Part shown: positions 1 through 64,000 of the stretch, piece by piece
Layout of the letters: every line of letters starts with the position of its first letter
Position numbering within the stretch: position 1 is the first letter of the stretch
NCBI GenBank assembly: GCA_017450705.1
Contig: JAFSTC010000092.1
Location: forward strand, 1,676-65,675
From: Lentisphaeria bacterium
GTDB lineage: Bacteria > Verrucomicrobiota > Lentisphaeria > Victivallales > Victivallaceae
Direction of reading: 5' to 3'
DNA length: 64,000 bases
Program-made: the position numbers and the translations under genes
The notes under the pieces: generated by a model
Told to the model about the DNA's origin: nothing
Database searches by the model: none
Seen by the model: only the letters and a program-made list of their open reading frames with translations

Positions 1-2326
1 CCATGTCGTCGAAGACATCGTCGTCGTCGTCGAGGTCCCTGCCGCCGCGGCCGGGACGGTCGAATTCGCCTTCGCCGAGCTCTCCGCCTTCCTCTTCCTC
101 ATCGGCGACGACGGATTCGTCGAAGTTCTGGGGCCGCTGGTCGGAGACGAACTTGACGATGGCCTTGATATCCTTGTCGTCCACCAGGGCGCCCTGGATG
201 CGTTCCAGACTGAAGGCGCCGGGCAGCAGGGCCAGCATGTCGCCGTATCCCAGCAGATTTTCCGCGCCGGGCTGGTCGAGGATGACCCGGCTGTCCACCT
301 GCTGCATGACGCGGAAGGCGATCCGGGTGGGCAGATTGGCCTTGATGAACCCCGTGATGATGTCGGTGGAGGGCCGCTGGGTGGCGACGACGATGTGGAC
401 GCCCGCGGCCCGGCCCAGCTGGGCGATGCGGGCGATGTAGGTCTCGGAGTCCTTCCAGGAGTCCTGCATGCGGAGTTCCGCCAGCTCGTCGATGATGACG
501 ATCAGGATCGGGATGCGGGTGATCGGCCGGCCGAAATCATCGGCGATGACGTCGCCGTCACTGTTTCTGAGAGGTTCGCCGTCCTTGGACAGCGCATTGA
601 ATTCGACGAGCTTTTTCACGCCGGCCTGAGCAAGGATCTTGTACCGGTTCTCCATTTCCGTCACAGCCCAGCGCAGGGCGATGGGCACTTTCTTGGCGTC
701 GTTGATCACGGGAGTGATCAGGTGGGGAAGACGGCGGTAATCTTCGAACTCGACCCGCTTGGGGTCCACCATGATGAGACGGAGCTCCTCAGGGTTGAAC
801 TTGAAAAGCAGACTCATGATGAGCGTGTTCATGCACACGGACTTGCCCGACCCCGTGGAACCGGCGATCAGCAGATGGGGCGCTTTCGCCAGGTCGACGA
901 CGACGGGCGTTCCGGCGATGTTCTTGCCGAGGACGATGGGGATGCCCTTGCCTTTTTCCCAGACCTCCGTTTCCATGACGCTGCGCATGAAGACCGCTTC
1001 GCTCTTGGCGTTGGGGACCTCGATGCCCACAACGGTCCGGCCGGGGATGGGCGCCAAAACACGGATGCTGGGGGCGGCCAGATTCATCCGGATGTTGTCG
1101 GAGATCGTCTCCACCTTCTTCACGTTGACGCCCTCGGCCAGACTGATCTCGTAACAGGTGATCCTGGGACCGGAAACGTACCCCACCACCTCGCCCGGAA
1201 TTTTGAAACTGTCGAGGGTGCGCTGGAGCACGAGCATGGCTTTTTTGATGTTTTCCTGGGACTCGCCGGAGATGTCCGTTCCCTTGCCGAGCATGGTCAC
1301 GGGAGGAAGCACGTAGGTCGGCCGCTCGACGGCTTCGACGCGTTTCCCGGCCTCGACGACGGTCCGGCCGACGTCGGGCACCCGTGCGGCTCCGGCGGAC
1401 TTGCCCGGCGAAACCGCGGGAACGTCGCCGGAAGTCCTGCCGTCGATCTTCTCACCGGTTTTCGCCGGTTCGGGAAGAGCTTTTTCGACTTCCTCCGCAG
1501 CCGGAAGCAGATCGCCGCCCTCTTCGGGGAGACCGGGCGCGGGGGAGGGAACCGCCTCTTTTTCAGGAGGGACCTCTTCGGAAACGATCTCGACACCCTG
1601 CTGGTCAGTCTCCATCTTTTTCAGCATGGAAGCCAGACGGGTCCGGGGCGTTACGGACGGCTGAGGCGTTTCCGCCTCCTTTCCGGTCTCATCCTGCTGA
1701 TCGCCCGGCACCGGACGGCGGGCGGAAACTTCCGGCAGGGAAATGTGGTCCATAATGAATCTGTGCCAGTCGGAAACGTAGATGACGATCGCCCCGCCGG
1801 TAAAAAGGGCCCAGCCGAGGATCATGGTCCCGACCACACCGATGAAACTGCGCAGGATCCCTTCCGACAACTCCAGGGAGGCACAGGCCGGAGCGGCGAG
1901 GACCTGTCCGATGACGCCGCCGGAGAGCGACAGGGCAGGCGACTGGGGACGGCCGAGCCCCAGACGGACGCACAGCGGAGAAAACATTTCAGGATCGAGT
2001 CCGAAAAGCAGCACGAGACCGGATACGATCAGCAGAGAACCGCCGAGAAACGCCGAACTCTTCCCCGGTCCGGGCGCCAGAAGACGCACGATCCTGATCA
2101 GCGCCAGAAGCGGAAAGGCATAGGCGGCCACGCCGAAAAGATGAAAGAGACACAGCCCGAAGACCGCGCCGAGCCTGCCGATCCAGTTCTTCGGGACCCC
2201 GTCGATGCCCCCGGCAAGCAGCGCGGCATCCTGCGGCGAGTAGCTCGCGACAGCGAGAAAAGCCAGCAGCACCGCGGCAAATAAAAAAATGTAGCGGACC
2301 TTGAAAGCAGTCCCCGTTTCAGGCAT
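1..2326 (-). CDS. ftsK: DNA translocase FtsK/SpoIIIE, 3' end runs off the left window edge
   Basis: Not in the ORF track because no stop codon lies in the window. Reverse-strand translation from the ATG at 2326 gives MPETGTAFKVRYIFLFAAVLLAFLAVASYSPQDAALLAGG... (FtsK-type membrane N-terminus). It continues through APHLLIAGSTGSGKSVCMNTLIMSLLFK (Walker A, about 850-880), ILIVIIDELAEL (Walker B) and VHIVVATQRPSTDIITGFIKANLPTRIAFRV. The frame stays open to position 2. Confidence 0.9.
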   Translation of the reverse strand, partial: MPETGTAFKVRYIFLFAAVLLAFLAVASYSPQDAALLAGGIDGVPKNWIGRLGAVFGLCLFHLFGVAAYAFPLLALIRIVRLLAPGPGKSSAFLGGSLLIVSGLVLLFGLDPEMFSPLCVRLGLGRPQSPALSLSGGVIGQVLAAPACASLELSEGILRSFIGVVGTMILGWALFTGGAIVIYVSDWHRFIMDHISLPEVSARRPVPGDQQDETGKEAETPQPSVTPRTRLASMLKKMETDQQGVEIVSEEVPPEKEAVPSPAPGLPEEGGDLLPAAEEVEKALPEPAKTGEKIDGRTSGDVPAVSPGKSAGAARVPDVGRTVVEAGKRVEAVERPTYVLPPVTMLGKGTDISGESQENIKKAMLVLQRTLDSFKIPGEVVGYVSGPRITCYEISLAEGVNVKKVETISDNIRMNLAAPSIRVLAPIPGRTVVGIEVPNAKSEAVFMRSVMETEVWEKGKGIPIVLGKNIAGTPVVVDLAKAPHLLIAGSTGSGKSVCMNTLIMSLLFKFNPEELRLIMVDPKRVEFEDYRRLPHLITPVINDAKKVPIALRWAVTEMENRYKILAQAGVKKLVEFNALSKDGEPLRNSDGDVIADDFGRPITRIPILIVIIDELAELRMQDSWKDSETYIARIAQLGRAAGVHIVVATQRPSTDIITGFIKANLPTRIAFRVMQQVDSRVILDQPGAENLLGYGDMLALLPGAFSLERIQGALVDDKDIKAIVKFVSDQRPQNFDESVVADEEEEGGELGEGEFDRPGRGGRDLDDDDDVFDDM

Positions 2327-2881
2327 AAGGCCGGTTTCCCTTCCTCTTGATGACATCGGCAACAGAACGCCTGTAATATAACCTTGCTGAAAAGCAAATT
2401 CAACCGCCGATCACACAAAAGCGGGAGCTTTTTCCCGGGACGTCTCTCCGACGGCCCTGACAACAACCTTATCAAAAAGCTGTGAATAAATTGTCAGCAG
2501 GCAGTCAAAAAAGATGCCGTCAACCGCTTTTCCGCCCCCTTCCATCAGATTTCTTAACAGTATTTTTCATTGCAATTCGTTAAAGAAGAACAAGAAAAAA
2601 AGTTATTAACAGAGAGGAGCGTTCTCTACTGCTACCCTTATTTACTCTATTGAAAAATAAAGGAAAAAGAGAGACGGAGCCCCGGTCGGATCTTTTCTCC
2701 GCCGGACTTGCCGGGCATGTCCGACGGATCCGGCGAAAGATGAACCTTGTCCCTAAAAAATTTTTCATTTTTTTCGGAATTCCTTTGCTTTTTTTCAAAA
2801 TATAGTTTATTTTCTATCCGTTAAGAGTAACGTGGTTTTGTTTTCGGCCGCTGAGGCCTGGTTTTTTCACGGAGGACGGAA

Positions 2882-4057
2882 GTGGTGCGTATGAAAGCGG
2901 TTCGTATGATCTTTTCCGCGGTTCTGGCGGCAGTCCTGATCGGAACGGCGGGCTGCGGCAAAAAGAAGGTGAGGAGCAGCAAGGAGCGCGAGGTGCGCGT
3001 GACGCTGCAGAAACTGGAGAAACGGGTCTTCCGGCGCATCATCCCCGTCCAGGGAACGGTCTCCCCCGTGCGGTACGCCGTGATCTCCGCCAAGATCGGC
3101 GGCGTGCTGGAACGGTTGAAAATCGACGAGGGCGACGCAGTCAAAAAAGGCGATATCCTCTTCGAGATCGACCGTCAGGTGCTGAAAAACCAGGTGATGG
3201 TCAAGGAGAACGAGATCAGCGTGAAACGGGCGGAGCTGGAAAGCGCCGGCATCGCTCTCGAGCGCGCGCGCATCAACAGGGAGAAGGCGAAACTGGATTT
3301 CGACCGGTCCTCCCGGCTGTGGAACTCCCGGGCCACCAGTCAGACCGACTACGAGACGGCATCCGTGAATCTTAAAAACGCCGATGCCGACGTCAAAAAG
3401 GCCGAAGCCGATGTGACGAATGCGAGAGCCCAGCTCAAACAGGCCGAAGGGAATCTCGTCATCGCCAGAAAGAATCTGGCGGACTCCACTACGCCCGCGC
3501 CCTTCGACTGCACGGTCACTCAGAGGTATTTCGAGGAAAACGAATTCGTGACCACCGGCAGCCGGATCATCAAGATCGAGGATCTGACCGAATTCGAGAT
3601 CACAAGTTTCATCAGTTCCGTTTATTATCCTATGATAGAGAAGGACAAGACGCCCGTTCACATACGGCTTTTCGGCAAGGAGATGGGCCGGGCCGTCGTG
3701 ACCCACAAGGCGCCCTCCATCGACCCCGCCAGCCGCACGTTCAAGATCAAGGTGCTGGTGCCGAAGAACATCAAACTTGCCAGCGGGTCGCTGTGCGACA
3801 TCGACATCATCCTCGAGGAAAAAGAGACTTACGGTCTGCCCTCGGACGCCATTCTGCTGCGGGCGGGGGACAGGTATATCGCCTATGCTTCGGGTCCCGG
3901 GGGCCGGGCGGTAAGCTTCGACATCGTTCCCGGCATCGTCGAGGGCCGGCTCACGGAGGTCGTGAACAACGAAAAACTGCGCGGTCAGCGTTTCGTCGTC
4001 ACGGGGCAGACGTTCATCAATACGGGAACGCTCCTGCGGGAAGTCAAAAAGAAGTAA
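2882..4057 (+). CDS. RND efflux periplasmic adaptor (membrane fusion protein, HlyD/AcrA-like) lipoprotein
   Basis: Lipobox LIGTAGC near the N-terminus and a coiled-coil hairpin segment (ADADVKKAEADVTNARAQLKQAEGNL). It lies immediately upstream of the RND permease. GTG start at 2882 sits 6 nt after GGAGGA; ATG at 2891 is the alternative. Confidence 0.85.
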   Translation: MVRMKAVRMIFSAVLAAVLIGTAGCGKKKVRSSKEREVRVTLQKLEKRVFRRIIPVQGTVSPVRYAVISAKIGGVLERLKIDEGDAVKKGDILFEIDRQVLKNQVMVKENEISVKRAELESAGIALERARINREKAKLDFDRSSRLWNSRATSQTDYETASVNLKNADADVKKAEADVTNARAQLKQAEGNLVIARKNLADSTTPAPFDCTVTQRYFEENEFVTTGSRIIKIEDLTEFEITSFISSVYYPMIEKDKTPVHIRLFGKEMGRAVVTHKAPSIDPASRTFKIKVLVPKNIKLASGSLCDIDIILEEKETYGLPSDAILLRAGDRYIAYASGPGGRAVSFDIVPGIVEGRLTEVVNNEKLRGQRFVVTGQTFINTGTLLREVKKK

Positions 4058-4087
4058 TCCACCTTTTTTTGCAAGGATCTCTGAAGA

Positions 4088-7000
4088 ATGTTCCTCAGCC
4101 GCTGGTCAGTCAACCGTCCCATCGCCATGACCGCGTTCATCATCGTCCTGATCATGATCGGGGCGAGTCTCTATTCGCGGATCAGCATTGATCTTCTGCC
4201 CAACATGGAGATCCCCACGATCCTCATCCGCTGCGAGTACAAGGGGGCCAGTCCCACGGAGATCGAGGTCGAAGTGGTCAAGAGGATCGAAGACGCCATC
4301 TCCTCCATCGACGGCATCCAGCACATCACCAGCTCCTCGCTCGAAGATCAGGGGCAGGTCCAGGTGGAGTTCACCATGGGGACCGATGTGGACATCGCCG
4401 CCACCGATATCAGAGAGGCCCTCAACCGCGTGCGGGACGACTTTCCCGACGGCGCGGACGAGCCCCGGATCCGCAAGATCGACACCAACGCCTCCACCGT
4501 GGTCCAGCTGCTCCTCGTGGGCGACAGGACCCGGGACGATCTTTACGACTACGCCGAAGACACTCTCTCGGACCGCTTCTCCGCCGTGGCCGGCGTGGGC
4601 GAAGTGCGGGTCTACGGCGGCAACGAGATCCAGGTCCACGTGCTGCTGGACAGGGAGAAGCTCATCTCAACCAACATCTCCATCAACGACATCGTCTCAA
4701 AACTCCGGGCCAGCAACGTGCGCAAGCCCCTGGGCCGCATCGAGTACGACAAGGGTGAAAAGAACGTCACCTTCGACGGCGAATTCAAGGACTTCGAGCA
4801 GATCAAGTCCCTCGAGATCGGCCGGCACGACGGCAAAAGGGTGTATCTGCGGGACATCGCCGATGTGAAGCTCATGGGCCGCGATCCCCGGAGCCGGGAC
4901 TTCGTCAACGGCAAGCCCGCGGTGCGGTTCAACATCGTCAAGAAGGGCGAGGCCAACGCCATTGAGGTCATCAAGGGGATCCGCAAACTCTATGAGCGGA
5001 TGAACACTTCCGGAACGCTGCCCAGCGGCATGAGTCTTTTCTGGTTCACCGATTCCGGCGAGTTCATCCAGTCCTCGGTCGACGACGCCTGGACCAGCAT
5101 CGGCATCGGCATCGCGCTCACCGCCGCGCTGCTTTTCCTCTTTCTTCACAATCCCAAATCCACCTTCATCGTCATGGTCTCCATGCCCATTTCCGTCGTG
5201 GTGACCTTTGCCGTCATGGCGTATCTGGAATACTCCTTCAACATCATGACGCTGCTCTCCCTCGGGTGTTCCGTCGGCGTACTGGTCACCAACTCCATCG
5301 TGGTGATCGAAAACATCTTCAAGCGCCTGGAGCAGGGCAACACCATCAAGGCCGCGGCGGAACACGGCACGGCGGAAGTCATCGCCGCGGTCTCCGCCAG
5401 CGCCCTCACCAACGTGGTGGTGTTCGTGCCGGTGATGATGATGACCACGATGATCGGGCGCATGATGGTCCCCTTCGCGGGGGTCATGGTGGGGGCAACA
5501 CTGGTGTCGCTTTTCGTCAGTTTCACACTGACTCCCATCCTCTCCTGCGTGCTGCTCAAGAAAAAGCCCGGCGAGGAGAAAAAAGTCTCCCGGCTGGACC
5601 GGTTCTTCTTCTTCTGGGACCGGGGGTACGACTGGCTGTGCGACCGGTTCAACCGCTCCATCAACTGGACCGCCAATCACGCCGTGATCTTTCTTGTCGC
5701 GACGTTCTTTTTCGCCGCGCTGGTCTATTTCTTCATCGTGCCGCAGGTGGGGCTTTCCTTCCTGCCCTTCTGCGATCAGGGCGAGATCCGGATCCGCTTC
5801 GAGTTCCCCACAAACTACAATCTGGATACCACCACGGCGAAGATCCAGGAGGCCGCGGAACAGCTGAAAAAATTCGAATTCATCAAGGGCATGGTGGTGA
5901 GCATCGGCCAGGCCAACGGCACCCGGGGCCAGGTCAATTCCGCCGTCTACATGGGGCAGATCACCCTCAAAACCACGGGCAAGGGCGAGCGGCGCGAGAC
6001 GATCTACGAACTTCAGGACATGATCAGAAAAGAACTTTCCTTCATGGACAACTGCCGCATCACGCTGGCGATCCCGGCCACTTTCGGCGGTTCCGGCGCG
6101 GAGATCCGCTGCGTCATCCACGGACCGGATCTCAACGTCCTCGAAAGCGCCGAGATGCGGGTCCTGGAGAAACTGCCCCAGCTGGGACTCACCCGGGATC
6201 TGGACTCCACCTGGCGTGAACGCAAACCCAACATCAACATCGTCCCCAACCGGACGGTCCTGCAGAACATGGGCATGACGGCCGAGCAGTTCTACCAGTA
6301 CATGGTGGGCTCTCTGGACGGCATCGAGGTGGGCGACTTCCGCAGCGGCGCACGGACCTTCGACATCCGCGTGCGGAACCGCAAGGAGCCCGGCGAACGC
6401 CAGCTCATCCAGAACGCTCCCGCCGTCAAGGAAGACAATCCCCTCAGCACCGAAGTCATCGCCGAAATAAAAGAGGACGCCCGGCCCGTCATCATCAACC
6501 GGTACGACAAGGTGCGCACCTCGTGGATCTACGCCAACACCGCCCCGGGCAAGCCCCTGGGACTGGTTTCGGACACCATGCGTCAGGTGGCCGAGGAGAT
6601 CCTCCCCGGCGGCTACGGCATCCGCATGAGCGGCAACGTGGAACGCATGCACGAAACCAATATGGAGTTCATGCGCGTCATGGTGCTGGCCTCGATCCTC
6701 ACCTATCTGCTGATCGCGGCCATCATGGAGTCGTGGACCAAGCCGCTGCTCATCATGTTCACCATCCCCCTGGGATTCCTGGGGATGTACTTCACGCTCT
6801 ACCTCGCCGGGATGTCCATGTCGATGATGGGCCTTCTGGGCGGCGTCATGATGATCGGGATCGTGGTCAACAACGCCATCCTCATCATGGATGAATGCAC
6901 CAGTCTCATGCGCAACTCGGGCATGGCGCCCCGCCGGGCCATGCTCCAGGCTGTGAAGAGCAAATTCCGTCCCATCGTCATGACCAGCATCGCCTCCGTG

Positions 7001-7165
7001 GCCGGGATGCTGCCCATGGCCTTCGGCCGGGGACTGGGTTCCGAACTGCGCGCCAGCTGCGGCATGGGCGTGGTGGGCGGACTCCTCTTCGCCTCGCTGA
7101 TGACCCTCTACGTCATCCCCGCGCTGTTCTTCGTCTTCTGCTGCCGGAAGAAAAAGAAAGCCTGA
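4088..7165 (+). CDS. RND efflux permease, AcrB/AcrD/AcrF (HAE1-like) family
   Basis: 1025 aa. The N-terminus MFLSRWSVNRPIAMTAFIIVLIMIGASLYSRISIDLLPNMEIPTILIRCEYKGASPTEIE is the canonical RND opening. It shows two-fold TM/periplasmic-loop architecture. Confidence 0.92.
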   Translation: MFLSRWSVNRPIAMTAFIIVLIMIGASLYSRISIDLLPNMEIPTILIRCEYKGASPTEIEVEVVKRIEDAISSIDGIQHITSSSLEDQGQVQVEFTMGTDVDIAATDIREALNRVRDDFPDGADEPRIRKIDTNASTVVQLLLVGDRTRDDLYDYAEDTLSDRFSAVAGVGEVRVYGGNEIQVHVLLDREKLISTNISINDIVSKLRASNVRKPLGRIEYDKGEKNVTFDGEFKDFEQIKSLEIGRHDGKRVYLRDIADVKLMGRDPRSRDFVNGKPAVRFNIVKKGEANAIEVIKGIRKLYERMNTSGTLPSGMSLFWFTDSGEFIQSSVDDAWTSIGIGIALTAALLFLFLHNPKSTFIVMVSMPISVVVTFAVMAYLEYSFNIMTLLSLGCSVGVLVTNSIVVIENIFKRLEQGNTIKAAAEHGTAEVIAAVSASALTNVVVFVPVMMMTTMIGRMMVPFAGVMVGATLVSLFVSFTLTPILSCVLLKKKPGEEKKVSRLDRFFFFWDRGYDWLCDRFNRSINWTANHAVIFLVATFFFAALVYFFIVPQVGLSFLPFCDQGEIRIRFEFPTNYNLDTTTAKIQEAAEQLKKFEFIKGMVVSIGQANGTRGQVNSAVYMGQITLKTTGKGERRETIYELQDMIRKELSFMDNCRITLAIPATFGGSGAEIRCVIHGPDLNVLESAEMRVLEKLPQLGLTRDLDSTWRERKPNINIVPNRTVLQNMGMTAEQFYQYMVGSLDGIEVGDFRSGARTFDIRVRNRKEPGERQLIQNAPAVKEDNPLSTEVIAEIKEDARPVIINRYDKVRTSWIYANTAPGKPLGLVSDTMRQVAEEILPGGYGIRMSGNVERMHETNMEFMRVMVLASILTYLLIAAIMESWTKPLLIMFTIPLGFLGMYFTLYLAGMSMSMMGLLGGVMMIGIVVNNAILIMDECTSLMRNSGMAPRRAMLQAVKSKFRPIVMTSIASVAGMLPMAFGRGLGSELRASCGMGVVGGLLFASLMTLYVIPALFFVFCCRKKKKA

Positions 7166-7185
7166 CCGGAGAAATCATCTCGCTT

Positions 7186-7215
7186 TTCGGCCTATTCGGC
7201 CTATTCGGCCTATTT
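7186..7215. repeat. Tandem 9-nt repeat (TTCGGCCTA) x3 in the convergent gap between the RND pump and the CE15 gene
   Basis: Direct reading: ttcggcctattcggcctattcggcctattt. Confidence 0.85.
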
Positions 7216-7229
7216 TTCCGTTGCCCCGT

Positions 7230-8450
7230 TCACAGCACTCTGTCGGCGAAGTCGAGGTATTTGTCCCAGTCCCAGGGGGTGATGTCGTGTTTGCCTTGGC
7301 GGAAGTGGTAATGGAGGACGCCGGTGTCGGCGGCTTCGCCCGGGGCGGGGGGAAGGGGGGACGTGAAGCTTTCCTTGCCCCACAATTTCCAGACTTTTCC
7401 TCCGTGGTAGAGGGAGAGGTATTCGCCTTTGGGGTCGGCGTGGAGATCCTCGTCGGCGCTGGCCACGGCCAGGGGCCGGGGGGCGATGAGGGCCATGAGT
7501 TCGTGCTGGTCCACGGGCAGTTCCGTTTCGCGGTCGATCCACTTGCGCCAGGCGGGATCGAACCAGTAGGTGCGCCAGTAGAGGAGCCAGGCCAGATTTT
7601 CGCCGAAGCCCCGGCGGGAGAGGGCCGCGCCACCGCAGCCGGAACAGTTGGAGACGGCCATGGCGAAGCGTTGATCGCAGGCCGCCGCCCACAGCGCGGT
7701 CTTACCCAGGCGGGAGTGGCCGTGGACGATGACTTTTTTCCCGTCGATCTCGGGAATCTTCCGCAGGACGTCCAGTCCCCGGGAGAGGCCCCAGGCCCAG
7801 GCGGAGATCGCCCCGGCTTCGGGGCGCTCCTGCTTCAGGTGTTCCGGCGTGTCGAAGAGGGCGTAGACGCTGTGGGGGAATCCCTCCGGGGTGTCGGGGA
7901 AGATCTCGTTGTACCAGATGGCGGCCGACGCGTAACCCCGGCGGATCACCTGTTCGAAGCTCCAGCGCGGGGCCTGACACCCCCGGCCGTCGAAACGGCC
8001 TTCCGGCCCGGGGAGGATCGGCAGTTCCGGCGGAAGAAGGAGATCCGTCTCCCCGGAACACCCGGCATTGCCTTTGAAATCCAGCCCCAGAAAGGCGGGA
8101 ACACTCCTTTTCGCGTCCTTCGGCAGATAGAGGAGCATGTTTAAAATATGCTGCCTCCCCGCCGTCCCGGTCAGGGTGATGCGCAGTTCCCGGCGCAGGG
8201 CGATCCCCCCAAGCGCGTCGCCGCGCTCCGAAAGGACTTCGAAGGAAACCTCCTCCGGCTCCGGCGGCAGCGGGCCGTACATGTTTTCCTCGAACCAGCG
8301 CAACAACTCCGGACGGCGCTTGGTCATCCATTCGTCTGGAGTCCGGACCGCCGTCCCGTCGTTCATGCACAGCGGATCGGGAACGGTGTAAACGGGCACG
8401 CGGGACTCGTCGGTGTACATCCGCGCGCGAATCTCTTCTTTCGTTTCCAT
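7230..8450 (-). CDS. Carbohydrate esterase family 15-like (glucuronoyl esterase-type) serine hydrolase
   Basis: Motif GHSRLGKTALWAAACD matches the CE15 G-x-S-R-x-G-K nucleophile signature. The N-terminal VPDPL...DGTAVRTPDEWMTKRRPELLRWFEENMYGPLP pattern is CE15-like. ATG at 8450 is preceded by GGAGGA; the ORF-track start at 8468 is TTG. Confidence 0.7.
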   Translation of the reverse strand: METKEEIRARMYTDESRVPVYTVPDPLCMNDGTAVRTPDEWMTKRRPELLRWFEENMYGPLPPEPEEVSFEVLSERGDALGGIALRRELRITLTGTAGRQHILNMLLYLPKDAKRSVPAFLGLDFKGNAGCSGETDLLLPPELPILPGPEGRFDGRGCQAPRWSFEQVIRRGYASAAIWYNEIFPDTPEGFPHSVYALFDTPEHLKQERPEAGAISAWAWGLSRGLDVLRKIPEIDGKKVIVHGHSRLGKTALWAAACDQRFAMAVSNCSGCGGAALSRRGFGENLAWLLYWRTYWFDPAWRKWIDRETELPVDQHELMALIAPRPLAVASADEDLHADPKGEYLSLYHGGKVWKLWGKESFTSPLPPAPGEAADTGVLHYHFRQGKHDITPWDWDKYLDFADRVL

Positions 8451-8618
8451 AAATTTCCTCCGAGTCAAGCAATTTCCACTAATGTATACCGGAAATCCGC
8501 TTTTTCAAGTCACAGACCGGATAGGCCGGACAAGCCGAATAACAGGATGGTTTTCCCCGGCCCCGCATTGCCGCCGGGACCTCCGTATTTATCCGTTCTT
8601 ATCCGTACTCCTCGGTAC

Positions 8619-9455
8619 CTACCCCCGGTCGTCCGGCGGCTCGTTTGAAAGGGTCTCCTTTCGGCAGATGCCGGGGGAGATGCCGTACATGCGCGTGAAG
8701 GCCGTGGTGAACCGGTAGCGGTTGGAGAAACCCGTGACTTCGGCGATGCGCTTTATGCTGATCTTGTTGATCTTCAGGAGATCCCACGCCAGCTCCAGCC
8801 GTTTGTTCATGATGTAGCGGCTGGGCGGGATCTTCATTTCGCGCTTGAAAAGATGCTGGAAACGGGTGACGGACATGCCGATCCTGCGGGCCAGCTCCCC
8901 GTTGTCCAGCTTGGGGATCGGGGACTTCGAGACCGCCGCGGCGATGATGTCCAGCGCCGTCCGGATCCTCGGATCCGGCGGGGGGCTCTCCTGCGGTTCG
9001 AATGCGCGTTCGGGGATCTCGTCCAGCAGAAAAAGGATCAGGGCGTTGACCGTCAGCGCGGAAAATTTTTCATTGCGGAACTTTCTCAGCAGCGCTTCGT
9101 AGGGGCGGACGGGAAAAACGACCGGCTCCTTCCGGATGCGGGCGAACTTTCCCCCCTCCAGCAGAAAATCGCAGAAAAATTGTTCGAATCCCCCGGACGA
9201 CGCCGCGGCGAACCGCAGATCCCCCGGGACAAGGTAGATGCAGTCGGGCTTCATGGAGATCTCCCTGTCGGCCAGGATCAGCCGTGCACCCGCCGTGAGG
9301 TTCCAGTAAACGTGCCACAGAGGCAAACTCCGCATGGGCACCTGCCATGTCTGAAGAACGCTTCGGGCGCAGTTGATCAGCGTGATCTTGGGGATCTCCC
9401 TTCCGGCCCGCTTCACCGCGGCAGAATACGATACATGTTTGACAATTTCCAGCAT
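8619..9455 (-). CDS. AraC family transcriptional regulator
   Basis: C-terminal double HTH: [40 protein letters not shown]...[26 protein letters not shown]. Start was moved to the ATG at 9455 (MLEIVKH...) to avoid overlapping the divergent gene. Confidence 0.85.
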
Positions 9456-9565
9456 TTTTCGACACAGGTCTCCGCGGTATACTATACACCGTGAACGGAG
9501 CCTTGACAATCGGAAAAAAGATTTTTTGTCCATCACAAAGCGGTTCTGCCGCGGGAGGGAAAAAC

Positions 9566-10429
9566 ATGAGAGCGCACGGGTCGGAAAAAGAGATGGTCTT
9601 TCGCAATTTCACGCCCCGGGAGGGAGGTCCCTTCCTCCTCAAATTCACCTTGATCGAACTCTTGGTCGTCGTCGCCATCATCGCCATACTGGCGGCGATG
9701 CTCATGCCCGCGCTGCAGCAGGCGCGCGAGACGGCCAAGGCGATCTCGTGCACGTCGAAGGAGAAACAGCTCCACTCGGCGGTCATGTTCTACGCCGACG
9801 CCAACGGCGAATGCCTCCCCGCGGGGGCCAAGTGGGTGATGAGCCTCGTTCCGAAATACCTGCCCAAGGTCTCGCCGACCAGTCCGGACAACAAGCCGTG
9901 GGAGAGCTCTTCCGCCGGCGTGGGGCCGTTGCTCTGCCCCTCCATCACGGCTTCCGACTGCGCTCCGGCGGATATCGGCAAAAATCTGCCCTTCATCACC
10001 AGCTACGGCGTCACAGCGTTCCGCTACGACTCCGAGTTCAACAGCTGGGGCGCGGCTTTTCAGGTGAAACTGAACAGGAAACAGTACGGCGGCTGGCAGC
10101 CCATCGGCGTGAAATGGGTCGGCGAAGGCTTGAATACACACAGAAAAGTCAGCACCATCCTTCCCAGCACGGTCATCATGAACGAAAAATTCTTTTCCGA
10201 CATGAACGGAACGGGCGTTTCCAGTCTGAACGGATACGCCTCCTGCGACAGTCAGAATACGGTCTACCTCAAGTGGAAACACGCCACCTTGGGTCTCGTG
10301 GGGCCGGACAAATACGCGCAGAACCGCCTGGTGCACGGCCAGAAAAACAACATGATCTTTTTCAACGGCGCCGTCAAAGCCATCAAAACCGGAACGGCCT
10401 TCGACGATCTCGACTGGACTTTGAAATAA
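9566..10429 (+). CDS. Prepilin-type N-terminal cleavage/methylation-domain protein (DUF1559 / H-X9-DG-like pseudopilin paralogue 1)
   Basis: Contains [32 protein letters not shown] at 9566 is preceded by GGGAGGGA. The C-terminus has a variant H-X9-NG ([12 protein letters not shown]). Confidence 0.85.
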
Positions 10430-10450
10430 AAGATCCGGCAAGGAGGGAAT

Positions 10451-13400
10451 ATGAGCAGATTTCTCTGTATGCTTTTGGCCGCCCTCTGCGGCGTGATGCT
10501 CGCCGCGAAGGATTTCTCCGAGAAAGAACTGATCCTCAAAGGCGGCGCAACGCTGAAAAACGGCGTCGTCACCCTCGACGGAACAAGCGGCTACATCGAA
10601 CTTGCCGGAACGGAAGACTGGAACATCGGCAAAAAGGGGCTCACCTGCGCCGGGGCGTTCAAACTGTACGACAGCGCCCTGAGCAGCGGCAAAAAAGACT
10701 CCTTCGACATGTTTTTCTCCAAAGCGGGGACGCCCTTCATTTTCGGGCGCTACAGCCACTACGCCCACCAGCTCTACTCCAACATCGCCGGCCGGGAAAA
10801 GGGCAGGAAAATGGCTGCGCCCGTGATGAGCGAATTCCAGCCGGAACCCGGCGTGTGGCACCACTTCGCCGTGGTCTATGAGTATTACAACGACCACGCC
10901 CAGGGGGATGTCGGCTATTACACCACTATGTACGTCGACGGCAACCGGGTCGGCCGCGGGGAACACCCCTTCATCGAGCCGCTTCAAACTGCGGGACGGA
11001 TCGAAGTCGGCCGGGGCTGGGGCGGTCCGTGGTTCTTCCGCGGGGAAATCACCGAGATCCGCGCGTTCCCCGAGGCGCTGAACGAAGCCGCCGTCGCCGA
11101 ACTGGTGGATTCCAGCCGGTATGTCAAGGTCAAGTCCGCGCGCAAAGTCAATCCCGCGCTGGAAAAACTCACCGCCGAGTCTCCGGCGGGCCGCTGGGCG
11201 CTCCGGGCGCTGCACCGGCTGGAGCCCGAACAGGGAACGGCGGCCGCAGCGAAACTGGAAGCGGCTTTCGGGGCAAAGGACGATGCGGCATTCATCCGGG
11301 CCTTCGACCCCGCCTGCGGCGCGGCGCTGATCGTGAAGCCCCAGGTTTTGCTCCTCGTCGGCAAAACGGTCGGCACTGGCGAACCTCTGCTGGGAATGTA
11401 CGACCGCATCGGTCAAAGAAGCGTGCTTGAGGACAAACTTCTCAACTGGAGTTTCACGGGCAGACGCCAGGGCAAAAAGGTCAGTGCAAGTTCCGGCGAC
11501 CTGAAATACACGATCAAAGATCTCGGCGGCAAAGGCTTCACGGCGGTCTGGCGGAGCGTCGCTCCCCTCAAGTTCACTGCCGAAGCCCGGTATGAGTTTC
11601 TGAACGACGGCATCGGCGCAAGTCTCCGGATCGACAACGAAACATCCGATCTCGTCCTCCGCGAAGTGGTCTTCCCCGAGACCCGCACGCCGAAACTGGG
11701 GGACGACGACGCGTTCCTCTACCCCTTCCAATGCGGTGCCGAGATCAACGACCCGACACGCAACTCCTTCAAACGCGGACAGTTCGGCAAATACCCCTCC
11801 GGCACGATGACCATGCAGTTCACGGCGTACTACGGCAACGGCCGCGGGGTCTTCCTCGGCTGGCGCGATCCCCGGGGCACCCTCAAAAACATGCAGGCCA
11901 CCGGCAAGCGGGGCGGCATGGAGTTCTCCTGGAGCCAGTGCGTCGCGATCCCGCTTGACAAACGGCAGGGCGGGAATCATTACGCAAGTTTCGGCTCCGT
12001 CGTCTTCCGGGTCTACTCCGGGCGCTGGTTCGAGGCGTGTCAGCTCCACAAGCAGTGGGCGCTCTCGGAAGCGGTCTGGAAAAAGCCCGTTCCGAGGCGG
12101 GACACCCCGGAGTGGTTCCGGAACATTCCCGCCGTATTCAACTATTCCGTGCTGGATCAAAATACGGCCATGACCCGTTATGCCCAGTTGACGGCGATCC
12201 GCGCCTATCTGGACGTGCCGATCTACTGCCCGACCTATGCCTGGAACGACCCGGCGCTGGGCTGGTGGCCCTGTTTCCGGGCCCGCAAGTTCATTCCCGG
12301 GATCTATAAACAGCTGCTCAAGGAGGAGTGCATCGTCGAACCCTACATCGACTCCCGGCTGTGGGCCGTCATGGACGGTCCCGACCGGAAAACCGACTGG
12401 CGCTACAGCTCCCACGGGAAAAAGTTCGCCGTCATCGACGAAAACGGCAAGATCCCGCTGGAGCATTACGGACCCACCGTTTACGCCATCATGTGCCCGG
12501 CGGTCAAGGGCTGGCAGGACGAGCTTTTCGGGCAGACGCGGTACGTCCGCACGCTGGCCCCCGCCGTGTATCACGATCAGGTCATGACGGGTTACGGGAT
12601 CCCCTGCTTCAACCCGGAACACGGTCACGCGCTCAACGATCCCTCGGTCTGGCTGGATCAGGGCTACCGGCCCCTCTACCGCAGGATCAGAAGCGCCATG
12701 CCGGGCGTGGTCCAGACCTCGGAGGAAGTCTCCGAAGCCTACCTCGACCTCTTCGACGGCGGTCACGTCTGGCGCTGGTTCTTCGACGACCAGGTCCCGG
12801 CATTTCAGGCGGTCTACGGCGGCCGGGCCCAGTATTACTCATTGGTCTTCGACTCCCATGGCAAGGGGGAATACGCCTCCAACTTCGTCAAGATGGGCAA
12901 CTGTCTTGTCAACGGCCTCAAGATCGGCAAGTTCGAGCTTCAGGAGGTCCATAAGGCGGACATGAAGCGGCTTTACATCAAGAAGATGTGCCATCTGCGC
13001 ATGGCGCTCAACGATTATTTCAACAACGGCGACATGCTGGCCCCCATCCGTTTCGCCGAACCGCTGCCGCTGCTCACAACGGGCTGGTCCACCGACAGCA
13101 AGGCGCTGGAGCAAGTCACCATGCCGAAGATCGTCTCCAACAGCTACCGGCTCGGGGAAAACGAGGTTTTCATCTTCGTGAACACGACCGGTGAGAAACT
13201 TGTCTGCAAGCCCCTCGTCCCGGCGGAGTTCCTCTGCGTCGAGGGAGCCGTCGCGCCGGTGAGATTCCGCGGCATCGTCGAGCTGGGACCCTATCAGTCT
13301 GCCGTTGCGCTCCGCGGCACGGCGAAGGAGGCGGCAAGACTTCAGGAGACGCTGAAAAAGATCGCCTCGTTCACCCCCGGGAAATCTTTCGACAATCTGG

Positions 13401-13819
13401 TGAAGTTCGAAAATCTGCGGAAGATCGAGGGAATCCCCGGCAAGTGGTACAAGCCCGAAGACGCCTCCGGGTTCTACAATCTTTCGAAATCCGCCTCCGG
13501 TAAATATTTCGGGAACACGGCGGAGGGCTCCCTCGTTTCCTACGGCGTCGTCGATTTCGGTTCCCGGAAGGTGTCGGAGATCTTCGTCAAAACCGCCGTG
13601 CCGGAAAATTATTCCGGCGGGACGGTCGAACTCTTCGCCGGGTCTTCGCAGAACAGCTGCCGGCGCGTCGGCGTGTTCAAGGTCCCCGCAACGTCGAACT
13701 GGCTGGATTTCCGCGAATCGGAATTCAAACTGGATACGCCGTTGACAGGTGAAAAATTCATCATGTTCCGCTTCGACCGGAACGGGTGCTGCAACTTTTC
13801 GGAATGGAGGTTTTTATGA
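10451..13819 (+). CDS. Secreted 1122-aa multidomain protein: N-terminal LamG/concanavalin-like domain, large uncharacterised glycoside-hydrolase-like core, C-terminal CBM-like beta-sandwich
   Basis: Signal peptide MSRFLCMLLAALCGVMLAA. LamG hallmarks are WHHFAVVYEY...YVDGNRVG...GRGWGGPWFFRGEITEIRAFPEAL. The C-terminus GSLVSYGVVDFG...VELFAGS...NWLDFRESEFKL...FMFRF is CBM6/35-like. It is a paralogue of 20896-24294. Confidence 0.8.
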   Translation: MSRFLCMLLAALCGVMLAAKDFSEKELILKGGATLKNGVVTLDGTSGYIELAGTEDWNIGKKGLTCAGAFKLYDSALSSGKKDSFDMFFSKAGTPFIFGRYSHYAHQLYSNIAGREKGRKMAAPVMSEFQPEPGVWHHFAVVYEYYNDHAQGDVGYYTTMYVDGNRVGRGEHPFIEPLQTAGRIEVGRGWGGPWFFRGEITEIRAFPEALNEAAVAELVDSSRYVKVKSARKVNPALEKLTAESPAGRWALRALHRLEPEQGTAAAAKLEAAFGAKDDAAFIRAFDPACGAALIVKPQVLLLVGKTVGTGEPLLGMYDRIGQRSVLEDKLLNWSFTGRRQGKKVSASSGDLKYTIKDLGGKGFTAVWRSVAPLKFTAEARYEFLNDGIGASLRIDNETSDLVLREVVFPETRTPKLGDDDAFLYPFQCGAEINDPTRNSFKRGQFGKYPSGTMTMQFTAYYGNGRGVFLGWRDPRGTLKNMQATGKRGGMEFSWSQCVAIPLDKRQGGNHYASFGSVVFRVYSGRWFEACQLHKQWALSEAVWKKPVPRRDTPEWFRNIPAVFNYSVLDQNTAMTRYAQLTAIRAYLDVPIYCPTYAWNDPALGWWPCFRARKFIPGIYKQLLKEECIVEPYIDSRLWAVMDGPDRKTDWRYSSHGKKFAVIDENGKIPLEHYGPTVYAIMCPAVKGWQDELFGQTRYVRTLAPAVYHDQVMTGYGIPCFNPEHGHALNDPSVWLDQGYRPLYRRIRSAMPGVVQTSEEVSEAYLDLFDGGHVWRWFFDDQVPAFQAVYGGRAQYYSLVFDSHGKGEYASNFVKMGNCLVNGLKIGKFELQEVHKADMKRLYIKKMCHLRMALNDYFNNGDMLAPIRFAEPLPLLTTGWSTDSKALEQVTMPKIVSNSYRLGENEVFIFVNTTGEKLVCKPLVPAEFLCVEGAVAPVRFRGIVELGPYQSAVALRGTAKEAARLQETLKKIASFTPGKSFDNLVKFENLRKIEGIPGKWYKPEDASGFYNLSKSASGKYFGNTAEGSLVSYGVVDFGSRKVSEIFVKTAVPENYSGGTVELFAGSSQNSCRRVGVFKVPATSNWLDFRESEFKLDTPLTGEKFIMFRFDRNGCCNFSEWRFL

Positions 13820-14499
13820 AAAAGTCGTTCCCGATCTTGTCCGTCATCGCCGCAAGCGTCATGGTTTCCGCGCAGGAGCCCGTGCTCGACTACGACTACA
13901 CGTCCGGTACCTTCGAGCGCAAGGGAAAGCTGGCCGCTCCGGTCATCGCGGGTGAAACGCTCATGGCCGAGGAGATGCCCGGCGCGATCCGCTTCGACGG
14001 CAAAAAGAATTTCATGACGATCCCCGGCGGCAAGGCGGTCTCGCTCAAAAACGGCGGCACGCTCTTCGCCTTCGTGCGCTTCGCCGAGGACGAGGAGCAC
14101 GGCATGCTGTTTTTCAAGAACAACGAATTCCTGCTGGGCCTCTCCAACAAAAACCGGCTGTACTTCAATCTCCGGGCGTCCGGCAGCGAAAAATTCGACA
14201 CGCCCGTCATGATCACGCCCGTTCCCCGGGGCAAGTGGTGCACCGTGGCCGTCGTGTTGAAACCGTGGAAAAACGGCTCGTGGACCGCGTTTCTTTTCAT
14301 CGACGGCGAGAGAAAAGGCTCCCGCACGTTCAAGTTCAAGGGCGAATATCCGGAGCCGCAGAGCGAGCTCACCGTCGGCCGGGGCTGGGGCGGGACCTGG
14401 TTCCTCGCCGGCGACATCGGCGCTCTCAAAATCTTCGAGACGCCCCTGGACGAAAAGCAGGTCCTCGAGCTCTCCCAAAAATATCTCACCGCCAAGTGA
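13816..14499 (+). CDS. Secreted stand-alone LamG/concanavalin-like domain protein
   Basis: Signal peptide MKKSFPILSVIAASVMVSAQ. Motifs WCTVAVVL...FIDGERKG...GRGWGGTWFLAGDIGALKIFETPL mirror the LamG domain of the upstream gene. The ATG overlaps the upstream stop (ATGA at 13816-13819). Confidence 0.8.
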   Translation: MKKSFPILSVIAASVMVSAQEPVLDYDYTSGTFERKGKLAAPVIAGETLMAEEMPGAIRFDGKKNFMTIPGGKAVSLKNGGTLFAFVRFAEDEEHGMLFFKNNEFLLGLSNKNRLYFNLRASGSEKFDTPVMITPVPRGKWCTVAVVLKPWKNGSWTAFLFIDGERKGSRTFKFKGEYPEPQSELTVGRGWGGTWFLAGDIGALKIFETPLDEKQVLELSQKYLTAK

Positions 14500-14546
14500 C
14501 CCCTTGCAAACCCCGCCGGGAGGCTGTATAGTAAGCGGCAGAATAT

Positions 14547-14629
14547 GCCGCTTTTTTTGAAAAAAGATGGGGGCCCGGGGGAAGGAAAAAACTTTTTTCA
14601 CGGGAAAAAAGTTTTTTTCCTTCCCCCGG
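14547..14629. repeat. Copy A (inverted orientation) of a dispersed intergenic repeat, fused to a roughly 24-bp-stem hairpin
   Basis: GCCGCTTTTTTTGAAAAAAGATGGGGGCCCGGGGGAAGG is the reverse complement of the core found at 18992 and 49444. CCGGGGGAAGGAAAAAACTTTTTT / loop cacggg / AAAAAAGTTTTTTTCCTTCCCCCGG forms a near-perfect hairpin (14575-14629). Confidence 0.8.
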
Positions 14630-14664
14630 TTTCCTCAGCCTTTATAAAACAAAAGGGACAGATC

Positions 14665-16233
14665 ATGGATGAGGCGAGAGTTCTTGCGGAAAATATGACG
14701 CTGGAGGATGCCGTGGGGCAGACGCTGATGCCCACGGACCGGAATTATTCTCAAGAGGAGCTGAAAAGGCTCATTCACGAGGCGCATCTGGGGAGCGTTT
14801 TCGTCCGGGACTACCGGGAGGACAATCTCGACGTCATCGTTCCGCTGCGGCACGAGCGGGAGATCCCGCTGATCTTCGCCGCGGACATGGAGCACACCCG
14901 GGGCGGGGGGCGGGGATTGATCCCGACGCAGATGGCCGCGGGCGCGGCGGGGGATCCCGACCTTGCGCGGGAGCGGGCGCGTCTTCTGGGGCGCGAGGCC
15001 CGGGCGCTGGGCAACGACTGGCTGTTCCAGCCCGTCCTCGACCTCAACGGCAACCCGGACAGTCCGGAGATGAACGTCCGTACCTACGGAGACGACCCGG
15101 AGGCCGTGAAGGAAATGGTCCTCCCCCATCTGGCGGGGCTCCGCGACGCCGGGATCGCCGCTACGGGCAAGCACTTTCCCGGCGCGGGGATGGACGACCG
15201 GGACCAGCACGTCTGCACCTCGGTGAATCCCCTTTCCGTCGACGCGTGGATGGCAAGTTACGGCAAGATCTGGCGCGCGGCCATTGCCGCCGGTCTCGAG
15301 ACCGTCATGCCGGGGCACATCTCCTTCCCCGCCTGGTGCGGCCAGGCGGAGTCCGACGCCATGCCCGCCACGCTTGAGCCGCGTTTGATGAACGATCTCC
15401 TGCGCAAGGAACTGGGCTTCGAGGGCGTCATCGTCTCCGACGCCGCCACCATGGGGGGCCTCACCAGCCGATGCCCGGTGGAAAACTGCGCCGTGGAGTT
15501 CCTCAAGGCCGGGGGAGACGTCTACCTCTTCAGCGATCCCGTGGAGGACTTCCGCCGGATCCTCGACGCCGTCCGTCGCGGATACCTCTCCGAAGAGCGC
15601 GTGCGCGACGCGGCCTATCGCGTTCTCCGGCTCAAGGAGAAACTCGGTGTCGGCCGCAGGCCCGATCCCGTGCTCTCTCAGGAGGACTACGCCGAGGCCG
15701 ACAGATTTTTCGTCGGACTGCAGGAGGCCTCCGCCACCATCGTCCGCGGAGAGGAATACTTCCCCGTCGCCATTCCCCCGGGAGGGAAAGTCCTGACCGT
15801 CTCCATCCGCTGGCCCGACGCGTCGAAATACACCGCCCCCGATCTGCCGCTGGTGGACGAACTCCTCCGCGCCGAAGGCTTCACTGTGGACCACATGGTC
15901 AATCCGCCCCATACCGAACTGCGGGCCAAGGCCGACGATTACGACATGATCTTCGTCAACGTCATGACCTTCCCCCACGCCCTGCTGGGAACGATCCGCA
16001 TGCTGGGCCCCATGCTCATGCCCTTTTGGCGCGCCTTCTACGCCAAAAGGAAAAACGTCGTCTTCACTTCCTTCGGCTCCCCCTACCTGCTCCACGAACA
16101 GCCCCACTGGCCGAACTTGCTTGTCCTCTACTCTCCCTGCCCCGCCGCCCAGCGCGCCGCCGTCCAAGTTTGGCTGGGAAAACGCCCCGCCTCCGGCCGC
16201 CTCCCCGTCTCCCTCACCGGCCGCTGTTTCTGA
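14665..16233 (+). CDS. Glycoside hydrolase family 3 (NagZ/beta-hexosaminidase-like), no signal peptide
   Basis: GKHFPGAGMDDRDQH matches the GH3 KHFPGxG...H motif, and VIVSDAATMGG matches the nucleophile region. Start was reset to the ATG at 14665 (MDEARV...) because the track's N-terminal extension runs through the repeat/hairpin. Confidence 0.88.
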   Translation: MDEARVLAENMTLEDAVGQTLMPTDRNYSQEELKRLIHEAHLGSVFVRDYREDNLDVIVPLRHEREIPLIFAADMEHTRGGGRGLIPTQMAAGAAGDPDLARERARLLGREARALGNDWLFQPVLDLNGNPDSPEMNVRTYGDDPEAVKEMVLPHLAGLRDAGIAATGKHFPGAGMDDRDQHVCTSVNPLSVDAWMASYGKIWRAAIAAGLETVMPGHISFPAWCGQAESDAMPATLEPRLMNDLLRKELGFEGVIVSDAATMGGLTSRCPVENCAVEFLKAGGDVYLFSDPVEDFRRILDAVRRGYLSEERVRDAAYRVLRLKEKLGVGRRPDPVLSQEDYAEADRFFVGLQEASATIVRGEEYFPVAIPPGGKVLTVSIRWPDASKYTAPDLPLVDELLRAEGFTVDHMVNPPHTELRAKADDYDMIFVNVMTFPHALLGTIRMLGPMLMPFWRAFYAKRKNVVFTSFGSPYLLHEQPHWPNLLVLYSPCPAAQRAAVQVWLGKRPASGRLPVSLTGRCF

Positions 16234-16327
16234 AAAAAAAGCGCGGTATTTGGGGAGAGACGGGCAAAGCCGGATGGGTAACGGTCAGGCCGCAGGGGTG
16301 TCATGTGCCGCAGGGCCGTTCGTGATC

Positions 16328-16364
16328 GTCCGTGTTTTGTCCGTGTCTGTCCGTGTGTCCGTGT
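16328..16364. repeat. Four closely spaced copies of GTCCGTGT in a convergent intergenic gap
   Basis: gtccgtgt at 16328, 16339, 16349 and 16357 (spacings 11, 10, 8 nt). Confidence 0.8.
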
Positions 16365-16380
16365 TCTGCGCTGCCCGCCC

Positions 16381-17913
16381 TCAGAACGAAAATTCGCACT
16401 GGCCGTAGATCTTTTTGACGTTCAGCCGCAGACAGCGGCGCACGTATTCGTCCCCGTTGCGGGTCTCGAGAAAGGAGCTCACGCTCCCCTTGCGCTGCAG
16501 GGGGATCATGCGGATCTCGGGCATCATGCGGCCCGAGAGCGTGAAGCGCACCGGCAGGAACATGATGGCCTCGTCGCAGGGGCCGGGGATGAGATCGATC
16601 TCGATCTCGCCGCACTGGGGCCCCAGACAGGTCCCCGGGAGAACGAAATCCTTCCCGGGCAGCGCCTGCCAGCCCTCGGGCAGCAGAAGTTCGCCCCGGA
16701 GCACCGCCGACACGCTGCTTACGTCCCTGAGCACGAAACGGATGCGTTTGCGCGTCCCCGGCTCGATCTCGGGACCGCCCGCCAGATCCGCACCCACCCG
16801 GGCGAAAGGCATTTCCAGAGAGACCTCGTAAGGCGAACGCATGGCGATGCACCGCGCCGTCGCTTCTCCGTCGGGAATGACGAAGCCGTCGAGGTCGGTG
16901 GGGGCGTCCGACACGGGGAGCAGCCGGGGATTGGCGGACCGCGCCCGGCAGGACTCCGCTACGGCCCGGTCGGTCAGTTCGTCCAAAGTCCCGGGAACGG
17001 CCATCCCGTAGCCTATGCACTTGGTGACGATCCTGTTCCCGATGGGGGCACACCACTTTTCCGGCAGCCGGGAGCGGCCGAGGACGATCCCCAGGACCGC
17101 GCCCGCGGTGGCCGCGGTGCAGTCCGTGTCGTCTCCGCAGCGCACGGCCGAAAGGACGGTCTTTTCGAAATCCCCTTCGCCGTAAAGCAGCGCCAGGGTC
17201 AGGAAGCCGATGTTCTGCGGCGCCTGGAAGAATCCCGTCTCCGCGTTGAACGCGACGACCTCAGCCCGGGCTTCGGCAAGCGGGAGGCCCCGGTCCTTTG
17301 CCTCGACGGCCGCCCGGACGCTTTTTGCGATGCGGCAGTCCGGGGTCAGACGCGTCAGCGCGATGTCGATCAACTTGCGGATGTCGTGCTCGACGAAGGC
17401 CGCCGCCTCCAGCGAGGCCGTGAAGACCTCGGCCCAGATGCCCTCGCCCTCGTGGTCGCAGCAGGCGTCGATACAGGCGCACCGGGCGGCCTCGTCGGGG
17501 AAGCCCGGGAAGAAACAGGCCCAGATCTCGCTGCGGATCCACGCGCCGTTGCTCCAGCGCCACTGATCGTTGCTGCACGATCCCGAGAGCGGCGGATAAA
17601 ATCCGCAGGCGATGTTGGCCAGGCAGTTGCGGTACTCGCCCATGGGCGCGCCTTCAAAATTGACCCAGTATTCGGCGAGTTTCCTCGGGGTGATCTGATA
17701 GACCCCCAGCTCCTCCGCGGCGAAAAGCCAGATCAGCTGCAGATCGAGGTCGTCGTTGGGCAGCGGATCGCCGTTGAGGTCGTGGGTGTAGAAATCCAGC
17801 TCCGGCATCTCCCGGATCCCCTCGAAGGGCCCGCCCAGCGTCCCGCCGATGTTTTTGCCCGTCCAGCACCCCAGCACCCGGTCGCGGAATTCCGCCCTGT
17901 TCAAGTTCGCCAT
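16381..17913 (-). CDS. ADP-ribosylglycohydrolase (ARH/DraG) family protein with roughly 190-aa C-terminal extension
   Basis: FRDRVLGCWTGKNIGGTLGGPFEG opens the protein, and CGDDTDCTAATAGAVLGIVLG is the ARH metal-site motif. ATG at 17913 was chosen; the track start at 17934 is TTG. Confidence 0.85.
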   Translation of the reverse strand: MANLNRAEFRDRVLGCWTGKNIGGTLGGPFEGIREMPELDFYTHDLNGDPLPNDDLDLQLIWLFAAEELGVYQITPRKLAEYWVNFEGAPMGEYRNCLANIACGFYPPLSGSCSNDQWRWSNGAWIRSEIWACFFPGFPDEAARCACIDACCDHEGEGIWAEVFTASLEAAAFVEHDIRKLIDIALTRLTPDCRIAKSVRAAVEAKDRGLPLAEARAEVVAFNAETGFFQAPQNIGFLTLALLYGEGDFEKTVLSAVRCGDDTDCTAATAGAVLGIVLGRSRLPEKWCAPIGNRIVTKCIGYGMAVPGTLDELTDRAVAESCRARSANPRLLPVSDAPTDLDGFVIPDGEATARCIAMRSPYEVSLEMPFARVGADLAGGPEIEPGTRKRIRFVLRDVSSVSAVLRGELLLPEGWQALPGKDFVLPGTCLGPQCGEIEIDLIPGPCDEAIMFLPVRFTLSGRMMPEIRMIPLQRKGSVSSFLETRNGDEYVRRCLRLNVKKIYGQCEFSF

Positions 17914-18124
17914 CGCCGTCACCTTTCTTTTCAAAATATCCGAAACTTTTCTTCACATGTACGGAATATACTCCGTCTTCCGGAAAAATGATAGCATGTC
18001 CCCGATTTTTTTTTGTCCGAAACCGATATGGACGGCGGCCCGTTTGAAAAAAAACGGACTTGTGGTATATTTGTGGAAGTTGTACGGAGCCGATACGGCA
18101 AACAGCTGAAGGGCGGGGAAAAAC

Positions 18125-18979
18125 ATGTATACGTTCCGGATATCCGAAAGGGCGCTGCGGGGACTGCGGTTCATCGTGGAGCGGGATCGGGACAAATACC
18201 GTCAGAACAGCGCCCACCGGCACGACGGGATCGAGATCATGTTCGCCCGCCGGGGGGCGGGGTTCTGCTCGGTGAACGAACACACCTTCCCCCTGGTCCC
18301 CGGGGACTTCTACCCCATGGGCGTCAACGACACCCACGCCTTTTTCTTCCGGCACGACGGAGATTACTGTACCGTGGCCTTCTACCGGGACGTCTTCACG
18401 CCGGAGGAACTGCACGAACTGGAGAAGTTCGACTGCTTTGCCGGGATCTCCCGCGACGACTTTTCCTTCCGCAGCAAATACACTTTCCCGCCCTCGGTCT
18501 GCGAGACGCTCTTCGGCCTGCTGGACACCATCCGCAAGGAGCTGGAAAACGATCTGCCCATGAGCGGAGAACTGGCCCGCTCGCTCCTGCTCCAGTTCCT
18601 GATCCTGGCCGGGAGAAAGAGCGCCGAAGCCGCCGGACTGGCTTTCTCCGGCGACCTCGTGGGGGAGATCCTCGATTACGTCGCCGAGCACTACGCCGAA
18701 AACATTTCCTTGAATACCCTGGGCCGCCGCTTCGGCTACAGCGCCGAATACACCGGAAGAGCCTTCAAACGCAAGACCGGAATGAACTTCACGGAGTATC
18801 TGACCTTCTTCCGGATCGAAAAATCCTGCGTCGCCCTGGAAAGATCCGCTGCGGGCATCTCCGAGATCGCCGTCATGTGCGGCTTCTTCGACAACAGCCA
18901 CTACTGCCGCAAATTCAAACGCATCATCGGCATCCCCCCCTCCGAATACCGCGCCCGCCTCAACCGCAGTTCCCGATAA
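18125..18979 (+). CDS. AraC family transcriptional regulator with N-terminal cupin sensor
   Basis: Cupin segment HRHDGIEIMFARRGAGFCSVNEHTFPLVPGDFYPMGVNDTH. C-terminal HTH LGRRFGYSAEYTGRAFKRKTGMNFTEYLTFFRIEKS...IAVMCGFFDNSHYCRKFKRIIGIPPSEYR. Confidence 0.88.
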   Translation: MYTFRISERALRGLRFIVERDRDKYRQNSAHRHDGIEIMFARRGAGFCSVNEHTFPLVPGDFYPMGVNDTHAFFFRHDGDYCTVAFYRDVFTPEELHELEKFDCFAGISRDDFSFRSKYTFPPSVCETLFGLLDTIRKELENDLPMSGELARSLLLQFLILAGRKSAEAAGLAFSGDLVGEILDYVAEHYAENISLNTLGRRFGYSAEYTGRAFKRKTGMNFTEYLTFFRIEKSCVALERSAAGISEIAVMCGFFDNSHYCRKFKRIIGIPPSEYRARLNRSSR

Positions 18980-18991
18980 GGGAGGAGGGTG

Positions 18992-19043
18992 TTCCCCCGG
19001 GCCCCCATCCCTTTTCAAGAAAAGCGGTGTGTTTTGAGGAGAC
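18992..19043. repeat. Copy B of the dispersed intergenic repeat
   Basis: TTCCCCCGGGCCCCCATCCCTTTTCAAGAAAAGCGGTGTGTTTTGAGGAGAC lies directly after the AraC stop. Confidence 0.8.
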
Positions 19044-19196
19044 GCGCCGAGCCGGACGGCCCAACGGTGACTTGAACCGCAGCGGTATGACCGTCACCAT
19101 ACGGGCGTTGCCCGAGTAACAGGGAAGATAGGGGGTGAAGGGGGAAAGAAAATCGTGGAGGTACGACACGATTGTCTTGCCCCTTCCGGCAAGCCG

Positions 19197-19258
19197 TTGC
19201 AAAATATGTGTCTCCTCTTTCCGCAGAAAAGCGGGAAGAGGAGACATTTATTTTGCAA
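19197..19258. terminator. 28-bp-stem imperfect palindrome, likely bidirectional intrinsic terminator between convergent genes
   Basis: TTGCAAAATATGTGTCTCCTCTTTCCGC / agaaaa / GCGGGAAGAGGAGACATTTATTTTGCAA has one mismatch and two G-U pairs. The GC-rich inner stem is flanked by T-rich tails on both strands. Confidence 0.6.
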
Positions 19259-19381
19259 CACGTCTTTCCAGCCCGACGCCAGGCATACCGCCGGCCTACC
19301 CGCCTCCCCGTGCCACGGGGCGCCGGGGGGTGCGGGGGGCGGCGCTAGCGCCCCCGCATCAGGCCCACGGACTTGCGCCGC

Positions 19382-20863
19382 TCACAGGGGCATGGCGGCC
19401 AGGTGGCGGAGGAGGGTCTCTGCGACGAAGTGCTGACCGCGGGGCATGAGGTGGACGCCGTCGATGGGGGTGAAGACACGTCCCTTCTCCGGCAGGGCGA
19501 GGGAGGGGGTGTAGAGGTCGACGAAGTTCGCGCCGTGTTTTTCGGCGAGTTTTTTGAGGGCGGAGCACCAGGGGATGAGGTTCTCGGGCATGCCGAAGAG
19601 GTAGTAGCTCTGGCCGGGGCGTTTGCGCTGTTCGGCGAATTTGCGGCAGTTTTCCTGATCCATGGAGGCGGGGGAGACGAGGATGATCCGGGCGTCGGAG
19701 TGCTTGCGGATCTCGGTCAGGACTTTGGGCAGGTAAGTTTCGAGGGTCTCGACCTGGCGGCCGGGGATGGGTTTCCAAGCCTTGTCGAAGTACTGGACGG
19801 TATCGTTGTGGCCGAGGAAGATGAAGATCAGGTCATACTTCCGGTCCCAGAGATCGTTGAGGGGGCTCGAGGCATCGGCGGGGGGCCGGACGAGGCCGGC
19901 GTGGAGCTGCTTGAAGGTGAAGCCTGCGACGCCGGCGTTGCGGCAGGAGAAGAGTCCGGGGTTGGTTTTGTTGATCCAGAAGTTGATCTCGTCGATGAAG
20001 TTGAAGCCCCGGCAGAAGTCGCTGAGGCTGTCGCCGAGGAAAAGGGCGTTGAGTTTTCCGCGGAGATGGATCCCGGAGGCGATGCCGGAAAAGCGGCTCC
20101 ACTCGAGTTCGGAGAGTCGCGAGACGTAGACGCTTTTGGCGGTGCCGGACTTTTCGTCCCAGACGCCGGTTTTGGCTACGGCCTCCTGGACGGAGCCGGG
20201 GATGGATTTGCCGAGGGGGGCGATATCCGCGGGGGTCTCGAGGGTGAAGACGCCGTCTTTTCCGGTGAGGGCGAGCTGTTTTTTGCCGTCGAAGGCGGAG
20301 AGCTGTTCGCGGCCGGGGGCGGAGAAAGTGATTTTCGCGCCGCCCTTTTCGGGGAGCATGACGAATTCGGGAGCGGCGGAGATGGGGCTGACGTCCGGGC
20401 CGGGCGCTTCCAGTTTTTCATCGGCGATGCGGAGGAAGGAGCCCTCTCCGCTGAGTTCGACGACCAGATAAGCCGAGTTGATGTCGGGGTTGAGGGTCCG
20501 CAGGGCGACCTTGTGCTCCTGCCAGCCGTCGGCAAGTTTGATGCTCGGGCTGAAGGCGGAAAACTGTTCCTTGTAGAGGGAGGTCACGCTGTAGAACGAG
20601 ACGTTGATCTTGCCCTTGCCGCAGGCGCGGAAGGTATAGGTGAAAGTCTTGCCCCACAGGTCGAGGCGGCGGGGGAGGCGGCGGCGGACGCGGGCGAGGA
20701 AGGTCTTGCCGATCTGGGTGGTTTTGATTTCGACGGCGTCGGCGGATTTCGTCATGGTGCCGCCCCAGGCGCGGGTGATGACCTGGTGGGGGCCGAGTTC
20801 GATCTCCGCGGCTCCGATGAGGAGGGCGGCGGCGGCGAGAAGAAGAAGGAACGGTTTTTTCAT
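19382..20863 (-). CDS. Secreted SGNH/GDSL-family hydrolase (carbohydrate esterase-like) with N-terminal beta-sandwich domain
   Basis: Signal peptide MKKPFLLLLAAAALLIGAA. Block I is LFLGDSLSD, followed by IFIFLGHNDT, and block V is DGVHLMPRG. Confidence 0.8.
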   Translation of the reverse strand: MKKPFLLLLAAAALLIGAAEIELGPHQVITRAWGGTMTKSADAVEIKTTQIGKTFLARVRRRLPRRLDLWGKTFTYTFRACGKGKINVSFYSVTSLYKEQFSAFSPSIKLADGWQEHKVALRTLNPDINSAYLVVELSGEGSFLRIADEKLEAPGPDVSPISAAPEFVMLPEKGGAKITFSAPGREQLSAFDGKKQLALTGKDGVFTLETPADIAPLGKSIPGSVQEAVAKTGVWDEKSGTAKSVYVSRLSELEWSRFSGIASGIHLRGKLNALFLGDSLSDFCRGFNFIDEINFWINKTNPGLFSCRNAGVAGFTFKQLHAGLVRPPADASSPLNDLWDRKYDLIFIFLGHNDTVQYFDKAWKPIPGRQVETLETYLPKVLTEIRKHSDARIILVSPASMDQENCRKFAEQRKRPGQSYYLFGMPENLIPWCSALKKLAEKHGANFVDLYTPSLALPEKGRVFTPIDGVHLMPRGQHFVAETLLRHLAAMPL

Positions 20864-20895
20864 GATGTTTTTACCTCGAAACGGTTATGGGTGAC

Positions 20896-23800
20896 TTAAA
20901 AGATCTTCCAAGTGCGCAAGTTGCAGACGGAGCTGCCGGAGAAGCAGAAGAAGATCCTGTGCTTTCCCGAGAGCGGCCGGGTGAATTTCAGCGTCATCAT
21001 GCGGTAGTCGCGCCAGTTCGCGGTGTGGAAATTGGCGCAGAGGGGGGAGGAGCAGACCAGATTTTCGGGGGCGATGGAATCCACGTAGATGCGGAGCGTG
21101 CCGTCGCCGCTTTCGGGCGGAGCGGCCATGAGGAGGTCGATGTTCCGCGTTTTAGGTTCCCCGCCGAAATCCATGGTGCCGGGATAGACGACGGCGTAGT
21201 AAATGTAGTTGATCTCGTTGCGGGCCACGGCCCGCTGGGCGCCGCTCACGAAAGCCTCTACGGCGGGATAGGTCCTGTCGGGGACGAGGGCTTTTTCGGG
21301 ATATTTCGCCGGATCGAAGCGGAAGGGGTCCTTTTCCGTGAAGGTGGCGGCAATGGTTTCGAAGGCCCTGTCGAGTTTCGGACCGGGGGCGTTGGTCAGC
21401 ACGAGACAGGCGTAGGGTCCCAGACGGCAGGGGAAGCGCATCTTTTCCGCGCCGGAGACGGCGTGTTTTTTTCCGTCGGAGGTGTAGAGCGTCCAGGAGG
21501 AGGGCGCGGGGCTGTCGGGGGTGAAGCACAAAGTCGTCTCCCGGGGTTCGCCCGTCGTGTTGACGGCGATGACGGCGAAATTTTCTCCCTTCCGCCAGCA
21601 GGCGGCGAGGATGGGGGGACGGCTGACGACGCGGGAGCCGAAAACGCCCCAGAAATGGGGGATCTTCTGCGGTTCCGGCTCCTGCCGGGGCGGGCGGGCC
21701 ATTTCGCCGCCGTTGAAGTAGTCCAGCAGAGTGGTGCGCAGGTGCATGAGGCGCTTGACGTTGGCGCGGTAGTCGAAACGCAGGGGGGAGGTCAGGTTGC
21801 GGCTGTAGAGGCGGCCCAGCTGTTCGCCGCGGAGGAGTTCCTCGGCGTCCTTGACGAACCCGGCGCCCTCGTCCTCGCCCACGCGGTTGATGTCGCCGTT
21901 CTGGATGCGCCCGGCGTAGATCTGGTGGAAGAGGGGGATCTGGTCGTCGTACATGGCGCCCCAGGGGGTGGCGATGTCGCTCAGGCCCACGACGATCTCA
22001 CCGTTGCACTCGTTGGAAAATCCCCGGTCGGTCCAGCCCTTCTCTTTGAAAAGTCTGCGGAGCTCCAGCACGGTCTTGCGCTGACCGTTGAGGAACCAGG
22101 CGTCGGGATCGAGGGGGGCGTGGAGATGGTCCTTCGAGGTGCAGAGGATCGGGGTCGTGCATCCCAGCTGGTCGAGGTAGATGCCGTCGAGGCCCTGAGA
22201 AGCGAATCTGCGGCAGAAATCCAGTATCTGCAGGGAATAGGTCCGGGACGACGGACAGATGACCGCGGCTTTGCCGAAGGTGTCGGGGTAGCGTTCGAAG
22301 ACAGGCTTGCCCTCCTGGCGGACGGCGTCGGGGAGGATCTTTTGATTGAATTCAGGCAAAGTCATGGAGCGGCCGATCTCCTGGACGATCCGGGCGTTGG
22401 TGTAGAGCTGGACGCGGATCCCGGCTGCGTGGAGTTCCCGAAGGTCGCTGATCATGTCGGGATGCAGGCGCGGCCAGGGGATGTATTTGCTCCCTCTGTC
22501 GTGACTGCCTTCGACGTTGACGGCGAAGGAGAGGCCGAAATACTTTCTCAATTTCGCCAAATCGTCGTGGCTCTCGTTGCCGTAGGCGTAGGTGAGCCAG
22601 AGGGTGTTGTCCTTGAGCCACCGGGGCGTGGGATATTCGAAGGCCTCGCGCGTCCACCAGACGGGTTTGAGGCGGTCGAGCATGTTCCGGTAGCAGACGC
22701 CCGCATCGAACCAGTCGCCCCGGAAGAGCTCGATGACGGCCCGGGACTCGTTGCCGCCGTCGCGGGCGACGCTCTGGCGGAAGCCGAATTCGGCGCCGGA
22801 GGCGTCGCCGGTCATGGACAGGCGGCTGATCCGGCCCCGGGGTTCGCCGGAGGAGAGGAAGACGCCGGTCTCGCCGTCGTAGTAGGCGCCCATCTGGACG
22901 CAGGCCCGGCGGCCCGGATACGTGCCGGTGTGGGCCGCGCCGGAGGCCGTGTCGCAGGGCAGGGCGCGGCCGATCTCGTCGGGCGTGACGAGGAAGGGCT
23001 TGCCCCTGTTCAGGGCGGAAATACTGACCCGGGGGGCGTTGAGCGCCGTCACGGGATGCCGCGTCCCGGGCATTATGCCGTACTCGATCCGGTCGCCCGT
23101 ATAGGTGAAGCTGACGGCGGCCTTCCAGTCGGGATGGGTGTAATCGACGGTGAAGCGCCAGGCGCCGCCGTCGCGGCGGGGCTGCTTCGTGAGTTCGGCT
23201 TCGACTCCGGGGGAATCGGGGGAGAAGGTCTCTTCGCGGCCGTCCTTATTCAGCACGAGTTCGAAAAAGAGGTTGTCCCAGCGGAGAAGTTCCCGCCTGG
23301 AAACTTTGTCGAACCAGGAGACGATCCCGGAGGCGCCGGGGATGGTCGAGACCACGAGGGAGGTCTCCTTTCCTTCCAGCAGGAGCAGATGCTTTTCGGG
23401 CTGTTGAGCCGCCTGCCGCCACGCGGGGAGGCCCTTGGCGGCCAGACGGGAGAGAGCGCTGCGGAAGGGGACGTTTTCGACGGAAGAGAGCAGTTTTTCG
23501 TCGTCGGAAGAGAGTTTCGCGGGAGTGCGGAAGGCGGGTTTCGCCAATTTCTGGGAGGCGACGATCCTGCGGATCTCGTTTCCGGTGAGGACCCGGTCGT
23601 AGATGCGGGCGTCGGCGATCTCGCCGCCCAGCCGCCACGGGGGACCGAAGGTGCTGCCGCAGCCCAGCTCGATGGGGGTGTCGTCGCAGAAGCGCATCCT
23701 GAGGCGGCGGTGATCGATCTGCTTGACGGGCGCGCCGTCGATGTAGACGCGGATCTCCACCTGATCCACGCCGTGGGCGGGTTCCAGGCGGTGGAAGATC

Positions 23801-24294
23801 GTCATGGCGGCGTGGTGGAAATCCCCGTCCTGCGGATAGGCTTCCATGGCGTAATTGGGGGCGACGTCGTGTTTGGAGTCGTCCCAGAAGTTGGTGTAGA
23901 TCCGGTTTTTCTGCCGGCCGAAGAGGAACTGTTTGGACCGGAAGAAGAACATGTCGTGATTGCGTTCCAGATCCCGGTTGCCGGGGAGGGCCTGCTGCTT
24001 GTAGGTCAGCATGAAGGTCATGCCCTTGAGGGGGTCGAGCTTTTCGGTTCCCTCGAGGACGATCTCGGTGGTGAGGCCGTCCATGGCCAGGGCGTTGTTT
24101 TTCGTTACGGCGAACTTGCCTTTGATCCGGGCGGGGTAGCGGGGGCCCATGCGGTTGGGCACGACGCCGTCTTTGAGGTCTTCGAAGCAGTAGCGGGCCA
24201 CGGGCCTGGTTTCGGCGCGGAGCAGGAGGGGCAGCAGCAGAAGCGGCAGAATCGCCGTCCTTTTCAAAAGAGTCCATGCGGAAAACATCATCAT
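20896..24294 (-). CDS. Secreted 1132-aa LamG + uncharacterised GH-like core + C-terminal CBM-like protein (paralogue of 10451-13819)
   Basis: Signal-like N-terminus MMMFSAWTLLKRTAILPLLLLPLLLRA. LamG motifs are FHHAAMTIF...YIDGAPV...GPPWRLGGEIADARIYDRVL. The core aligns by eye with the paralogue: GVFLSSGEPRGRISRLSMTGDASGAEFGFRQSV vs GVFLGWRDPRGTLKNMQATGKRGGMEFSWSQCV, and LLDYFNGGEM vs LNDYFNNGDM. Confidence 0.8.
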   Translation of the reverse strand: MMMFSAWTLLKRTAILPLLLLPLLLRAETRPVARYCFEDLKDGVVPNRMGPRYPARIKGKFAVTKNNALAMDGLTTEIVLEGTEKLDPLKGMTFMLTYKQQALPGNRDLERNHDMFFFRSKQFLFGRQKNRIYTNFWDDSKHDVAPNYAMEAYPQDGDFHHAAMTIFHRLEPAHGVDQVEIRVYIDGAPVKQIDHRRLRMRFCDDTPIELGCGSTFGPPWRLGGEIADARIYDRVLTGNEIRRIVASQKLAKPAFRTPAKLSSDDEKLLSSVENVPFRSALSRLAAKGLPAWRQAAQQPEKHLLLLEGKETSLVVSTIPGASGIVSWFDKVSRRELLRWDNLFFELVLNKDGREETFSPDSPGVEAELTKQPRRDGGAWRFTVDYTHPDWKAAVSFTYTGDRIEYGIMPGTRHPVTALNAPRVSISALNRGKPFLVTPDEIGRALPCDTASGAAHTGTYPGRRACVQMGAYYDGETGVFLSSGEPRGRISRLSMTGDASGAEFGFRQSVARDGGNESRAVIELFRGDWFDAGVCYRNMLDRLKPVWWTREAFEYPTPRWLKDNTLWLTYAYGNESHDDLAKLRKYFGLSFAVNVEGSHDRGSKYIPWPRLHPDMISDLRELHAAGIRVQLYTNARIVQEIGRSMTLPEFNQKILPDAVRQEGKPVFERYPDTFGKAAVICPSSRTYSLQILDFCRRFASQGLDGIYLDQLGCTTPILCTSKDHLHAPLDPDAWFLNGQRKTVLELRRLFKEKGWTDRGFSNECNGEIVVGLSDIATPWGAMYDDQIPLFHQIYAGRIQNGDINRVGEDEGAGFVKDAEELLRGEQLGRLYSRNLTSPLRFDYRANVKRLMHLRTTLLDYFNGGEMARPPRQEPEPQKIPHFWGVFGSRVVSRPPILAACWRKGENFAVIAVNTTGEPRETTLCFTPDSPAPSSWTLYTSDGKKHAVSGAEKMRFPCRLGPYACLVLTNAPGPKLDRAFETIAATFTEKDPFRFDPAKYPEKALVPDRTYPAVEAFVSGAQRAVARNEINYIYYAVVYPGTMDFGGEPKTRNIDLLMAAPPESGDGTLRIYVDSIAPENLVCSSPLCANFHTANWRDYRMMTLKFTRPLSGKHRIFFCFSGSSVCNLRTWKIF

Positions 24295-25037
24295 TTCCCC
24301 CTTGCCGCAAATTCGATCTCGGCGGCGTTTTCGATTTCCCGGCCGTCCCAGTCGAAGCCCCAGAGACCGGCATTGAGCAGGACTTTGCCCCGCCAGGCGG
24401 CGGGGGAGACGCGGCCGATGACCCGGCGGGCCCTGGCCGTCACGGCAAAACGGGGACCGGCAAACGTGATCTCTCCCCGGACGTCATAATATTTGTCGGG
24501 AACGACCGGTTTCTCCGCTTCGCCCGGCAGGGCGACCTTGTCGGCGAAAGTCTCCCGCCACGAGTAATAGAGGGTCTGGTTGACGCGGTATTTCCCCCCC
24601 TTCTTTCCCCGGAGGAGCGTTTCCACGCGGAACCCGGGCTTGCCGCGCCGGAAAGTGTAGCGGTAGATCGCGGTCACCTCTTCCAGCACCTCCAGTTTCG
24701 GGCGGGCGTCGCGGCAGAAGCGGCCCTCGAACTCGGCGGAGAATTCTTCCGGCGTGTTGGCGAGGATCTTCATCTTCGTCCAGCGGTCGAGGTCGAGTTT
24801 CCACTCCTTTTTGTCGGCGGGCGTGGTGATGTTGTCGCCGAAGCCCGAGCGGGGCATGGCGCCGGCCTTTTCGAGGACGAAGTCCCGGGGGAACATGTTC
24901 CCCTCGAAGAAGCGGCAGGAGTAATTGCCGCCGTCGATGAGCCAGCAGGCGGAATCGCCGTCGAAGCGCCCCATGTTCTCCGCGGCGCAGAGCAGAAGGC
25001 ACGACAGGAGACAGGCCGCGGAAAGGAGCTTCTTCAT
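24291..25037 (-). CDS. Secreted hypothetical protein (248 aa), no recognisable domain
   Basis: True start is the ATG at 25037 (MKKLLSAACLLSCLLLCAAEN, signal peptide). The stop overlaps the start of the downstream giant gene (ATGA at 24291-24294). The track's upstream extension is Arg/His-rich nonsense. Confidence 0.7.
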   Translation of the reverse strand: MKKLLSAACLLSCLLLCAAENMGRFDGDSACWLIDGGNYSCRFFEGNMFPRDFVLEKAGAMPRSGFGDNITTPADKKEWKLDLDRWTKMKILANTPEEFSAEFEGRFCRDARPKLEVLEEVTAIYRYTFRRGKPGFRVETLLRGKKGGKYRVNQTLYYSWRETFADKVALPGEAEKPVVPDKYYDVRGEITFAGPRFAVTARARRVIGRVSPAAWRGKVLLNAGLWGFDWDGREIENAAEIEFAARGK

Positions 25038-25048
25038 GGGGCGGCCTC

Positions 25049-25834
25049 CTACGGAATGACTTCCTTGACGCCGAGCTGGGACCAGCTGCGCTGGACCTTC
25101 ATGGGCGTCGCCAGAAGATCGCCCGCGGTCATGGCCGCCGCATGTCCGTCGACGAAGGCCGTGTTGGCCCGGTCGCTGTGCAGCCGCCAGATGCCGCGGT
25201 CGGTGTCGATCTCGTCGGTGACCGTCGTGAAGAACATGTACGAGCGCCCGTAATCGCTCCCCTGTTTGAGGATGCCCGTGTCGGAGATCAGGACGACGCC
25301 GGAGGGCTTGCGCAGAGAGGCCGGCTTGAGGTAGCCGATCAGCTTCGAGCTGGACTCGAAGATGCCGGTGATCGTGCCGATGCTGCGCGACCGGTCGCCG
25401 CGGCGCTCGTGGGGATAGGCGAACATCCACATGCCGTAGGAGTTTCTGTTCAAGCTGTCGCCGAAGGGGTCGCCGGAGGAGCTTTTGGGGGCCACGTTGG
25501 TGATGGCCGGGCAGAGGAACATCTTGGGCTCGGCGTATTTCTTTTTGGACCAGCCGGTGCGGCCGGCCAGCATCCGCGCCCAGATCGCCGTCTCGGCCAG
25601 CGTGGAGTCGTTCAGCAGGATCCAGCCGTCATGGTCGTCGGTGTAGAACTGCTGGGCCTGGGAGATCTGCTTGACCTGCGAGATGCAGCTGGCCGCCCTG
25701 GCCCGCTCCCGGGCCTGCTGCAGCGCGGGCATGAGCATCGCCGCCAGAATGGCGATGATGGCGATGACGACCAGCAGCTCGATCAACGTGAAAGACCGCC
25801 CCGATTTTTTCTCTTCGAAGATCCCGTTTTGCAT
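25049..25834 (-). CDS. Prepilin-type N-terminal domain / H-X9-DG protein (paralogue 2)
   Basis: [43 protein letters not shown] opens the protein; the C-terminus [13 protein letters not shown] fits H-X9-DG. ATG at 25834 is preceded by AAAGGAGGA. The 696-aa track ORF is an open-frame artefact running through lpxK. Confidence 0.88.
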
Positions 25835-25877
25835 GAAATGTCCTCCTTTTCCGCAGAGAAATATTCCGATTTTACCG

Positions 25878-25905
25878 ATAATATACCCGCGTGCGGGAAA
25901 AACAA
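25878..25905 (-). promoter_or_regulatory. Candidate sigma70-type promoter for the minus-strand prepilin-like operon, with a palindrome in the spacer
   Basis: On the minus strand: TTGTTT, 16 nt, TATTAT. The spacer contains CCCGCACGCGGG (25886-25897). Position-only inference. Confidence 0.25.
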
Positions 25906-25962
25906 ATAGGATGTCGGTGAAAAAGATTTGTACGAAACCGACACAGCCCGCAGGGCCGGCTC

Positions 25963-27135
25963 CTACATGAAGCAGATGCGGGAGATGCACTGGTCGAAAC
26001 TCTCCTGGCCGCTGAGGATGTCGATTTGGATCCTGAGGTAGATCAGCGGCAGGTCGCAGCGGCCGAGGGGCGGGATGCGGACGGCATCCTTTTCGGTGGT
26101 GAGGATCCAGGAGGCGCCGGCGGCCTTGGCCTGAGCGATGAAGTCCAGCATCTCCTGCTCGGTGTAGCGGTGATGGTCGGCGTAGTGGTCCCGGAGGACG
26201 AGCTCCGCGCCCAGCTGTTCGAGGAAGTGCTCGAAGCTCTCGGGACGGGCGATGGCCGAGAGCGCCGCGATCTTCTTCCCCCGGAGCGACTCCAGCGGCA
26301 TCTGCTCCCCCGTGCCGATGCGGACGAGGTGCCGGGGCTTGTGGCAGCACTCGATGATCTCCGCCCGGCGGGTGTGGCGGCGCAGGAAGTGCTTGAGATG
26401 CTCCAGCTTGTGACTGCCGTCGGACTTGGTGAGGAAGATGTAGTCCGCCCGGCGGATGTTTTTGATGGGTTCCCGGAGAATGCCGCGGGGCAGCACGTGT
26501 CCGTTGCCGAAGGGATCGGTGGCGTCCACCAGAACGATGTTGATGTGGGGCTTGAGCATGAGATACTGGAACCCGTCGTCGAGGATGATCACGTCCGTTT
26601 CGAAGTGATTTATGGCGTAGATACCGGACTTGACCCGGTCCTTGTCCACGAGGACGGCGACGTTTTTGAGATTGGAGGCCAGCATGTAGGGCTCGTCGCC
26701 GGCGAAATCGCTGTTGAGCAGCAGATCCTTCCCGTCCGAGACGACCTTGGGGGGCAGTTCGATCTTCTGCGCCCGGAACATCTGGCTTATGCGGAACCAG
26801 AGGGAGCGCTTGCGGCTCCGGTAGCCGCGGCTGAGGATGGCCACGTGCCGGCCCTTGGCGCTCAAAGTCCGGGCGAAGACCTCGACCACCGGGGTCTTGC
26901 CCGTTCCGCCGCAGCTCAAGTTCCCGATGCTGACCACGAGACAGCCCAATGCGTGATTGCGGATCACCCGCTTGTCGTACATCCAGTTGCGGAACTGTAT
27001 GCCCATGCGGTAGAACCGGGACGCCGCGAAGAGCAGCGCCGTCATCGCCCTGTCGGCCGCGCCCCTGCGCCGCCCCGACATCAGGTCGAGGAAGTACTGC
27101 TCGAAGTCCTCCGGCTTGAGTCTGAAAGAATGCAT
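25963..27135 (-). CDS. lpxK: Tetraacyldisaccharide 4'-kinase
   Basis: [22 protein letters not shown] (LpxK P-loop), ILSRGYRS, and length 390 aa. Confidence 0.88.
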
Positions 27136-27235
27136 GCAAAAAACCTTTCCGCGCTTTTCTCTTTATAAATTAATGCGAAAACCCCGTTTCCGCAAGTTGC
27201 ATTACGTCTTTTGTGCGATTATATTTTACTCCGTT

Positions 27236-28012
27236 ATGAAGACGACAGAGCTGAAGGCGTTTTTTTCGGAGTATGCCGGTTCCTTCGAGACCGGCGATGC
27301 CGACGTGTCCCGGAATGTCGCGCTGAAGCACGATCACACGCTCCGGGTGGCTGAGGAGGCGGCCCGTCTCGCCGCCGCCGAGGGCTTTTCCGGCCGGGAG
27401 AGCCGGCTCCTCGCCCGGGCGGCGCTCTTCCACGATCTCAGCCGGTTCGAGCAGTATTCCCGCTTCCGGACCTTCTGCGACGCGGAGAGCTTCGATCACG
27501 GGGAGAGGTCGTACGAACTGGTTCGCGAAAAGGAGCTTCTGGCGGATCTGCCGGAGGAGGAGCAAAAAACCGTCCTCGCCGCAGTCCGGTTCCACAACCG
27601 CCGTGAGGTGCCGGCAGACCTCTCCTGCGCCGAAAGAAAGATCCTGCTGGCCGTGCGGGACGCGGACAAGCTGGACATCATGCCGATTTTGCTTGCGCAT
27701 CTGCGGGAGCCGGGCAACGCCGCCATCGTCTACGGACTGCCGGAGACGGGCATTTTGAGTCCCGAAGTCGGGCGCGCGCTCCTCGCCGGGAAGAGTCCCG
27801 ACAACCGGGATTTCAAAAGCAGTCTGGATTTTCTTGCCGCCAAGTTCTCCTGGGGGTTCGACCTCAACTACGGCTGGACCTGCCGGGAATTTCTGGACCG
27901 GGACTACATGGGCCGGCTGCGCGCCCTGCTCCCGGAGAAACCGGAGATCCTCGATGATGTGCTGCATCGGGTGCTGTCATATTTGAAAAAGAAAGGGGAA
28001 AGATCATGCTGA
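27236..28012 (+). CDS. HD domain-containing protein (metal-dependent phosphohydrolase)
   Basis: LKHDHTLRVAEEA...ALFHDLSRFEQ...FHNRREVP...RDADKLD. Start was set at the ATG at 27236 (MKTTELK). Confidence 0.8.
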   Translation: MKTTELKAFFSEYAGSFETGDADVSRNVALKHDHTLRVAEEAARLAAAEGFSGRESRLLARAALFHDLSRFEQYSRFRTFCDAESFDHGERSYELVREKELLADLPEEEQKTVLAAVRFHNRREVPADLSCAERKILLAVRDADKLDIMPILLAHLREPGNAAIVYGLPETGILSPEVGRALLAGKSPDNRDFKSSLDFLAAKFSWGFDLNYGWTCREFLDRDYMGRLRALLPEKPEILDDVLHRVLSYLKKKGERSC

Positions 28013-28611
28013 AGAAAGTCATCGTCCTGTCCGCCGTGTGTTTTGCCCTGCCGTCCCTGCTTCCGGCGGCCCCCGGGAGCGTCTACGGGCGGGCGCTCCA
28101 GAAGGCCCGGAGCGTCACGGCCCAGGCGGAGAAGTCCCGCACGCTGCCCGAGGAACAGAGATCCGGGGCGGCTCCGCAGAAGGCCCCCGACGCGCTGGCC
28201 CGGGCTCAGGAGTTCTCCCGCGCCGTCGCCGCGGCCGGATTGAAAAAATATCCCCCCTCCGGCGCCCGGGGCGTCAATGAACTGCTCGCCAAAAAGATCG
28301 TAACTTGCGCCCAGCTGCAGCTCGAGGAGGGAAAAACTTCCGTCGCGGAGAAGGAGCTCGCCATCGCCTGGTTCGGCACCGAGGCGGCCCTGGCCGGAGA
28401 CAAAAAGGGCTTTCCGCTGTTCGTTTCCAAGCCCGCCCGGGGCGCCGTCATCGTCGGATTTCCCGACGGGAGCGTCCGGCGTCTAACCAACCGTCCCCGG
28501 GGCGTGACGGGGGTCATCTCGATCCTCAAGGCCGAGTCTCCCGAAAAGAGCGACCCGCTGTGGGAGAGCTACAGCAGGACCGCCCGGAGCATCGACAGAT
28601 CTTCCAGATAG
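28006..28611 (+). CDS. Secreted hypothetical protein
   Basis: Signal peptide MLKKVIVLSAVCFALPSLLPAAPG. The start overlaps the HD gene stop and an RBS (GAAAGGGGAAAG) is present. No domain recognised. Confidence 0.65.
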   Translation: MLKKVIVLSAVCFALPSLLPAAPGSVYGRALQKARSVTAQAEKSRTLPEEQRSGAAPQKAPDALARAQEFSRAVAAAGLKKYPPSGARGVNELLAKKIVTCAQLQLEEGKTSVAEKELAIAWFGTEAALAGDKKGFPLFVSKPARGAVIVGFPDGSVRRLTNRPRGVTGVISILKAESPEKSDPLWESYSRTARSIDRSSR

Positions 28612-28647
28612 AAAAACGCCTGCCGGGATCCCGAGACTCTTCGTTCC

Positions 28648-30111
28648 ATGCCTGACATAAGTGTCGCTTTTGCCGCCGTCGCGGCGATGCTGCTGATCGG
28701 AGCTTTTTCCAACAAGCTCTCCAGCCGCTTCAACGTGCCCATCCTGCTGATCTTTCTGCTGGTGGGCATGATCATCGGGCGGGAACACGTGCCGGAGGAT
28801 CTGGAGTTCGGCCGGATCAGCGTCGCCGGGACCGTGGCCATGTGCTTCATCCTTTTTTCCGGCGGGCTCAACACCAGTTTCGACCGGATCCGGCCGGTCC
28901 TGATCCCCGGCGGCGCGCTGGCGACCGTGGGAGTCATTGCGACGACCCTGGCCTTCGGCGGCTTTGCCCATCTGGCCCTCCGGGGGCGGATCGATTTCAC
29001 GGACGCCCTGCTGCTGGGAGCCATGATCTCCTCCACCGACGCGGCGGCGGTCTTCGCCATCCTCTCCGGCAAGAAGGTGGGGCTCAAAGGCCGGCTCCGC
29101 CCCCTGCTGGAATTCGAAAGCGGCAGCAACGACCCCATGGCCTATTTCCTCACGCTCTTCATGATCGACGTGGTCCTGGGCAAGGGGCATCTCTCCTTTT
29201 CGACGGTCGGACTGCTGGTCTACCGCACGGCGGCGGGCGTTCTGATGGGCATTGTCGCGGGCGTCTTTGCGAGGCTCCTCTACAAGACCCGCCTGGAGTA
29301 CGAGGGACTGTACTTCGTCTTCGCCATCGCGGCGGTTCTCCTGAGCTACGGCCTGGCCGAGGGCATCGGCGCCAACGGCATGATGTCGTGCTACGTCTGC
29401 GGCATCACCATGAATCACCTCGGCTTCAACTACCAGAAGGGCATCACCCGCTTCAGCGACGGCGTCTCCTGGCTGATGCAAGTGATCCTTTTCACCACAC
29501 TGGGGATCTTCGTCGACGTCAACAGCCTGCCGGACATCTCCGGCTGGGGACTGCTTCTGGCGGGGATCCTGCTCTTCATCGCCCGCCCGGCGGCGGTGTT
29601 CCTCACTCTGCCCGGGGACGGCTTCTCCCTCCGCGAGAAGATCCTGATCTCCTGGGTGGGCCTGCGGGGCGCCGCGCCCATCGTGCTGGCGACCTTTCCC
29701 CTTTCCTGCGGGGTCGGGGGATCGCGGCTGTACTTCAACATGATCTTCTTCATGGTCATCGTCTCCATGGTGGTGCAGGGGACCACCATCATGCCCCTGG
29801 CCCGGCTGCTCAAGCTGGACAAACCCGTCGCGGACCATGAACGCATGCCTCTGGAACTGGAGTCCACCCCGGAGAGCCGCGGCCGCGAGATGCGGGAGTT
29901 CATCGTCCCCGACGGCGCCGACTGCGTCGGGCGGACCATCGCGGAACTCGCCTTCCCTCCCGGCGTGCTCGTGACGCTGATCCGCCGCGACCGCCAGCTG
30001 ATCCAGCCCAACGGCTCCACCGAGGTCCGGGCCGGCGACGGGCTCCTCATCATGGGCGAGCCCCGGCGGCTCGCCGCCGTCCAGGAACACTACTTCCCCG
30101 CCGAGGAATAG
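28648..30111 (+). CDS. K+/H+ (cation/proton) antiporter, CPA1 NhaP2/CvrA-like, with C-terminal RCK_C (TrkA-C) domain
   Basis: Multi-TM N-terminus with LFSGGLNTSF and ESGSNDPMA motifs. The C-terminus VPDGADCVGRTIAELAFPPGVLVTLIRRDRQLIQPNGSTEVRAGDGLLIMG is RCK_C-like. Confidence 0.85.
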   Translation: MPDISVAFAAVAAMLLIGAFSNKLSSRFNVPILLIFLLVGMIIGREHVPEDLEFGRISVAGTVAMCFILFSGGLNTSFDRIRPVLIPGGALATVGVIATTLAFGGFAHLALRGRIDFTDALLLGAMISSTDAAAVFAILSGKKVGLKGRLRPLLEFESGSNDPMAYFLTLFMIDVVLGKGHLSFSTVGLLVYRTAAGVLMGIVAGVFARLLYKTRLEYEGLYFVFAIAAVLLSYGLAEGIGANGMMSCYVCGITMNHLGFNYQKGITRFSDGVSWLMQVILFTTLGIFVDVNSLPDISGWGLLLAGILLFIARPAAVFLTLPGDGFSLREKILISWVGLRGAAPIVLATFPLSCGVGGSRLYFNMIFFMVIVSMVVQGTTIMPLARLLKLDKPVADHERMPLELESTPESRGREMREFIVPDGADCVGRTIAELAFPPGVLVTLIRRDRQLIQPNGSTEVRAGDGLLIMGEPRRLAAVQEHYFPAEE

Positions 30112-30145
30112 GCGGGATTCTCCGTCCGAAGAAAGGAAAATCGCG

Positions 30146-32263
30146 ATGAAAAAACCGTCTTCTCTGCCGCTTGTCGGAGCCTCCATGGGCATCGGGATCG
30201 AACCGCTCCGGGATTTCCTGCGCCTGAAGCTGGGCCGGATCGTTCTGATCCAGCTCCCCGGCGACAGGGAGCTGGCGCTGCAAGTCATGCGCTTCTGCCG
30301 GGAAAACCGTATTTACGTCATGCTTGCCGAGGTCGTCCACCGGCACAATCACGAGCGCTGGCACGCCGCCGGGCTCTCCAAAGCCGATCTGGAGGAGGCC
30401 GCTGCCGAAGCCGGAGCGTATTTCGTCGGCCGCTACGCCGTCGGCGAGGCCGGGGGGATGCTCTACTGGCCCAAGTCCTACGTCATCGACGAGGGCGTCC
30501 ATGCCTATCCCAGTCTGCCGCCCTGCCGGAACGAGAAAGAGGCCCATGACGCGTACATCGCCTACCTCGAGGGCCAGCTCGCCTTCGAACGCGGGGAGAT
30601 CTGCGACTGCCCCCTCTTCGATGTGGAGTCCAGCATCGCCTTCGCCTGTCACGCCGAGGCCGGGATCGACGGACTCTGCCTCGAAATGCTCCCCGGCGAC
30701 CCGCGCCTCACCCTCGCCGCCATCCGCGGGACCGCCCGCAGTCGGGGGATGCTCTGGGGAGTCCACATCGCCATGCTCTGGTACGGCGGATTTGCCCTGG
30801 ACGAACTCTGGCTCCGGCGCTGGCGCATTTCGCTTTATCTGGCCTATCTCTCCGGCGCCGACTTCATCTATCCCGAGTCCGGCCACCTCGAATACGCCGC
30901 CCCGGGAGCGCAAAAATTCGCCTTCGATTCGCCCGAAATGCTTCGCACCCGCCGCGAATTGCGGCGCCTTCACCAGCTGTCGCAGGTCCACGCCCGCCCG
31001 GCGGCCGGGCCCCTCGCCCCCGCGGCGGTCCTTCTGGGGAACTGCGACGGCCACCCCGGCATCTGGAACCCCTACGCCTGGGGCCAGTACGAAAACGGTG
31101 AAGCGTGGGAGACCTCCGACGCCGAAAGGGGCTGGGAACTTTTCGACACCGTCTTCCGGAGAGAGGACATCTTCCACGAAACCGTCAAGGGCGACCGGGA
31201 TCACTCCGGCAATCCGCCCTGCGGCCAGATCGACGTCGTTCCCCCCGAGGCGGATCTTTCGCGGTACAAGCTCCTGCTCCTCATCGGCTACAACCGCATG
31301 GACGATGTTCTTTACGAGAAACTCGCCGCCTACGCCGAAAACGGCGGGCATCTCGTCCTCTGGCTCTCCCACTTCGACACCGCGGAAAACCGGGGCGACC
31401 CCGTGAAACTTTACCGGAACGGCGACCTCTCGCGCCTCTGCGGTCTCCGCGTCACCGGCCGGGACAGGGAGGACGTGACCGGCATGAAATTCATCCGGGA
31501 AAGTTCTTTCCCCGAATACGACTTCCCCGTCCGGCCCGTGGGCCGTGATCCCTATTGCCTCGGGCATTCGGTCCCCGCCGCCGTCGAGATCACAGACCCC
31601 GGTCTCCGCATCCTGGCCGTCTATTCCGGCGACCACGGCGACACCATGGAAAACGCCCTGAAACACCCCCTGCTCACCGAACGCCGTCTGGGGAAGGGCG
31701 CCGTTTTCACCGTGACCTCCTTCTCGCCTCCCGGAGCCTCCGGCATGCGCAAGTTCGCCGAGATCCTCCTCCGCACCGCCCTCGCGGCCCACTTGACGGA
31801 GCTGGAAGTGATTTCCCCCGACACCGTCCGCTGGGCCGCCTATCCCGACGGGGACGGCCGGCAAGTCCTCTACGTGCTCAACTGCGACCCCGATCTGCCC
31901 CAGTCCATCCGCGTCCAGTACCGCGGCCGTCTTTCGCAGACCGTCCCGCTGGAGCCCGCGGGTTTCCGGATCCTCTACGCGGCGTCGGGGATCCTCCTCA
32001 TCCCCTCGGACCCGCTCTTCGAGCTCCACGGGGCCGACGGCCGATGGCAGGCCGACACCGCCGCCCAGAACCTCGACCTCGAAAACCTCTCCTCCGGGCC
32101 CCGGACGTGCTCCGTCAACGGCGTCGAAGCGGCCCTCGCTCCCGGCGAACGGAAAACCATCGCATGTCCCGCCCGCATCCCCGGGGAAAAGGCCCCCTTC
32201 CTGGATCCCGGTTTTTTGGAAGAACCGGTCATCGAAATGAAGGACCCGTCCACCCCCTACTGA
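30146..32263 (+). CDS. Cytoplasmic 705-aa hypothetical protein, glycoside-hydrolase-like; middle region resembles a GH42-type trimerisation (class-I GATase-fold) domain
   Basis: No signal peptide. RYKLLLLIGYNRMDDVLYEKLAAYAENGGHLVLWLSHFD resembles the beta-galactosidase trimerisation domain. The N-terminal 300 aa are unrecognised. Confidence 0.65.
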   Translation: MKKPSSLPLVGASMGIGIEPLRDFLRLKLGRIVLIQLPGDRELALQVMRFCRENRIYVMLAEVVHRHNHERWHAAGLSKADLEEAAAEAGAYFVGRYAVGEAGGMLYWPKSYVIDEGVHAYPSLPPCRNEKEAHDAYIAYLEGQLAFERGEICDCPLFDVESSIAFACHAEAGIDGLCLEMLPGDPRLTLAAIRGTARSRGMLWGVHIAMLWYGGFALDELWLRRWRISLYLAYLSGADFIYPESGHLEYAAPGAQKFAFDSPEMLRTRRELRRLHQLSQVHARPAAGPLAPAAVLLGNCDGHPGIWNPYAWGQYENGEAWETSDAERGWELFDTVFRREDIFHETVKGDRDHSGNPPCGQIDVVPPEADLSRYKLLLLIGYNRMDDVLYEKLAAYAENGGHLVLWLSHFDTAENRGDPVKLYRNGDLSRLCGLRVTGRDREDVTGMKFIRESSFPEYDFPVRPVGRDPYCLGHSVPAAVEITDPGLRILAVYSGDHGDTMENALKHPLLTERRLGKGAVFTVTSFSPPGASGMRKFAEILLRTALAAHLTELEVISPDTVRWAAYPDGDGRQVLYVLNCDPDLPQSIRVQYRGRLSQTVPLEPAGFRILYAASGILLIPSDPLFELHGADGRWQADTAAQNLDLENLSSGPRTCSVNGVEAALAPGERKTIACPARIPGEKAPFLDPGFLEEPVIEMKDPSTPY

Positions 32264-32293
32264 ACACACTCCGCGGAGACTGTTGGAAGTCCT

Positions 32294-33370
32294 TCAGGGG
32301 CGCGGCGTTTTTTCCGGAGGGGTTTCGCCCCGGCGGTAGACATCCGGCGGGCAGCCGTAATGTTTTCTGAAAGCGGCGCAGAAGTAGGATGTGGACGAGA
32401 AACACAGCAGTTTGGCGGTCTCCTGGACGGAGTGGCCCGTTTCCCGGAGCAGACGGCCGGCTTCCTCCATCCGCAGGCGGTTGAGATATTTCACCGGCGT
32501 TTCCCGGAAATGCCTGTTCCACTGCCGGAAAAACGTGGAGAGGGCCATTCCCCGCGATTCGACCAGGACCCGCAGATTGACGGGGCGGTAACAGTTCAAC
32601 TGCAGGTAGCCGGCAATCTCCTCCACGAGCTGATGCCTGCCGGAGTCCGCCCGGGCGTGCTGCAGCCGCTGGAGCAGCAGTTCCTCCACCAGTTCGAAGG
32701 CGTACAGGTCGAGTTTGTCGGTCATGGAAAAGTGGTTGGACACGGCAAGGCTCTCGAGGATCCTGCGGACGAGCTCCGTGACCGTCGGCGTGAGGGTGAC
32801 GTCCCAGACGAGGGGACCGCTTTTGAAATGCTGTTCATAGAGGGGCTGAAAGGTCTTTCGCGAATAGGTCAGACACAGACTGTTCATCGTCGCATAGGGC
32901 GATTCGAAGGAAAAGAGATGCCCCGGACACTTGAGAATGGCATGGGGAAAAGAACTGCTGTACCGGACGGAATTGACCGTTTGATTGAGCCGCTCCGACG
33001 GGGAGGTCAACCTCAGCGTCAGCTCGAATTTCTCGGGAGGGAAACGGATGTTTCTCCATTTGGGCCGCCAGGGATCCCGCGGTGAAAAGTCACCGGGATA
33101 ATAGCCGATGCTCCTGACCGGGTACGGAAACAGAAACAGCCGTTTCGCGTCGTCGAGCCAGATCCGGTTGAATTCCGCCACGGGCGCCTCCTTTTCTTTC
33201 GGATCGTAGAATATAACGATACCTCCTCCGAAATGCAAGGGGAGAAAACAAAACTTTTTCCCCGCTGTCGGAATTTTCCCGCCGCACGGCGGAGACTCCG
33301 GCAAAAATTTGTGCGTCTCCAGCACGCGAAACTTCGGAAGGACCCTCCCCGAATGAGAATATTTTGACAT
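32294..33370 (-). CDS. AraC family transcriptional regulator
   Basis: C-terminal [81 protein letters not shown]. It is divergent from the next prepilin-like gene. Confidence 0.85.
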
Positions 33371-33467
33371 GATTTGCGATTCTTCCGCTATTGTATCGAA
33401 GCTTCGGGGCGGCTATATTTACGATGTGCCGGGGTGGTATTTTTCAACAGCGGAAGGGGGATGTGTC

Positions 33468-34172
33468 ATGACCGGATTTACGACGGACGGCGGCAAACGC
33501 ACGGCCGTTTCCGATTTCACGTTGATCGAGCTCCTTGTCGTCATCGCGATCATCGCCATACTGGCGGCGATGCTGATGCCGGCTCTTCAGCAGGCGCGGG
33601 AGACGGCCCGGGGCGCGAACTGCCGGAGCAACCTCAAGCAGATCGGGCTCCAGATGAATCTTTACCGCGACGAGAACAAGGGATTTCTCATGCGGGCGCG
33701 GCTGGACGATCTCACGGTGTGGGCCGATTATTTCACCGCGAAACTGGGTTATAAAAAGTACAGGACCCGGCACTATGCGGCGTTGTTCGTCTGTCCCTCC
33801 CGGGACGAAACTTCCCAGTTTTCAAGTTACGGACTCAACGAATGGCTGACGGGCAAACGCCACAATGACCGGGCGGCGTGCACGGAACCCGCCCCGACGG
33901 TGGGCGTGAATATGACGAGCGTCCTCCAGCCCTCTCAGGCGGTGGAGGCGGTGGATAAAGTCTACGACGGCGTCACGGACAGAAGCAGCGTCCGGGAAAC
34001 GTCCCATCCCGATTACCGCCATCCGTCGGCGACGGCCAACACGCTGTTCACCGACGGCCACGTGACGGGACTGACCCGCGACGGCATCATCGCGGGCAAG
34101 GATGTTTCTTTCGGAAGACTCCGCTACGGTTTCTCCTTCGGATGCTCCTACTGCAGCAAGGGAAGATTGTGA
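33468..34172 (+). CDS. Prepilin-type N-terminal domain / H-X9-DG-like protein (paralogue 3)
   Basis: [45 protein letters not shown] opens the protein; the C-terminus is [17 protein letters not shown] at 33468 follows GGAAGGGGG. Confidence 0.88.
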
Positions 34173-34186
34173 GGAAAGGCGCGGAA

Positions 34187-36685
34187 ATGAGGCGATTCGG
34201 GACAGCCGTGCTTCTCTCGGCGGTTTTGCCGCTTCTTCCGCTTTTTTCCGCCGAAAAATACGCGAATCCGGCGCTGAATCCGGTGACGTTCCACAAACCG
34301 TCCGCAGGAAAACCTCTGACGCTCATACGCGGCGGCGCGCCCCTCTTCGCCATCGTCTGCGACCTGACCCCGGAAACGGGAGAGACGGCCGAACGCAACT
34401 GCGTCACCCGCTCCCGCAGATCGGTCACGCTGGCGCTGGAGGTCCTGCAGCACGCCCTGAAGACCGTTTGCGGCAAAACCGCCCCCGTGCTGACGCCCGA
34501 CTCGCCGGAACTGGAGAGATTCGCTCATCTCATCGTTTTGGGGGACAACGAGATGTCGCGAAAACTCGGGTTCGACGGGTCCCGGCTCGTGCCGGATGAA
34601 TTTCAGGTGTTCACCCGCGGCGGCAGCGTCGTCATCGCGGGGTTTGACGGCTCCGTCCGCAAGTACTACGACAAACTCGACGCGCCCCGCCTCAGAGTGA
34701 ACGGGACGGCTTACGGCGTCTGCGATTTCTGCGAGCGCTTTCTCGGGATGCGCTACTATTATCCCAAGATCGGCATCTACGCCCCCGGGGTGCGGGATCT
34801 GGTCATCGAGCCGGTCAGCTACAGCGACAGACCGCGGCTGAAATTCCACTACTCCTACGCGCTGAACGGCAAGAAAGTTCCGGGAAAACGGCAGCTGTCG
34901 GATTTCTCCCCCGCCTGGCGGAACGGAACATCGAGCCGTTTCGTGTGCAGCCACACTCCGGAGCCCCGGGCGCTGGCCAAAGCCTATCCCGATAAGATCG
35001 ACATGCTGTTTTTCCGCAGCCGCGCCGGACGACTCTTCTTCAATCCCCACGCGCACATCGGCAGTTATTACGACATCACAAACCCTGCGTTCATCGACTT
35101 TTTTGTCGACGAACTGGTCGCCAAATTCTACGCGGGCGACACCGAAGTCCGCAAAGCGTGGGGAAGCTCCGCACTGCCCAACTCGGAATACGTGCCTTTC
35201 GGTCAGGTGGATACCTACGTGAGCGACGTGGTCAACGACCGCAGCCGGGCCTATCTGCCGGAATCGACGAAACATCTGCGGCACGGCAGCCTGAGCGACC
35301 TTTACGCGCACTTCAACATTGCGCTGGCCAATAAACTCGGAGAGCGTTTCCCCGGAAAAAAACTGGCGACATCCGCCTACTCCTCGCGGACTCTGCCGCC
35401 CGTTCTGAAATACGACTGGCCGGAGAATCTCCGCCTGAAGCTCTGCATGGGCTGCCCGGTCATGGTCAGATCGAAATCCTTCCGGGACGCGTGGAAGCGC
35501 GTCGCCTCCGGCTGGCATCGGACCACCGGGCGTCCCGTCGCCGGATACTGTTACGGCGTCAAGATCTTCGCCATCACCCGAATGATCGAGGGCCGCTACA
35601 TGGGGGAGTTCATCAAAGCCCTCGGCGACGACCTCTGGGACGAACATCTGTTTTTCGACGCGGGAGGACACGACAACCGGTTCTACTGCTCCTGCTATCC
35701 GGCCTACAGAGCCATGTGGAACAGCGATTTCAACGTCTCCGCGGCCATCGACGAGCACTGGGAACTGCTCTACGGGCCCCGGGCCGGAAAACACCTCAAG
35801 GCCTTTTACGATCTGCTGGTGGACTGCTGGGAAAAGCGGCTGATCCCCTCCATCGGGCGGGTTTCCGACGACTACGCCATACGCGGGAGCGTCACGCCGC
35901 AGCAGCTTTACAAGGCCTACGACCGCGAGATCATCGGCAAACTCGCCGCCCATCTGGATGCCGCCCGGCGGGCCGTCGCCCCCGGGAGTCTCGAGGAGCA
36001 GCGGCTGAAGTTTTTTGCGGAACCGTGGAAGGAACAGTTCGACATGGCTCGGGCCGGCCAGGCGGCCGCGGTCCCGTTCTACAGGATCAAACGCCTGAAC
36101 CCGGGCGAAAAGATCGCCGTCGACGGCCGGGCGGATGAACCGGCGTGGGGGCGGGCCGACGTCTGCCCCATGAAGGACAGCTGCGGCGTCGACCGGGATT
36201 ACCCTCAGGAGCCACAATGCCGGATGCTGTGGGACGACCGGGGCGTCTATCTGCTCTTCACGGCCCGGGGCAAGCCGACGGACCACCCCGGGGAGATCTG
36301 GAAAAATTCGGACGCGCTGGAGTTCTTCCTCTCTCCCGGGCTCGGGAAAAAGGTCTTCTATCAGTTCGCCTTCAACCCCAACGGCGATCTTTATCAGGGG
36401 AAAAAAGATCTGGTCGACGACGCCGGGGGGGCTTTTGCGTGCCCCGGTCTGCGGCTGAAGTCGCGTTACGACGACAAGGGATGGCAGGCTGAGCTTTTCG
36501 TCCCGTTCCGCGGCATGAGCGCGACGGTCCCGCGTCCCTACGACGTCTGGTTCGGCAACGCGGTCTACGCCCGGAGGCGTTCCAAGTCCTCCGAGACCCT
36601 CTCGGCCTCGTTCGCCCTCACCATGCGCAACACGCACAACGTCGGTTTGTGGGGACAGTTCAGGTTCATGGGCAGGGGGGATTGA
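34187..36685 (+). CDS. Secreted DUF4838-like glycoside-hydrolase-type protein with C-terminal CBM9-like domain
   Basis: Signal peptide MRRFGTAVLLSAVLPLLPLFSA. The N-terminal pattern ...LIVLGDNEMSRKLGFDGSRLVPDEFQVFTRGGSVVIAGFD is typical of DUF4838 proteins. The C-terminus DGRADEPAWGRAD...MLWDDRGVYLLFTA...NSDALEFFLSP...YQFAFNPNGD is CBM9-like. Confidence 0.72.
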   Translation: MRRFGTAVLLSAVLPLLPLFSAEKYANPALNPVTFHKPSAGKPLTLIRGGAPLFAIVCDLTPETGETAERNCVTRSRRSVTLALEVLQHALKTVCGKTAPVLTPDSPELERFAHLIVLGDNEMSRKLGFDGSRLVPDEFQVFTRGGSVVIAGFDGSVRKYYDKLDAPRLRVNGTAYGVCDFCERFLGMRYYYPKIGIYAPGVRDLVIEPVSYSDRPRLKFHYSYALNGKKVPGKRQLSDFSPAWRNGTSSRFVCSHTPEPRALAKAYPDKIDMLFFRSRAGRLFFNPHAHIGSYYDITNPAFIDFFVDELVAKFYAGDTEVRKAWGSSALPNSEYVPFGQVDTYVSDVVNDRSRAYLPESTKHLRHGSLSDLYAHFNIALANKLGERFPGKKLATSAYSSRTLPPVLKYDWPENLRLKLCMGCPVMVRSKSFRDAWKRVASGWHRTTGRPVAGYCYGVKIFAITRMIEGRYMGEFIKALGDDLWDEHLFFDAGGHDNRFYCSCYPAYRAMWNSDFNVSAAIDEHWELLYGPRAGKHLKAFYDLLVDCWEKRLIPSIGRVSDDYAIRGSVTPQQLYKAYDREIIGKLAAHLDAARRAVAPGSLEEQRLKFFAEPWKEQFDMARAGQAAAVPFYRIKRLNPGEKIAVDGRADEPAWGRADVCPMKDSCGVDRDYPQEPQCRMLWDDRGVYLLFTARGKPTDHPGEIWKNSDALEFFLSPGLGKKVFYQFAFNPNGDLYQGKKDLVDDAGGAFACPGLRLKSRYDDKGWQAELFVPFRGMSATVPRPYDVWFGNAVYARRRSKSSETLSASFALTMRNTHNVGLWGQFRFMGRGD

Positions 36686-36686
36686 C

Positions 36687-37556
36687 ATGAGAAAGATTTT
36701 TCCGGTCCTGACGTTCCCGTTCTTTTTTGCGGCGCTTCTTGCCGGTGCGGAGTGCCGCCGCCACACCGTGCCCTTCGTCGGTCCCGACGAACGGGGGGAG
36801 CCCTTCCTCATCCAGAACGGAGAGATCGGCTATGTGATAACTTTCCGCTACACCAACCCGACCCCCTCTGCGGCGCCGTCGGTCCTGGTCGGCATGCCGC
36901 TGCCCGTGAATCTCTCCGGCTTCTCCCGCCGCGACTTCACCTGGCTCGTCGTCAACGGCATCGACAGCCGCCGTCTGGAGCCGAAAAAATACGAGATCTT
37001 CAATTCCGGGAACCGGGCCGGGGTGCACGTCCATTACAACTTCGACGGCGTGAAAATGATCCAGACCTTTCAGATCAGGGACGGCTCCCCCCTTCTGGAA
37101 ATGATTTGGACGCGGAGCGGCGGGACCCCGCCGGAGGAAAAAATAAAAACCCTCCGGCTGCACTTCAACGTCATGCCCTGCATCGCTGCCCGGAAGAGCG
37201 ATTCCTATGACCGCGAGGTCGTCACCCCCCGCGGCGTCTCCGAAAATCCGGACCGCGTCCGCCGGAAAAGACTGAAACTGGACGCGCGGGACGTCTGGCT
37301 CATCCTTCAGGACGCGAAATATCAGGCCGGGACCCATCCACGGGCGGCGGGGCCCGTACTGCTCGTCCCCGACTGGAAGGGGCTTGCCTCCGGAAACATT
37401 TCCTTCGGGACCCATCAGAACGTCTTCGCCGATTTCACCCTGGACACCGGGGCGGAATGCTGGCGCTTCGGTCTGCTGGACTCCGACAAGAAGCGCTCGA
37501 ACGGGCAATTCCGCGAGTTTGTCGACGGCATTCCCGGTCTGCCCGTCTCCCCGTGA
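36687..37556 (+). CDS. Secreted hypothetical protein (289 aa), no recognisable domain
   Basis: Signal peptide MRKIFPVLTFPFFFAALLAGA. The ATG lies 1 nt after the upstream stop, which suggests translational coupling. Confidence 0.7.
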   Translation: MRKIFPVLTFPFFFAALLAGAECRRHTVPFVGPDERGEPFLIQNGEIGYVITFRYTNPTPSAAPSVLVGMPLPVNLSGFSRRDFTWLVVNGIDSRRLEPKKYEIFNSGNRAGVHVHYNFDGVKMIQTFQIRDGSPLLEMIWTRSGGTPPEEKIKTLRLHFNVMPCIAARKSDSYDREVVTPRGVSENPDRVRRKRLKLDARDVWLILQDAKYQAGTHPRAAGPVLLVPDWKGLASGNISFGTHQNVFADFTLDTGAECWRFGLLDSDKKRSNGQFREFVDGIPGLPVSP

Positions 37557-37604
37557 CCGGCCGTTTTCCTCCCCGGCTTTCGCCCCCTTTTGAAAGGGGC
37601 CGTC

Positions 37605-37638
37605 TTGACAGAAGCCCCGGGACCGTGTATGGTATAGA
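37605..37638 (+). promoter_or_regulatory. Candidate sigma70 promoter of the LacI-family gene
   Basis: TTGACA (37605-37610), 17 nt, TATGGT (37628-37633). An overlapping TGgTATAGA extended -10 is also present. It sits about 30 nt upstream of the ATG at 37669. Confidence 0.5.
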
Positions 37639-37668
37639 CCGGAACCAATTTCCGACACGGAGGAAATC

Positions 37669-38790
37669 ATGCGGACACGCCTCAAGGATATCGCCCGGCA
37701 GCTGGACTGCTCGCTGCAGACCGTCTCCCTTGTCATGAACGGCAAGTACCACGGCCGCGTGACCGAGGCCCGCGCCCGGGAAGTCCGCGAAACGGCCGAA
37801 AAAATGGGCTACGTCGTCAACTTCTCCGCCGGATGCCTCCGGGGCAAACGCTCCCACGCCGTGGGCGTCATCCAGCCCGCCGTCTCCCCGGGAGGCTTCC
37901 CCGATCTGGCCGCCACCGTGGCCCGCCACCTCCAGAAAAGCGGCTATCAGGTCTACTTTTATATCCAGGACGCCGACGGCACCAACCGCGAGGCCATCAC
38001 CTCCCTCGTCAGCCGCGGCGTGGAAGGCGTGATCCTCCTCGACTGCTACAACATCGTCCCCCACCGCGACGAACTCTGCCCCGTCCTCGCCGTCGGCTCC
38101 ATGGCCAACAGCGAGATCTCCGTGGACAAACGCAGCGGCGTCCGCAACGCCGCCGCCCACCTGATCCGCTGCCACGGTCACCGCAAAATAGGCTTCGTCA
38201 CCAACGGCTCCCGCTTCTCCCTCAGCAGCGCCGAAAAACTCGACGGCGTCCGCCTGGGCCTCGCCGATGCAGATCTGGAGTTCGCCCCCGAGTTCTGCGT
38301 CGACGTCTCCCGCGTCGCCGACTGCGAAGCCCGCCTCAGAAAACTGGTGGTCGAGTCCGGCGTCACCGCCTTCTGCTGCGCCAACGATTATGTCGCCGGC
38401 AGGCTGATCTCCTACTTGACCCGCCGCGGCGTCCGCGTCCCCGAAGACGTGGCCGTGGTCGGCTTCGACGGCCTCAACTTCGGCGAATTCTCCCAGGTCC
38501 CCCTGGCCACCGTCGTCCAGCCCTTCGAACTCCTCGGACGCCGCACCGTCGAGATCATGCTCGACCGCATCTCCGGCATCGCTCCCTCCGGCCGGACCGA
38601 ACTCCTCGCCCCCGCCTTCCGCCCCGGCCCCAGCTGCGGATGTCCCCTCCCGCACGAACCCGTCCTCCCCATGGTCGAGTGGCTCGGCCTCTCCTACGAC
38701 CAGAGCGACCCCGTCTACGCCGGCGAACTCGCCGGTTTCGTCTCCCCCAACCAGCACCCTCTTTACTTCTTTTCCCGCGAAAAGAAGTAA
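37669..38790 (+). CDS. LacI family transcriptional regulator
   Basis: N-terminal HTH MRTRLKDIARQLDCSLQTVSLVMNGK followed by a periplasmic-binding-protein-like fold. RBS is GGAGGAAATC. The last ~9 codons (…LYFFSREKK*) are encoded by the direct repeat at 38762. Confidence 0.9.
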   Translation: MRTRLKDIARQLDCSLQTVSLVMNGKYHGRVTEARAREVRETAEKMGYVVNFSAGCLRGKRSHAVGVIQPAVSPGGFPDLAATVARHLQKSGYQVYFYIQDADGTNREAITSLVSRGVEGVILLDCYNIVPHRDELCPVLAVGSMANSEISVDKRSGVRNAAAHLIRCHGHRKIGFVTNGSRFSLSSAEKLDGVRLGLADADLEFAPEFCVDVSRVADCEARLRKLVVESGVTAFCCANDYVAGRLISYLTRRGVRVPEDVAVVGFDGLNFGEFSQVPLATVVQPFELLGRRTVEIMLDRISGIAPSGRTELLAPAFRPGPSCGCPLPHEPVLPMVEWLGLSYDQSDPVYAGELAGFVSPNQHPLYFFSREKK

Positions 38791-38878
38791 GTCAATACAG
38801 CCGTGTAGCGGCGGCCTGCCCTTCCGCCTTTGCCGGGGCTGCGGCGGGACAAGTCGGGTGGCCGCCGGATTTTGTTGC
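38762..38878 (+). repeat. Direct repeat copy 1 (hairpin TTACTTCTTTTC..GAAAAGAAGTAA + GTCAATAC + CGGCGGCC...GGCCGCCG-T-tract), overlapping the lacI-family 3' end
   Basis: TTTACTTCTTTTCCCGCGAAAAGAAGTAAGTCAATACAGCCGTGTAGCGGCGGCCTGCCCTTC... aligns with 41959-42046. The CGGCGGCC (38809) / GGCCGCCG (38860) arms are followed by GATTTTGTTG and may terminate lacI transcription. Confidence 0.8.
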
Positions 38879-38972
38879 CGGATGTCCGTCCCTGCGGACA
38901 TGTTTCGGCCCCTTTCCGGCGCTCTTCGCGGGCGGTTCCCGGGCGTTTTTGTTTTTTTTATGTAAAAAAAGG

Positions 38973-38990
38973 GCTTTTTTCGCAAAAAGC
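38973..38990. promoter_or_regulatory. Candidate LacI-family operator: 18-bp imperfect palindrome centred on CG
   Basis: GCTTTTTTCGCAAAAAGC (16 of 18 positions symmetric) lies just upstream of the -35 position of the 39012 promoter. Confidence 0.3.
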
Positions 38991-39011
38991 AATGGAAAAA
39001 ATCTCTTCAGG

Positions 39012-39020
39012 TGGTATAAT
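39012..39020 (+). promoter_or_regulatory. Extended -10 promoter element (TGgTATAAT) for the NagB-like operon
   Basis: gTGgTATAATa is a perfect TGnTATAAT, about 65 nt upstream of the ATG at 39085, inside an AT-rich gap. Confidence 0.5.
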
Positions 39021-39084
39021 ATGCAGAGACACTTGATTTTCTCAAGCGGAAAAAGTCAATTGAAACAAACGGAGGAAACACAAA

Positions 39085-40011
39085 ATGCGCGCATTGTCCA
39101 AAGTCGCTCCCGAGTGGTGGGATTACACGACCCTTGACCGGTCCATCCTCGACGCCGCGGCCAAGATCACCATCAACGACCTCAAGAAACTCGAGCGTCC
39201 CGGCTTCAAGATCAACATCTTCGAGACCCTGCAGGAGTTCTACGCCGCCGAGGCTCTGGAATACGTCAAGTGCTGGCAGCAGGCCACCGCTTCCCGTCCC
39301 GCCGGCATCTGCGGACCCATCGGTCCCACCGAGCAGCTGCCCATCGTCGCCCAGATCGTCAACGACCTCAACATCAACCTCAAAAACTGCCACTTCTGGG
39401 GCATGGACGAATGGCTGGTCGACGGCAAGGCCGCCGATATCAACTTCCCCCTGGGCTTCGCCAAGGCCGACATGGATCTCTGCTTCAACCGCATCCGCCC
39501 CGAACTGCGCATGCCCAAGGAGAATCTCCACTTCCCCACCGAGAACCCCGAAGAGTACACCAAGAGCTACGATCTGGCCCGCTGCATCATCATGCAGGGC
39601 GGTCAGGGCGAGACCAAGCACTGGGCCTTCAACGATCCCGTGCACCGCGAAGGCGCCTACAAGGACAATCCGCCCACGCCTGAAGAGTACCGCAAAAAGT
39701 CCACCCGCATCGTGGATCTGCATCCCATCACCCTGATCCAGAACGCCCGCACCTCCGGCGGCGGCACCGTCCAGAACGTGCCCAACGGCGCCATCACCGT
39801 CGGCCCCGTCGAGACCTGGAAGGCCGAGAACGTCTCCATCTGGCATCCCGGCCACCACGACAACCCCTTCGGCCAGCGGCTCACCGCCTACATGATCTCC
39901 AACAAGATCGCCGACAGTACCGTGCCCATGTCCCTGCTCTCCGATCACCCCAGCGTGATCTTCAACTACTACCGCCACGGTTTCGGCGTGTGTGACGTGG
40001 AGATGCATTGA
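39085..40011 (+). CDS. Glucosamine-6-phosphate deaminase/isomerase (NagB/6-phosphogluconolactonase superfamily)-like protein
   Basis: [12 protein letters not shown]...HFWGMDEW...[18 protein letters not shown]. At 308 aa it is longer than a typical NagB. Confidence 0.8.
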
Positions 40012-40013
40012 TC

Positions 40014-40820
40014 ATGGCCAAACGCGCATTCGCCATCGCCTGCCATCCCGACGACATCGAGTTCGGGATGGCGGGAACGCTCATCAAGCTCAAGAAGGCC
40101 GGGTACGAGATCCATTACATGAATATCGCCAACGGCAGTCTCGGCACCAATCAGTACGACTACAAGACCATCGTCGCCATGCGGCGTGAAGAGGCCATGA
40201 ACGCCGCCAAGCTCATCGGGGCGCACTACCACGAGAGCATCTGCGACGACGTCGAGGTCTTCTACTCCAAGGAGCTCTACGCCCAGATCGTGCCCGAGAT
40301 CCGCGAGGTCGATCCCGAGATCATCCTCACCCACGGGCCCTACGATTACATGGAGGACCACGTCAACGCCGGACGTCTTGCCGTCAGCTCCGCGTTCTTC
40401 CGCGGCATGACCAACTGCAAGTGCTCCCGGCCCGCGGCCCCGGTCAACACCGAAGTGGCGATCTACCACTCCGCGCCCCACAGCCTGACCGACCAGCTCC
40501 GCCGCCCCGTGATCCCCGGCATGTTCGTGGACATCAAGGACGAACTCCAGACCAAGAAGGACATGCTCTGCTGCCACCGCTCCCAGAAGGACTGGCTGGA
40601 CATCAGCCAGGGCAACGACGCCTATCTGGACGACATGGAGTCCCGCGCCCGCTACTTCGGACGCATCTCCGGCAGATACACCTTCGCCGAAGGCTGGATC
40701 CGTCACAACCATCTGGGCTTCTGCGGTCCGGACTTCAACCCCATGCTCGAGGCGCTGAAAGACGACTGCTTCGTCAATCAGAAGTTCGAAGACGCCCTCA
40801 AGCTCGAAAACTATCTCTGA
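40014..40820 (+). CDS. PIG-L/LmbE family N-acetylglucosaminyl deacetylase
   Basis: AIACHPDDIEFGMAG matches the AHPDDxE signature, followed by EDHVNAG. The ATG lies 3 nt after the upstream stop; the track start at 40008 is TTG. Confidence 0.88.
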   Translation: MAKRAFAIACHPDDIEFGMAGTLIKLKKAGYEIHYMNIANGSLGTNQYDYKTIVAMRREEAMNAAKLIGAHYHESICDDVEVFYSKELYAQIVPEIREVDPEIILTHGPYDYMEDHVNAGRLAVSSAFFRGMTNCKCSRPAAPVNTEVAIYHSAPHSLTDQLRRPVIPGMFVDIKDELQTKKDMLCCHRSQKDWLDISQGNDAYLDDMESRARYFGRISGRYTFAEGWIRHNHLGFCGPDFNPMLEALKDDCFVNQKFEDALKLENYL

Positions 40821-40833
40821 GGAGTTTCTGCAC

Positions 40834-41958
40834 GTGAGTACATTCGTCGGAATCGGTCTCGGCCCCATCCAGACCGGGATCTTCCTCGCCGGAGCCGCCA
40901 AAGGCGGCTTCGACCGCATCGTCATCGCGGAGGTCAACGACAAGCTCAGGGCCGCCGTCAACGCCGCGGGGAGCGTCACCGTCAACATCGCGGCGAAAGA
41001 CCGGGTGTACGCCGAGACTTACAAAAACGTCGAAGTCTACAACCCCAACGATCCCGAAGAGGTGAAAAAACTGATCCAGGCCGCGGCGGAAGCCTCGGAG
41101 CTGGCCACGGCTCTGCCCAGCGTCAAGTTCTACGCCTACTGCGCCCCCTGGCTCCGCGAGGGCTTTGCCCTCCAGCCGGAGCGCACCCGCTTCTTCTACA
41201 CGGCCGAAAACAACAATCACGCCGCCGAAGAGCTGGAAAAGGCCATGGGGACGAAATTCCCCAACACCTTCTACCTCAACACCGTCATCGGCAAGATGAG
41301 CGGCATCGTCCCGGCCTCCGCCGAGCGTCCGGGCCTGGCCCCCGCCGCCGAGAACGGTCACCTGGTGGAGGAGTTCTGCACCATCTACATCTCCAAGTGC
41401 CCCGGCATCGGGAACAGGAAAGTGCAGTCCCTCTTCGTCAAGGACGACCTCTTCCCCTTCGAGGACGCCAAACTTTACGGTCACAACGCGACGCATTTCC
41501 TCCTCGCCACCCTGGGCAAGGCCAAGGGCTGCACCACCATGGACGAAGTGCGCGCCTTCCCGGAACTCGTCGAGATCGCCCGTCAGGCCTTCACGAACGA
41601 GTCCGGCGCGGCCCTGATCAAAAAGTACGGGCACCTCAACGACGAGCTTTTCACCGAGGCCGGATTCAAGGCCTACGTGGATAATCTCCTCGTGCGCATG
41701 ACCAATCCCTTCCTCAAGGACGCCATCGACCGCATCACCCGCGATCCCGAGCGCAAATTGAGCTGGGACGACCGCGTCATCGGCACCATGCGTCTGGCCC
41801 TGAGCCAGGGCATCGAGCCCGTGAACTTCGCCGCCGGCGCCAAACTCGCCGCCGCCGAATGGGCCGCCGGAGAAGACGTCCGCACCAAACTCGCCGCCCT
41901 GTGGCCCCAGCCCTGGGGCCCCGAGCACGAAAAACTCGCCTCCCTCATGGAGATCTGA
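40834..41958 (+). CDS. Hypothetical protein, possible Rossmann-type sugar(-phosphate) dehydrogenase (mannitol-dehydrogenase-like); function uncertain
   Basis: Gly-rich N-terminus FVGIGLGPIQTGIFLAGAA resembles the GxGxIGRG opening of mannitol/polyol dehydrogenases. GTG start follows GAGGAG. Weak, eye-only similarity. Confidence 0.55.
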   Translation: MSTFVGIGLGPIQTGIFLAGAAKGGFDRIVIAEVNDKLRAAVNAAGSVTVNIAAKDRVYAETYKNVEVYNPNDPEEVKKLIQAAAEASELATALPSVKFYAYCAPWLREGFALQPERTRFFYTAENNNHAAEELEKAMGTKFPNTFYLNTVIGKMSGIVPASAERPGLAPAAENGHLVEEFCTIYISKCPGIGNRKVQSLFVKDDLFPFEDAKLYGHNATHFLLATLGKAKGCTTMDEVRAFPELVEIARQAFTNESGAALIKKYGHLNDELFTEAGFKAYVDNLLVRMTNPFLKDAIDRITRDPERKLSWDDRVIGTMRLALSQGIEPVNFAAGAKLAAAEWAAGEDVRTKLAALWPQPWGPEHEKLASLMEI

Positions 41959-42046
41959 TTTACTTCTTTTCCCCGTGAAAAGAAGTAAGTCAATACTGCC
42001 GGATAACGGCGGCCTTGCCCTTCGGGGAGGCCGCCGATTTTTTGTC
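41959..42046 (+). repeat. Direct repeat copy 2, directly after the cassette's last stop codon
   Basis: TTTACTTCTTTTCCCCGTGAAAAGAAGTAAGTCAATACTGCCGGATAACGGCGGCCTTGCCCTTCGGGGAGGCCGCCGATTTTTTG. Confidence 0.8.
42007..42043 (+). terminator. Rho-independent terminator of the NagB-like operon
   Basis: CGGCGGCC / ttgcccttcgggga / GGCCGCCG followed by ATTTTTT. Confidence 0.7.
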
Positions 42047-42112
42047 CCGTTCCCCGCCCCGGCCCGCGTCACCGCGGCGGCTTCCGGACTTAACCGTACC
42101 TCTCCGTACCGG

Positions 42113-42970
42113 TCAGTACCGCGGGATGTGAGACCACGATTCGGTGCGGTACTGTCCGGGGGAAAGCCCCTCTTTCTGCCGGAAGACCCGGCAGAAGTAA
42201 CTGCCGGACTTGAATCCGGTCCGCTCCGCGATCTGATCCAGCAGCAGGTCCGAGGTAAGAAGAAGTCTCTTGGCCCTCTGTATGCGTTCCCTGTTGACCA
42301 GGACCTGAAAGTTCTCTCCGCATTCCTCTCTGACCATGTGTCCGCTGCGGGAAACGGAGAGACACAGTTCCTTCGCCAGCTCTTTCAGCGTGCAGTTCGA
42401 ACGGTGGGCGTTGCGGCGTATGAAGTATTCTATGCGGCGGCGTCTCGCGCTCAGACGGGCCGGAACTTCCGCCTCGAGTTCCCGTTCCAGCAGCGCAAGA
42501 AGGGAGACGCCCAGCGCGTACAGGACCCTCGACAGTTCTTCCTCTTTTTCGGCGGTCAGAACGGGCAATGCCCCGTAGAGCTCCCGGGCCTTTTCCGCGG
42601 GCAGCGGACAACGCGCCCCCGCTTCCCTGAAGGCTCCGGCAAACAGCGTCAGCATCCGGACGCCGTCCATGCGGATCGTCACCGCGATCTCGCAGATACC
42701 CTTCCAGCAGCATAGCCGGCACTCGGATCTCTCCGGATCGGAATCGAAGATCTGATTGATCCTGCCCACGCAGTTCTGCGTACAGAGAAGTTCCCCCTCC
42801 CGGCCGTTCCGCAGATAGCGGCAGTAGGGATGCATGTGCAGATGCCTTCCCGGCAGGGGATTGCGGTCGTTCCGCCCCCGCAGCTGCCCCAGTTCGTCGT
42901 GGACGGTTATGCGGATCCCGAAGGCTTTTTCGTGATCCCGCAGCAGTTTTTCGCAGTCGAAGGTTTTCAT
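42113..42970 (-). CDS. AraC family transcriptional regulator with Cys/His-rich (PocR-like) N-terminal sensor
   Basis: N-terminus ITVHDELG...HLHMHPYCRYLR...LLCTQNCVGR...ECRLCCWKGICEIA. C-terminal HTH LKELAKELCLSVSRSGHMVREECGENFQVLVNRERIQRAKRLL...IAERTGFKSGSYFCRVFRQKEGLSPGQYR. Confidence 0.85.
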   Translation of the reverse strand: MKTFDCEKLLRDHEKAFGIRITVHDELGQLRGRNDRNPLPGRHLHMHPYCRYLRNGREGELLCTQNCVGRINQIFDSDPERSECRLCCWKGICEIAVTIRMDGVRMLTLFAGAFREAGARCPLPAEKARELYGALPVLTAEKEEELSRVLYALGVSLLALLERELEAEVPARLSARRRRIEYFIRRNAHRSNCTLKELAKELCLSVSRSGHMVREECGENFQVLVNRERIQRAKRLLLTSDLLLDQIAERTGFKSGSYFCRVFRQKEGLSPGQYRTESWSHIPRY

Positions 42971-43196
42971 ATCCCATTCCCGAGGAGTCTCCTTTACAAT
43001 AGCACCTTTCCGCTGTTTTTCAATCTGCCCGCGGGAACTTTCCGTGCGTCGGCGCAGCGCCGCCGAACGCCGGAAAAATGACGTTTTTTTGTCGAAAAAA
43101 CCGCGTTTCAGCCGATTTGTGCAATTCTTTAGCCGTTGTGCCTATTTCAAAACCTTCCTTTCCGCGGTATAGTAGGCCGCAGCAAGGAGAAAGCGC

Positions 43197-44549
43197 GTGG
43201 ATTTCGGAAACAATGACATGAGCGGCGGCGGAAAAGAAAAAACCGGTCTTCCCGATGGAAATGACGTACGGGACGCTTCCTTTGTCGCCGAGCCGGCAAG
43301 GCAAGTCCCCGTCGCGGGACGGTACGACGTGATCGTCGCAGGGGGCGGTCCGGCCGGCGTGTGCGCGGCCCTGGCCGCCGCGGAACGGGGATGTTCCGTC
43401 CTTCTGCTGGAAGCCGAGGGCTGTCTCGGGGGCATCCTGACTTCCGGACTGATGTCCAACATCCTCGATGCGAAGAACAAGGGCGGTCTCCTGAAGTCGA
43501 TCCTTGCGGAGCTTTCCGGCATGGGCATGGCCAGCGGCCATCACGCTTGCGTCGATCCGGAAGCGATGAAGATCGTTCTGGAGAACCGTGTGCGCAGGGC
43601 CGGGATCCATGTCCGGCTCCGGACCCGCGTCGCGGGGGCGAAAGTCTCTTCGGCCCGGCGCGTCGAGGCCGTTTTCACCGAGTCCTGTTCCGGCCGCGAG
43701 GCCTGGATCGGGAAGGTTTTCGTCGATGCCACGGGCAACGGCGATCTGGGCGCCCTCTCGGGATGCGGTTATGAATTGGGCGACCCGGACGGCCGGATCC
43801 AGGCGGCCAGTCTTTGTGCCCTTATATACGGTGTCGGCGCCGGGGCCATCCCCGACCTGCTGGAGATCGAGAAAGACGGCGGCAAACGCAGATTGTACGA
43901 ATTGCTCGATCAGGCGGGCAGGCGTCCCAGCTACTCGAAGCCGACGCTCTTTTCTCTGAACGAAAACGGTTTTCTGCTGATGTCGAATCATCAGTACCGG
44001 GTGTATCCCGACGACGCGGACGCATTGACGGATGCCGTCCTTCAGGCCCGCGCGGAAATATGGGAGCAGATCGCGGCCCTGCGCCGGACGGATCCGCGCC
44101 TGGCAAAGCTGCGCATCGGCACGACCGCCGCGGCGCTGGGACTCCGCGAGGGGCGCCGGATCTCCGCCCTTTACAGGGTGGTCCTCGATGACCTGCGGGA
44201 GGGACGCTCCCAGCCGGATCCGGTTTGCCGGGGAACGTTCAGCGTGGACGTCCACGGTATGTTTCCCGGGAACTCCGGATACACATCCGCGGGGTTCAAG
44301 GTCCGGCCCTACGACATCCCGCTGAGGGCGCTGATCGCCCGCGACGCGGTCAATCTGCTTCTGGCCGGCCGCTGCATCTGCGGGGATGTCTACGCCCACG
44401 CAAGCTACCGGGTCGTCGGGAACGCCGCGCCCATCGGCGAGGCCGCCGGGATCTGCGCGGCCCTCGCCGTGCGGCAGGATCTGCCGCCGGAAGAGGTCTC
44501 CTACGCGGATTTCGTTCAGGCGGGAGGAAATCCCCATCCACATGTGTGA
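43197..44549 (+). CDS. FAD-dependent oxidoreductase (FAD_oxidored/GIDA-like fold)
   Basis: YDVIVAGGGPAGVCAALAAAERG is a GxGxxG dinucleotide fold, followed by VFVDATGNGDL. The GTG start lies 8 nt after AAGGAG. Confidence 0.85.
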   Translation: MDFGNNDMSGGGKEKTGLPDGNDVRDASFVAEPARQVPVAGRYDVIVAGGGPAGVCAALAAAERGCSVLLLEAEGCLGGILTSGLMSNILDAKNKGGLLKSILAELSGMGMASGHHACVDPEAMKIVLENRVRRAGIHVRLRTRVAGAKVSSARRVEAVFTESCSGREAWIGKVFVDATGNGDLGALSGCGYELGDPDGRIQAASLCALIYGVGAGAIPDLLEIEKDGGKRRLYELLDQAGRRPSYSKPTLFSLNENGFLLMSNHQYRVYPDDADALTDAVLQARAEIWEQIAALRRTDPRLAKLRIGTTAAALGLREGRRISALYRVVLDDLREGRSQPDPVCRGTFSVDVHGMFPGNSGYTSAGFKVRPYDIPLRALIARDAVNLLLAGRCICGDVYAHASYRVVGNAAPIGEAAGICAALAVRQDLPPEEVSYADFVQAGGNPHPHV

Positions 44550-44612
44550 CGTGCGGGAACATCATTGCATATCAACGGAAATCAAAACAACCGAGAGAAA
44601 AGGGGGTAAGGA

Positions 44613-45287
44613 ATGAAAGAAAACAAGAAGCTGTCCGGCGGACGTTTCGGGAAACGCATCCATCAAAAGTTCACCCTGATAGAACTTTTGGTCGTCATTG
44701 CGATCATCGCCATTCTTGCGGCAATGCTGATGCCCGCGCTGCAGCAGGCCCGGGAGAGCGCGCGGACGAGCAGTTGTCTCAACAATCTCGGGCAGCTGGG
44801 CAAGGCCACCCGTTTTTACGCCGACGACAACAACGGCTACATCCCCATTTATCAGCCGATGACGACGCGCTACTACTGGCATCTGGCACTGGTCGAGGGA
44901 AAATACACGCCGATGCCGCGTGAAAAGTTTCTGGCCACCGACAATGCACAGGGCCTCTTTGCCTGTCCGACGGAATCCCGGGAAAAATCTTATACCGACA
45001 AAAGCTGGGGGCGGACCCATTACGGGCAGGACCGCAGCATGGACGCCGTTATGCTCGCCGCAAGCGGGTATTCCAAAAATGCCTTGCGCATCGACAGTTA
45101 CAAAAATTCGTCGAGGAAGGTGTGGCTGGGGGACTCTTCGGTCGGACTGGTCATCCGCAACTACGTCGATTACTTTCCCGCTCTCCGGCACAACGGCGGA
45201 TGGTGCGTCAATTATCTGGACGGCCACGTCGGATCCCTCAAGGAGGTCCCGCCTTCCAGCGATGTCTTCTGGGATGTCAACATTTAG
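44613..45287 (+). CDS. Prepilin-type N-terminal domain / H-X9-DG protein (paralogue 4)
   Basis: [35 protein letters not shown] near the N-terminus. The C-terminus [13 protein letters not shown] fits H-X9-DG. Confidence 0.88.
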
Positions 45288-45302
45288 GAAGGAGAAGACG
45301 CC

Positions 45303-48300
45303 GTGAATCGCCGTTTTTTGCCCGCGGGGATGCTTCTTCTCTTCTCCGGTTTGCTCGTTCCGGTCTGTACCGGAGAGGACAAACTGGTTTTTTCCTGCGA
45401 TTTTTCCGACAAATTCCGTCCGCAGACCTGTGTCCAGCCCTGCGACATCTTTCCGAAAGACGCGAAGATCGTGGACGTTCCCGGCGGGAAGGCTCTGCGG
45501 GTCGGCAAGGACAAGGACGGCCGTCTTTCGAGGGTGACCTGGCAGATCAAGAAAACGGTCCCGACGGCAACGCTGCCCGATCCCGAGCGGCCGTTCCCCA
45601 TGCGTTTCGGCCGTCTCGAGTTTCAGTTCCGCCCCGTTGACTGGCGTCTCGGAGATCCCCCGTTCAACATGATGCTGATCATGCGGGGACCGCGGCAGAC
45701 CCGTCTCCACATCACCTACACCCGGCCCGGGGGAACGGGGCTCCCCTCGATACAGGCTTCCTACGGGCAGAACGGGAACCGGAAGATCGGCAAAGGGCAG
45801 CTGCCCTCCCTTTTCCCCTACATCGATCTGGACGGCGCGCGGGAGTGGCACGACGTGCGCTTCGAATGGACTCCGGCCATGCTCAAGCTGACCGTCGATG
45901 GACATGAGAAGATCCTGTCCGCCAGAGACCTGGCCGCGCCGGAGGGCGATTTCTACGCGACGGGCCTGATCCTCGGCGGGGAAACGGCGAAGGAGCTCCG
46001 CGGTCTCACCGATATCAGAAACGTGAAGATCTTCTCGACCCGGCCGAAGGCGGAAAAAGCCGGCAGGACCCATTTCCCCGAGGTCTCCGTCCCTCCCGTG
46101 AAGGCTCCCGTGATCGACGGGGCCGTGTCGCGGGAAGAGTGGTCCTCAGCCGCCGCGGTCAGCGGTTTCAAATCCCTGCCCCGGGGGATCTTTGCCGGGC
46201 ATCAGCCGGTCGTCCACATCGGATACGATGAAAAAAACCTCTACTTCGCCGTGGTCAGCTCCGGTCATGACGCCCCACCGCGCGCGCGGCACACTTCTCA
46301 CGACGCCAACATCTGGGAGGACGACAATTTCGAGCTGCACATCGACCCCGCGCCGGAAACGCCGGATCATTTTCAACTGACCGTCAACAGCGCGGGGATC
46401 GTCTTCGACCAGCACATCCGGCCCGGCCGCGGGTTCGACGAGTGCCGCCGGTGGGACTGCCGGGACCTGGAGACGGCGAGCCGCTTCGACGGCGGCACCT
46501 GGACTTTCGAGGCCAGGATCCCCTTTTCCGCGCTGGGCGCCGCCGCGCCGCGCCCCGGCGACAGATGGCTCTTCAACGTCTGCCAGACCCTTCCCGGATC
46601 GGGCCTCTACAGCCTGGCCGCGGTCCAGAACAACTACAGGGAGCATGACAGGCTCGGCATTTTGACGTTCCGCTCCGCCGACGCTCCCCGGGTCAAACTG
46701 GCCGGTTTCGGAGACCTGACCCGCGGGAACGCGGATCTTTCTTTCGGCGCCCCCGGCGTCAGGAACGGCAAAACCGAGGTCACCGCCATGCGGTTCGACG
46801 AGACGGCCGGCGTGGAATTCCCCCTGTTCAGCGAGACGGGCCCCCTGCGTCCCGGCGTGAGCCGGGTCTTTTCCGCGGACAGCGGCAAACTCGGCAAGAC
46901 CGGGACGCTGTACGTGAATCTCTTCGAAGGGCGGGACCGGATCTACGCCGGGCGTTTCCGCTACGAGATCAGCGACGAAGCGGAGATCGAGTTCCTGCGC
47001 AGGATCGTCAGGGACGGGAAAAATTTTCTGCTGGTCCAAAGCGTCCAGGCCGTCCCTCCCGGGGGCTCCCTGCTTTTCGAGATAACGGACAAGGCAAAAA
47101 AAATCGTCTTCCGTCACAAGGTCCCCGCGGCGAAGGACCGCTGCGAGACGCTGATCCCGCTTTCGGATCTTGCCGAAGGCGACTACATGATCGGTCTGCA
47201 TCTGCTGGACCGGCAGGGGGCGACGCTCAAGACGGCCGCGGCCCGTCCCTTCACCGTGTTCGGACCAAAGCTTCCGTGGACGGGGTGCCGGCTGGGCATC
47301 ACCGACGGCGTTCCCGCGCCGTGGGTCCCGCTGCAGGCGTCGGAGGAGAAGGGGACCGTCACCGTCAGGTGCTGGAACCGCACGTATACCTTCGGAAGCC
47401 GGTCGCTTTTCGCCGAAGGGATCCGGTCGGGCGGCACGGAGTATCTGACTGAGCCCGTCCGTCTGCTCGTTTCGGCCGGGAAGCCCCTGTCCGTTTCCGG
47501 GATTTCCGCGAAGCTGATCTCGGCGGACAAAAGGACCGCCGTCGTCGAAATGACGGGCGAGATCCCCGGCCTGGGCGCCGTCAGAACGACGGCTTCCGTG
47601 GAATACGACGGCTTCATCTGGTACGACTTGGAGCTCCGGGCCGGCACCCCGGGGAAGCTTCATATGCTTGCCGTCGAACTGAAGATGCCCGGCAGCGCCT
47701 CCACGCTGCTCAACTCGGGCTACCGCACGCTGGTCAACACCGGGAAAACGCCGAAAAGCTGGAGCAAAAAACTGGACGACACCTTCGGCCCCTTCTGGAT
47801 CGGGAACGAGACGGGCGGGTTGAGTTTCGGGATCGAATCCGCGGAAAACTGGTGCAACAGGGACCCCGGCCGTCAGGCCGTCGTCACCCGGGACGGAGAG
47901 GGTGCCCGGGTCGTCCTCTCCCCGGTCGACGCCGGCATTGCGATAAAGGACCGTCTGACCTGGGGTTTTTACATCCACCCGACCCCCGTGCGGCCCCGGC
48001 CCGCCGTATTCCACACCATGCGCTGTCAGGACTGGTTCGGCCACAACCGGGAGCTTCTCGGGAAGAAGAGCTATCCCCCCAATCTCTCCTACTGGATGAC
48101 GGGATATCACTATCAGGGCACCCCGGCCTGGGAAACCGACAGGAAACGGCTCGAGAAGAACAGAAAGGAGCGTATGCTCCACTGGCGGCCCTACTTCCAT
48201 TACGACAACCTGACGAAGGAAAAGTGCCGTTCGGCCTGGTACGCCGACTATTCGAGCATCGGACGCAATTCCCCCGAGACGATCTGGTGCGGGGAGTCCT

Positions 48301-49289
48301 GGCGTTCGGGGAGCGAAGACAAACTTTACGGCAGCATCCTCTACGGCTATTACGACGACATGATCGAGGTCTGCAAGACCCCGGACTACTGTGATTTTTA
48401 TCTCTGGCGCTTCGACCGCTCCCGCAAACAGAGTCCCGTCGTGGACGGCATTTATCTGGATCTCATGTTCTGGCCCGCCTGCACCCGGGCCGATCACGGG
48501 CACGGTTACACGGGCGCGGACGGGAAGCGTCGTCCCACGTGGGCGGTCAGGGAGCATCGCCGCTGGCTGGAACGCATCTATGTCTACTGTCACGAACAGG
48601 GGAAGGGCGCTCCCGTCATAACGCACATGTCCGGGGCCACCTCCCGGGTCGCGGGCTTCAGCTTCGCCGACTACTATACCGACGGGGAGCTGTGGAGCGA
48701 CGTCCTCGTGAAACGGCGCTCCTACAGGGACATGAAGCTGGACCAGCTCCGCGCGGAGATCCTGCCCTCCATCTACGGGCCCGGCCTGATCTGGATAAGC
48801 CAGCTTTACCGCATCCCCGCTTTCGTCCCGGTCACCCAGCGCAAAAACTGGCGGATCGAGCCCTTTGCCGAGCGTCATATGGCGGGGATGCTCCTTCTGC
48901 ACGAGGTCGTGCCGGACCGTTCTTCGCAGTTCGACGTGGCGTGGAGCGTCTGGAAGGCCCTCGACCGCTTCGGTTTTGCCGAAAGCGACGTCATGCTGCC
49001 CTACTGGAAAAAGAACACCGGGATCGGGGGAGACGCCGACGGCGAGACCCTTGCCGTGACAGGGTATCTGAAAGGAAAGGAAAAAGTCCTGCTGGTCGTG
49101 TTCAACAACCGGGACGTGCCGGTCTCATTCGAAATCGCCCTGGACACGGACAAGCTTTTCGGCAGGAAAGGAAAGATCCGGGTCGCCGATCTGGAGCGCG
49201 CCGCGGAACTGCACAGGGGCGCGCCGGATTTCTCCGTCAGCGTCCCGCTGCGGGATTTCGTCCTTCTCGAAGCGGAACCGCTTCCGTGA
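45303..49289 (+). CDS. Secreted 1328-aa multidomain protein: jelly-roll (LamG-like) + CBM9-like + large DUF6067/GH123-like glycoside-hydrolase-type region
   Basis: Signal-like N-terminus NRRFLPAGMLLLFSGLLVPVCTG. The CBM9-like segment is APVIDGAVSREEWSSAAAVSGF...NLYFAVV...DDNFELHIDP...HFQLTVNSAG...WTFEARIPFSAL. The distal region (LPWTGCRLGITDGVPAPWVPL...VRCWNRTYTF; ...GIYLDLMFWPACTRADHGHGY) resembles DUF6067/GH123-type proteins by eye. Confidence 0.75.
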   Translation: MNRRFLPAGMLLLFSGLLVPVCTGEDKLVFSCDFSDKFRPQTCVQPCDIFPKDAKIVDVPGGKALRVGKDKDGRLSRVTWQIKKTVPTATLPDPERPFPMRFGRLEFQFRPVDWRLGDPPFNMMLIMRGPRQTRLHITYTRPGGTGLPSIQASYGQNGNRKIGKGQLPSLFPYIDLDGAREWHDVRFEWTPAMLKLTVDGHEKILSARDLAAPEGDFYATGLILGGETAKELRGLTDIRNVKIFSTRPKAEKAGRTHFPEVSVPPVKAPVIDGAVSREEWSSAAAVSGFKSLPRGIFAGHQPVVHIGYDEKNLYFAVVSSGHDAPPRARHTSHDANIWEDDNFELHIDPAPETPDHFQLTVNSAGIVFDQHIRPGRGFDECRRWDCRDLETASRFDGGTWTFEARIPFSALGAAAPRPGDRWLFNVCQTLPGSGLYSLAAVQNNYREHDRLGILTFRSADAPRVKLAGFGDLTRGNADLSFGAPGVRNGKTEVTAMRFDETAGVEFPLFSETGPLRPGVSRVFSADSGKLGKTGTLYVNLFEGRDRIYAGRFRYEISDEAEIEFLRRIVRDGKNFLLVQSVQAVPPGGSLLFEITDKAKKIVFRHKVPAAKDRCETLIPLSDLAEGDYMIGLHLLDRQGATLKTAAARPFTVFGPKLPWTGCRLGITDGVPAPWVPLQASEEKGTVTVRCWNRTYTFGSRSLFAEGIRSGGTEYLTEPVRLLVSAGKPLSVSGISAKLISADKRTAVVEMTGEIPGLGAVRTTASVEYDGFIWYDLELRAGTPGKLHMLAVELKMPGSASTLLNSGYRTLVNTGKTPKSWSKKLDDTFGPFWIGNETGGLSFGIESAENWCNRDPGRQAVVTRDGEGARVVLSPVDAGIAIKDRLTWGFYIHPTPVRPRPAVFHTMRCQDWFGHNRELLGKKSYPPNLSYWMTGYHYQGTPAWETDRKRLEKNRKERMLHWRPYFHYDNLTKEKCRSAWYADYSSIGRNSPETIWCGESWRSGSEDKLYGSILYGYYDDMIEVCKTPDYCDFYLWRFDRSRKQSPVVDGIYLDLMFWPACTRADHGHGYTGADGKRRPTWAVREHRRWLERIYVYCHEQGKGAPVITHMSGATSRVAGFSFADYYTDGELWSDVLVKRRSYRDMKLDQLRAEILPSIYGPGLIWISQLYRIPAFVPVTQRKNWRIEPFAERHMAGMLLLHEVVPDRSSQFDVAWSVWKALDRFGFAESDVMLPYWKKNTGIGGDADGETLAVTGYLKGKEKVLLVVFNNRDVPVSFEIALDTDKLFGRKGKIRVADLERAAELHRGAPDFSVSVPLRDFVLLEAEPLP

Positions 49290-49443
49290 GGCTGTATCTC
49301 CCTCGGCATCGGCTTCCCGAAAAAGCCCGCGTTTTGCCTTGACGACCGGAAAAGTGCGGGCTGAATTCTCCCGGGCATCGTGCCCCGGAACAAAAGGAGT
49401 CGTGTTTTGAGAACGAAGCGATTATCGTGCCGGTCCCGTTCCC

Positions 49444-49500
49444 CTTCCCCCGGGCCCCCATCCCTTTTCAAAAAAAGCGGTGTATTTTGAGGAGACGGGA
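49444..49500. repeat. Copy C of the dispersed intergenic repeat
   Basis: CCTTCCCCCGGGCCCCCATCCCTTTTCAAAAAAAGCGGTGTATTTTGAGGAGACGGGA. A partial extra copy of the right end (GTGTTTTGAGAACGA) lies at about 49402-49416. Confidence 0.8.
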
Positions 49501-49519
49501 CGGGGCCGCTTGCCTTTGT

Positions 49520-50449
49520 TTACTTTTTGCGGCGGTATTCCAGAGGGGGGACGCGGTAGCACTTTTTGAAAGCGCGGAAAAAGGGCGGCATCTGCCGGAA
49601 GCCGGAGAGTTCGGCGATCTCGGTGAGGGTGAGTTCGGTATTGAGGAGAAGGTCCGCGGCGTGTTCCAGGCGGAGGTTGCGCAGATAGGTCATGGGAGGC
49701 ATGCCCAGAGCAGCGCGGAAGTGCCGCTGGAGAGTGGCGGGGGACATGGCGGCGAGGCGGCAGAGGTCTTTCATGGTCAGGGCGCGCTGAAAATTCTGCT
49801 GCATGCAGGCGGTAAGTTTGAAAACATCGAGGGGCGGGGACGTTGCCTCTTCGGGGATCCACCATACTTCGCACAGGCGGCCGAGGATGGCGACGAATAT
49901 GCCCATTTTGCAGCAGCGGCTGTCGCTCTTTGCGAGATAATCGAGCAGTGTTTCCAATTCCGCAAAGACCTTTTCGTCGAGATGGGTCATGGGGAAATTT
50001 TCGTTTTCATCGGGAGCGAATTTTTTGAGAAACACCTGTTTGTAAACGGCGGACGAATAAAGTTCCAGCAGGACGGAGGGGAGTCTGGGGGCGTAGAAGA
50101 GCAGATTGAAGATGATCAGATCGTGTACTTCGGTATAGGCATGGTGACCGCCGATGGGGATAAAGAGTACGTCGCCGCGCCGGACGGGAACGGGGGGATT
50201 CTTCCCGGACTGATGCATCCCGCTGCCCGAAATGACGAAAACGCACTCGCTGAATTCGTGTTCGTGGGAACGCGTCACCTCCTGCGGAGCCAGTTTATTG
50301 ACACGCAGGGGAAAAACGGGATCCTTTCTGAAAATCCATTCCGCCGTCTTGTAACTGCCGAGATTTGTCATGATATTCCGCCCCCCCCGCCTATTATAGC
50401 CGTCCGGAGGAAGAATGTCAACGGATCCCGGCATCATTTGAGAAAACAA
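49520..50449 (-). CDS. AraC family transcriptional regulator with cupin sensor (start uncertain: TTG 50449, ATG 50437 or ATG 50371)
   Basis: Cupin segment SHEHEFSECVFVISGSGMH...GDVLFIPIGGHHAY. HTH MKDLCRLAAMSPATLQRHFRAALGMPPMTYLRNLRLEHAADLL...IAELSGFRQMPPFFRAFKKCYRVPPLEYR. Confidence 0.85.
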   Translation of the reverse strand: MFSQMMPGSVDILPPDGYNRRGGRNIMTNLGSYKTAEWIFRKDPVFPLRVNKLAPQEVTRSHEHEFSECVFVISGSGMHQSGKNPPVPVRRGDVLFIPIGGHHAYTEVHDLIIFNLLFYAPRLPSVLLELYSSAVYKQVFLKKFAPDENENFPMTHLDEKVFAELETLLDYLAKSDSRCCKMGIFVAILGRLCEVWWIPEEATSPPLDVFKLTACMQQNFQRALTMKDLCRLAAMSPATLQRHFRAALGMPPMTYLRNLRLEHAADLLLNTELTLTEIAELSGFRQMPPFFRAFKKCYRVPPLEYRRKK

Positions 50450-50496
50450 ATCATCAAAAGAGAAAAAAAGTCATTGCCGGGAGACGTTTCCCGCGG

Positions 50497-51861
50497 TCAG
50501 GAAAGATCGTGCCCCGACGAGAAGGCGGCCGCGTACCATTTGCGCGTTTCCGCCACCGCTTTTTTCTGCAGATCTTCGTCGTGCTCCCAGCCGGAAGCGG
50601 GATGCAGCAGACACTCGCGCAGACATGATCCGTCGTGGCGCGGGAAAAAGTTCTTCAGCAGGAACAGAACGTATCTCACCAGCCGCATGTCTCCGGTCAG
50701 GATCGGCGGTTTCCGATCCTGGACCGGCACCGCGGAACAGCACATCTTTTTTCTCACGGCGTCCAGAATGGCTCCGCGCGTGAGCCGCTCCGCGAAAACG
50801 ACGGTGAAGGGCAGCGGATCGTCCTTGCCGAAATCGTGCCGGTCGGAACCGGAGACGGGGGCCGCGCCGCAGGTGCGGAACATGTTCGAATTCAAAACGC
50901 ACTCTTCTCCGAAACAGCCGTTCACGGTCTCAACCGCGTCGAAACCGCCGTCGGCAAAGAGGATGTCCCGGACCCTGTCCGAGACGGCCAGTCTCGCGGG
51001 CTGGTTCCAGAAGGGATGCGGAAAAATCGCCAGCCCATCGAAAGCCCTGATTTTTTCGAAGGCCCATTCCGAGGAGGCGATGCTCCACCTGTCCGCGGCG
51101 GAAAGGGCCCGGGGCAGGCGCGCGCAGCGCTCGGAAACGTCTTTGTTGAAATTCGGCAGATCGTTGTCCGCCAAGTCGTTGACGCTTTTTGTCCCTCCGG
51201 CGTTCACGAGGTGGACGGGCGTGCGGCCTTTGACCCAGCGGGTCTTGAACCAGGGGATCTCCCCCTCGAATCCGCCGCCCGGGGCGCAGGGCAGATGGAT
51301 CTCTTCTCCGGGCAGGACGAGGACGCCGGTCCCGGTTTCCTTCGCGGTACGCTCCGCCTCCTCCTGACTGCAGTAGCAGCGGTGATCGGTGATCGTCGTG
51401 AAGTCCAGTCCCTGCCGGCGGGAACGCAGCGCGGCAAAAGCCCGGGTCTGCATGCCGTCGGAGTTTTCGCTGTGCGCGTGGAAATCCCCCTTGAAGGGCG
51501 TCAGGGAAAAGAGGTCCTCCTCCGCCGCGAAGACCTGGGCCGACGCCGCCTGGACGCGGCCGCAGAAAAATTCGAAATCGTACTGCCCCTCGTCGGGCAG
51601 TTCGACTTCGAACGTGATGCCGCCGTCGGGACAAGCCGTACAGGCGAGGGGGACGTGTTCCTCCCAGTGCGCGGTCTTCCCGCCGGGGAGACCGCCGTCG
51701 TGTTTCAGGAATCTCAGAGAGGGCTCCTCGAGGGAACCCAGCGGGAGATACCCCCAGAGGCTTCTCCAGAAAAACCGGAGTTTTTTCCCGCAGGGGACGA
51801 TCATCGGCAGCAGGACGGACTTGACGGGCAGCCGGCAGTTGTCCCTGATGAAATTTTCCAT
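50497..51861 (-). CDS. PHP-domain metal-dependent phosphoesterase with roughly 130-aa N-terminal extension
   Basis: GDFHAHSENSDG, TITDH, FPHPFW and SGSDRHDF are PHP His/Asp motifs. The start lies 1 nt after the upstream stop. Confidence 0.8.
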   Translation of the reverse strand: MENFIRDNCRLPVKSVLLPMIVPCGKKLRFFWRSLWGYLPLGSLEEPSLRFLKHDGGLPGGKTAHWEEHVPLACTACPDGGITFEVELPDEGQYDFEFFCGRVQAASAQVFAAEEDLFSLTPFKGDFHAHSENSDGMQTRAFAALRSRRQGLDFTTITDHRCYCSQEEAERTAKETGTGVLVLPGEEIHLPCAPGGGFEGEIPWFKTRWVKGRTPVHLVNAGGTKSVNDLADNDLPNFNKDVSERCARLPRALSAADRWSIASSEWAFEKIRAFDGLAIFPHPFWNQPARLAVSDRVRDILFADGGFDAVETVNGCFGEECVLNSNMFRTCGAAPVSGSDRHDFGKDDPLPFTVVFAERLTRGAILDAVRKKMCCSAVPVQDRKPPILTGDMRLVRYVLFLLKNFFPRHDGSCLRECLLHPASGWEHDEDLQKKAVAETRKWYAAAFSSGHDLS

Positions 51862-51862
51862 G

Positions 51863-52579
51863 TCAAATGCTCCTTTGTGCCGCGCAGCTTGCGACGAAAG
51901 CCGCGAACAATCTGCCGCAGTGCCGGTCCTCCGGCATGCGTTCGGGATGCCACTGCACCCCGACGCGGAAAATGTTTCCTTCGAATTCGACGGCCTCGAT
52001 GACGTCGCCGCTCCACGCGGCGATCCTGATCCCCTCCACGAGGCGGTCGGGATCCAGGGCCTGGTGGTGGAAGCTGTTCAGCCGGATCCCGCCCGCGCCG
52101 AAAATGCCGGCGAGACGGGTGCCCGGTTCGATGGTCCCCCAGTGGTACTGCGGTCCGCCCCGCCTGACGTGGAGGGCCGCCCGTTCTCCCAGGTCGGGAA
52201 TGAGTTTTCCCCCGAAGGCGACGTTGAATTCCTGCATGCCGAGGCAGATCCCCAGGGCGGGGAGGCCGCGGGAAAAGACCTTTTTTACCAGCGTCAAGTG
52301 ATTTTGCGCGACATGGAGATCCAGCGTCGCGCCCGTCGGCTCCCCTCCGCCGTAAAGGGCGGGCGGCAGGTCGGCCCCGCCGATAAACAGCATGCCGTCG
52401 ATCATGTCCAGATAGTGATCCAGCAGTTCCTCCGGCATGAAGGCGGGGATGGCGACGGGCAGTCCCCCCGCGGCGGTCACCGCTTTGTCGTAGGTGCTGG
52501 GATGGATGTACAGGTCTCCTCCCGGCACGTCCCGCGCGATGCGCGTCGTCGTGAGGCCGATGCGGGGCGGGGAGATCAT
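51863..52579 (-). CDS. Class-I glutamine amidotransferase / peptidase C26 (gamma-glutamyl-GABA hydrolase PuuD-like)
   Basis: GICLGMQ is the nucleophile elbow, followed by NSFHHQAL and VGVQWHPE. True start is the ATG at 52579 (MISPPRIG), overlapping the upstream stop (ATGA). The track's longer ORF is an artefact. Confidence 0.85.
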   Translation of the reverse strand: MISPPRIGLTTTRIARDVPGGDLYIHPSTYDKAVTAAGGLPVAIPAFMPEELLDHYLDMIDGMLFIGGADLPPALYGGGEPTGATLDLHVAQNHLTLVKKVFSRGLPALGICLGMQEFNVAFGGKLIPDLGERAALHVRRGGPQYHWGTIEPGTRLAGIFGAGGIRLNSFHHQALDPDRLVEGIRIAAWSGDVIEAVEFEGNIFRVGVQWHPERMPEDRHCGRLFAAFVASCAAQRSI

Positions 52580-54828
52580 TCGAGCGACCTTCCGTTTGCT
52601 TTTTTCCCGAAACGGACGGGGCCGAAGAGACCGCCGGAGAGGGAGTCCTGCTCGTAGCTGCGCTGACTGTCCTCGTAGGGCGAGCGCGGCGGGAAGCAGC
52701 GGCTGACTCTCTCCTCCACCCCGGGGGCGGAAAGCGCGTTGGCCAGCGTGTTGCTGACGGTGATCTTCAGGCGGTTCCTCCCCCGCTTCAGCGCCGGACC
52801 GAGGTTGAAATAAAAGGGGGAGCGGAAGCGGTATCCGAGTTCTCTGCCGTTGAGCGTGACGGAGGCGCAGTAACGGACTTGCCCCAGATCGAGCCAGAGG
52901 GATCTTTCGCAAGTCTCGAACGTCGTGATGTAGCAGGCGTCCCCGCTGAAGCCGGAGGTGAGGAACTTCTCCCACGGGCCGAGTTCCGCGGGCATCGGGT
53001 CCTCCCGGCGGGATTTTACCTCGATGTCGCTCTCCCCGACGAAGTGCCGGCGGAGCACCTGAAGGCGCCAGGCAAGTTCGGCAGGCTCCTCCCAGCGGAA
53101 GACCGGCATTTTCTTTTTTCCCTTCTGGCCGGAGATGAATATCGCCGAACCGCAGGGCTCGAAATGCCAGTCGAAACTCGCCCCTTCGAGGGCATAATCG
53201 CCGCTTCCCCAGGGATCGCGGAAAAGCACAGGCGCCTGATCCAGCGTGAGATTCACGTCAAGAGGAAGCGTTCCCTCGTTCACGCACAGCCAGACCGTCT
53301 TTTTGCCCCATCTGCGGCAGCTGACCCGCAGCTGCGGCGCTTCCGGGCGGCATTTCAGCAGCGGTACGGGGGGGCGGGAGCGGAACTTTTTTACCGTTTC
53401 CAGCGCGGCGGGAGGCATGAAATCGGAAGTGGGGACGATCAGACTTGCGTACGCCATTTTCCCGACGATGAGTTTGCCGTTTTCTATTTTTGCCCGGGCC
53501 AGGGCGTCGTCGTCCACGTAGTCGAAGTCGCATTGCTTCTCCTGCAGACGGGCGGCGGCGTCTTCCCGGCGTTCGGAGGCCCGGGAGCGATAGGGTTCCC
53601 CGGCCCAGAGGGAGCGCTGATCGAAGTAGACGGCCGTGTCCACGACCGGTTTCCCCCGGGTCATGGTGTCGGAGATGCGTCCGCAGTAATCGTGGAAAAC
53701 GGCGCTGTATTTCCACAGCGGGTCCACCGGTCCCAGATGGGGGCGGCAGCCGAAGATGAAGTGCTTTTTGCAAGTCAGAGCGTATTTGCTGAAAACCAGC
53801 AGATTGACGCCGCGCACCTGCATGTAGTCCGCGATGAAGCATCTCTGCTCGGGCGTGAGACCGTTCCCGTAGACGGCGAAAAGCTCCGCCATGGCGTATC
53901 TGCGTCCGGCCTGCCGCGCGACGGAGGAGGCCAGATGGGGGAAGGCCGGATTTTTCTTCCCGGGGAAGATCTGCCGCCAAATGGCGTCGACGCCGGGGAG
54001 ATCCATGCAGCGCAGACTCCGCATGATGTGTCCGTGGCCGTGCTGGGAGCTCAAATGCGGTTCGTCTTCGCCCCCGAAGTGCCCGCCGGCCAGGATGCCG
54101 TGCCTGCGGCACCACGAACGCACCGGCAGGAGGAAACGCTCCGCGAAAAGCAGGGAGAGCAGATCGAAGTAATCGACGGCGACTTGCGGCGGCGCCGTTT
54201 CCCGGATCAGATCCGGGATCCATTTTTCCAGGCTGTAGCCCTTGCGTTTCCCGAAGACCTCTCCCAGATCGGGAGCCCAGGCGATCTGCTGGTCCCTGTA
54301 GCATCCCGGCAGTCTGGGTTCGTCCATGAAAGTGAAGGGGAGCATGCTGCCGAAAAGTTTCGGGAAGAACTTGAAATACCGTTCGTGGGTCAGTTCGAGG
54401 AATTTCTCCGCGACGCCGGGGACGAGCAGATTCGGCAGCGGGGCCCGCCAGTTCGGGCGCTGAGGGTCTGTCCGCTCGCCTTCCGGCGTCATGTATCGGG
54501 GGGCGAACCTTTCGGGATCGCTGGCCCGGACCCTGCCGCCCGCGCCCCCCGACGGCCAGCCGCCCTCGTCGTAAAGACAGCAGACGATCCCCAGTTTCCG
54601 GCATTCGTCAAAAATTATTTTGAACCGTTCGAAATAGGCGTCGGATAGATACTCCGGCTCCATGTCGGACGGCATCTTCTCGGGACGGAACTCCGGAGGC
54701 CAGGGATGCGGACACACATGGGTGACGTTTTGCTTGCGCATTTCCCGCAACTGCGCTTTGAGCACAGCCGGGTCCATTTTCGTATTGAGGTACCAGAAAT
54801 AGTAGGGCCCCGTGATCCTGCCGTTCAT
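52576..54828 (-). CDS. Glycoside-hydrolase-like protein (GH106 / alpha-L-rhamnosidase-type by inference) with C-terminal GH2-type sugar-binding jelly roll
   Basis: N-terminus GPYYFWYLNTKMDPAVLKAQLREMRKQNVTHVC. C-terminus LDLGQVRYCASVTLNGRELGYRFRSPFYFNLGPALKRGRNRLKITVSNTLANAL. Start was set at the ATG at 54828, 16 nt after the upstream stop. Confidence 0.7.
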   Translation of the reverse strand: MNGRITGPYYFWYLNTKMDPAVLKAQLREMRKQNVTHVCPHPWPPEFRPEKMPSDMEPEYLSDAYFERFKIIFDECRKLGIVCCLYDEGGWPSGGAGGRVRASDPERFAPRYMTPEGERTDPQRPNWRAPLPNLLVPGVAEKFLELTHERYFKFFPKLFGSMLPFTFMDEPRLPGCYRDQQIAWAPDLGEVFGKRKGYSLEKWIPDLIRETAPPQVAVDYFDLLSLLFAERFLLPVRSWCRRHGILAGGHFGGEDEPHLSSQHGHGHIMRSLRCMDLPGVDAIWRQIFPGKKNPAFPHLASSVARQAGRRYAMAELFAVYGNGLTPEQRCFIADYMQVRGVNLLVFSKYALTCKKHFIFGCRPHLGPVDPLWKYSAVFHDYCGRISDTMTRGKPVVDTAVYFDQRSLWAGEPYRSRASERREDAAARLQEKQCDFDYVDDDALARAKIENGKLIVGKMAYASLIVPTSDFMPPAALETVKKFRSRPPVPLLKCRPEAPQLRVSCRRWGKKTVWLCVNEGTLPLDVNLTLDQAPVLFRDPWGSGDYALEGASFDWHFEPCGSAIFISGQKGKKKMPVFRWEEPAELAWRLQVLRRHFVGESDIEVKSRREDPMPAELGPWEKFLTSGFSGDACYITTFETCERSLWLDLGQVRYCASVTLNGRELGYRFRSPFYFNLGPALKRGRNRLKITVSNTLANALSAPGVEERVSRCFPPRSPYEDSQRSYEQDSLSGGLFGPVRFGKKANGRSLE

Positions 54829-54844
54829 GCGTCGCCGGCCCCTT

Positions 54845-55636
54845 TCAGAGAGAAAACTCATTGGCGTACCCCTGCCGCAGCAGATCGCGGCTGAGCGTGC
54901 CGTTGAATTCTTTCCACTCCGTCCTCTGGATCTTGCGGGCATGCCCATCCAGATAGGAACCGTTCACGTACTGGCCGTCGAGGCAGTAGTGGACGTTGGC
55001 GCCGTTCAGACGGACCGCGCCGGAACCGTGACGGGTCGCGATCTCGCATCCCAGAGTGGGATTGTTCCCGATCGTGGCGAAGAAGGGGGACGCCCGATTG
55101 ACGGTGTCGAGGATCGTCAGCGCGATTCCGGGTCTCGTGACGCTGCTGGCCTTTCTCGGACGGTAAGTCGTGTTGACCTGATTGTAGCCGCACAACAGGG
55201 CGTTGACCGCGTAATGCCCGTAGGAAAAGAAATCGCCCTTGGAGCTCGAACCGATCGGCTGGGGCTCCGACGGACAGGAGAACAGGGGGTAACTGACCTT
55301 GGCGCTGGCAAAACTCAAAGAGGGATTCGGCATGCCGCAGACGATAGAGGCGACCACGCTGCTCCACGGATGGGTGTTTTCGGAACCGGTCCTCTGATTG
55401 AGACCGGCGATCAGCCAGCCGTCATTGGCGTCGACGTAACTCTGAAACCCCATGATCTGCTGCTTGAGATTGCTGACGCACGAGGAGTCCTTGGCCGCGT
55501 TCCTCGCCTGCCCCAGCGCCGGCATCAGCATCGCGGCCAGTATGGCGATGATGGCGATGACGACCAGCAGTTCGATCAGGGTGAAACGCCGCACCGGTTT
55601 TTTCATGCCGTTTCTTTTCCGTTGGATCCCGTTCAT
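54845..55636 (-). CDS. Prepilin-type N-terminal domain protein (paralogue 5)
   Basis: [46 protein letters not shown] opens the protein. The ATG is preceded by AAGGAG. The C-terminus is ...SYLDGHARK. Confidence 0.88.
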
Positions 55637-55685
55637 GTTTTTCTCCTTTCCCGTATTCGGTGCAAATTCCGTGTTTTTTTCGGCG

Positions 55686-58484
55686 TCATTCGATTTCCAG
55701 CAGCCATGTGTGAGGCTGATCCGCTTTCAGGGTGAAGGTTTTCGCGTCCCTTGCGACGACTTCTCCCGTGAAGCAGTCCGTGACCTTTGCGGCCTTTTTC
55801 TTCAGCGTCACCGTGACGGTCCCCTTTTGGCTCAGATATCCCTTCATGATCCGGCTCTCGGGAGGGACGTTGGCGTTTTTGCCGCTGAATATCTGCAGAA
55901 GACGGGAGTTGCTGCGGACGTAAAATCCCGGTTCCGTCCAAGCGTGACATCCCGCCGCCTTGAGAAGATCCGCCCAGATCCCGGGATCGTTGACGGGCAG
56001 TCCCGAAAAGACGGCGACGGAGCCGTCCGGCAGACGCTTCCGCACCAGCGCGGGTGTTTTGCCGTCGGCATAGACGCCGAGTTTCTCCGCATCGGGATCG
56101 GCGCAGAACACCCGGGGCGACTCCGTGTAGTCCGAGGGGACGGCAAAGGGTTTGATCTGTCTCCCGTCCTCAAGACAGATCGCGAAACCCTTCTGCCCGG
56201 TCGTGAAATCAAGTCCGATCCCCGTCAGTTTCTTCATCGATCCCGCGCCGCAGCCCTCTTCGGCCAGAAGACCGGGCGCGTAGTTCCAGATGGCAGTGAC
56301 GCCCGGCTTGCGGATTTTTTTCAGCAGAGCTTCCCGCCGTTCCGGCGTGATCTGGTAGAGATTCAGCAGGATCACCGCTTTGTAATCGCGGGAGGAATCA
56401 ACGTAGTCCCCGAGTTCGAACAGATCATAGCCGTACCCCGACAAGTTCAGCGTCTGCAGGGGGAAGGTGGAAAGCTGATTCGAGAAGCGCAGCGACTTCT
56501 GGTAGATGGGATGTCCCTGTTTCCACGCCTGATCCTCGATCATCACCACGGCGACGTCGTTGTTCCACTCCGGCGGTTCCGCATACAGGCGGCGCCACAG
56601 GGCGATGCCTTTCGCCATGGATTCGAGCGCCTCCGGACAGTTGAACCATCTGGTCTTCTTGCCGAAGTCCACGGCGTGATATGAGGCGCCGCAGAAGAAA
56701 CTGTTGCCGATGACTTTTTGGAAGGTCGACCGGGTCTCCTCCGGAGTCTTGCAGCGCCAGCGTTCGTCGGCTTCCCCTTTGCCCGTGTGGGGCCTGATGT
56801 CGCACTCGATGCTGGAGAGTTTGCCATAGCGGTGGAACGCACTGAAAAGATGCCTCGTGAGTCCGTCGGTCAGATTGTACCCTCTTGTCGTCGCCCAGAG
56901 GAAATCGATCCACTTCGACTTCAGCACCGGTTCCGCGTTGGCCGTGGAACCTTCCGGCTCATAACCGAGGATCACGTAACCGTACCAGCTGCCGGCGAGG
57001 CGGCCCGGCAGAAAAGTTTTGACGGCCTTGCCCATGCTGATCATGTAGTCGGCGAACTCCTTGTGATAGGATTCGTAGTAGTCGCTGACCCTGCGGTCGC
57101 GGGGATCGCCGGGGTCTTTCAGGTAACGGCCCGCCCCGTGACGCTGTTCCTTGTCGGGGACCGCCGCCGTGCCGAGGGTGACCCGGGGGTCGTTCCACGA
57201 CTTCTGAAGGTTTTGGTCGGTGCCGTATTTTACTTTCAGGTGACGGCGGAACGCCTCGGTCATCCGTTTCCCCGTATCGGGCATGCAGTGGCATCCCCAG
57301 GGCATGCCGTCGTAGGAGGCGCCGTAGGCGACCTTCACTCCGATGACCCGGCGGCCCCAGGTTTTTTTGCGGACGAAATTCCCCAGCTGCCGGATCATGT
57401 CTGCCGTTTCGTCGCGGAACGCCTGCGAGGCGAAGGAGGGCGCCGGCGGGTTCGCGAAGTAGTCGTAGGGATTCCTCCCGTCGCTTTTCACGGCGAATCC
57501 CACAAGTTCGTCGGGATTTTTCCTCAGCCATGCGTTGGGCGGCGTCCCGCCGGTGGAGATGATGAAATAAGCGTTGGGATCGATGGAGAGGATGTGGCGG
57601 ATCCCGACGTCGAGTTCTTCGAAATCATAGGTCCCGAGCCCGGTGTGGAAGGCGTCGATGACGAATCCCAGACAGTAGATCCCGATCCCCGCTTTGGCGG
57701 CCTGTGCGATCAGGGCGTCCTGCGCCGGGATCGAATTGATCTGCAGCGAACTCAAGGTGTGGGGCGGGATCACCCGGCCGTTGACCCGGATCCCGGGGAT
57801 CCTCCCGCGGTAGACGATCTTGCACTCCGGATCGGCCGGTTCCCGCAGCAGCCGCGCTTCGGGATAGCCCCGGCTGCTTTCGCGCAGGTAATTTCGGTAC
57901 TCCTCCTTCGTGCAGTAGATCCGGGCGATGCTGCCGAAGCGGCTCCAGGGCAGAGAGAGGACATCCCCCTGTTCCCAGGCCGGGAGCCAGCCGGAACTGT
58001 CGAACTCCGCCGTATTCCAGCCGGGAGCTTCACGGCCCGACGCCTTGAACTGTTTTCCCGAACTCGCAAGAGGAATGACTTTGCCGTTTTCGAGGACGAT
58101 CTCTCCGCGCAGCATCAGCCCGAAGCACCCCTTTTTGTTGCGTCCGAGCTTGAAGGCAAGAACATTTTTTCCCGGCTTCAGCAGTTTCGAAAATTCGACT
58201 CCCACGCCCTTGACGTGGCCGCGGTATTTCCGCAGGGGTTCCCAGAAATGCAGTTCCAGCGGCTTCCCGTTGAGAAACGCTTCGCAGCGTTTGTCGGCCC
58301 AAGTGTGGAAATAAGCCCGTTTCACGGGAGAATCGATGGAGAACTCGCATCGCAGATAGGCCGTCACCGGGGGATCGCTTTGGGGCTGACTCCACAGCCA
58401 CTGGGCCTCGGATACGGATTTTGCCCGGAGACTTGCGCCGCTCCAAAGAGAAAACAGCAGCAGCAGAACGAACGTCTTTCTCAT
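55686..58484 (-). CDS. Secreted 932-aa glycoside-hydrolase-like protein: N-terminal galactose-binding/rhamnosidase-N-like jelly roll + GH42-like (beta-galactosidase-type) TIM barrel and trimerisation-like domain
   Basis: Signal peptide [22 protein letters not shown]-terminus AQWLWS...YLRCEFS...FLNGKPL...[10 protein letters not shown]. The middle region is [29 protein letters not shown], followed by [34 protein letters not shown]. Confidence 0.72.
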
Positions 58485-58805
58485 GGGAATGCTCCTTAAA
58501 ATATGCGGTTGTCGCTTTTTCTCCCGCAGACCGATTTCAAAAGTCCATGAAAAGGATCCTCCGGGCTTTTGAATCCGTCTCCTCCCTTTACTTTACTTTA
58601 CTTGAAATAATTCTCTTCGGCAATGACCGGTTTTCTCTTTTTGCAACCTGTTTTCTCAAATGAAATCAATTTTACCGACTTCCGCCGGGGACGTTTTTCC
58701 GGATGCTTCCGAATTTCCGTCCCCCCCCGCCGCTCCGATGTAAAAACTTGCAAAGTCGCTCTAACCCGGCTATATTTTAATATAGCGTATTTAAGCGATA
58801 TTGAA

Positions 58806-58849
58806 ATGTCGATTGTTTCAAAAAAAGATGTCGATTCTTGCAAAAAAGG
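58806..58849 (+). repeat. 22-nt tandem duplication at the 5' end of the AraC gene, each unit starting with ATG
   Basis: ATGTCGATTGTTTCAAAAAAAG / ATGTCGATTCTTGCAAAAAAGG match at 19 of 22 positions. Confidence 0.85.
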
Positions 58850-59655
58850 CGCAGCTTCCCAAGCCTGACTACAGGGAAGACATCACCGGCTTCAGATGGA
58901 TGTCCCGGCCGGAGATCCAGCTCATCAAGTACAATATCGATCTCCACGTGACGCACTGGAACGTTCCCGAGAAGCGGAACAACCCCTTTTTCTACTGCTA
59001 CTGGAACAAGACGCCGGGGGCGGAGATCCATGCGGGCGGCAAGGTCTGGCCGCTTTCGCCGGACTCCATCATGCTGATCCCGCCGAATCTGGAGCACAGT
59101 CCCGTCCTGACGGCTCCCTTCAACCACAGTTTCATCCACTTCATCGCGCTGCCGCCCTTCGATTCGCTGAACAGCATCGAACTTGTTCCGGCCGAAAGAC
59201 ACGCCCGCCTTTTCAGAAGATATGAGAGCGAAGCCAAGACGTCACTTGCGCTCTATGCGCTGATTTTCGGTCTGCTGCTGGAGATTCCGGAAGAGCGTTT
59301 CTGCCGCCGTCAGATCGGAGACGAACGCATTTTCCACGCCTGCCGGCTGCTCTCCCTCTGCCGCGGTCAGGAGCCGTCGCTGAAGGATCTGGCCCGCAAA
59401 CTCAATATGTCCGTGAGCAGTTTATGCCACCTTTTCAAGCGCGAGACGGGGGTCTCCCCCATCCGCTACGCCATGGAACGGCGGCTGGAAAAGGCCCTGA
59501 TGCTCCTCGCGGATCGGCACGTCTCCATTTCGGACATCGCCGGGGAGACGGGTTTTTCGGACCGCTACCATTTTTCCAAAGCCTTCAAGGCCCGTTACGG
59601 CAAGACGCCGGTCCAGATGCGGAGGACCCTTGCGGCCCCCCTTCTTCCGGAGTGA
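58828..59655 (+). CDS. AraC family transcriptional regulator
   Basis: HTH LKDLARKLNMSVSSLCHLFKRETGVSPIRYAMERRLEKALMLL...IAGETGFSDRYHFSKAFKARYGKTPVQMRR. ATG at 58828 was chosen; the track start at 58801 is TTG. It is divergent from the 58484 operon. Confidence 0.85.
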   Translation: MSILAKKAQLPKPDYREDITGFRWMSRPEIQLIKYNIDLHVTHWNVPEKRNNPFFYCYWNKTPGAEIHAGGKVWPLSPDSIMLIPPNLEHSPVLTAPFNHSFIHFIALPPFDSLNSIELVPAERHARLFRRYESEAKTSLALYALIFGLLLEIPEERFCRRQIGDERIFHACRLLSLCRGQEPSLKDLARKLNMSVSSLCHLFKRETGVSPIRYAMERRLEKALMLLADRHVSISDIAGETGFSDRYHFSKAFKARYGKTPVQMRRTLAAPLLPE

Positions 59656-59686
59656 GCTTTTTCCGCCGGCTCCGCGCCGGGGCCGG

Positions 59687-61399
59687 TCAGTAGACGTCTT
59701 TGACGTCGACGACGTTGAGCTGGGGGGTCTCCTGGTTCATGTGACGGTTGATCTGGGGCGTGGCCAGCACGTCCAGCAGTTTGTCGTGGAACTGGGAGAC
59801 GGGGCGGTTGAAGGCGATGAAGTCGATCTGGCCCATGCGTCCGGCGAAGGTCCCGCGGGTGTGGGTGCCGCCGCCGACGGGGGAACAGCGGACGACCCGC
59901 AGTTCGTTGAAGCGGTAGACCGGTTTCGGGTTGCTGTGGCCGAAAGGCGAGAGCTTGGCCAGGTACTCGAAGAATACCGGGGAGAGCTCGTGGATCTCGG
60001 CTTCGCCGTCGTAGGAGATGAAGCTTTCGAGGTCCTCCGGGGAGACCCGGGAGCGGATCTCCTTGTCCATGGCGTCGAAGAAGGCGGCGATGTTCTCGAC
60101 CTTGAGGCCGATGCCCACGGCCATGGGGTGGCCGCCGTAGCGCTCCAGAAGGTGGGAGGACTTGCTCAGCACATCCACCAGATTGAGGCACGCGACGCTG
60201 CGGCCGGAGCCGTAGGCCTCGTCGCCCTGGATGGTGAGAACGATGGTGGGGCGGTTGTAGTCCCGGGCCAAGCGCGAGGCGACGATGCCGATGACGCCCT
60301 GATGCCAGTCCCTTCCGGCCACCAGCAGGGCGTAGGGGCTTTGCCAGGCCAGGTTCCGTTCTATCTGCTCGCAGGCCTCCTGATAGATCTCCTGTTCCTT
60401 TTCCTGACGGATGCGGTTGAAGGACTCCAGCTGCGAGGCGCAGTTGTAGGCGTCCACGATGTGTTCGGACTCCAGAAGCTGGAGCGCCACGTTGGCGTCG
60501 CCCACCCGCCCGGCGGCGTTGATCCGGGGGGCCATGCGGAAAGTGATGTCCGAGGGAGAGAGTTCCGCGCGGAGCTTGGAGCTTTCGATCAGGGCGCGGA
60601 CGCCGGGGCGCAGCTGGCGGCGCAGGGCCTCGATGCCGAATTTGACCATGATGCGGTTTTCGCTCTGCAGAGGAACGATGTCCGCCACGGTGCCGAGGGC
60701 CACGTAGTCCAGGACCTCCTCCAGACGGGTCTGGAAGCCGCCGATGTTATTTTCCCTGCCGTACTTGATGAAGGCGTGGGAGAGTTTGAAGGCGACGCCC
60801 GCGCCGGAGAGGACCTGAAGATCCTCCAGATCGGGATAGACTTTGGGATTGATGACCGCGAGGGCTTCGGGCAGATCGGTCCCGGCCTCGTGGTGGTCGG
60901 TGATGATGACGTCGATGCCCCGTTCCACGGCTACGGTCACGGCGTCGCAGCTGGTGATGCCGCAGTCCACGGTGACGAGGACGCCGCAGGGCCCGAAGGC
61001 GTCGAGGGCCTTGGTGAGGGATTCCGGCGTGAAGCCGTAGCCGTCGTCGAACCTGTGGGGGATGAAGGAGTGGACGATCCCGCCGTTCTGCCGGAGCACG
61101 AAGGCCAGCAGGGCGCTGGCGGTGATGCCGTCGGTGTCGTAATCCCCGTGGATGAGGATCGGTTCCCGGTCCGCAATGGCCTTCCAAAGGCGCGCGCAGG
61201 CCTCCCGGATCCCCGGGAAGCGGTAGGGGTCGGTAAGGTTGCCCAGCTTCGGCGCGAGGAAGTCCCCGATGTCCTTGATGTCGATACCCCGGGCGGAAAA
61301 ATAAACAGCTGTCAGACGCGGCAGACCCAGTTCTGTCTGCATCCTTCTGATCTCATCTGTCTTTTCAACCCCGGCCGGTTTCCAGTTTTTAGCACCCAT
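59687..61399 (-). CDS. recJ: Single-stranded-DNA-specific exonuclease RecJ
   Basis: ILIHGDYDTDGITASALL (DHH motifs I/II), VIITDHHE (DHH), GGHPMAVG (DHHA1). Confidence 0.9.
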   Translation of the reverse strand: MGAKNWKPAGVEKTDEIRRMQTELGLPRLTAVYFSARGIDIKDIGDFLAPKLGNLTDPYRFPGIREACARLWKAIADREPILIHGDYDTDGITASALLAFVLRQNGGIVHSFIPHRFDDGYGFTPESLTKALDAFGPCGVLVTVDCGITSCDAVTVAVERGIDVIITDHHEAGTDLPEALAVINPKVYPDLEDLQVLSGAGVAFKLSHAFIKYGRENNIGGFQTRLEEVLDYVALGTVADIVPLQSENRIMVKFGIEALRRQLRPGVRALIESSKLRAELSPSDITFRMAPRINAAGRVGDANVALQLLESEHIVDAYNCASQLESFNRIRQEKEQEIYQEACEQIERNLAWQSPYALLVAGRDWHQGVIGIVASRLARDYNRPTIVLTIQGDEAYGSGRSVACLNLVDVLSKSSHLLERYGGHPMAVGIGLKVENIAAFFDAMDKEIRSRVSPEDLESFISYDGEAEIHELSPVFFEYLAKLSPFGHSNPKPVYRFNELRVVRCSPVGGGTHTRGTFAGRMGQIDFIAFNRPVSQFHDKLLDVLATPQINRHMNQETPQLNVVDVKDVY

Positions 61400-61561
61400 G
61401 TTTTCTCTTTCGAAATTAAACTCGCTCTATAACATAACCCCGAAAAGTGATTTTCGCCACAGCGGACGGAAAAAATTTGCCGATTTTCCCCTTCTCCGGG
61501 GCGAAAAATGCGTGAAAAGGGTGTATAATAGGGAGCGAAACGGAACGGAAAGGAAAAAACG

Positions 61562-62371
61562 ATGAAGGATCTGCGGAAGCTTTTTTCGTACCCGGGACCG
61601 GGGACGGGCGTCTCGCTGCACAACCACAGCACATGGAGCGACGGCGCTTCGACGGCGGAGGAGATGTGCCGCGCCGCCAAAGCCGCGAAAATAAGGGTCT
61701 TCGGCCTCTCGGACCACTGGGTCGTCCACCCCGATCGTAAGCTCATGCCCGTTCCGTGGAGCGTCGCTCCCGACCGGCTGGACGCCTATTTCGGGGAGCT
61801 GGCAAGGCTCAAGAAGCTCTTCGAGGACGACAGCTTCACGCTGCTCGCGGGGCTCGAGGCGGACTTTTTCTTCGAGAACTTCCGGGAGGTCCTGTCGGCG
61901 CTGGAAAAGTACCCGCTGGACTACCTCGTGGGGTCGGTGCATTACGCCGGGACCTTCCCCGTGGACAACAGCCCCGCGGAGTGGGAGGGCCTGACGGAGG
62001 AGGCGATCTCCTCCATCTGCCGGGAATACTGGGAAAAACTCCTCGGCGCGGCCGAGTGCGGCGCGTTCTCCTTCCTCGGCCACCTGGATCTGCCGAAGAA
62101 GTTCGGTTTCGTCCGTGATCCCGAAGCGTATCTGCCCGCGGCGCGGCGCGTCCTCGACGCGGCGGCGGCGACGGGGACGCCCGTCGAACTCAACACCGCC
62201 GGGTGGTTCAAAGAGTGCCGCGAGCCCTACCCCTCGCCCGCGATCCTGCGGGAGGCCTGTTTGAGGCGTGTTCCCGTCGTCATCAGCGCGGACGCCCACG
62301 CTTCTTCCCACGTGAACAGGAATTTTCCCGAAGCGCAGGCTCTGCTGCGTCAGGCGGGCTATCCCTGCTGA
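61562..62371 (+). CDS. HisJ-family histidinol-phosphatase / PHP domain protein
   Basis: VSLHNHSTWSDG...GLSDHW...GSVHY...LGHLD...ADAH PHP motif series; 269 aa. Confidence 0.82.
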   Translation: MKDLRKLFSYPGPGTGVSLHNHSTWSDGASTAEEMCRAAKAAKIRVFGLSDHWVVHPDRKLMPVPWSVAPDRLDAYFGELARLKKLFEDDSFTLLAGLEADFFFENFREVLSALEKYPLDYLVGSVHYAGTFPVDNSPAEWEGLTEEAISSICREYWEKLLGAAECGAFSFLGHLDLPKKFGFVRDPEAYLPAARRVLDAAAATGTPVELNTAGWFKECREPYPSPAILREACLRRVPVVISADAHASSHVNRNFPEAQALLRQAGYPC

Positions 62372-62372
62372 A

Positions 62373-62762
62373 TCACCCGAAGAGCGAAGGGGTGCGGGGG
62401 AAACCGCTCAGATCGCCCGCCTTGTCTTTCAGCCAGTCGAGGATCATCTGCGTCGCGTATTCTATCTGCGGCTCCGTGAGGGGCCGCCCGGCGGGGATGC
62501 CGTGCCATTTGGCGAGACACCCCCGGCAGCAGACGGCCGCGCCGTGCTGGGCCTTGAAAACGGGGTGGCCGCGCATGGGCGTCTGGCGTCCGTCGGAGGC
62601 GGGAAAGGCCGGGGCGAGCCGCTCCCGGACGATCCTTTCGGCCTGCGATCGGATGACCTCCCAGCCCCTTTCCGCCAGATACGCCCGCTCGCTCTCGCTG
62701 AGTTTGAAGCGGGCGCGGAAGGGCGAGGCGGCAAAGCGCGCCTTCATGTCGGCGTAGGCCAT
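62373..62762 (-). CDS. DUF4186 domain-containing protein
   Basis: SPFRARFKLSESERAYLAERG...RLAPAFPASDGRQTPMRGHPVFKAQHGAAVCCRGCLAKWHGIP matches my recollection of the DUF4186 consensus. True start is the ATG at 62762; the upstream part of the track ORF is low-complexity. Confidence 0.75.
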   Translation of the reverse strand: MAYADMKARFAASPFRARFKLSESERAYLAERGWEVIRSQAERIVRERLAPAFPASDGRQTPMRGHPVFKAQHGAAVCCRGCLAKWHGIPAGRPLTEPQIEYATQMILDWLKDKAGDLSGFPRTPSLFG

Positions 62763-62766
62763 TTTT

Positions 62767-64000
62767 TCACAGCAGTTTGAGCTGGATCGCGTCGTCGGAC
62801 TCGTCGCTCTTGCGTTTGGCTTTGACGGTGCGCCTGGGCAGAGCGGCGATGGCGTCCTGGGGCGAGCCCGGGGTTTTTTCCAGCAGTTCGAGGATGATCC
62901 GGGCGCGTTCGAGGACGGGGGCGGGGACTCCGGCGAGCTTCGCCACGTGGATGCCGTAGCTGCGGTCGCTGGCGCCGGGAACGATCTGGCGCAGGAAGAT
63001 GATGTCCTCTCCGTACTCCCGCACGGCCACGTTGTAGTTGTTGATGCCCCTGCGGGTGGCGGCAAGCTCGGTAAGTTCGTGGTAATGCGTGGCGAACTGG
63101 GTGCGGCAGCGGGGGTCGTCGTGGAGATACTCCGCCACGGACCAGGCGATGGAGAGGCCGTCGAAGGTGCTGGTCCCCCGGCCGATCTCGTCGAGGATCA
63201 CGAGACTGCGGGGCGTGGCGTTGCGCAGGATGTTGGCGGTCTCCACCATCTCCACCATGAAGGTGCTCTGGTTCCGCGAGAGGTCGTCGGCCGCGCCGAT
63301 GCGGGTGAAGATGCGGTCCACCAGCCCGATCTCGGCGTAGGAGGCGGGAATGAAGGAGCCGGTCTGGGCCAGGATGACCAGAAGCGCCGTCTGCCGGATG
63401 TAGGTGGACTTGCCCGCCATGTTGGGCCCGGTGATGAGCATCATGCGGTTGCGGTCGCCGTCGAGGGTGCAGTCGTTGGGGACGAAGGAGCCGGGGGGCA
63501 TGGCGGCCTCGATGACGGGGTGGCGTCCGCCCTTGATGATAAGCCTGTCGTCCTCGAAGATCCGGGGGCGTTGGTAGTGGTTGACCCGGGCGCACTCGGC
63601 GAGGCCCGAGACGGCGTCGATCTCCGCCATGGCGTCGGCGCTGTCCTGGATGGAAGCCGTGAAAGCAAGGGAATACTCCCGCAGTTCGGCAAAGAGTTTC
63701 GCCTCGAGAGCCCGGGAGCGCTCCTCGGCGCCGAGGATCTTGCTCTCGAGCTCCTTGAGTTCCGGGGTGATGAAGCGCTCGGCGTTGACCAAAGTCTGCT
63801 TGCGGATGTAGTCTTCGGGGACGAGGTCGAGATTGGCCTTGCTCACTTCGATGTAGTAGCCGAAGACGGAGTTGAACTTGACCTTGAGGCTTTTGATGCC
63901 GGTGCGTTCGGCCTCGCGCTGCTGGATCTGCGAGAGCCAGCCTTTCCCTTCGGTGGCGGCGCGGCGCAGTTCGTCCAGTTCGGGGGAGTAGCCCTCGCGG
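62767..64000 (-). CDS. mutS: DNA mismatch repair protein MutS, C-terminal part (5' end beyond the right window edge)
   Basis: [15 protein letters not shown] (Walker A), [27 protein letters not shown]. The frame stays open upstream of the track's internal start (GTG = Val in ...[10 protein letters not shown]...). Confidence 0.92.

What the first reader, a model, noticed from the sequence alone, without database searches (positions are those of the whole stretch)
8619..59655. Five-fold recurrence of an AraC / prepilin-like / giant CAZyme module: a PUL analogue without SusC/SusD
Five prepilin-type N-terminal-domain genes occur in 64 kb (9566, 25834-, 33468, 44613, 55636-). Each sits inside a tight same-strand run, directly upstream (12-21 nt gap) of a large carbohydrate-active or unknown protein that usually carries a signal peptide. 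The downstream partners are 10451-13819; 24291-25037 followed by 20896-24294; 34187-36685; 45303-49289; and 52576-54828. In four of the five runs an AraC gene is divergently transcribed from the first gene of the run (8619-9455, 32294-33370, 42113-42970, 58828-59655). The fifth run has an AraC gene convergent at its end (18125-18979). No secretin, GspE/PilB ATPase, platform protein or prepilin peptidase lies in the window, and no TonB-dependent receptor either. The repeated synteny suggests that each prepilin-like paralogue is a dedicated partner of its neighbouring enzyme, for example in surface display, secretion targeting or substrate capture, rather than a pilus subunit. The DUF1559/H-X9-DG family is known to be hugely expanded in PVC bacteria with no established function. 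A one-per-glycan-locus arrangement would be a concrete functional lead.
Basis: partly seen in the sequence, partly recalled or inferred. Interest (0 to 1): 0.7.

Follow-up and report, generated by a model that had tools for sequence, protein, structure and literature searches.

The report
Pilin-like gene in every glycan operon
In this Victivallales-type (Lentisphaerota) genome piece, each sugar-polymer-degrading operon has its own regulator and its own small pilin-like protein; the pairing recurs across the lineage and gives a testable lead on one of the largest protein families of unknown function in PVC bacteria.

Summary
The window holds five pilin-like genes of the DUF1559/H-X9-DG type. 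Each lies 11-21 nt upstream of the next gene in a same-strand run that contains large glycoside-hydrolase-like proteins, and AraC genes flank the runs (six AraC genes, not five). It is more than chance: window hypergeometric p=0.003. In independent Lentisphaerae loci the downstream partners are larger (median 729 vs 336 aa), more often carry signal peptides (75% vs 21%), and match CAZyme families. Orthologues down to 43% identity keep the pilin-giant enzyme order. A reverse search from the enzyme found a pilin-like gene beside it in 5 of 5 usable loci. Ten more paralogues all sit in CAZyme runs beside a regulator (AraC, LacI, GntR or IclR). The coupling appears in Lentisphaerae loci and not in the other PVC loci sampled. 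The five proteins share an invariant 29-residue N-terminal helix, but their heads are only 23-29% identical, and models show a pilin fold. I read them as locus-specific plug-in subunits of a shared type II secretion/type IV filament machine encoded elsewhere, serving enzyme export or tethering, or else glycan capture. Unexpectedly, they lack the canonical glycine before the cleavage site. One 2026 paper mentions a comparable case in passing. I rate it a new variant of a known kind, interest 0.62.

The parts
8619..9455 (-). AraC-family regulator 1, divergent from run 1
   Evidence: HTH_18 E=3.5e-19. A sigma-70-like site lies at 9509-9481.
9566..10429 (+). Pilin-like protein 1 (287 aa): K at -1, FTLIELL helix, H-X9-NG near the C-terminus
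   Evidence: AF2 model with pLDDT 71.7 shows a 51-residue alpha1 plus a beta head. Orthologues P0001-P0010.
10451..13819 (+). Secreted giant, LamG-DUF6259-CBM6 (1122 aa), 21 nt after pilin 1
   Evidence: Pfam. Signal peptide. 53-76% identical orthologues follow the pilin orthologues.
13786..14499 (+). Small secreted LamG protein (probable start at 13816)
   Evidence: Laminin_G_3 E=4e-14. Conserved after the giant in L085 and L087.
14545..16233 (+). GH3 glycosidase, possibly a separate transcription unit
   Evidence: Glyco_hydro_3 E=4.6e-61. A hairpin plus T-run lies at 14533-14553 and a promoter-like site at 14504-14532.
18125..18979 (+). AraC-family regulator 2 (cupin + HTH), convergent with the end of run 2
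   Evidence: A 17-bp hairpin at 19208-19247 lies between the convergent genes.
19382..20863 (-). Secreted GDSL esterase, last gene of run 2
   Evidence: Lipase_GDSL_2. Signal peptide.
20896..24294 (-). Secreted giant, LamG-DUF6259 (1132 aa), paralogue of 10451-13819
   Evidence: Pfam. 25% identity over the full length. Orthologous locus L096.
24291..25037 (-). Secreted 248-aa protein of unknown family, 11 nt after pilin 2
   Evidence: No Pfam hit. Signal peptide. No homologue in the fetched loci.
25049..25834 (-). Pilin-like protein 2 (261 aa): S at -1, exact H-X9-DG
   Evidence: N_methyl 31.6 bits; DUF1559 23.2 bits (cut-off 23.3) on profile positions 1-30 only. AF2 pLDDT 76.7. Motif.
32294..33370 (-). 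AraC-family regulator 3, divergent from run 3 (start may be at 33238)
   Evidence: HTH_18 E=4.8e-19. Start-codon alternatives.
33468..34172 (+). Pilin-like protein 3 (234 aa): D at -1, H-X10-DG
34187..36685 (+). Secreted DUF4838 protein (GH20-like clan), 14 nt after pilin 3
   Evidence: DUF4838 E=3e-7. Signal peptide from the ATG at 34187. Pilin followed by DUF4838 recurs in L085, L098 and 3 of 20 other partners.
36687..37556 (+). Secreted 289-aa protein of unknown family, end of run 3
   Evidence: No Pfam hit. Signal peptide.
42113..42970 (-). AraC-family regulator 4, divergent from run 4
   Evidence: HTH_18 E=6.4e-20. Promoter-like sites at 43023-42996 (-) and 43146-43173 (+).
43197..44549 (+). 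FAD-dependent oxidoreductase (PF12831), first gene of run 4, no signal peptide seen
   Evidence: E=1.5e-83. N-terminus.
44613..45287 (+). Pilin-like protein 4 (224 aa): K at -1, exact H-X9-DG
   Evidence: The identical protein occurs on three metagenome contigs with the same neighbours.
45303..49289 (+). Secreted giant, CBM9 / GH123_N-like (1328 aa), 15 nt after pilin 4
   Evidence: Pfam. Signal peptide.
49520..50434 (-).
   Evidence: A perfect TTGACA-17-TATAAT lies at 50421-50393 if the gene starts at 50371.
50497..51861 (-). 454-aa protein of unknown family in run 5
   Evidence: No Pfam hit.
51863..52579 (-). Peptidase C26 / class-I glutamine amidotransferase-like protein in run 5
   Evidence: E=6e-43.
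52576..54828 (-). GH106-like protein (750 aa), 16 nt after pilin 5, no signal peptide
   Evidence: Glyco_hydro_106 E=5.7e-10. N-terminus.
54845..55636 (-). Pilin-like protein 5 (263 aa): R at -1, H-X13-DG variant
55686..58484 (-). Secreted GH42-like giant (932 aa), first gene of run 5
   Evidence: Glyco_hydro_42 E=5e-6. Signal peptide with the start at 58484.
58828..59655 (+). AraC-family regulator 5, divergent from run 5
   Evidence: HTH_18 E=3.7e-24. Promoter-like site at 58748-58776.

Best explanation
The window is ordinary chromosome of a Victivallales-type bacterium (FtsK, LpxK, RecJ and MutS are interspersed). It carries five substrate-inducible glycan-degradation operons. Each operon has three kinds of part:
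- a dedicated transcription factor (AraC here);
- a short type-IV-pilin-like protein of the DUF1559/H-X9-DG superfamily, placed first or second in the operon;
- one or more large Sec-exported glycoside-hydrolase-like proteins.
This architecture is shown. I put it at about 0.85.

Mechanism (inferred). All the pilin-like paralogues keep the same 29-residue N-terminal helix, which is the part a pilin uses to sit in the inner membrane and dock to the assembly platform and to neighbouring subunits. Their heads have diverged almost beyond recognition. I therefore read them as interchangeable plug-in subunits for one shared type II secretion / type IV filament machine encoded elsewhere. When the regulator senses its glycan, the operon supplies both the enzyme and a locus-specific subunit, and the subunit's head links that operon's cargo to the machine.

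I commit to this version: the head binds the co-expressed periplasmic enzyme and hands it to the pseudopilus for export across the outer membrane, or keeps it tethered at the surface. In other words it is a cargo-dedicated minor pseudopilin. I put this at about 0.4. Glycan capture by the head is nearly as likely and is listed as the first rival.
For: Architecture:
- No terminator-like site lies in any pilin-enzyme junction.

Non-random and conserved:
- Window p=0.0026.
- In independent Lentisphaerae loci, 12/20 downstream partners are at least 600 aa against 43/251 controls (p=6e-5), and 15/20 have signal peptides against 53/251 (p=1e-6).
- Their Pfam hits are DUF4838, CBM9, LamG, GH67N, GH78, PL, heparinase, GH20, GH2 and GH123_N.
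- Counting neighbours on either side, 18/33 pilin-like genes against 46/214 other genes have a large same-strand neighbour (p=1.5e-4).
- Orthologues at 57, 45 and 43% identity keep the order pilin, then DUF6259 giant, then small LamG. The divergent AraC is seen in the two loci with upstream sequence.
- The reverse search from the enzyme found an adjacent pilin-like gene in 5 of 5 usable loci.
- Ten of ten further paralogues lie in CAZyme runs with a regulator within two genes.

Shared machine, variable head:
- The N-terminal 29 residues are essentially identical, yet their third codon positions differ by 21-45%, so this is purifying selection and not gene conversion.
- The heads are 23-29% identical.
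- AF2 models (pLDDT 71.7 and 76.7) have a 51-residue alpha1 helix and a beta head. Foldseek and PDB sequence searches hit only pilins, through alpha1.
- The top NCBIfam hits are GspG, ComGC and PilA N-termini.
- The head essentially always occurs behind such an N-terminus.

Literature:
- In Verruconatronum alginivorum, a pulG-like pseudopilin lies inside an operon whose proteins are up-regulated on alginate. It has at least 67 paralogues, and a further pseudopilin is over-expressed on alginate. The authors suggest T2SS export of the lyases (PMC13274419).
Against: - No cargo-dedicated pseudopilin is known in model T2SS, which export many substrates with five pseudopilins (my own knowledge of the field).
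- All five proteins lack Gly at -1 (they have K, S, D, K and R), as do about 94% of Lentisphaerae relatives. In model systems that glycine is needed for prepilin-peptidase cleavage, so filament incorporation is uncertain.
- The gene after pilin 5 has no signal peptide.
- In orthologous modules the head evolves faster (37-54% identity) than the enzyme (53-76%).
- Heads of paralogous modules with related enzymes are not specifically similar. A lock-and-key partner does not predict either of these two results.
- No machine genes are in the window, so their presence in this organism is inferred from relatives.
- No interaction was computed or measured.
Confidence: 0.4

Rival explanations
1. Glycan-capture or glycan-import pilins. 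The variable heads are lectin-like hooks for the glycan that the operon degrades. They are mounted on a shared, possibly retractile, type IV-like filament or pseudopilus. The filament binds the polymer and either holds it at the surface or pulls it through the secretin into the periplasm, where the Sec-exported enzymes act. In this view the pilin-like protein does the job of SusD/SusE, and possibly SusC as well.
For: - The module has a regulator, one non-enzymatic component and enzymes, but no TonB receptor or transporter. In Bacteroidota PULs the non-enzymatic parts are binding and uptake proteins.
- The heads vary strongly and evolve faster than the enzymes, as is usual for exposed binding proteins.
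- The enzymes carry only Sec signal peptides.
- ComGC, the DNA-uptake pseudopilin, is among the best N-terminal matches.
- In Akkermansia, pilus genes (MUL2: Amuc_1102 pilin, PilM) are needed for mucin uptake, and marine relatives take up labelled fucoidan (PMC13174399 and PMC12418764).
- Secretin, ATPase-type and platform genes are induced by laminarin in Lentisphaerae.
Against: - No carbohydrate-binding module or lectin family is detected in the heads, and no structural match to one.
- The enzymes already carry their own CBM6, CBM9 and LamG modules, which suggests they meet the polymer directly.
- The missing Gly at -1 raises the same doubt about filament assembly.
- No binding data exist.
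Confidence: 0.3
2. Uncleaved inner-membrane anchors that are not filament subunits. In Lentisphaerae the family has lost prepilin-peptidase processing. The helix serves as a signal-anchor, and the head acts in the periplasm as a chaperone, scaffold or holder for the co-expressed enzyme or its oligosaccharide products.
For: - Residue -1 is G or A in only 3 of 38 and 7 of 110 Lentisphaerae-type proteins, against 53 of 56 in the other PVC loci.
- The leader is short and basic and is followed directly by the hydrophobic helix, like a type II membrane anchor.
- Loss of G-1 and coupling to CAZyme runs are both seen in Lentisphaerae loci and not in the other PVC loci sampled.
Against: - F1, E5 and the whole helix remain invariant in every paralogue under purifying selection. 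A mere membrane anchor would not need that. In pilins E5 pairs with the free N-terminus of a neighbouring cleaved subunit (my own knowledge of the field).
- The peptidase of this lineage may simply accept other residues at -1.
Confidence: 0.15
3. Periplasmic solute-binding proteins, as the Pfam identifier SBP_bac_10 implies. They would deliver oligosaccharides to transporters or sensors.
For: [quoted passage not shown]
- The genes are co-located with sugar-responsive regulators.
Against: - The Pfam match covers only profile positions 1-30, which lie just after the hydrophobic N-terminal segment and within the predicted long alpha1 helix.
- The AF2 models show a pilin-type alpha1 plus a small beta head, not a two-lobed binding-protein fold. 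Foldseek gives no binding-protein match.
- No ABC or other sugar transporter is in any of the five runs.
Confidence: 0.05
4. No functional link. Two very abundant gene classes (hundreds of pilin-like paralogues and hundreds of CAZymes) simply lie next to each other often.
For: Both classes are very dense here: 5 pilin-like and about 12 CAZyme genes among 43. The family is huge, with 6,939 hits at E<=1e-5 among the 8,000 candidates scored.
Against: - Enrichment tests: p=0.0026, 6e-5, 1e-6 and 1.5e-4.
- Gaps of 11-21 nt.
- Synteny kept between orthologues at 43% identity.
- Reverse search 5 of 5.
- No such enrichment in the other PVC loci, where the family is also abundant.
Confidence: 0.03

Closest known systems
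DUF1559 / H-X9-DG prepilin-like paralogue family of PVC bacteria (PF07596, TIGR04294 with TIGR02532)
   Same: Same N-terminal [14 protein letters not shown]...LLPA helix, the same conserved Cys after the helix and a CP motif, and a C-terminal H-X9-DG-type motif. The family is massively paralogous (74 copies in Rhodopirellula baltica, 68 in Planctopirus limnophila) and has no known function.
   Different: The window proteins are shorter (224-287 aa). They match the Pfam model only at its start and score below the TIGR04294 cut-off. They lack G/A at -1. They are coupled to CAZyme operons, whereas in the Planctomycetota loci sampled the gene is followed by a small (~130-150 aa) secreted protein and shows no excess of large neighbours.
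pulG-like pseudopilin in the alginate operon of Verruconatronum alginivorum (Verrucomicrobiota; PMC13274419, 2026)
   Same: A pilin-like paralogue (at least 67 copies in that genome) lies inside a polysaccharide-degradation operon. Proteins of that operon are up-regulated on alginate, and a further pseudopilin elsewhere in the genome is over-expressed. The authors suggest T2SS export of the lyases.
   Different: It is a single case mentioned in passing, in another phylum, and that operon also has a transporter. No recurrence, statistics or one-per-locus rule was reported. Homology to the window proteins was not tested here.
Bacteroidota polysaccharide utilization loci (Sus-like systems)
   Same: One locus per glycan, with a dedicated regulator, enzymes and a non-enzymatic accessory protein, induced by the substrate.
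   Different: There is no SusC/SusD pair, no TonB-dependent receptor, no hybrid two-component or ECF/anti-sigma regulator, and no transporter at all in the runs. By the usual definition these are CAZyme gene clusters, not PULs.
Type II secretion pseudopilins (GspG-K) and modular or minor type IV pilins
   Same: Class III-like N-terminus with F1 and E5, a ~50-residue alpha1 helix and a small beta head. Minor (pseudo)pilins are known to contact cargo or to carry binding modules (my own knowledge of the field).
   Different: Scores are far below the GspG equivalog cut-off (26-38 bits against 88.85). The genes are not in a gsp or pil operon. There is no Gly at -1. Copy number is far above the five per machine of model systems.
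Akkermansia mucin utilization locus MUL2 (type IV-like pilus needed for mucin uptake)
   Same: A PVC bacterium in which pilus genes are required for glycan acquisition.
   Different: MUL2 is one locus with an archaeal-type pilin (Amuc_1102) and PilM. It is not a paralogue placed in each enzyme operon. No PilM or Amuc_1102-like gene is in the window.

Membership tests
Type IV pilin / pseudopilin (class III signal peptide, TIGR02532) | Hydrophobic N-terminal helix beginning F-T-L-I-E, with Glu at +5 | tested here: met
   All five proteins have it. TIGR02532 scores 20.7-22 bits against a cut-off of 16.3.
Type IV pilin / pseudopilin (class III signal peptide, TIGR02532) | Gly (rarely Ala) at -1, the prepilin-peptidase cleavage site | tested here: not met
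   The five proteins have K, S, D, K and R at -1. Lentisphaerae relatives have G/A in 3 of 38 and 7 of 110, against 53 of 56 in the other PVC loci.
Type IV pilin / pseudopilin (class III signal peptide, TIGR02532) | Pilin fold: a ~50-residue alpha1 helix packed on a beta-sheet head | tested here: met
   AF2 models have pLDDT 71.7 and 76.7, with helices 29-79 and 17-67 followed by beta strands. The only Foldseek hits with notable probability are pilins (1ay2, 6xxd, 3sok), and these are weak (E about 0.2).
Type IV pilin / pseudopilin (class III signal peptide, TIGR02532) | Assembly machine in the same genome (ATPase, platform, secretin, prepilin peptidase) | not testable with these tools
   None is in the window and the rest of the genome is not available. 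Genes annotated by the authors as T2SS components exist and are laminarin-induced in Lentisphaerae strain zth2.
T2SS major pseudopilin GspG (TIGR01710 equivalog) | Score above the equivalog cut-off over the whole model | tested here: not met
   26.5-38.5 bits against a cut-off of 88.85. Only the N-terminal half of the model is matched (up to position 71 of 134).
DUF1559 (PF07596) / H-X9-DG (TIGR04294) | Pfam PF07596 match | tested here: inconclusive
   Two proteins score above the gathering score (27.9 and 29.1 bits against 23.3), one just below (23.2) and two have no hit. All matches cover only profile positions 1-32 of 268.
DUF1559 (PF07596) / H-X9-DG (TIGR04294) | C-terminal H-X9-DG motif | tested here: inconclusive
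   The motif is exact in pilins 2 and 4. Pilin 1 has H-X9-NG, pilin 3 H-X10-DG and pilin 5 H-X13-DG. TIGR04294 gives only 15.8 bits against a cut-off of 19, in pilin 2. His and D-G are invariant or nearly so in the 84-sequence alignment.
DUF1559 (PF07596) / H-X9-DG (TIGR04294) | Large paralogous expansion in PVC genomes | tested here: met
   Five copies in 64 kb. 6,939 database proteins at E<=1e-5 among the 8,000 candidates scored.
Bacteroidota-type PUL | Adjacent SusC-like TonB-dependent transporter and SusD-like gene | tested here: not met
   No TonB_dep_Rec, Plug or SusD family was hit in any of the 43 genes.
CAZyme gene cluster (CAZyme plus transcription factor and/or transporter, dbCAN sense) | CAZyme genes co-located and co-oriented with a transcription factor | tested here: met
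   All five runs carry GH-like or CBM-bearing genes with an AraC gene at one end. No transporter is present.
Akkermansia MUL2-type pilus locus | Amuc_1102-type pilin next to PilM | tested here: not met
   No PilM family hit in the window. The PDB sequence search with the five-protein profile did not return 7DSZ.

The most novel reading that the evidence does not exclude
Lentisphaerae may replace the SusC/SusD route with a glycan-import pseudopilus. On this reading each operon contributes a hook subunit whose head recognises that operon's polysaccharide. A shared retractile T2SS/T4P-like machine then pulls the polymer through its secretin into the periplasm, much as competence pseudopili import DNA, and the Sec-exported giant enzymes digest it there. 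This would explain the absence of TonB receptors and transporters in the loci, the one-pilin-per-glycan rule, and 'selfish' uptake in PVC bacteria that lack SusCD. The lineage-wide loss of Gly at -1 would then mark an altered processing or assembly pathway for these subunits.
Probability: 0.25. Interest if true: 0.9.

Novelty: new variant of a known kind. Interest (0 to 1): 0.62.

Why it matters
DUF1559/H-X9-DG prepilin-like proteins form the largest paralogue family in several PVC genomes, and their function is unknown. The searchable literature barely discusses them: four papers mention DUF1559 and none mentions H-X9-DG.

The results here show that in Lentisphaerae these genes are a standard, promoter-proximal, conserved part of substrate-specific CAZyme operons. 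That turns an open annotation problem into direct experiments: one gene knock-out per glycan, secretome analysis, and labelled-glycan uptake.

It also bears on how PVC bacteria, which are important glycan degraders in gut, rumen and ocean, move enzymes or polymers across the outer membrane without Sus-like or T9SS systems. Practically, a pilin-like gene could serve as a marker for delimiting glycan loci in these genomes. Many of the enzymes involved (DUF6259, DUF4838 and proteins with no Pfam match) are uncharacterised.

Tried and rejected
1. Solute-binding fold implied by the Pfam name: rejected by two AF2 models and Foldseek.

2. Gene conversion as the cause of the identical N-termini: rejected, because third codon positions differ by 21-45%.

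3. Co-diversification of pilin heads with the partner's enzyme family across paralogous modules. There was no signal beyond true orthologues. The DUF4838-linked pilins of the window and of L085 are not specifically similar (30 bits), and pilins 1 and 2, both in DUF6259 runs, share only 25 bits.

4. A shared sorting or docking motif at the termini of the partner enzymes: none seen by eye.

5. Homologues of the small secreted protein 24291-25037 next to other pilins: none found.

6. Structural analogues of the head in the PDB: none at E<0.1 other than pilins matched through alpha1. Sequence search of the PDB gave alpha1 matches only.

7. The terminator scan was uninformative overall, with counts at shuffle level. 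Rfam gave no hit.

8. Finding the source genome among GTDB species representatives failed, with a best match of 37% identity. The window matches ENA metagenome scaffolds only.

9. Literature searches for pilin or pseudopilin mentions in Kiritimatiellales, Pontiella and deep-sea PVC papers found nothing.

10. A complex prediction of pilin plus enzyme could not be run with the tools offered.

Full report
**1. What is in the window**

Pfam and NCBIfam scans show ordinary chromosome: FtsK, an HlyD/AcrB efflux pair, LpxK, a Na+/H+ exchanger, RecJ, a PHP-domain protein and MutS. Five glycan-degradation runs are set into it.

The same sequence occurs on three ENA metagenome scaffolds of 50-84 kb. The closest named relatives of its pilin-like proteins are from Lentisphaeria and Victivallales MAGs.

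**2.

Five genes encode 224-287-aa proteins: 9566-10429+, 25049-25834-, 33468-34172+, 44613-45287+ and 54845-55636-.
- Each has a short basic leader followed by FTLIELLVV(V/I)[14 protein letters not shown](Q/G)QAR.
- TIGR02532 scores above its cut-off in all five. Pfam DUF1559 matches only its first ~30 positions, in three of the five. TIGR04294 is below its cut-off.
- By eye, the C-terminal motif is H-X9-DG in two, H-X9-NG in one, and H-X10-DG and H-X13-DG in the other two.

Each gene is followed after 11-21 nt by the next gene of a same-strand run. The runs are:
- Run 1: pilin, then LamG/DUF6259/CBM6 giant, small LamG protein, GH3.
- Run 2: pilin, then unknown secreted 248-aa protein, LamG/DUF6259 giant, GDSL esterase.
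- Run 3: pilin, then DUF4838 protein, unknown secreted protein.
- Run 4: FAD oxidoreductase, then pilin, CBM9/GH123_N-like giant.
- Run 5: GH42-like giant, then pilin, GH106-like protein, C26 amidotransferase-like protein, unknown protein.

AraC genes are divergent from the first gene of runs 1, 3, 4 and 5, and convergent with the end of run 2.

Three corrections apply.
- A sixth AraC gene (Cupin_2 + HTH_18) lies at 49520-50434(-).
- The GH106-like gene after pilin 5 has no signal peptide, while the upstream GH42-like giant has one.

**3. More than chance, and general in one lineage**

In the window, 4 of 5 pilin-like genes have a same-strand CAZyme gene within 60 nt downstream, against 4 of 38 other genes (hypergeometric p=0.0026).

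A scan of GTDB species genomes with the five-protein alignment returned 80 loci from Lentisphaerota, Verrucomicrobiota, Planctomycetota and a few others. I called genes in all of them.

In the 31 Lentisphaerae loci there are 20 tightly linked downstream partners.
- Their median length is 729 aa, against 336 aa for controls.
- Twelve of 20 are at least 600 aa, against 43 of 251 controls (p=6e-5).
- Fifteen of 20 have a signal peptide by a simple rule, against 53 of 251 controls (p=1e-6).
- Their Pfam hits are DUF4838, CBM9, LamG, GH67N, GH78, polysaccharide lyase, heparinase II/III, GH20, GH2, GH123_N and a CE15-like esterase.

Counting neighbours on either side, 18 of 33 Lentisphaerae pilin-like genes have a same-strand neighbour of at least 500 aa within 200 nt, against 46 of 214 other genes (p=1.5e-4). 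In the other PVC loci the figures are 8 of 45 against 59 of 365 (p=0.46). So, in this sample, the coupling is a Lentisphaerae trait and not a property of the whole family. In the Planctomycetota loci the gene is typically followed by a small (~130-150 aa) secreted protein.

**4. Conservation of the module**

Pilin 1 has a small orthologue group (P0001-P0010, 93-43% identity), separated from the paralogue cloud by 30 orders of magnitude in E-value. Three orthologues were looked up.
- The 43% orthologue has a divergent AraC gene, then the pilin, a 1119-aa LamG/DUF6259/CBM6 giant and a small LamG protein.
- The 45% orthologue has the pilin, the giant and the small LamG protein; its contig holds only a cut 116-aa gene upstream.
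- The 57% orthologue has AraC, a 266-aa unknown protein, the pilin and the giant, which is cut by the contig end.

Within these modules the enzyme is 53-76% identical to the window's, but the pilin head only 37-54%. In one module the AraC gene is not orthologous, matching at 31% over the HTH domain only.

The reverse search, starting from an alignment of the DUF6259 giants, found six metagenome loci. All five with enough flanking sequence have a pilin-like gene beside the enzyme on the same strand. It lies upstream in three loci (in one of them, as in run 2, about 0.9 kb upstream) and just downstream in two.

Ten further paralogues were examined using precomputed Pfam labels for their neighbours; nine were chosen only for lying on long contigs, and the tenth lay in the flank of locus L085.
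- All ten lie in CAZyme runs (GH5, BNR, GH123, GH2/GH20, DUF4838, GH28, GH42, LamG).
- All ten have a transcription factor within two genes: AraC, LacI, GntR-PBP or IclR.

The recurrent unit is therefore regulator, pilin-like gene and CAZymes. AraC is only one of several possible regulators.

**5. Anatomy of the pilin-like proteins**

The 29-residue N-terminal segment is essentially identical in all five. Its third codon positions differ by 21-45%, so it is held by purifying selection and not homogenised by gene conversion. The heads are 23-29% identical.

In alignments of 73 and 84 relatives, the residues that are invariant or nearly so are the helix, one Cys just after it, a C-P pair, two Tyr, and the His, Asn and D-G of the C-terminal motif.

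Two AlphaFold2 models (pLDDT 71.7 and 76.7; pTM 0.71 and 0.77) show a 51-residue alpha1 helix followed by short helices and a beta-sheet head. Foldseek against the PDB returns only type IV pilins, through alpha1, at weak scores, and nothing for the head. Sequence search of the PDB likewise matches only alpha1 of pilins and GspG. No two-lobed binding-protein fold appears, so the Pfam identifier SBP_bac_10 is misleading here.

A head-only search of 1.84 billion cluster representatives found 280 proteins at E<=1e-3. Almost all are 230-290 aa long with the head starting at residue 37-60, so the head essentially always sits behind a pilin-type N-terminus.

**6. An unexpected feature**

The residue before Phe1 is K, S, D, K and R in the window. 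In model systems this residue is the glycine required by prepilin peptidase (my own knowledge of the field).
- In Lentisphaerae loci it is G in 3 of 38 and A in none.
- In the other PVC loci it is G or A in 53 of 56.
- Among 110 database relatives, mostly Lentisphaeria, it is G or A in 7.

So the lineage in which the gene is tied to CAZyme operons is also the lineage that has lost the canonical cleavage-site residue. Yet F1, E5 and the rest of the helix stay invariant. Either the peptidase of this lineage accepts other residues, or these proteins are not cleaved. I could not decide between these.

**7. How it most likely works**

Shown:
- The operon architecture.
- Its recurrence and conservation.
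- The pilin-type fold.
- The pattern of a constant helix with a variable head.

Taken from the literature:
[quoted passage not shown] It is induced 4- to 20-fold by laminarin (PMC11361711, supplementary file 2).
- In the verrucomicrobium Verruconatronum alginivorum, a pulG-like pseudopilin with at least 67 paralogues lies inside an operon whose proteins are up-regulated on alginate. A further pseudopilin is among the few other over-expressed proteins. The authors suggest T2SS export of the lyases (PMC13274419).
- In Akkermansia, pilus genes are required for mucin uptake.

Inferred: the paralogues are plug-in subunits of one shared machine. Their identical helices fit the same platform and the same neighbouring subunits, and their heads give each operon its own specificity.

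I commit to the cargo-adaptor version, at about 0.4. In this version the head binds the co-expressed periplasmic enzyme and couples it to the pseudopilus for export or surface tethering. My reasons are these:
- The typical neighbour is a large Sec-exported enzyme.
- These enzymes carry CBMs, so they should meet the polymeric substrate outside the cell.
- These genomes have no T9SS or Sus-type surface system in view.

The glycan-hook version (0.3) fits the faster-evolving heads and the absence of any receptor or transporter. It leads to the more novel idea of a glycan-import pseudopilus. An uncleaved membrane-anchored periplasmic partner (0.15) is kept alive by the missing Gly at -1.

**8. Comparison with what is known, and novelty**

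These are not PULs, because there is no SusC/SusD pair. They are CAZyme gene clusters with a transcription factor.

The pilin-like proteins belong to the type IV pilin superfamily by helix and fold, but they fail the Gly -1 criterion and the GspG equivalog threshold. They are divergent, short members of the DUF1559/H-X9-DG expansion.

That expansion is known. It is the largest paralogue group in Planctopirus and Rhodopirellula and has no known function. In the library searched, only four papers mention DUF1559 and none mentions H-X9-DG. None describes a systematic link to CAZyme operons. The 2026 Verruconatronum paper notes one such case in passing.

I therefore rate this as a new variant of a known kind: a lineage-wide operon architecture that gives a concrete functional lead for a very large orphan family. 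The mechanism remains unproven.

Noticed in passing
It sits at the tail of run 5, convergent with the GH123-like giant. If it starts at 50371, a perfect TTGACA-17-TATAAT lies at 50421-50393.
   Followed up: yes
window 9641-9643, 25790-25792, 33513-33515, 44667-44669, 55586-55588 (codon before Phe1); loci L001-L080: The residue at -1 of the prepilin-type cleavage site is K, S, D, K and R instead of Gly. In Lentisphaerae relatives G/A occurs in 3 of 38 and 7 of 110, against 53 of 56 in other PVC phyla. In this sample, loss of the canonical site goes together with coupling to CAZyme operons.
   Followed up: partly
window 18992-19049 and 49445-49502: A 58-nt intergenic repeat, 93% identical, lies in two convergent intergenic regions, each with an AraC gene on one side. 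Its nature is unknown; it may be a small repeat element.
   Followed up: partly
window 38770-38826 and 41968-42024: A 57-nt direct repeat (82% identical) lies at the 3' ends of the LacI gene and of the mannitol-dehydrogenase-like gene. The two copies bracket a pilin-free block of genes without signal peptides (unknown, PIG-L deacetylase, dehydrogenase).
   Followed up: no
window 19208-19247: A strong 17-bp hairpin followed by a T-run lies between the convergent AraC 2 and GDSL genes. It is the clearest terminator-like site in the region.
   Followed up: no
loci L036, L037, L042, L057, L063 (Planctomycetota): In Planctomycetota loci, DUF1559 genes (G at -1, helix ...AVLIALLLPAVQQAREAARR) are followed by a small secreted protein of ~130-150 aa rather than by a large enzyme. 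This suggests a different conserved pair.
   Followed up: no
L085 6950-12276 vs window 8619-13819: In orthologous modules the pilin head diverges faster (37-54% identity) than the enzyme (53-76%). In L085 the AraC gene is not orthologous (31% over the HTH only), so the regulator has been swapped.
   Followed up: partly
proteins P0037, P0047, P0056, P0066, P0110: Several database relatives have a broken N-terminus: FTLIELL-like residues run into unrelated sequence such as ...QHCRDF.... They may be frameshifted or mis-called pilin-like genes.
   Followed up: no
window 43197-44549 and 51863-54828: Runs 4 and 5 also carry genes without signal peptides: a PF12831 FAD oxidoreductase, a GH106-like protein and a C26 amidotransferase-like protein. 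The runs therefore mix exported and apparently cytoplasmic steps.
   Followed up: no

Follow-up and report, generated by a model that had tools for sequence, protein, structure and literature searches.

Small MITE-like elements that contain terminators or change the ends of genes are known in bacteria, the Correia elements of Neisseria among them. The REP/BIME repetitive extragenic palindromes of proteobacteria have been reviewed (PMC3733652, PMC3184786), and fused NagB–PIG-L proteins are known as nagB-PIGL (PMC13198582). Here we analyzed a 64,000-nt window, the whole stretch of DNA under study, from the genome (G000) of a rumen bacterium of the Victivallales (Lentisphaeria), in which a three-gene operon downstream of a LacI-family regulator gene lies between two direct repeats. 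Our results suggest that these repeats are probably members of a genus-restricted, modular REP/MITE-like family, each sitting at the end of a transcription unit.

The repeat pair and the end of the LacI gene

A sequence check placed direct repeats at both edges of the operon, on the forward strand, at 38762–38878 (copy 1) and 41959–42046 (copy 2), so that the repeat pair reported in a preliminary description of this DNA is real. In each copy an AT-rich hairpin is followed by the linker TCAATAC (38792–38798 and 41990–41996), a GC hairpin (approximately 38809–38868 and 42005–42036) and a T-run (38870–38877 and 42038–42043). The AT-rich hairpin of copy 1 has 13 bp (arms 38762–38774 and 38779–38791, loop CCGC) and that of copy 2 has 16 bp when the TGA stop of the third gene is counted (arms 41959–41971 and 41977–41989); the internal hairpin proposed earlier is present, at these lengths rather than at 12 bp. 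The two copies bear different GC-hairpin variants. That of copy 1 has a long loop and about 27–30 extra nt, in agreement with the insertion of roughly 30 nt described before, and the run that follows it, TTTTGTTG, is weaker than the T6 of copy 2, where the GC hairpin has a TTCG loop. The predicted folds reach −56.9 kcal/mol (z −2.45) for copy 1 and −50.7 kcal/mol (z −7.9) for copy 2. An intrinsic terminator consists of a GC stem-loop with a U-run directly behind it, where a transcription unit ends, and this structure is found here, with the TTCG loop and T6 in copy 2; a simple consensus terminator scan flagged neither copy, and Rfam at gathering thresholds gave zero matches over the whole window.

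The copies are 89% identical over their first 57 nt. No occurrence of the 37-mer of the repeat is expected in shuffled sequence, the 20-mer covering arm and linker occurs at exactly two sites in the 3.97-Mb genome, and the two modules joined by TCAATAC occur at these sites alone, which lie 3.2 kb from each other in direct orientation. When the 20-mer was sought across the 52 genomes of the genus, the others gave only two matches, each with 2 mismatches (G004 and G001); the match near the first two operon genes of G004 was put down to chance, as it sits within the pyruvate phosphate dikinase gene. A contig of an independent bovine-gut study covers 37649–39133 with 6 mismatches, and a second runs through copy 2 into the neighboring AraC gene. 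Since these contigs span both the copy 1 region and copy 2, the arrangement of repeats, LacI gene and operon is not an assembly artefact.

The LacI-family regulator (37669–38790, forward strand, 373 aa) matches Pfam LacI, Peripla_BP_3 and Peripla_BP_1, with 30 bits for PF00356 (cut-off 27) and 81 bits for PF13377, and carries a conserved tail, about 50 aa long, at its C-terminus. The protein ends in NQHPLYFFSREKK, and its stop codon (38788–38790) falls within the copy 1 hairpin; the final 8 codons and the stop are copy 1 sequence. Orthologues, present in only 5 of the 52 genus genomes, end natively in NQTPLPWK, NQTPDLWK or NQDPEKWTIG, which supports the earlier proposal that copy 1 provides the LacI C-terminus. 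The LacI gene adjoins the operon in divergent orientation in G055 and is unlinked to it in G008 and G045; the tandem adjacency was seen in this species only, and the LacI contig of G010 stops exactly where the repeat starts. The LacI 3' flank of G055, AAGTAATCAATAGCGG, is close to the repeat sequence AAGTAAGTCAATAC, and an origin of the linker from the old LacI flank was considered. It was set aside because AAGTAAG is a feature of the family and the specific part amounts to only about 6 nt.

A spacer of 77 nt (38879–38955, forward strand) with small GC hairpins and a T-run separates copy 1 from the conserved promoter block of the operon, and showed no similarity to the relatives searched. Within that block, an imperfect dyad at 38973–38990 (7-nt arms, 4-nt spacer) was tried as a LacI operator and rejected, because the AT-rich block is kept in G008, G045 and G012, where LacI is unlinked or was not found. 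Nor did we find an operator common to the promoter of LacI and that of the operon.

The three-gene operon and its predicted route

A promoter scan of the promoter and leader region (38956–39084, forward strand) gave AT-rich dyads, a −35 element (TGGAAA, 38993–38998), an extended −10 element (TGgTATAAT, 39012–39020), a dyad (39031–39045) and a ribosome-binding site. Three genes follow on the same strand: g1 (39085–40011, 308 aa), g2 (40014–40820, 268 aa) and g3 (40834–41958, 374 aa), with 2 nt between the g1 stop (40011) and the g2 ATG (40014) and 13 nt between the g2 stop (40820) and the g3 GTG (40834). An AraC-family regulator gene (42113–42970, reverse strand; Pfam HTH_18, HTH_AraC and a weak PocR match) is the convergent neighbor on the right, outside the cassette. 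Rumen RNA assembly contigs bridge both the g1–g2 and the g2–g3 junctions, as expected if the three genes form an operon. RNA depth starts in the bin 39070–39236, and word depth in the metatranscriptome falls from about 255 to 0 across 41909–42075, at copy 2, these values describing assembled contigs and not mapped 3' ends. A single transcript and its exact 3' end are beyond the reach of such contigs, some of which may come from close relatives. One contig of run X5 that skips 38153–41831 was disregarded, one of its sides being merely 22 nt and GC-rich. We conclude that the operon is well expressed in the rumen and that copy 2, in the convergent gap, is likely its terminator.

The product of g1, a putative amino-sugar(-phosphate) deaminase/isomerase divergent within the NagB superfamily, falls in a family of its own, 308 aa long and very conserved. 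It had no Pfam match, Glucosamine_iso (PF01182) included, and scored 21.7 bits (E 1e-4) against TIGR00502, whose cut-off is 236.9. An AF2 model (pLDDT 78, pTM 0.81) matched GlcN6P deaminases in Foldseek (E 6e-16, TM 0.63–0.81), so that the superfamily assignment made earlier is upheld by the predicted fold. In a weak alignment, the MDEW and KHWAFNDP motifs line up with the positions of Asp72, His143 and Glu148 of E. coli NagB: equivalents of Asp72 and His143 are present, Glu148 is replaced by Asp and Asp141 lies opposite Thr. A profile of the g1 family found nothing among PDB sequences; the proposed link to NagB rests on the fold and on single-sequence matches.

The g2 assignment as a PIG-L/LmbE-family zinc deacetylase, also made earlier, is confirmed by Pfam PIG-L (81.8 bits, cut-off 28.2). 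Its metal motif CHPDDIE (HPDD) lies near the N-terminus, at residues 10–16, and PDB matches were diacetylchitobiose deacetylases and BshB; the BshB1 model gave 110 bits, below its cut-off of 182.5. The g3 protein, previously left unassigned, can be placed in the long-chain mannitol-dehydrogenase family of oxidoreductases, at family level only, by Pfam Mannitol_dh_C (58.9 bits), NCBIfam M1PDH models (E 1.5e-28; best 100 bits, far below cut-offs of at least 356) and PDB 3h2z (E 4.9e-16), the closest being mannitol-1-phosphate 5-dehydrogenase.

In the predicted route, g2 would deacetylate an N-acetylated amino sugar in free or phosphorylated form, g1 would deaminate and isomerize the product to a keto-sugar phosphate, and g3 would convert this to and from a polyol phosphate with NAD(H) as cofactor; the substrates are, throughout, those that we infer. 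The earlier remark that a NagA-type amidohydrolase is absent applies to the locus and not to the genome, which holds canonical NagA and NagB genes elsewhere. DNA searches of 24 genomes of the genus recovered the NagB-like/PIG-L pair in every one; its conservation exceeds that of housekeeping genes, and it is abundant among metatranscriptome contigs from the rumen. We found no account of such a split gene pair in the literature, and the pair would be a sensible candidate to which a new amino-sugar activity could be assigned.

A dispersed palindrome family at gene 3' ends

The AT-rich hairpin of both copies is the tip of a palindrome family with about 100–125 copies in this genome, where the hairpin core was found 21 times exactly and about 125 times in a loose form, and a control with the arms reversed gave 0. 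The consensus of 68 oriented copies comprises a palindrome of about 56 nt and a tail of about 38 nt. Family members lie almost only at gene 3' ends (median distance from the core 37 nt): 30 cores are in convergent, 29 in tandem and 2 in divergent gaps, for genome-wide totals of 258, 777 and 304, and 18% of cores fall inside a crude coding mask that covers 78% of the genome. Neighboring cores less than 5 kb apart form 24 pairs; therefore, genes bracketed by family members are common. Because 30% of the cores lie less than 300 nt from a contig end, the family can be said to break assemblies in this genome, and it can also rewrite the C-terminus of a gene.

The GC hairpin with its T-run is a second recurring module, and both variants recur elsewhere in the genome. 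The long-loop module of copy 1 is also found on contigs C36, C87, C11 and C90, that of copy 2 looks like the terminal part of another dispersed element, and related two-part copies occur on C16, C46 (right after a tRNA gene), C11, C78 and C117. In flank similarity, copies 1 and 2 were near-best mutual matches, with 1 of 94 other cores scoring higher. The exact core was found in 23 of the 52 genus genomes, at 0–122 copies each, and gave one single match among 56 genomes beyond the genus; by these searches the family appears genus-restricted, and, as far as could be found in the literature, it is undescribed.

These results bear on the mobility of the operon. The preliminary description had taken the repeats for possible borders of an inserted or relocated cassette and had named a high-copy, genome-wide terminator unconnected with cassette boundaries as evidence to the contrary; the core does prove to be high-copy and at gene 3' ends genome-wide, which goes part of the way. 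Because a family of about 100 palindromes sits at gene ends throughout the genome, the repeats do not border a mobile cassette, and relatives carry the cassette without the pair. Its other suggestion, a mobile terminator module, came close to the truth.

Origin of the repeat pair and comparison with known systems

Among the relatives, which are fragmented MAGs, the three-gene unit occurs without this repeat pair in G008, G045 and G055. The conserved cassette extends from about 38956 to 41958: DNA similarity to G010, G012, G045 and G055 begins at about 38956–38966, and the promoter/leader block is present in these four and in G008. In G045 other family modules lie 3 nt beyond the g3 stop, and in G055 one lies 110 nt beyond it, so that different modules occupy this site in G000, G045 and G055; tandem family copies lie 3' of g3 in G045 and G017, and a family tail lies just 5' of the operon promoter in G010. 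Among congeners, the genes surrounding LacI and the cassette have been extensively reordered. Synteny was too scrambled to recognize an empty site in G000 at the positions of g1–g2 (TilS/IspD), g3 (Der/PHP) or the G008 neighbors, and neither a clean filled-versus-empty site pair nor a target-site duplication was found.

We favor a reading in which copy 1 ends the LacI unit and copy 2 the operon. Because the TCAATAC linker is common to these two sites only, both copies would descend from one composite element, by local copying or gene conversion (homogenization) during a lineage-specific rearrangement that may have placed LacI in tandem 5' of the operon and removed its last 3–4 native codons; the cassette itself would not have been delivered by the repeats. 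A unique composite at two direct sites 3.2 kb apart also fits the trace of a recombination-mediated insertion. In a Campbell-type event, a circular or linear segment made up of promoter, g1-g2-g3 and repeat would have been integrated by recombination with an identical repeat behind LacI, leaving one copy on each side, and both the tandem adjacency, seen in this species only, and the loss of synteny with relatives at the left and right flanks agree with it. We nevertheless regard this as unlikely. Over 57 nt the copies diverge by 11%, and their GC hairpins are of unlike variants, while the cassette differs by 6% from that of G010, its closest relative (94% identity over 38962–40067), which also speaks against the earlier idea that the repeat was duplicated at cassette insertion; moreover, the 77-nt spacer unmatched in relatives stands between copy 1 and the conserved promoter, LacI of G055 already adjoins the cassette in opposite orientation, and no contig joining copy 1 directly to copy 2 was found. 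Nor was any recombinase found on the 95-kb contig C62: tyrosine recombinases (PF00589) are absent from it, as the earlier note of no integrase at the locus had it, and 6 lie elsewhere in the genome.

Two independent insertions of a small, recently active MITE-like sub-family targeting gene 3' ends, with coincidental bracketing, would accord with the patchy, expansive distribution and 3'-end preference of the family, with the related two-part copies and with the tandem copies after g3 in G045 and G017. A sub-family limited to two members in 4 Mb, no more than 3.2 kb apart, would however be improbable if insertion were random, and neither target-site duplications nor a transposase was identified; we rate this slightly below the Campbell-type event. 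It is very improbable that the AT-rich hairpin is a site for a recombination or processing system that moves or inverts operon-sized segments in the genus, with the operon as a hairpin-bounded cassette; if true, such a hairpin-recognizing system could explain the inverted LacI gene (G000 versus G055) and the scrambled neighborhoods. Least probable of all is an attC-like site of a cassette-shuffling system that folds as a single strand, the operon being a true mobile cassette. Conservation of the hairpin across about 100 sites and the rearranged gene order would suit it, but the cassette owns a conserved promoter, C62 encodes no integrase, and the elements lack an attC-like R/L core and sit at the ends of ordinary genes; the operon is thus unlike an integron gene cassette. 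If, as we favor, the repeats are family members at transcription-unit ends, a dense 3'-end repeat family can by itself yield a cassette bracketed by direct repeats, which calls for caution against over-calling mobile cassettes in MAGs.

The closest counterpart of g1 and g2 is NCBIfam NF002557 ('glucosamine-6-phosphate deaminase-like protein'), in which a NagB-like part precedes a PIG-L part in the same order. Here, by contrast, the two are adjacent genes, each matching the corresponding half very weakly (E 0.006 and 0.0007), and g1 does not reach Pfam Glucosamine_iso. MtlD (PDB 3h2z) aligns with g3 over nearly its full length, Mannitol_dh_C domain included, whereas g3 stays below every MtlD equivalog cut-off. 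Like REP/BIME elements, the repeats are short, high-copy, extragenic imperfect palindromes that concentrate at gene 3' ends and convergent gaps, in some cases as tandem copies, with terminator-like or mRNA-end structures. Unlike them, they have an AT-rich rather than GC-rich hairpin tip, are much longer, and are limited to one Victivallales genus; their ends read TTAC...GTAA(G), with CTAC...GTAG in one copy only (C11), and so lack a consistent GTAG/CGTC tag, and no RAYT/Y1 transposase (PF01797) was matched in the 97%-complete genome. Target-site duplications, transposase-matching terminal inverted repeats and an autonomous partner, which would mark MITEs, were not identified for the family, yet its members resemble MITEs in being small, non-coding and dispersed, in varying in copy number among close relatives, in their possible nesting, and in their ability to replace the last codons of a gene.

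The repeat pair and its position

As the preliminary description had it, the LacI gene (37669-38790) is followed by three tightly spaced genes, g1 (39085-40011), g2 (40014-40820, after a gap of 2 nt) and g3 (40834-41958, after 13 nt), and this operon is flanked by two direct repeats, copy 1 (38762-38878) and copy 2 (41959-42046). Both copies consist, in the same order, of an AT-rich hairpin, the linker TCAATAC, a GC-rich hairpin and a T-run. The internal hairpin was found in each, but its arms, previously put at 12 bp, measure 13 bp in copy 1 and 16 bp in copy 2, where pairing between the stop codon of g3 and the beginning of the linker lengthens the stem. The two copies are 89% identical over their first 57 nt, and the GC hairpin of copy 1 is longer by ~27-30 nt. 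Folding predictions reproduce this structure for both copies, at -56.9 kcal/mol (z -2.45) for copy 1 and -50.7 kcal/mol (z -7.9) for copy 2.

The repeat pair is real and its two copies are specially related. The 37-mer exceeds chance expectation, and the source genome (G000, 3.97 Mb) contains exactly two occurrences of the 20-mer that bridges arm and linker. The layout is not an assembly artefact: a 2002-nt contig from an independent bovine-gut study spans 37649-39133 with 6 mismatches, and a second contig spans copy 2 and runs on into the AraC gene.

A dispersed family at gene 3' ends

The AT-rich hairpin is found well beyond this locus. Searching the genome returned ~125 cores with a loose pattern, 21 with the exact core and none with a reversed-arm control, mostly at gene 3' ends. 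Most cores form the tip of a longer element, for which a consensus built from 68 oriented copies gives a perfect palindrome of ~56 nt, GC-rich in its outer arms, and then a conserved ~38-nt tail. The full element measures ~95-110 nt and its tail ends in GTATTTTGAGG; ~70 full copies are present genome-wide, beginning almost directly 3' of stop codons (~14592 in the window, C62:16267; elsewhere C11:50521, C74:119509 and C17:69251). A core lies a median of 37 nt from the closest gene 3' end. Where genes flank a core on both sides, the gap is convergent in 30 cases, tandem in 29 and divergent in 2, compared to 258, 777 and 304, respectively, for all gaps in the genome. Since 30% of cores fall no more than 300 nt from the end of a contig, the family breaks the assembly. 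The exact core was present in 23 of 52 genus genomes (0 to 122 copies each; controls 0-1), and 56 genomes of the order's other genera together gave a single match. Both copies are members of a dispersed, terminator-like family at gene 3' ends. No Rfam match was found anywhere in the window.

The GC hairpin is a recurring module too. That of copy 2 resembles an end of a second, small element, whose inverted ends are of the type GGTATAACTGCGGC / GCGCCGTTATCC and which sits within the 3' arm of family hairpins at ~10 sites (C17:67739-67860, C2:11002, C7:29017, C49:7334, C62:72795 and others). The same insertion point, after GAAAAG, is used repeatedly, as if the element targeted the family hairpin. 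The long-loop GC hairpin of copy 1 recurs at four further sites. A small set of two-part copies, in which a TTAC...GTAA-type hairpin is joined to a second hairpin, was located on contigs C16, C46, C11, C78 and C117; the C46 example (C46:3500-3575) starts right after the 3' end of a tRNA gene, whose T-arm and acceptor end are visible. In line with the reported lack of an integrase or transposase, the 95-kb contig has no tyrosine recombinase, and no Y1 transposase was found in the genome.

Elsewhere in the window, a ~100-nt segment at 44670-44786 recurs, at 75-88% identity, in at least 20-44 places in each of five congeners. It corresponds to the N-terminal prepilin-type methylation region of an ORF at 44613-45287 (+); an overlapping long ORF, 44562-46073 (-), may be spurious.

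LacI, the cassette and the origin of the pair

The LacI reading frame enters the hairpin of copy 1 and stops at 38788-38790, confirming that the repeat supplies the C-terminus. LacI orthologues, present in only 5 of 52 genus genomes, are conserved up to ...GFV(S/P)PNQ and then end in TPLPWK*, TPDLWK* or DPEKWTIG*, while the G000 protein ends in HPLYFFSREKK*; this difference indicates that the repeat would have replaced the last 3-4 native codons. In relative G010, the LacI contig stops at the exact nucleotide where the repeat starts, and in G045 a family palindrome lies 2 nt after the LacI stop. All five orthologues also carry an unusual ~45-aa C-terminal tail past the sensor domain (residues ~324-365, window 38640-38760; PSCGCPLPHEPVLPMVEWLGL.YDQSDPVYAGELAGFV), for which no Pfam match was found.

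The gene's surroundings vary. In G055 LacI adjoins the cassette divergently, 287 nt away; in G008 it follows hydrogenase-like genes, convergent with a Na+/H+ exchanger whose G000 orthologue lies 7.5 kb upstream; in G045 its divergent neighbours are Rnf genes. Linkage to the operon in two of four resolvable genomes, in different orientations, fits a putative clade-specific regulator with a rearranged neighbourhood. No operator common to the LacI and operon promoters was found. The imperfect dyad at 38973-38990 lies within an AT-rich block whose conservation extends to G008, G045 and G012, genomes in which this LacI is unlinked or was not found. Another dyad, at 39031-39045 just downstream of the -10, reads CTTGAnnnnnTCAAG in G000 and G010 and is TCTCTTnnAAGAGA-like in G055, G045 and G012, its sequence varying by clade at a constant position, as an operator's would.

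Family members often bracket genes (24 pairs of adjacent cores within 5 kb against ~18 expected under uniform placement), and neighbouring cores are overall no more alike than distant ones. What is special about this pair is the shared TCAATAC linker. The composite of hairpin, linker and GC hairpin occurs in G000 only at copies 1 and 2; the linker 20-mer gave just two 2-mismatch matches in 51 other genus genomes, the one checked being due to chance, and only 1 of 94 other cores outscored copy 2 in flank similarity to copy 1. Such a pair could have arisen from two separate insertions by members of one small, active sub-family, but we consider this improbable.

The bracketing had been read as a trace of cassette insertion or relocation. 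The kinship of the copies agrees with this, but the cassette exists without the pair in relatives. The genes g1 and g2 stay together in each of the 24 genus genomes of the initial search, as they do in other families of the order; there they adjoin housekeeping genes (TilS, IspD, FtsA), with g3 apart, after Der and a PHP-domain gene. G000, G008, G045 and G055 have the three genes joined in a single unit that shares its promoter block. Downstream of the g3 stop codon, family elements are absent in G008; in G045, two family modules of a different type stand in tandem at 3 nt, and in G055 an ordinary terminator precedes a full family palindrome, which lies at 110 nt; in G010 a family tail directly precedes the promoter block. 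The conserved unit begins at ~38956, leaving 77 nt between it and copy 1. The copies differ from each other by 11%; the G000 and G010 cassettes are 94% identical over 38962-40067, and their g1 proteins 99.7%. The comparative layout thus argues against a repeat-bounded mobile unit, and insertion of the cassette by recombination through the repeat seems unlikely, if slightly less so than two independent insertions. We favor, as the probable explanation, that each copy would mark one transcript end, that of LacI or of the operon, and that local copying or homogenisation of the repeat would have accompanied a rearrangement by which LacI came to lie in tandem with the operon.

Expression and gene content of the operon

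In a rumen metatranscriptome, the region 39237-41908 is deeply covered by contigs, with depth close to zero across LacI and past 41909. RNA contigs (~98% identity) bridge both the g1/g2 (39832-40054) and g2/g3 (40488-40907) junctions. The proposed three-gene operon, running from the conserved promoter to copy 2, fits these data, but assembled contigs cannot prove a single transcript.

The g1 protein has no Pfam match and matches nagB models weakly. Its structure model (pLDDT 78, pTM 0.81) is closest to GlcN6P deaminases (E 6e-16, TM 0.63-0.81), with 6-phosphogluconolactonases ranking behind. The MDEW and KHWAFNDP motifs align with NagB Asp72, His143 and Glu148 (Asp in g1), and Asp141 is opposite Thr. 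The family is large and very conserved (308 aa), extending over Victivallales, Planctomycetota and other phyla. Across g1 loci of the genus (L007-L018), amino acid identity is 76-87% for g1, compared to 59-65% for g2, 40% for TilS, 41% for IspD and 54% for Der, which suggests very strong constraint on g1. The g2 product is a PIG-L deacetylase with an HPDD motif, whose nearest solved relatives are diacetylchitobiose deacetylases and BshB. Profile searches place g3, previously left unassigned, in the mannitol-dehydrogenase family, closest to MtlD, at scores far under equivalog cut-offs.

Although no NagA-type amidohydrolase had been noted in the operon, canonical NagA genes, two of them above the cut-off, lie elsewhere in the genome, as do three Glucosamine_iso genes; the g1-g2 pair is therefore not the sole route for GlcNAc-6-P, and its substrate is probably a different one. 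At C99:50065-52941, a canonical nagB-like gene adjoins a nagA-like frame that contains a single in-frame TGA.

Overall, nothing here is out of the ordinary: the repeat family is new but its type is known, and the sugar operon, though uncharacterised, looks conventional. A fused NagB-PIG-L architecture is already known (NF002557) and has been reported (PMC13198582), whereas g1 and g2 are separate adjacent genes here.
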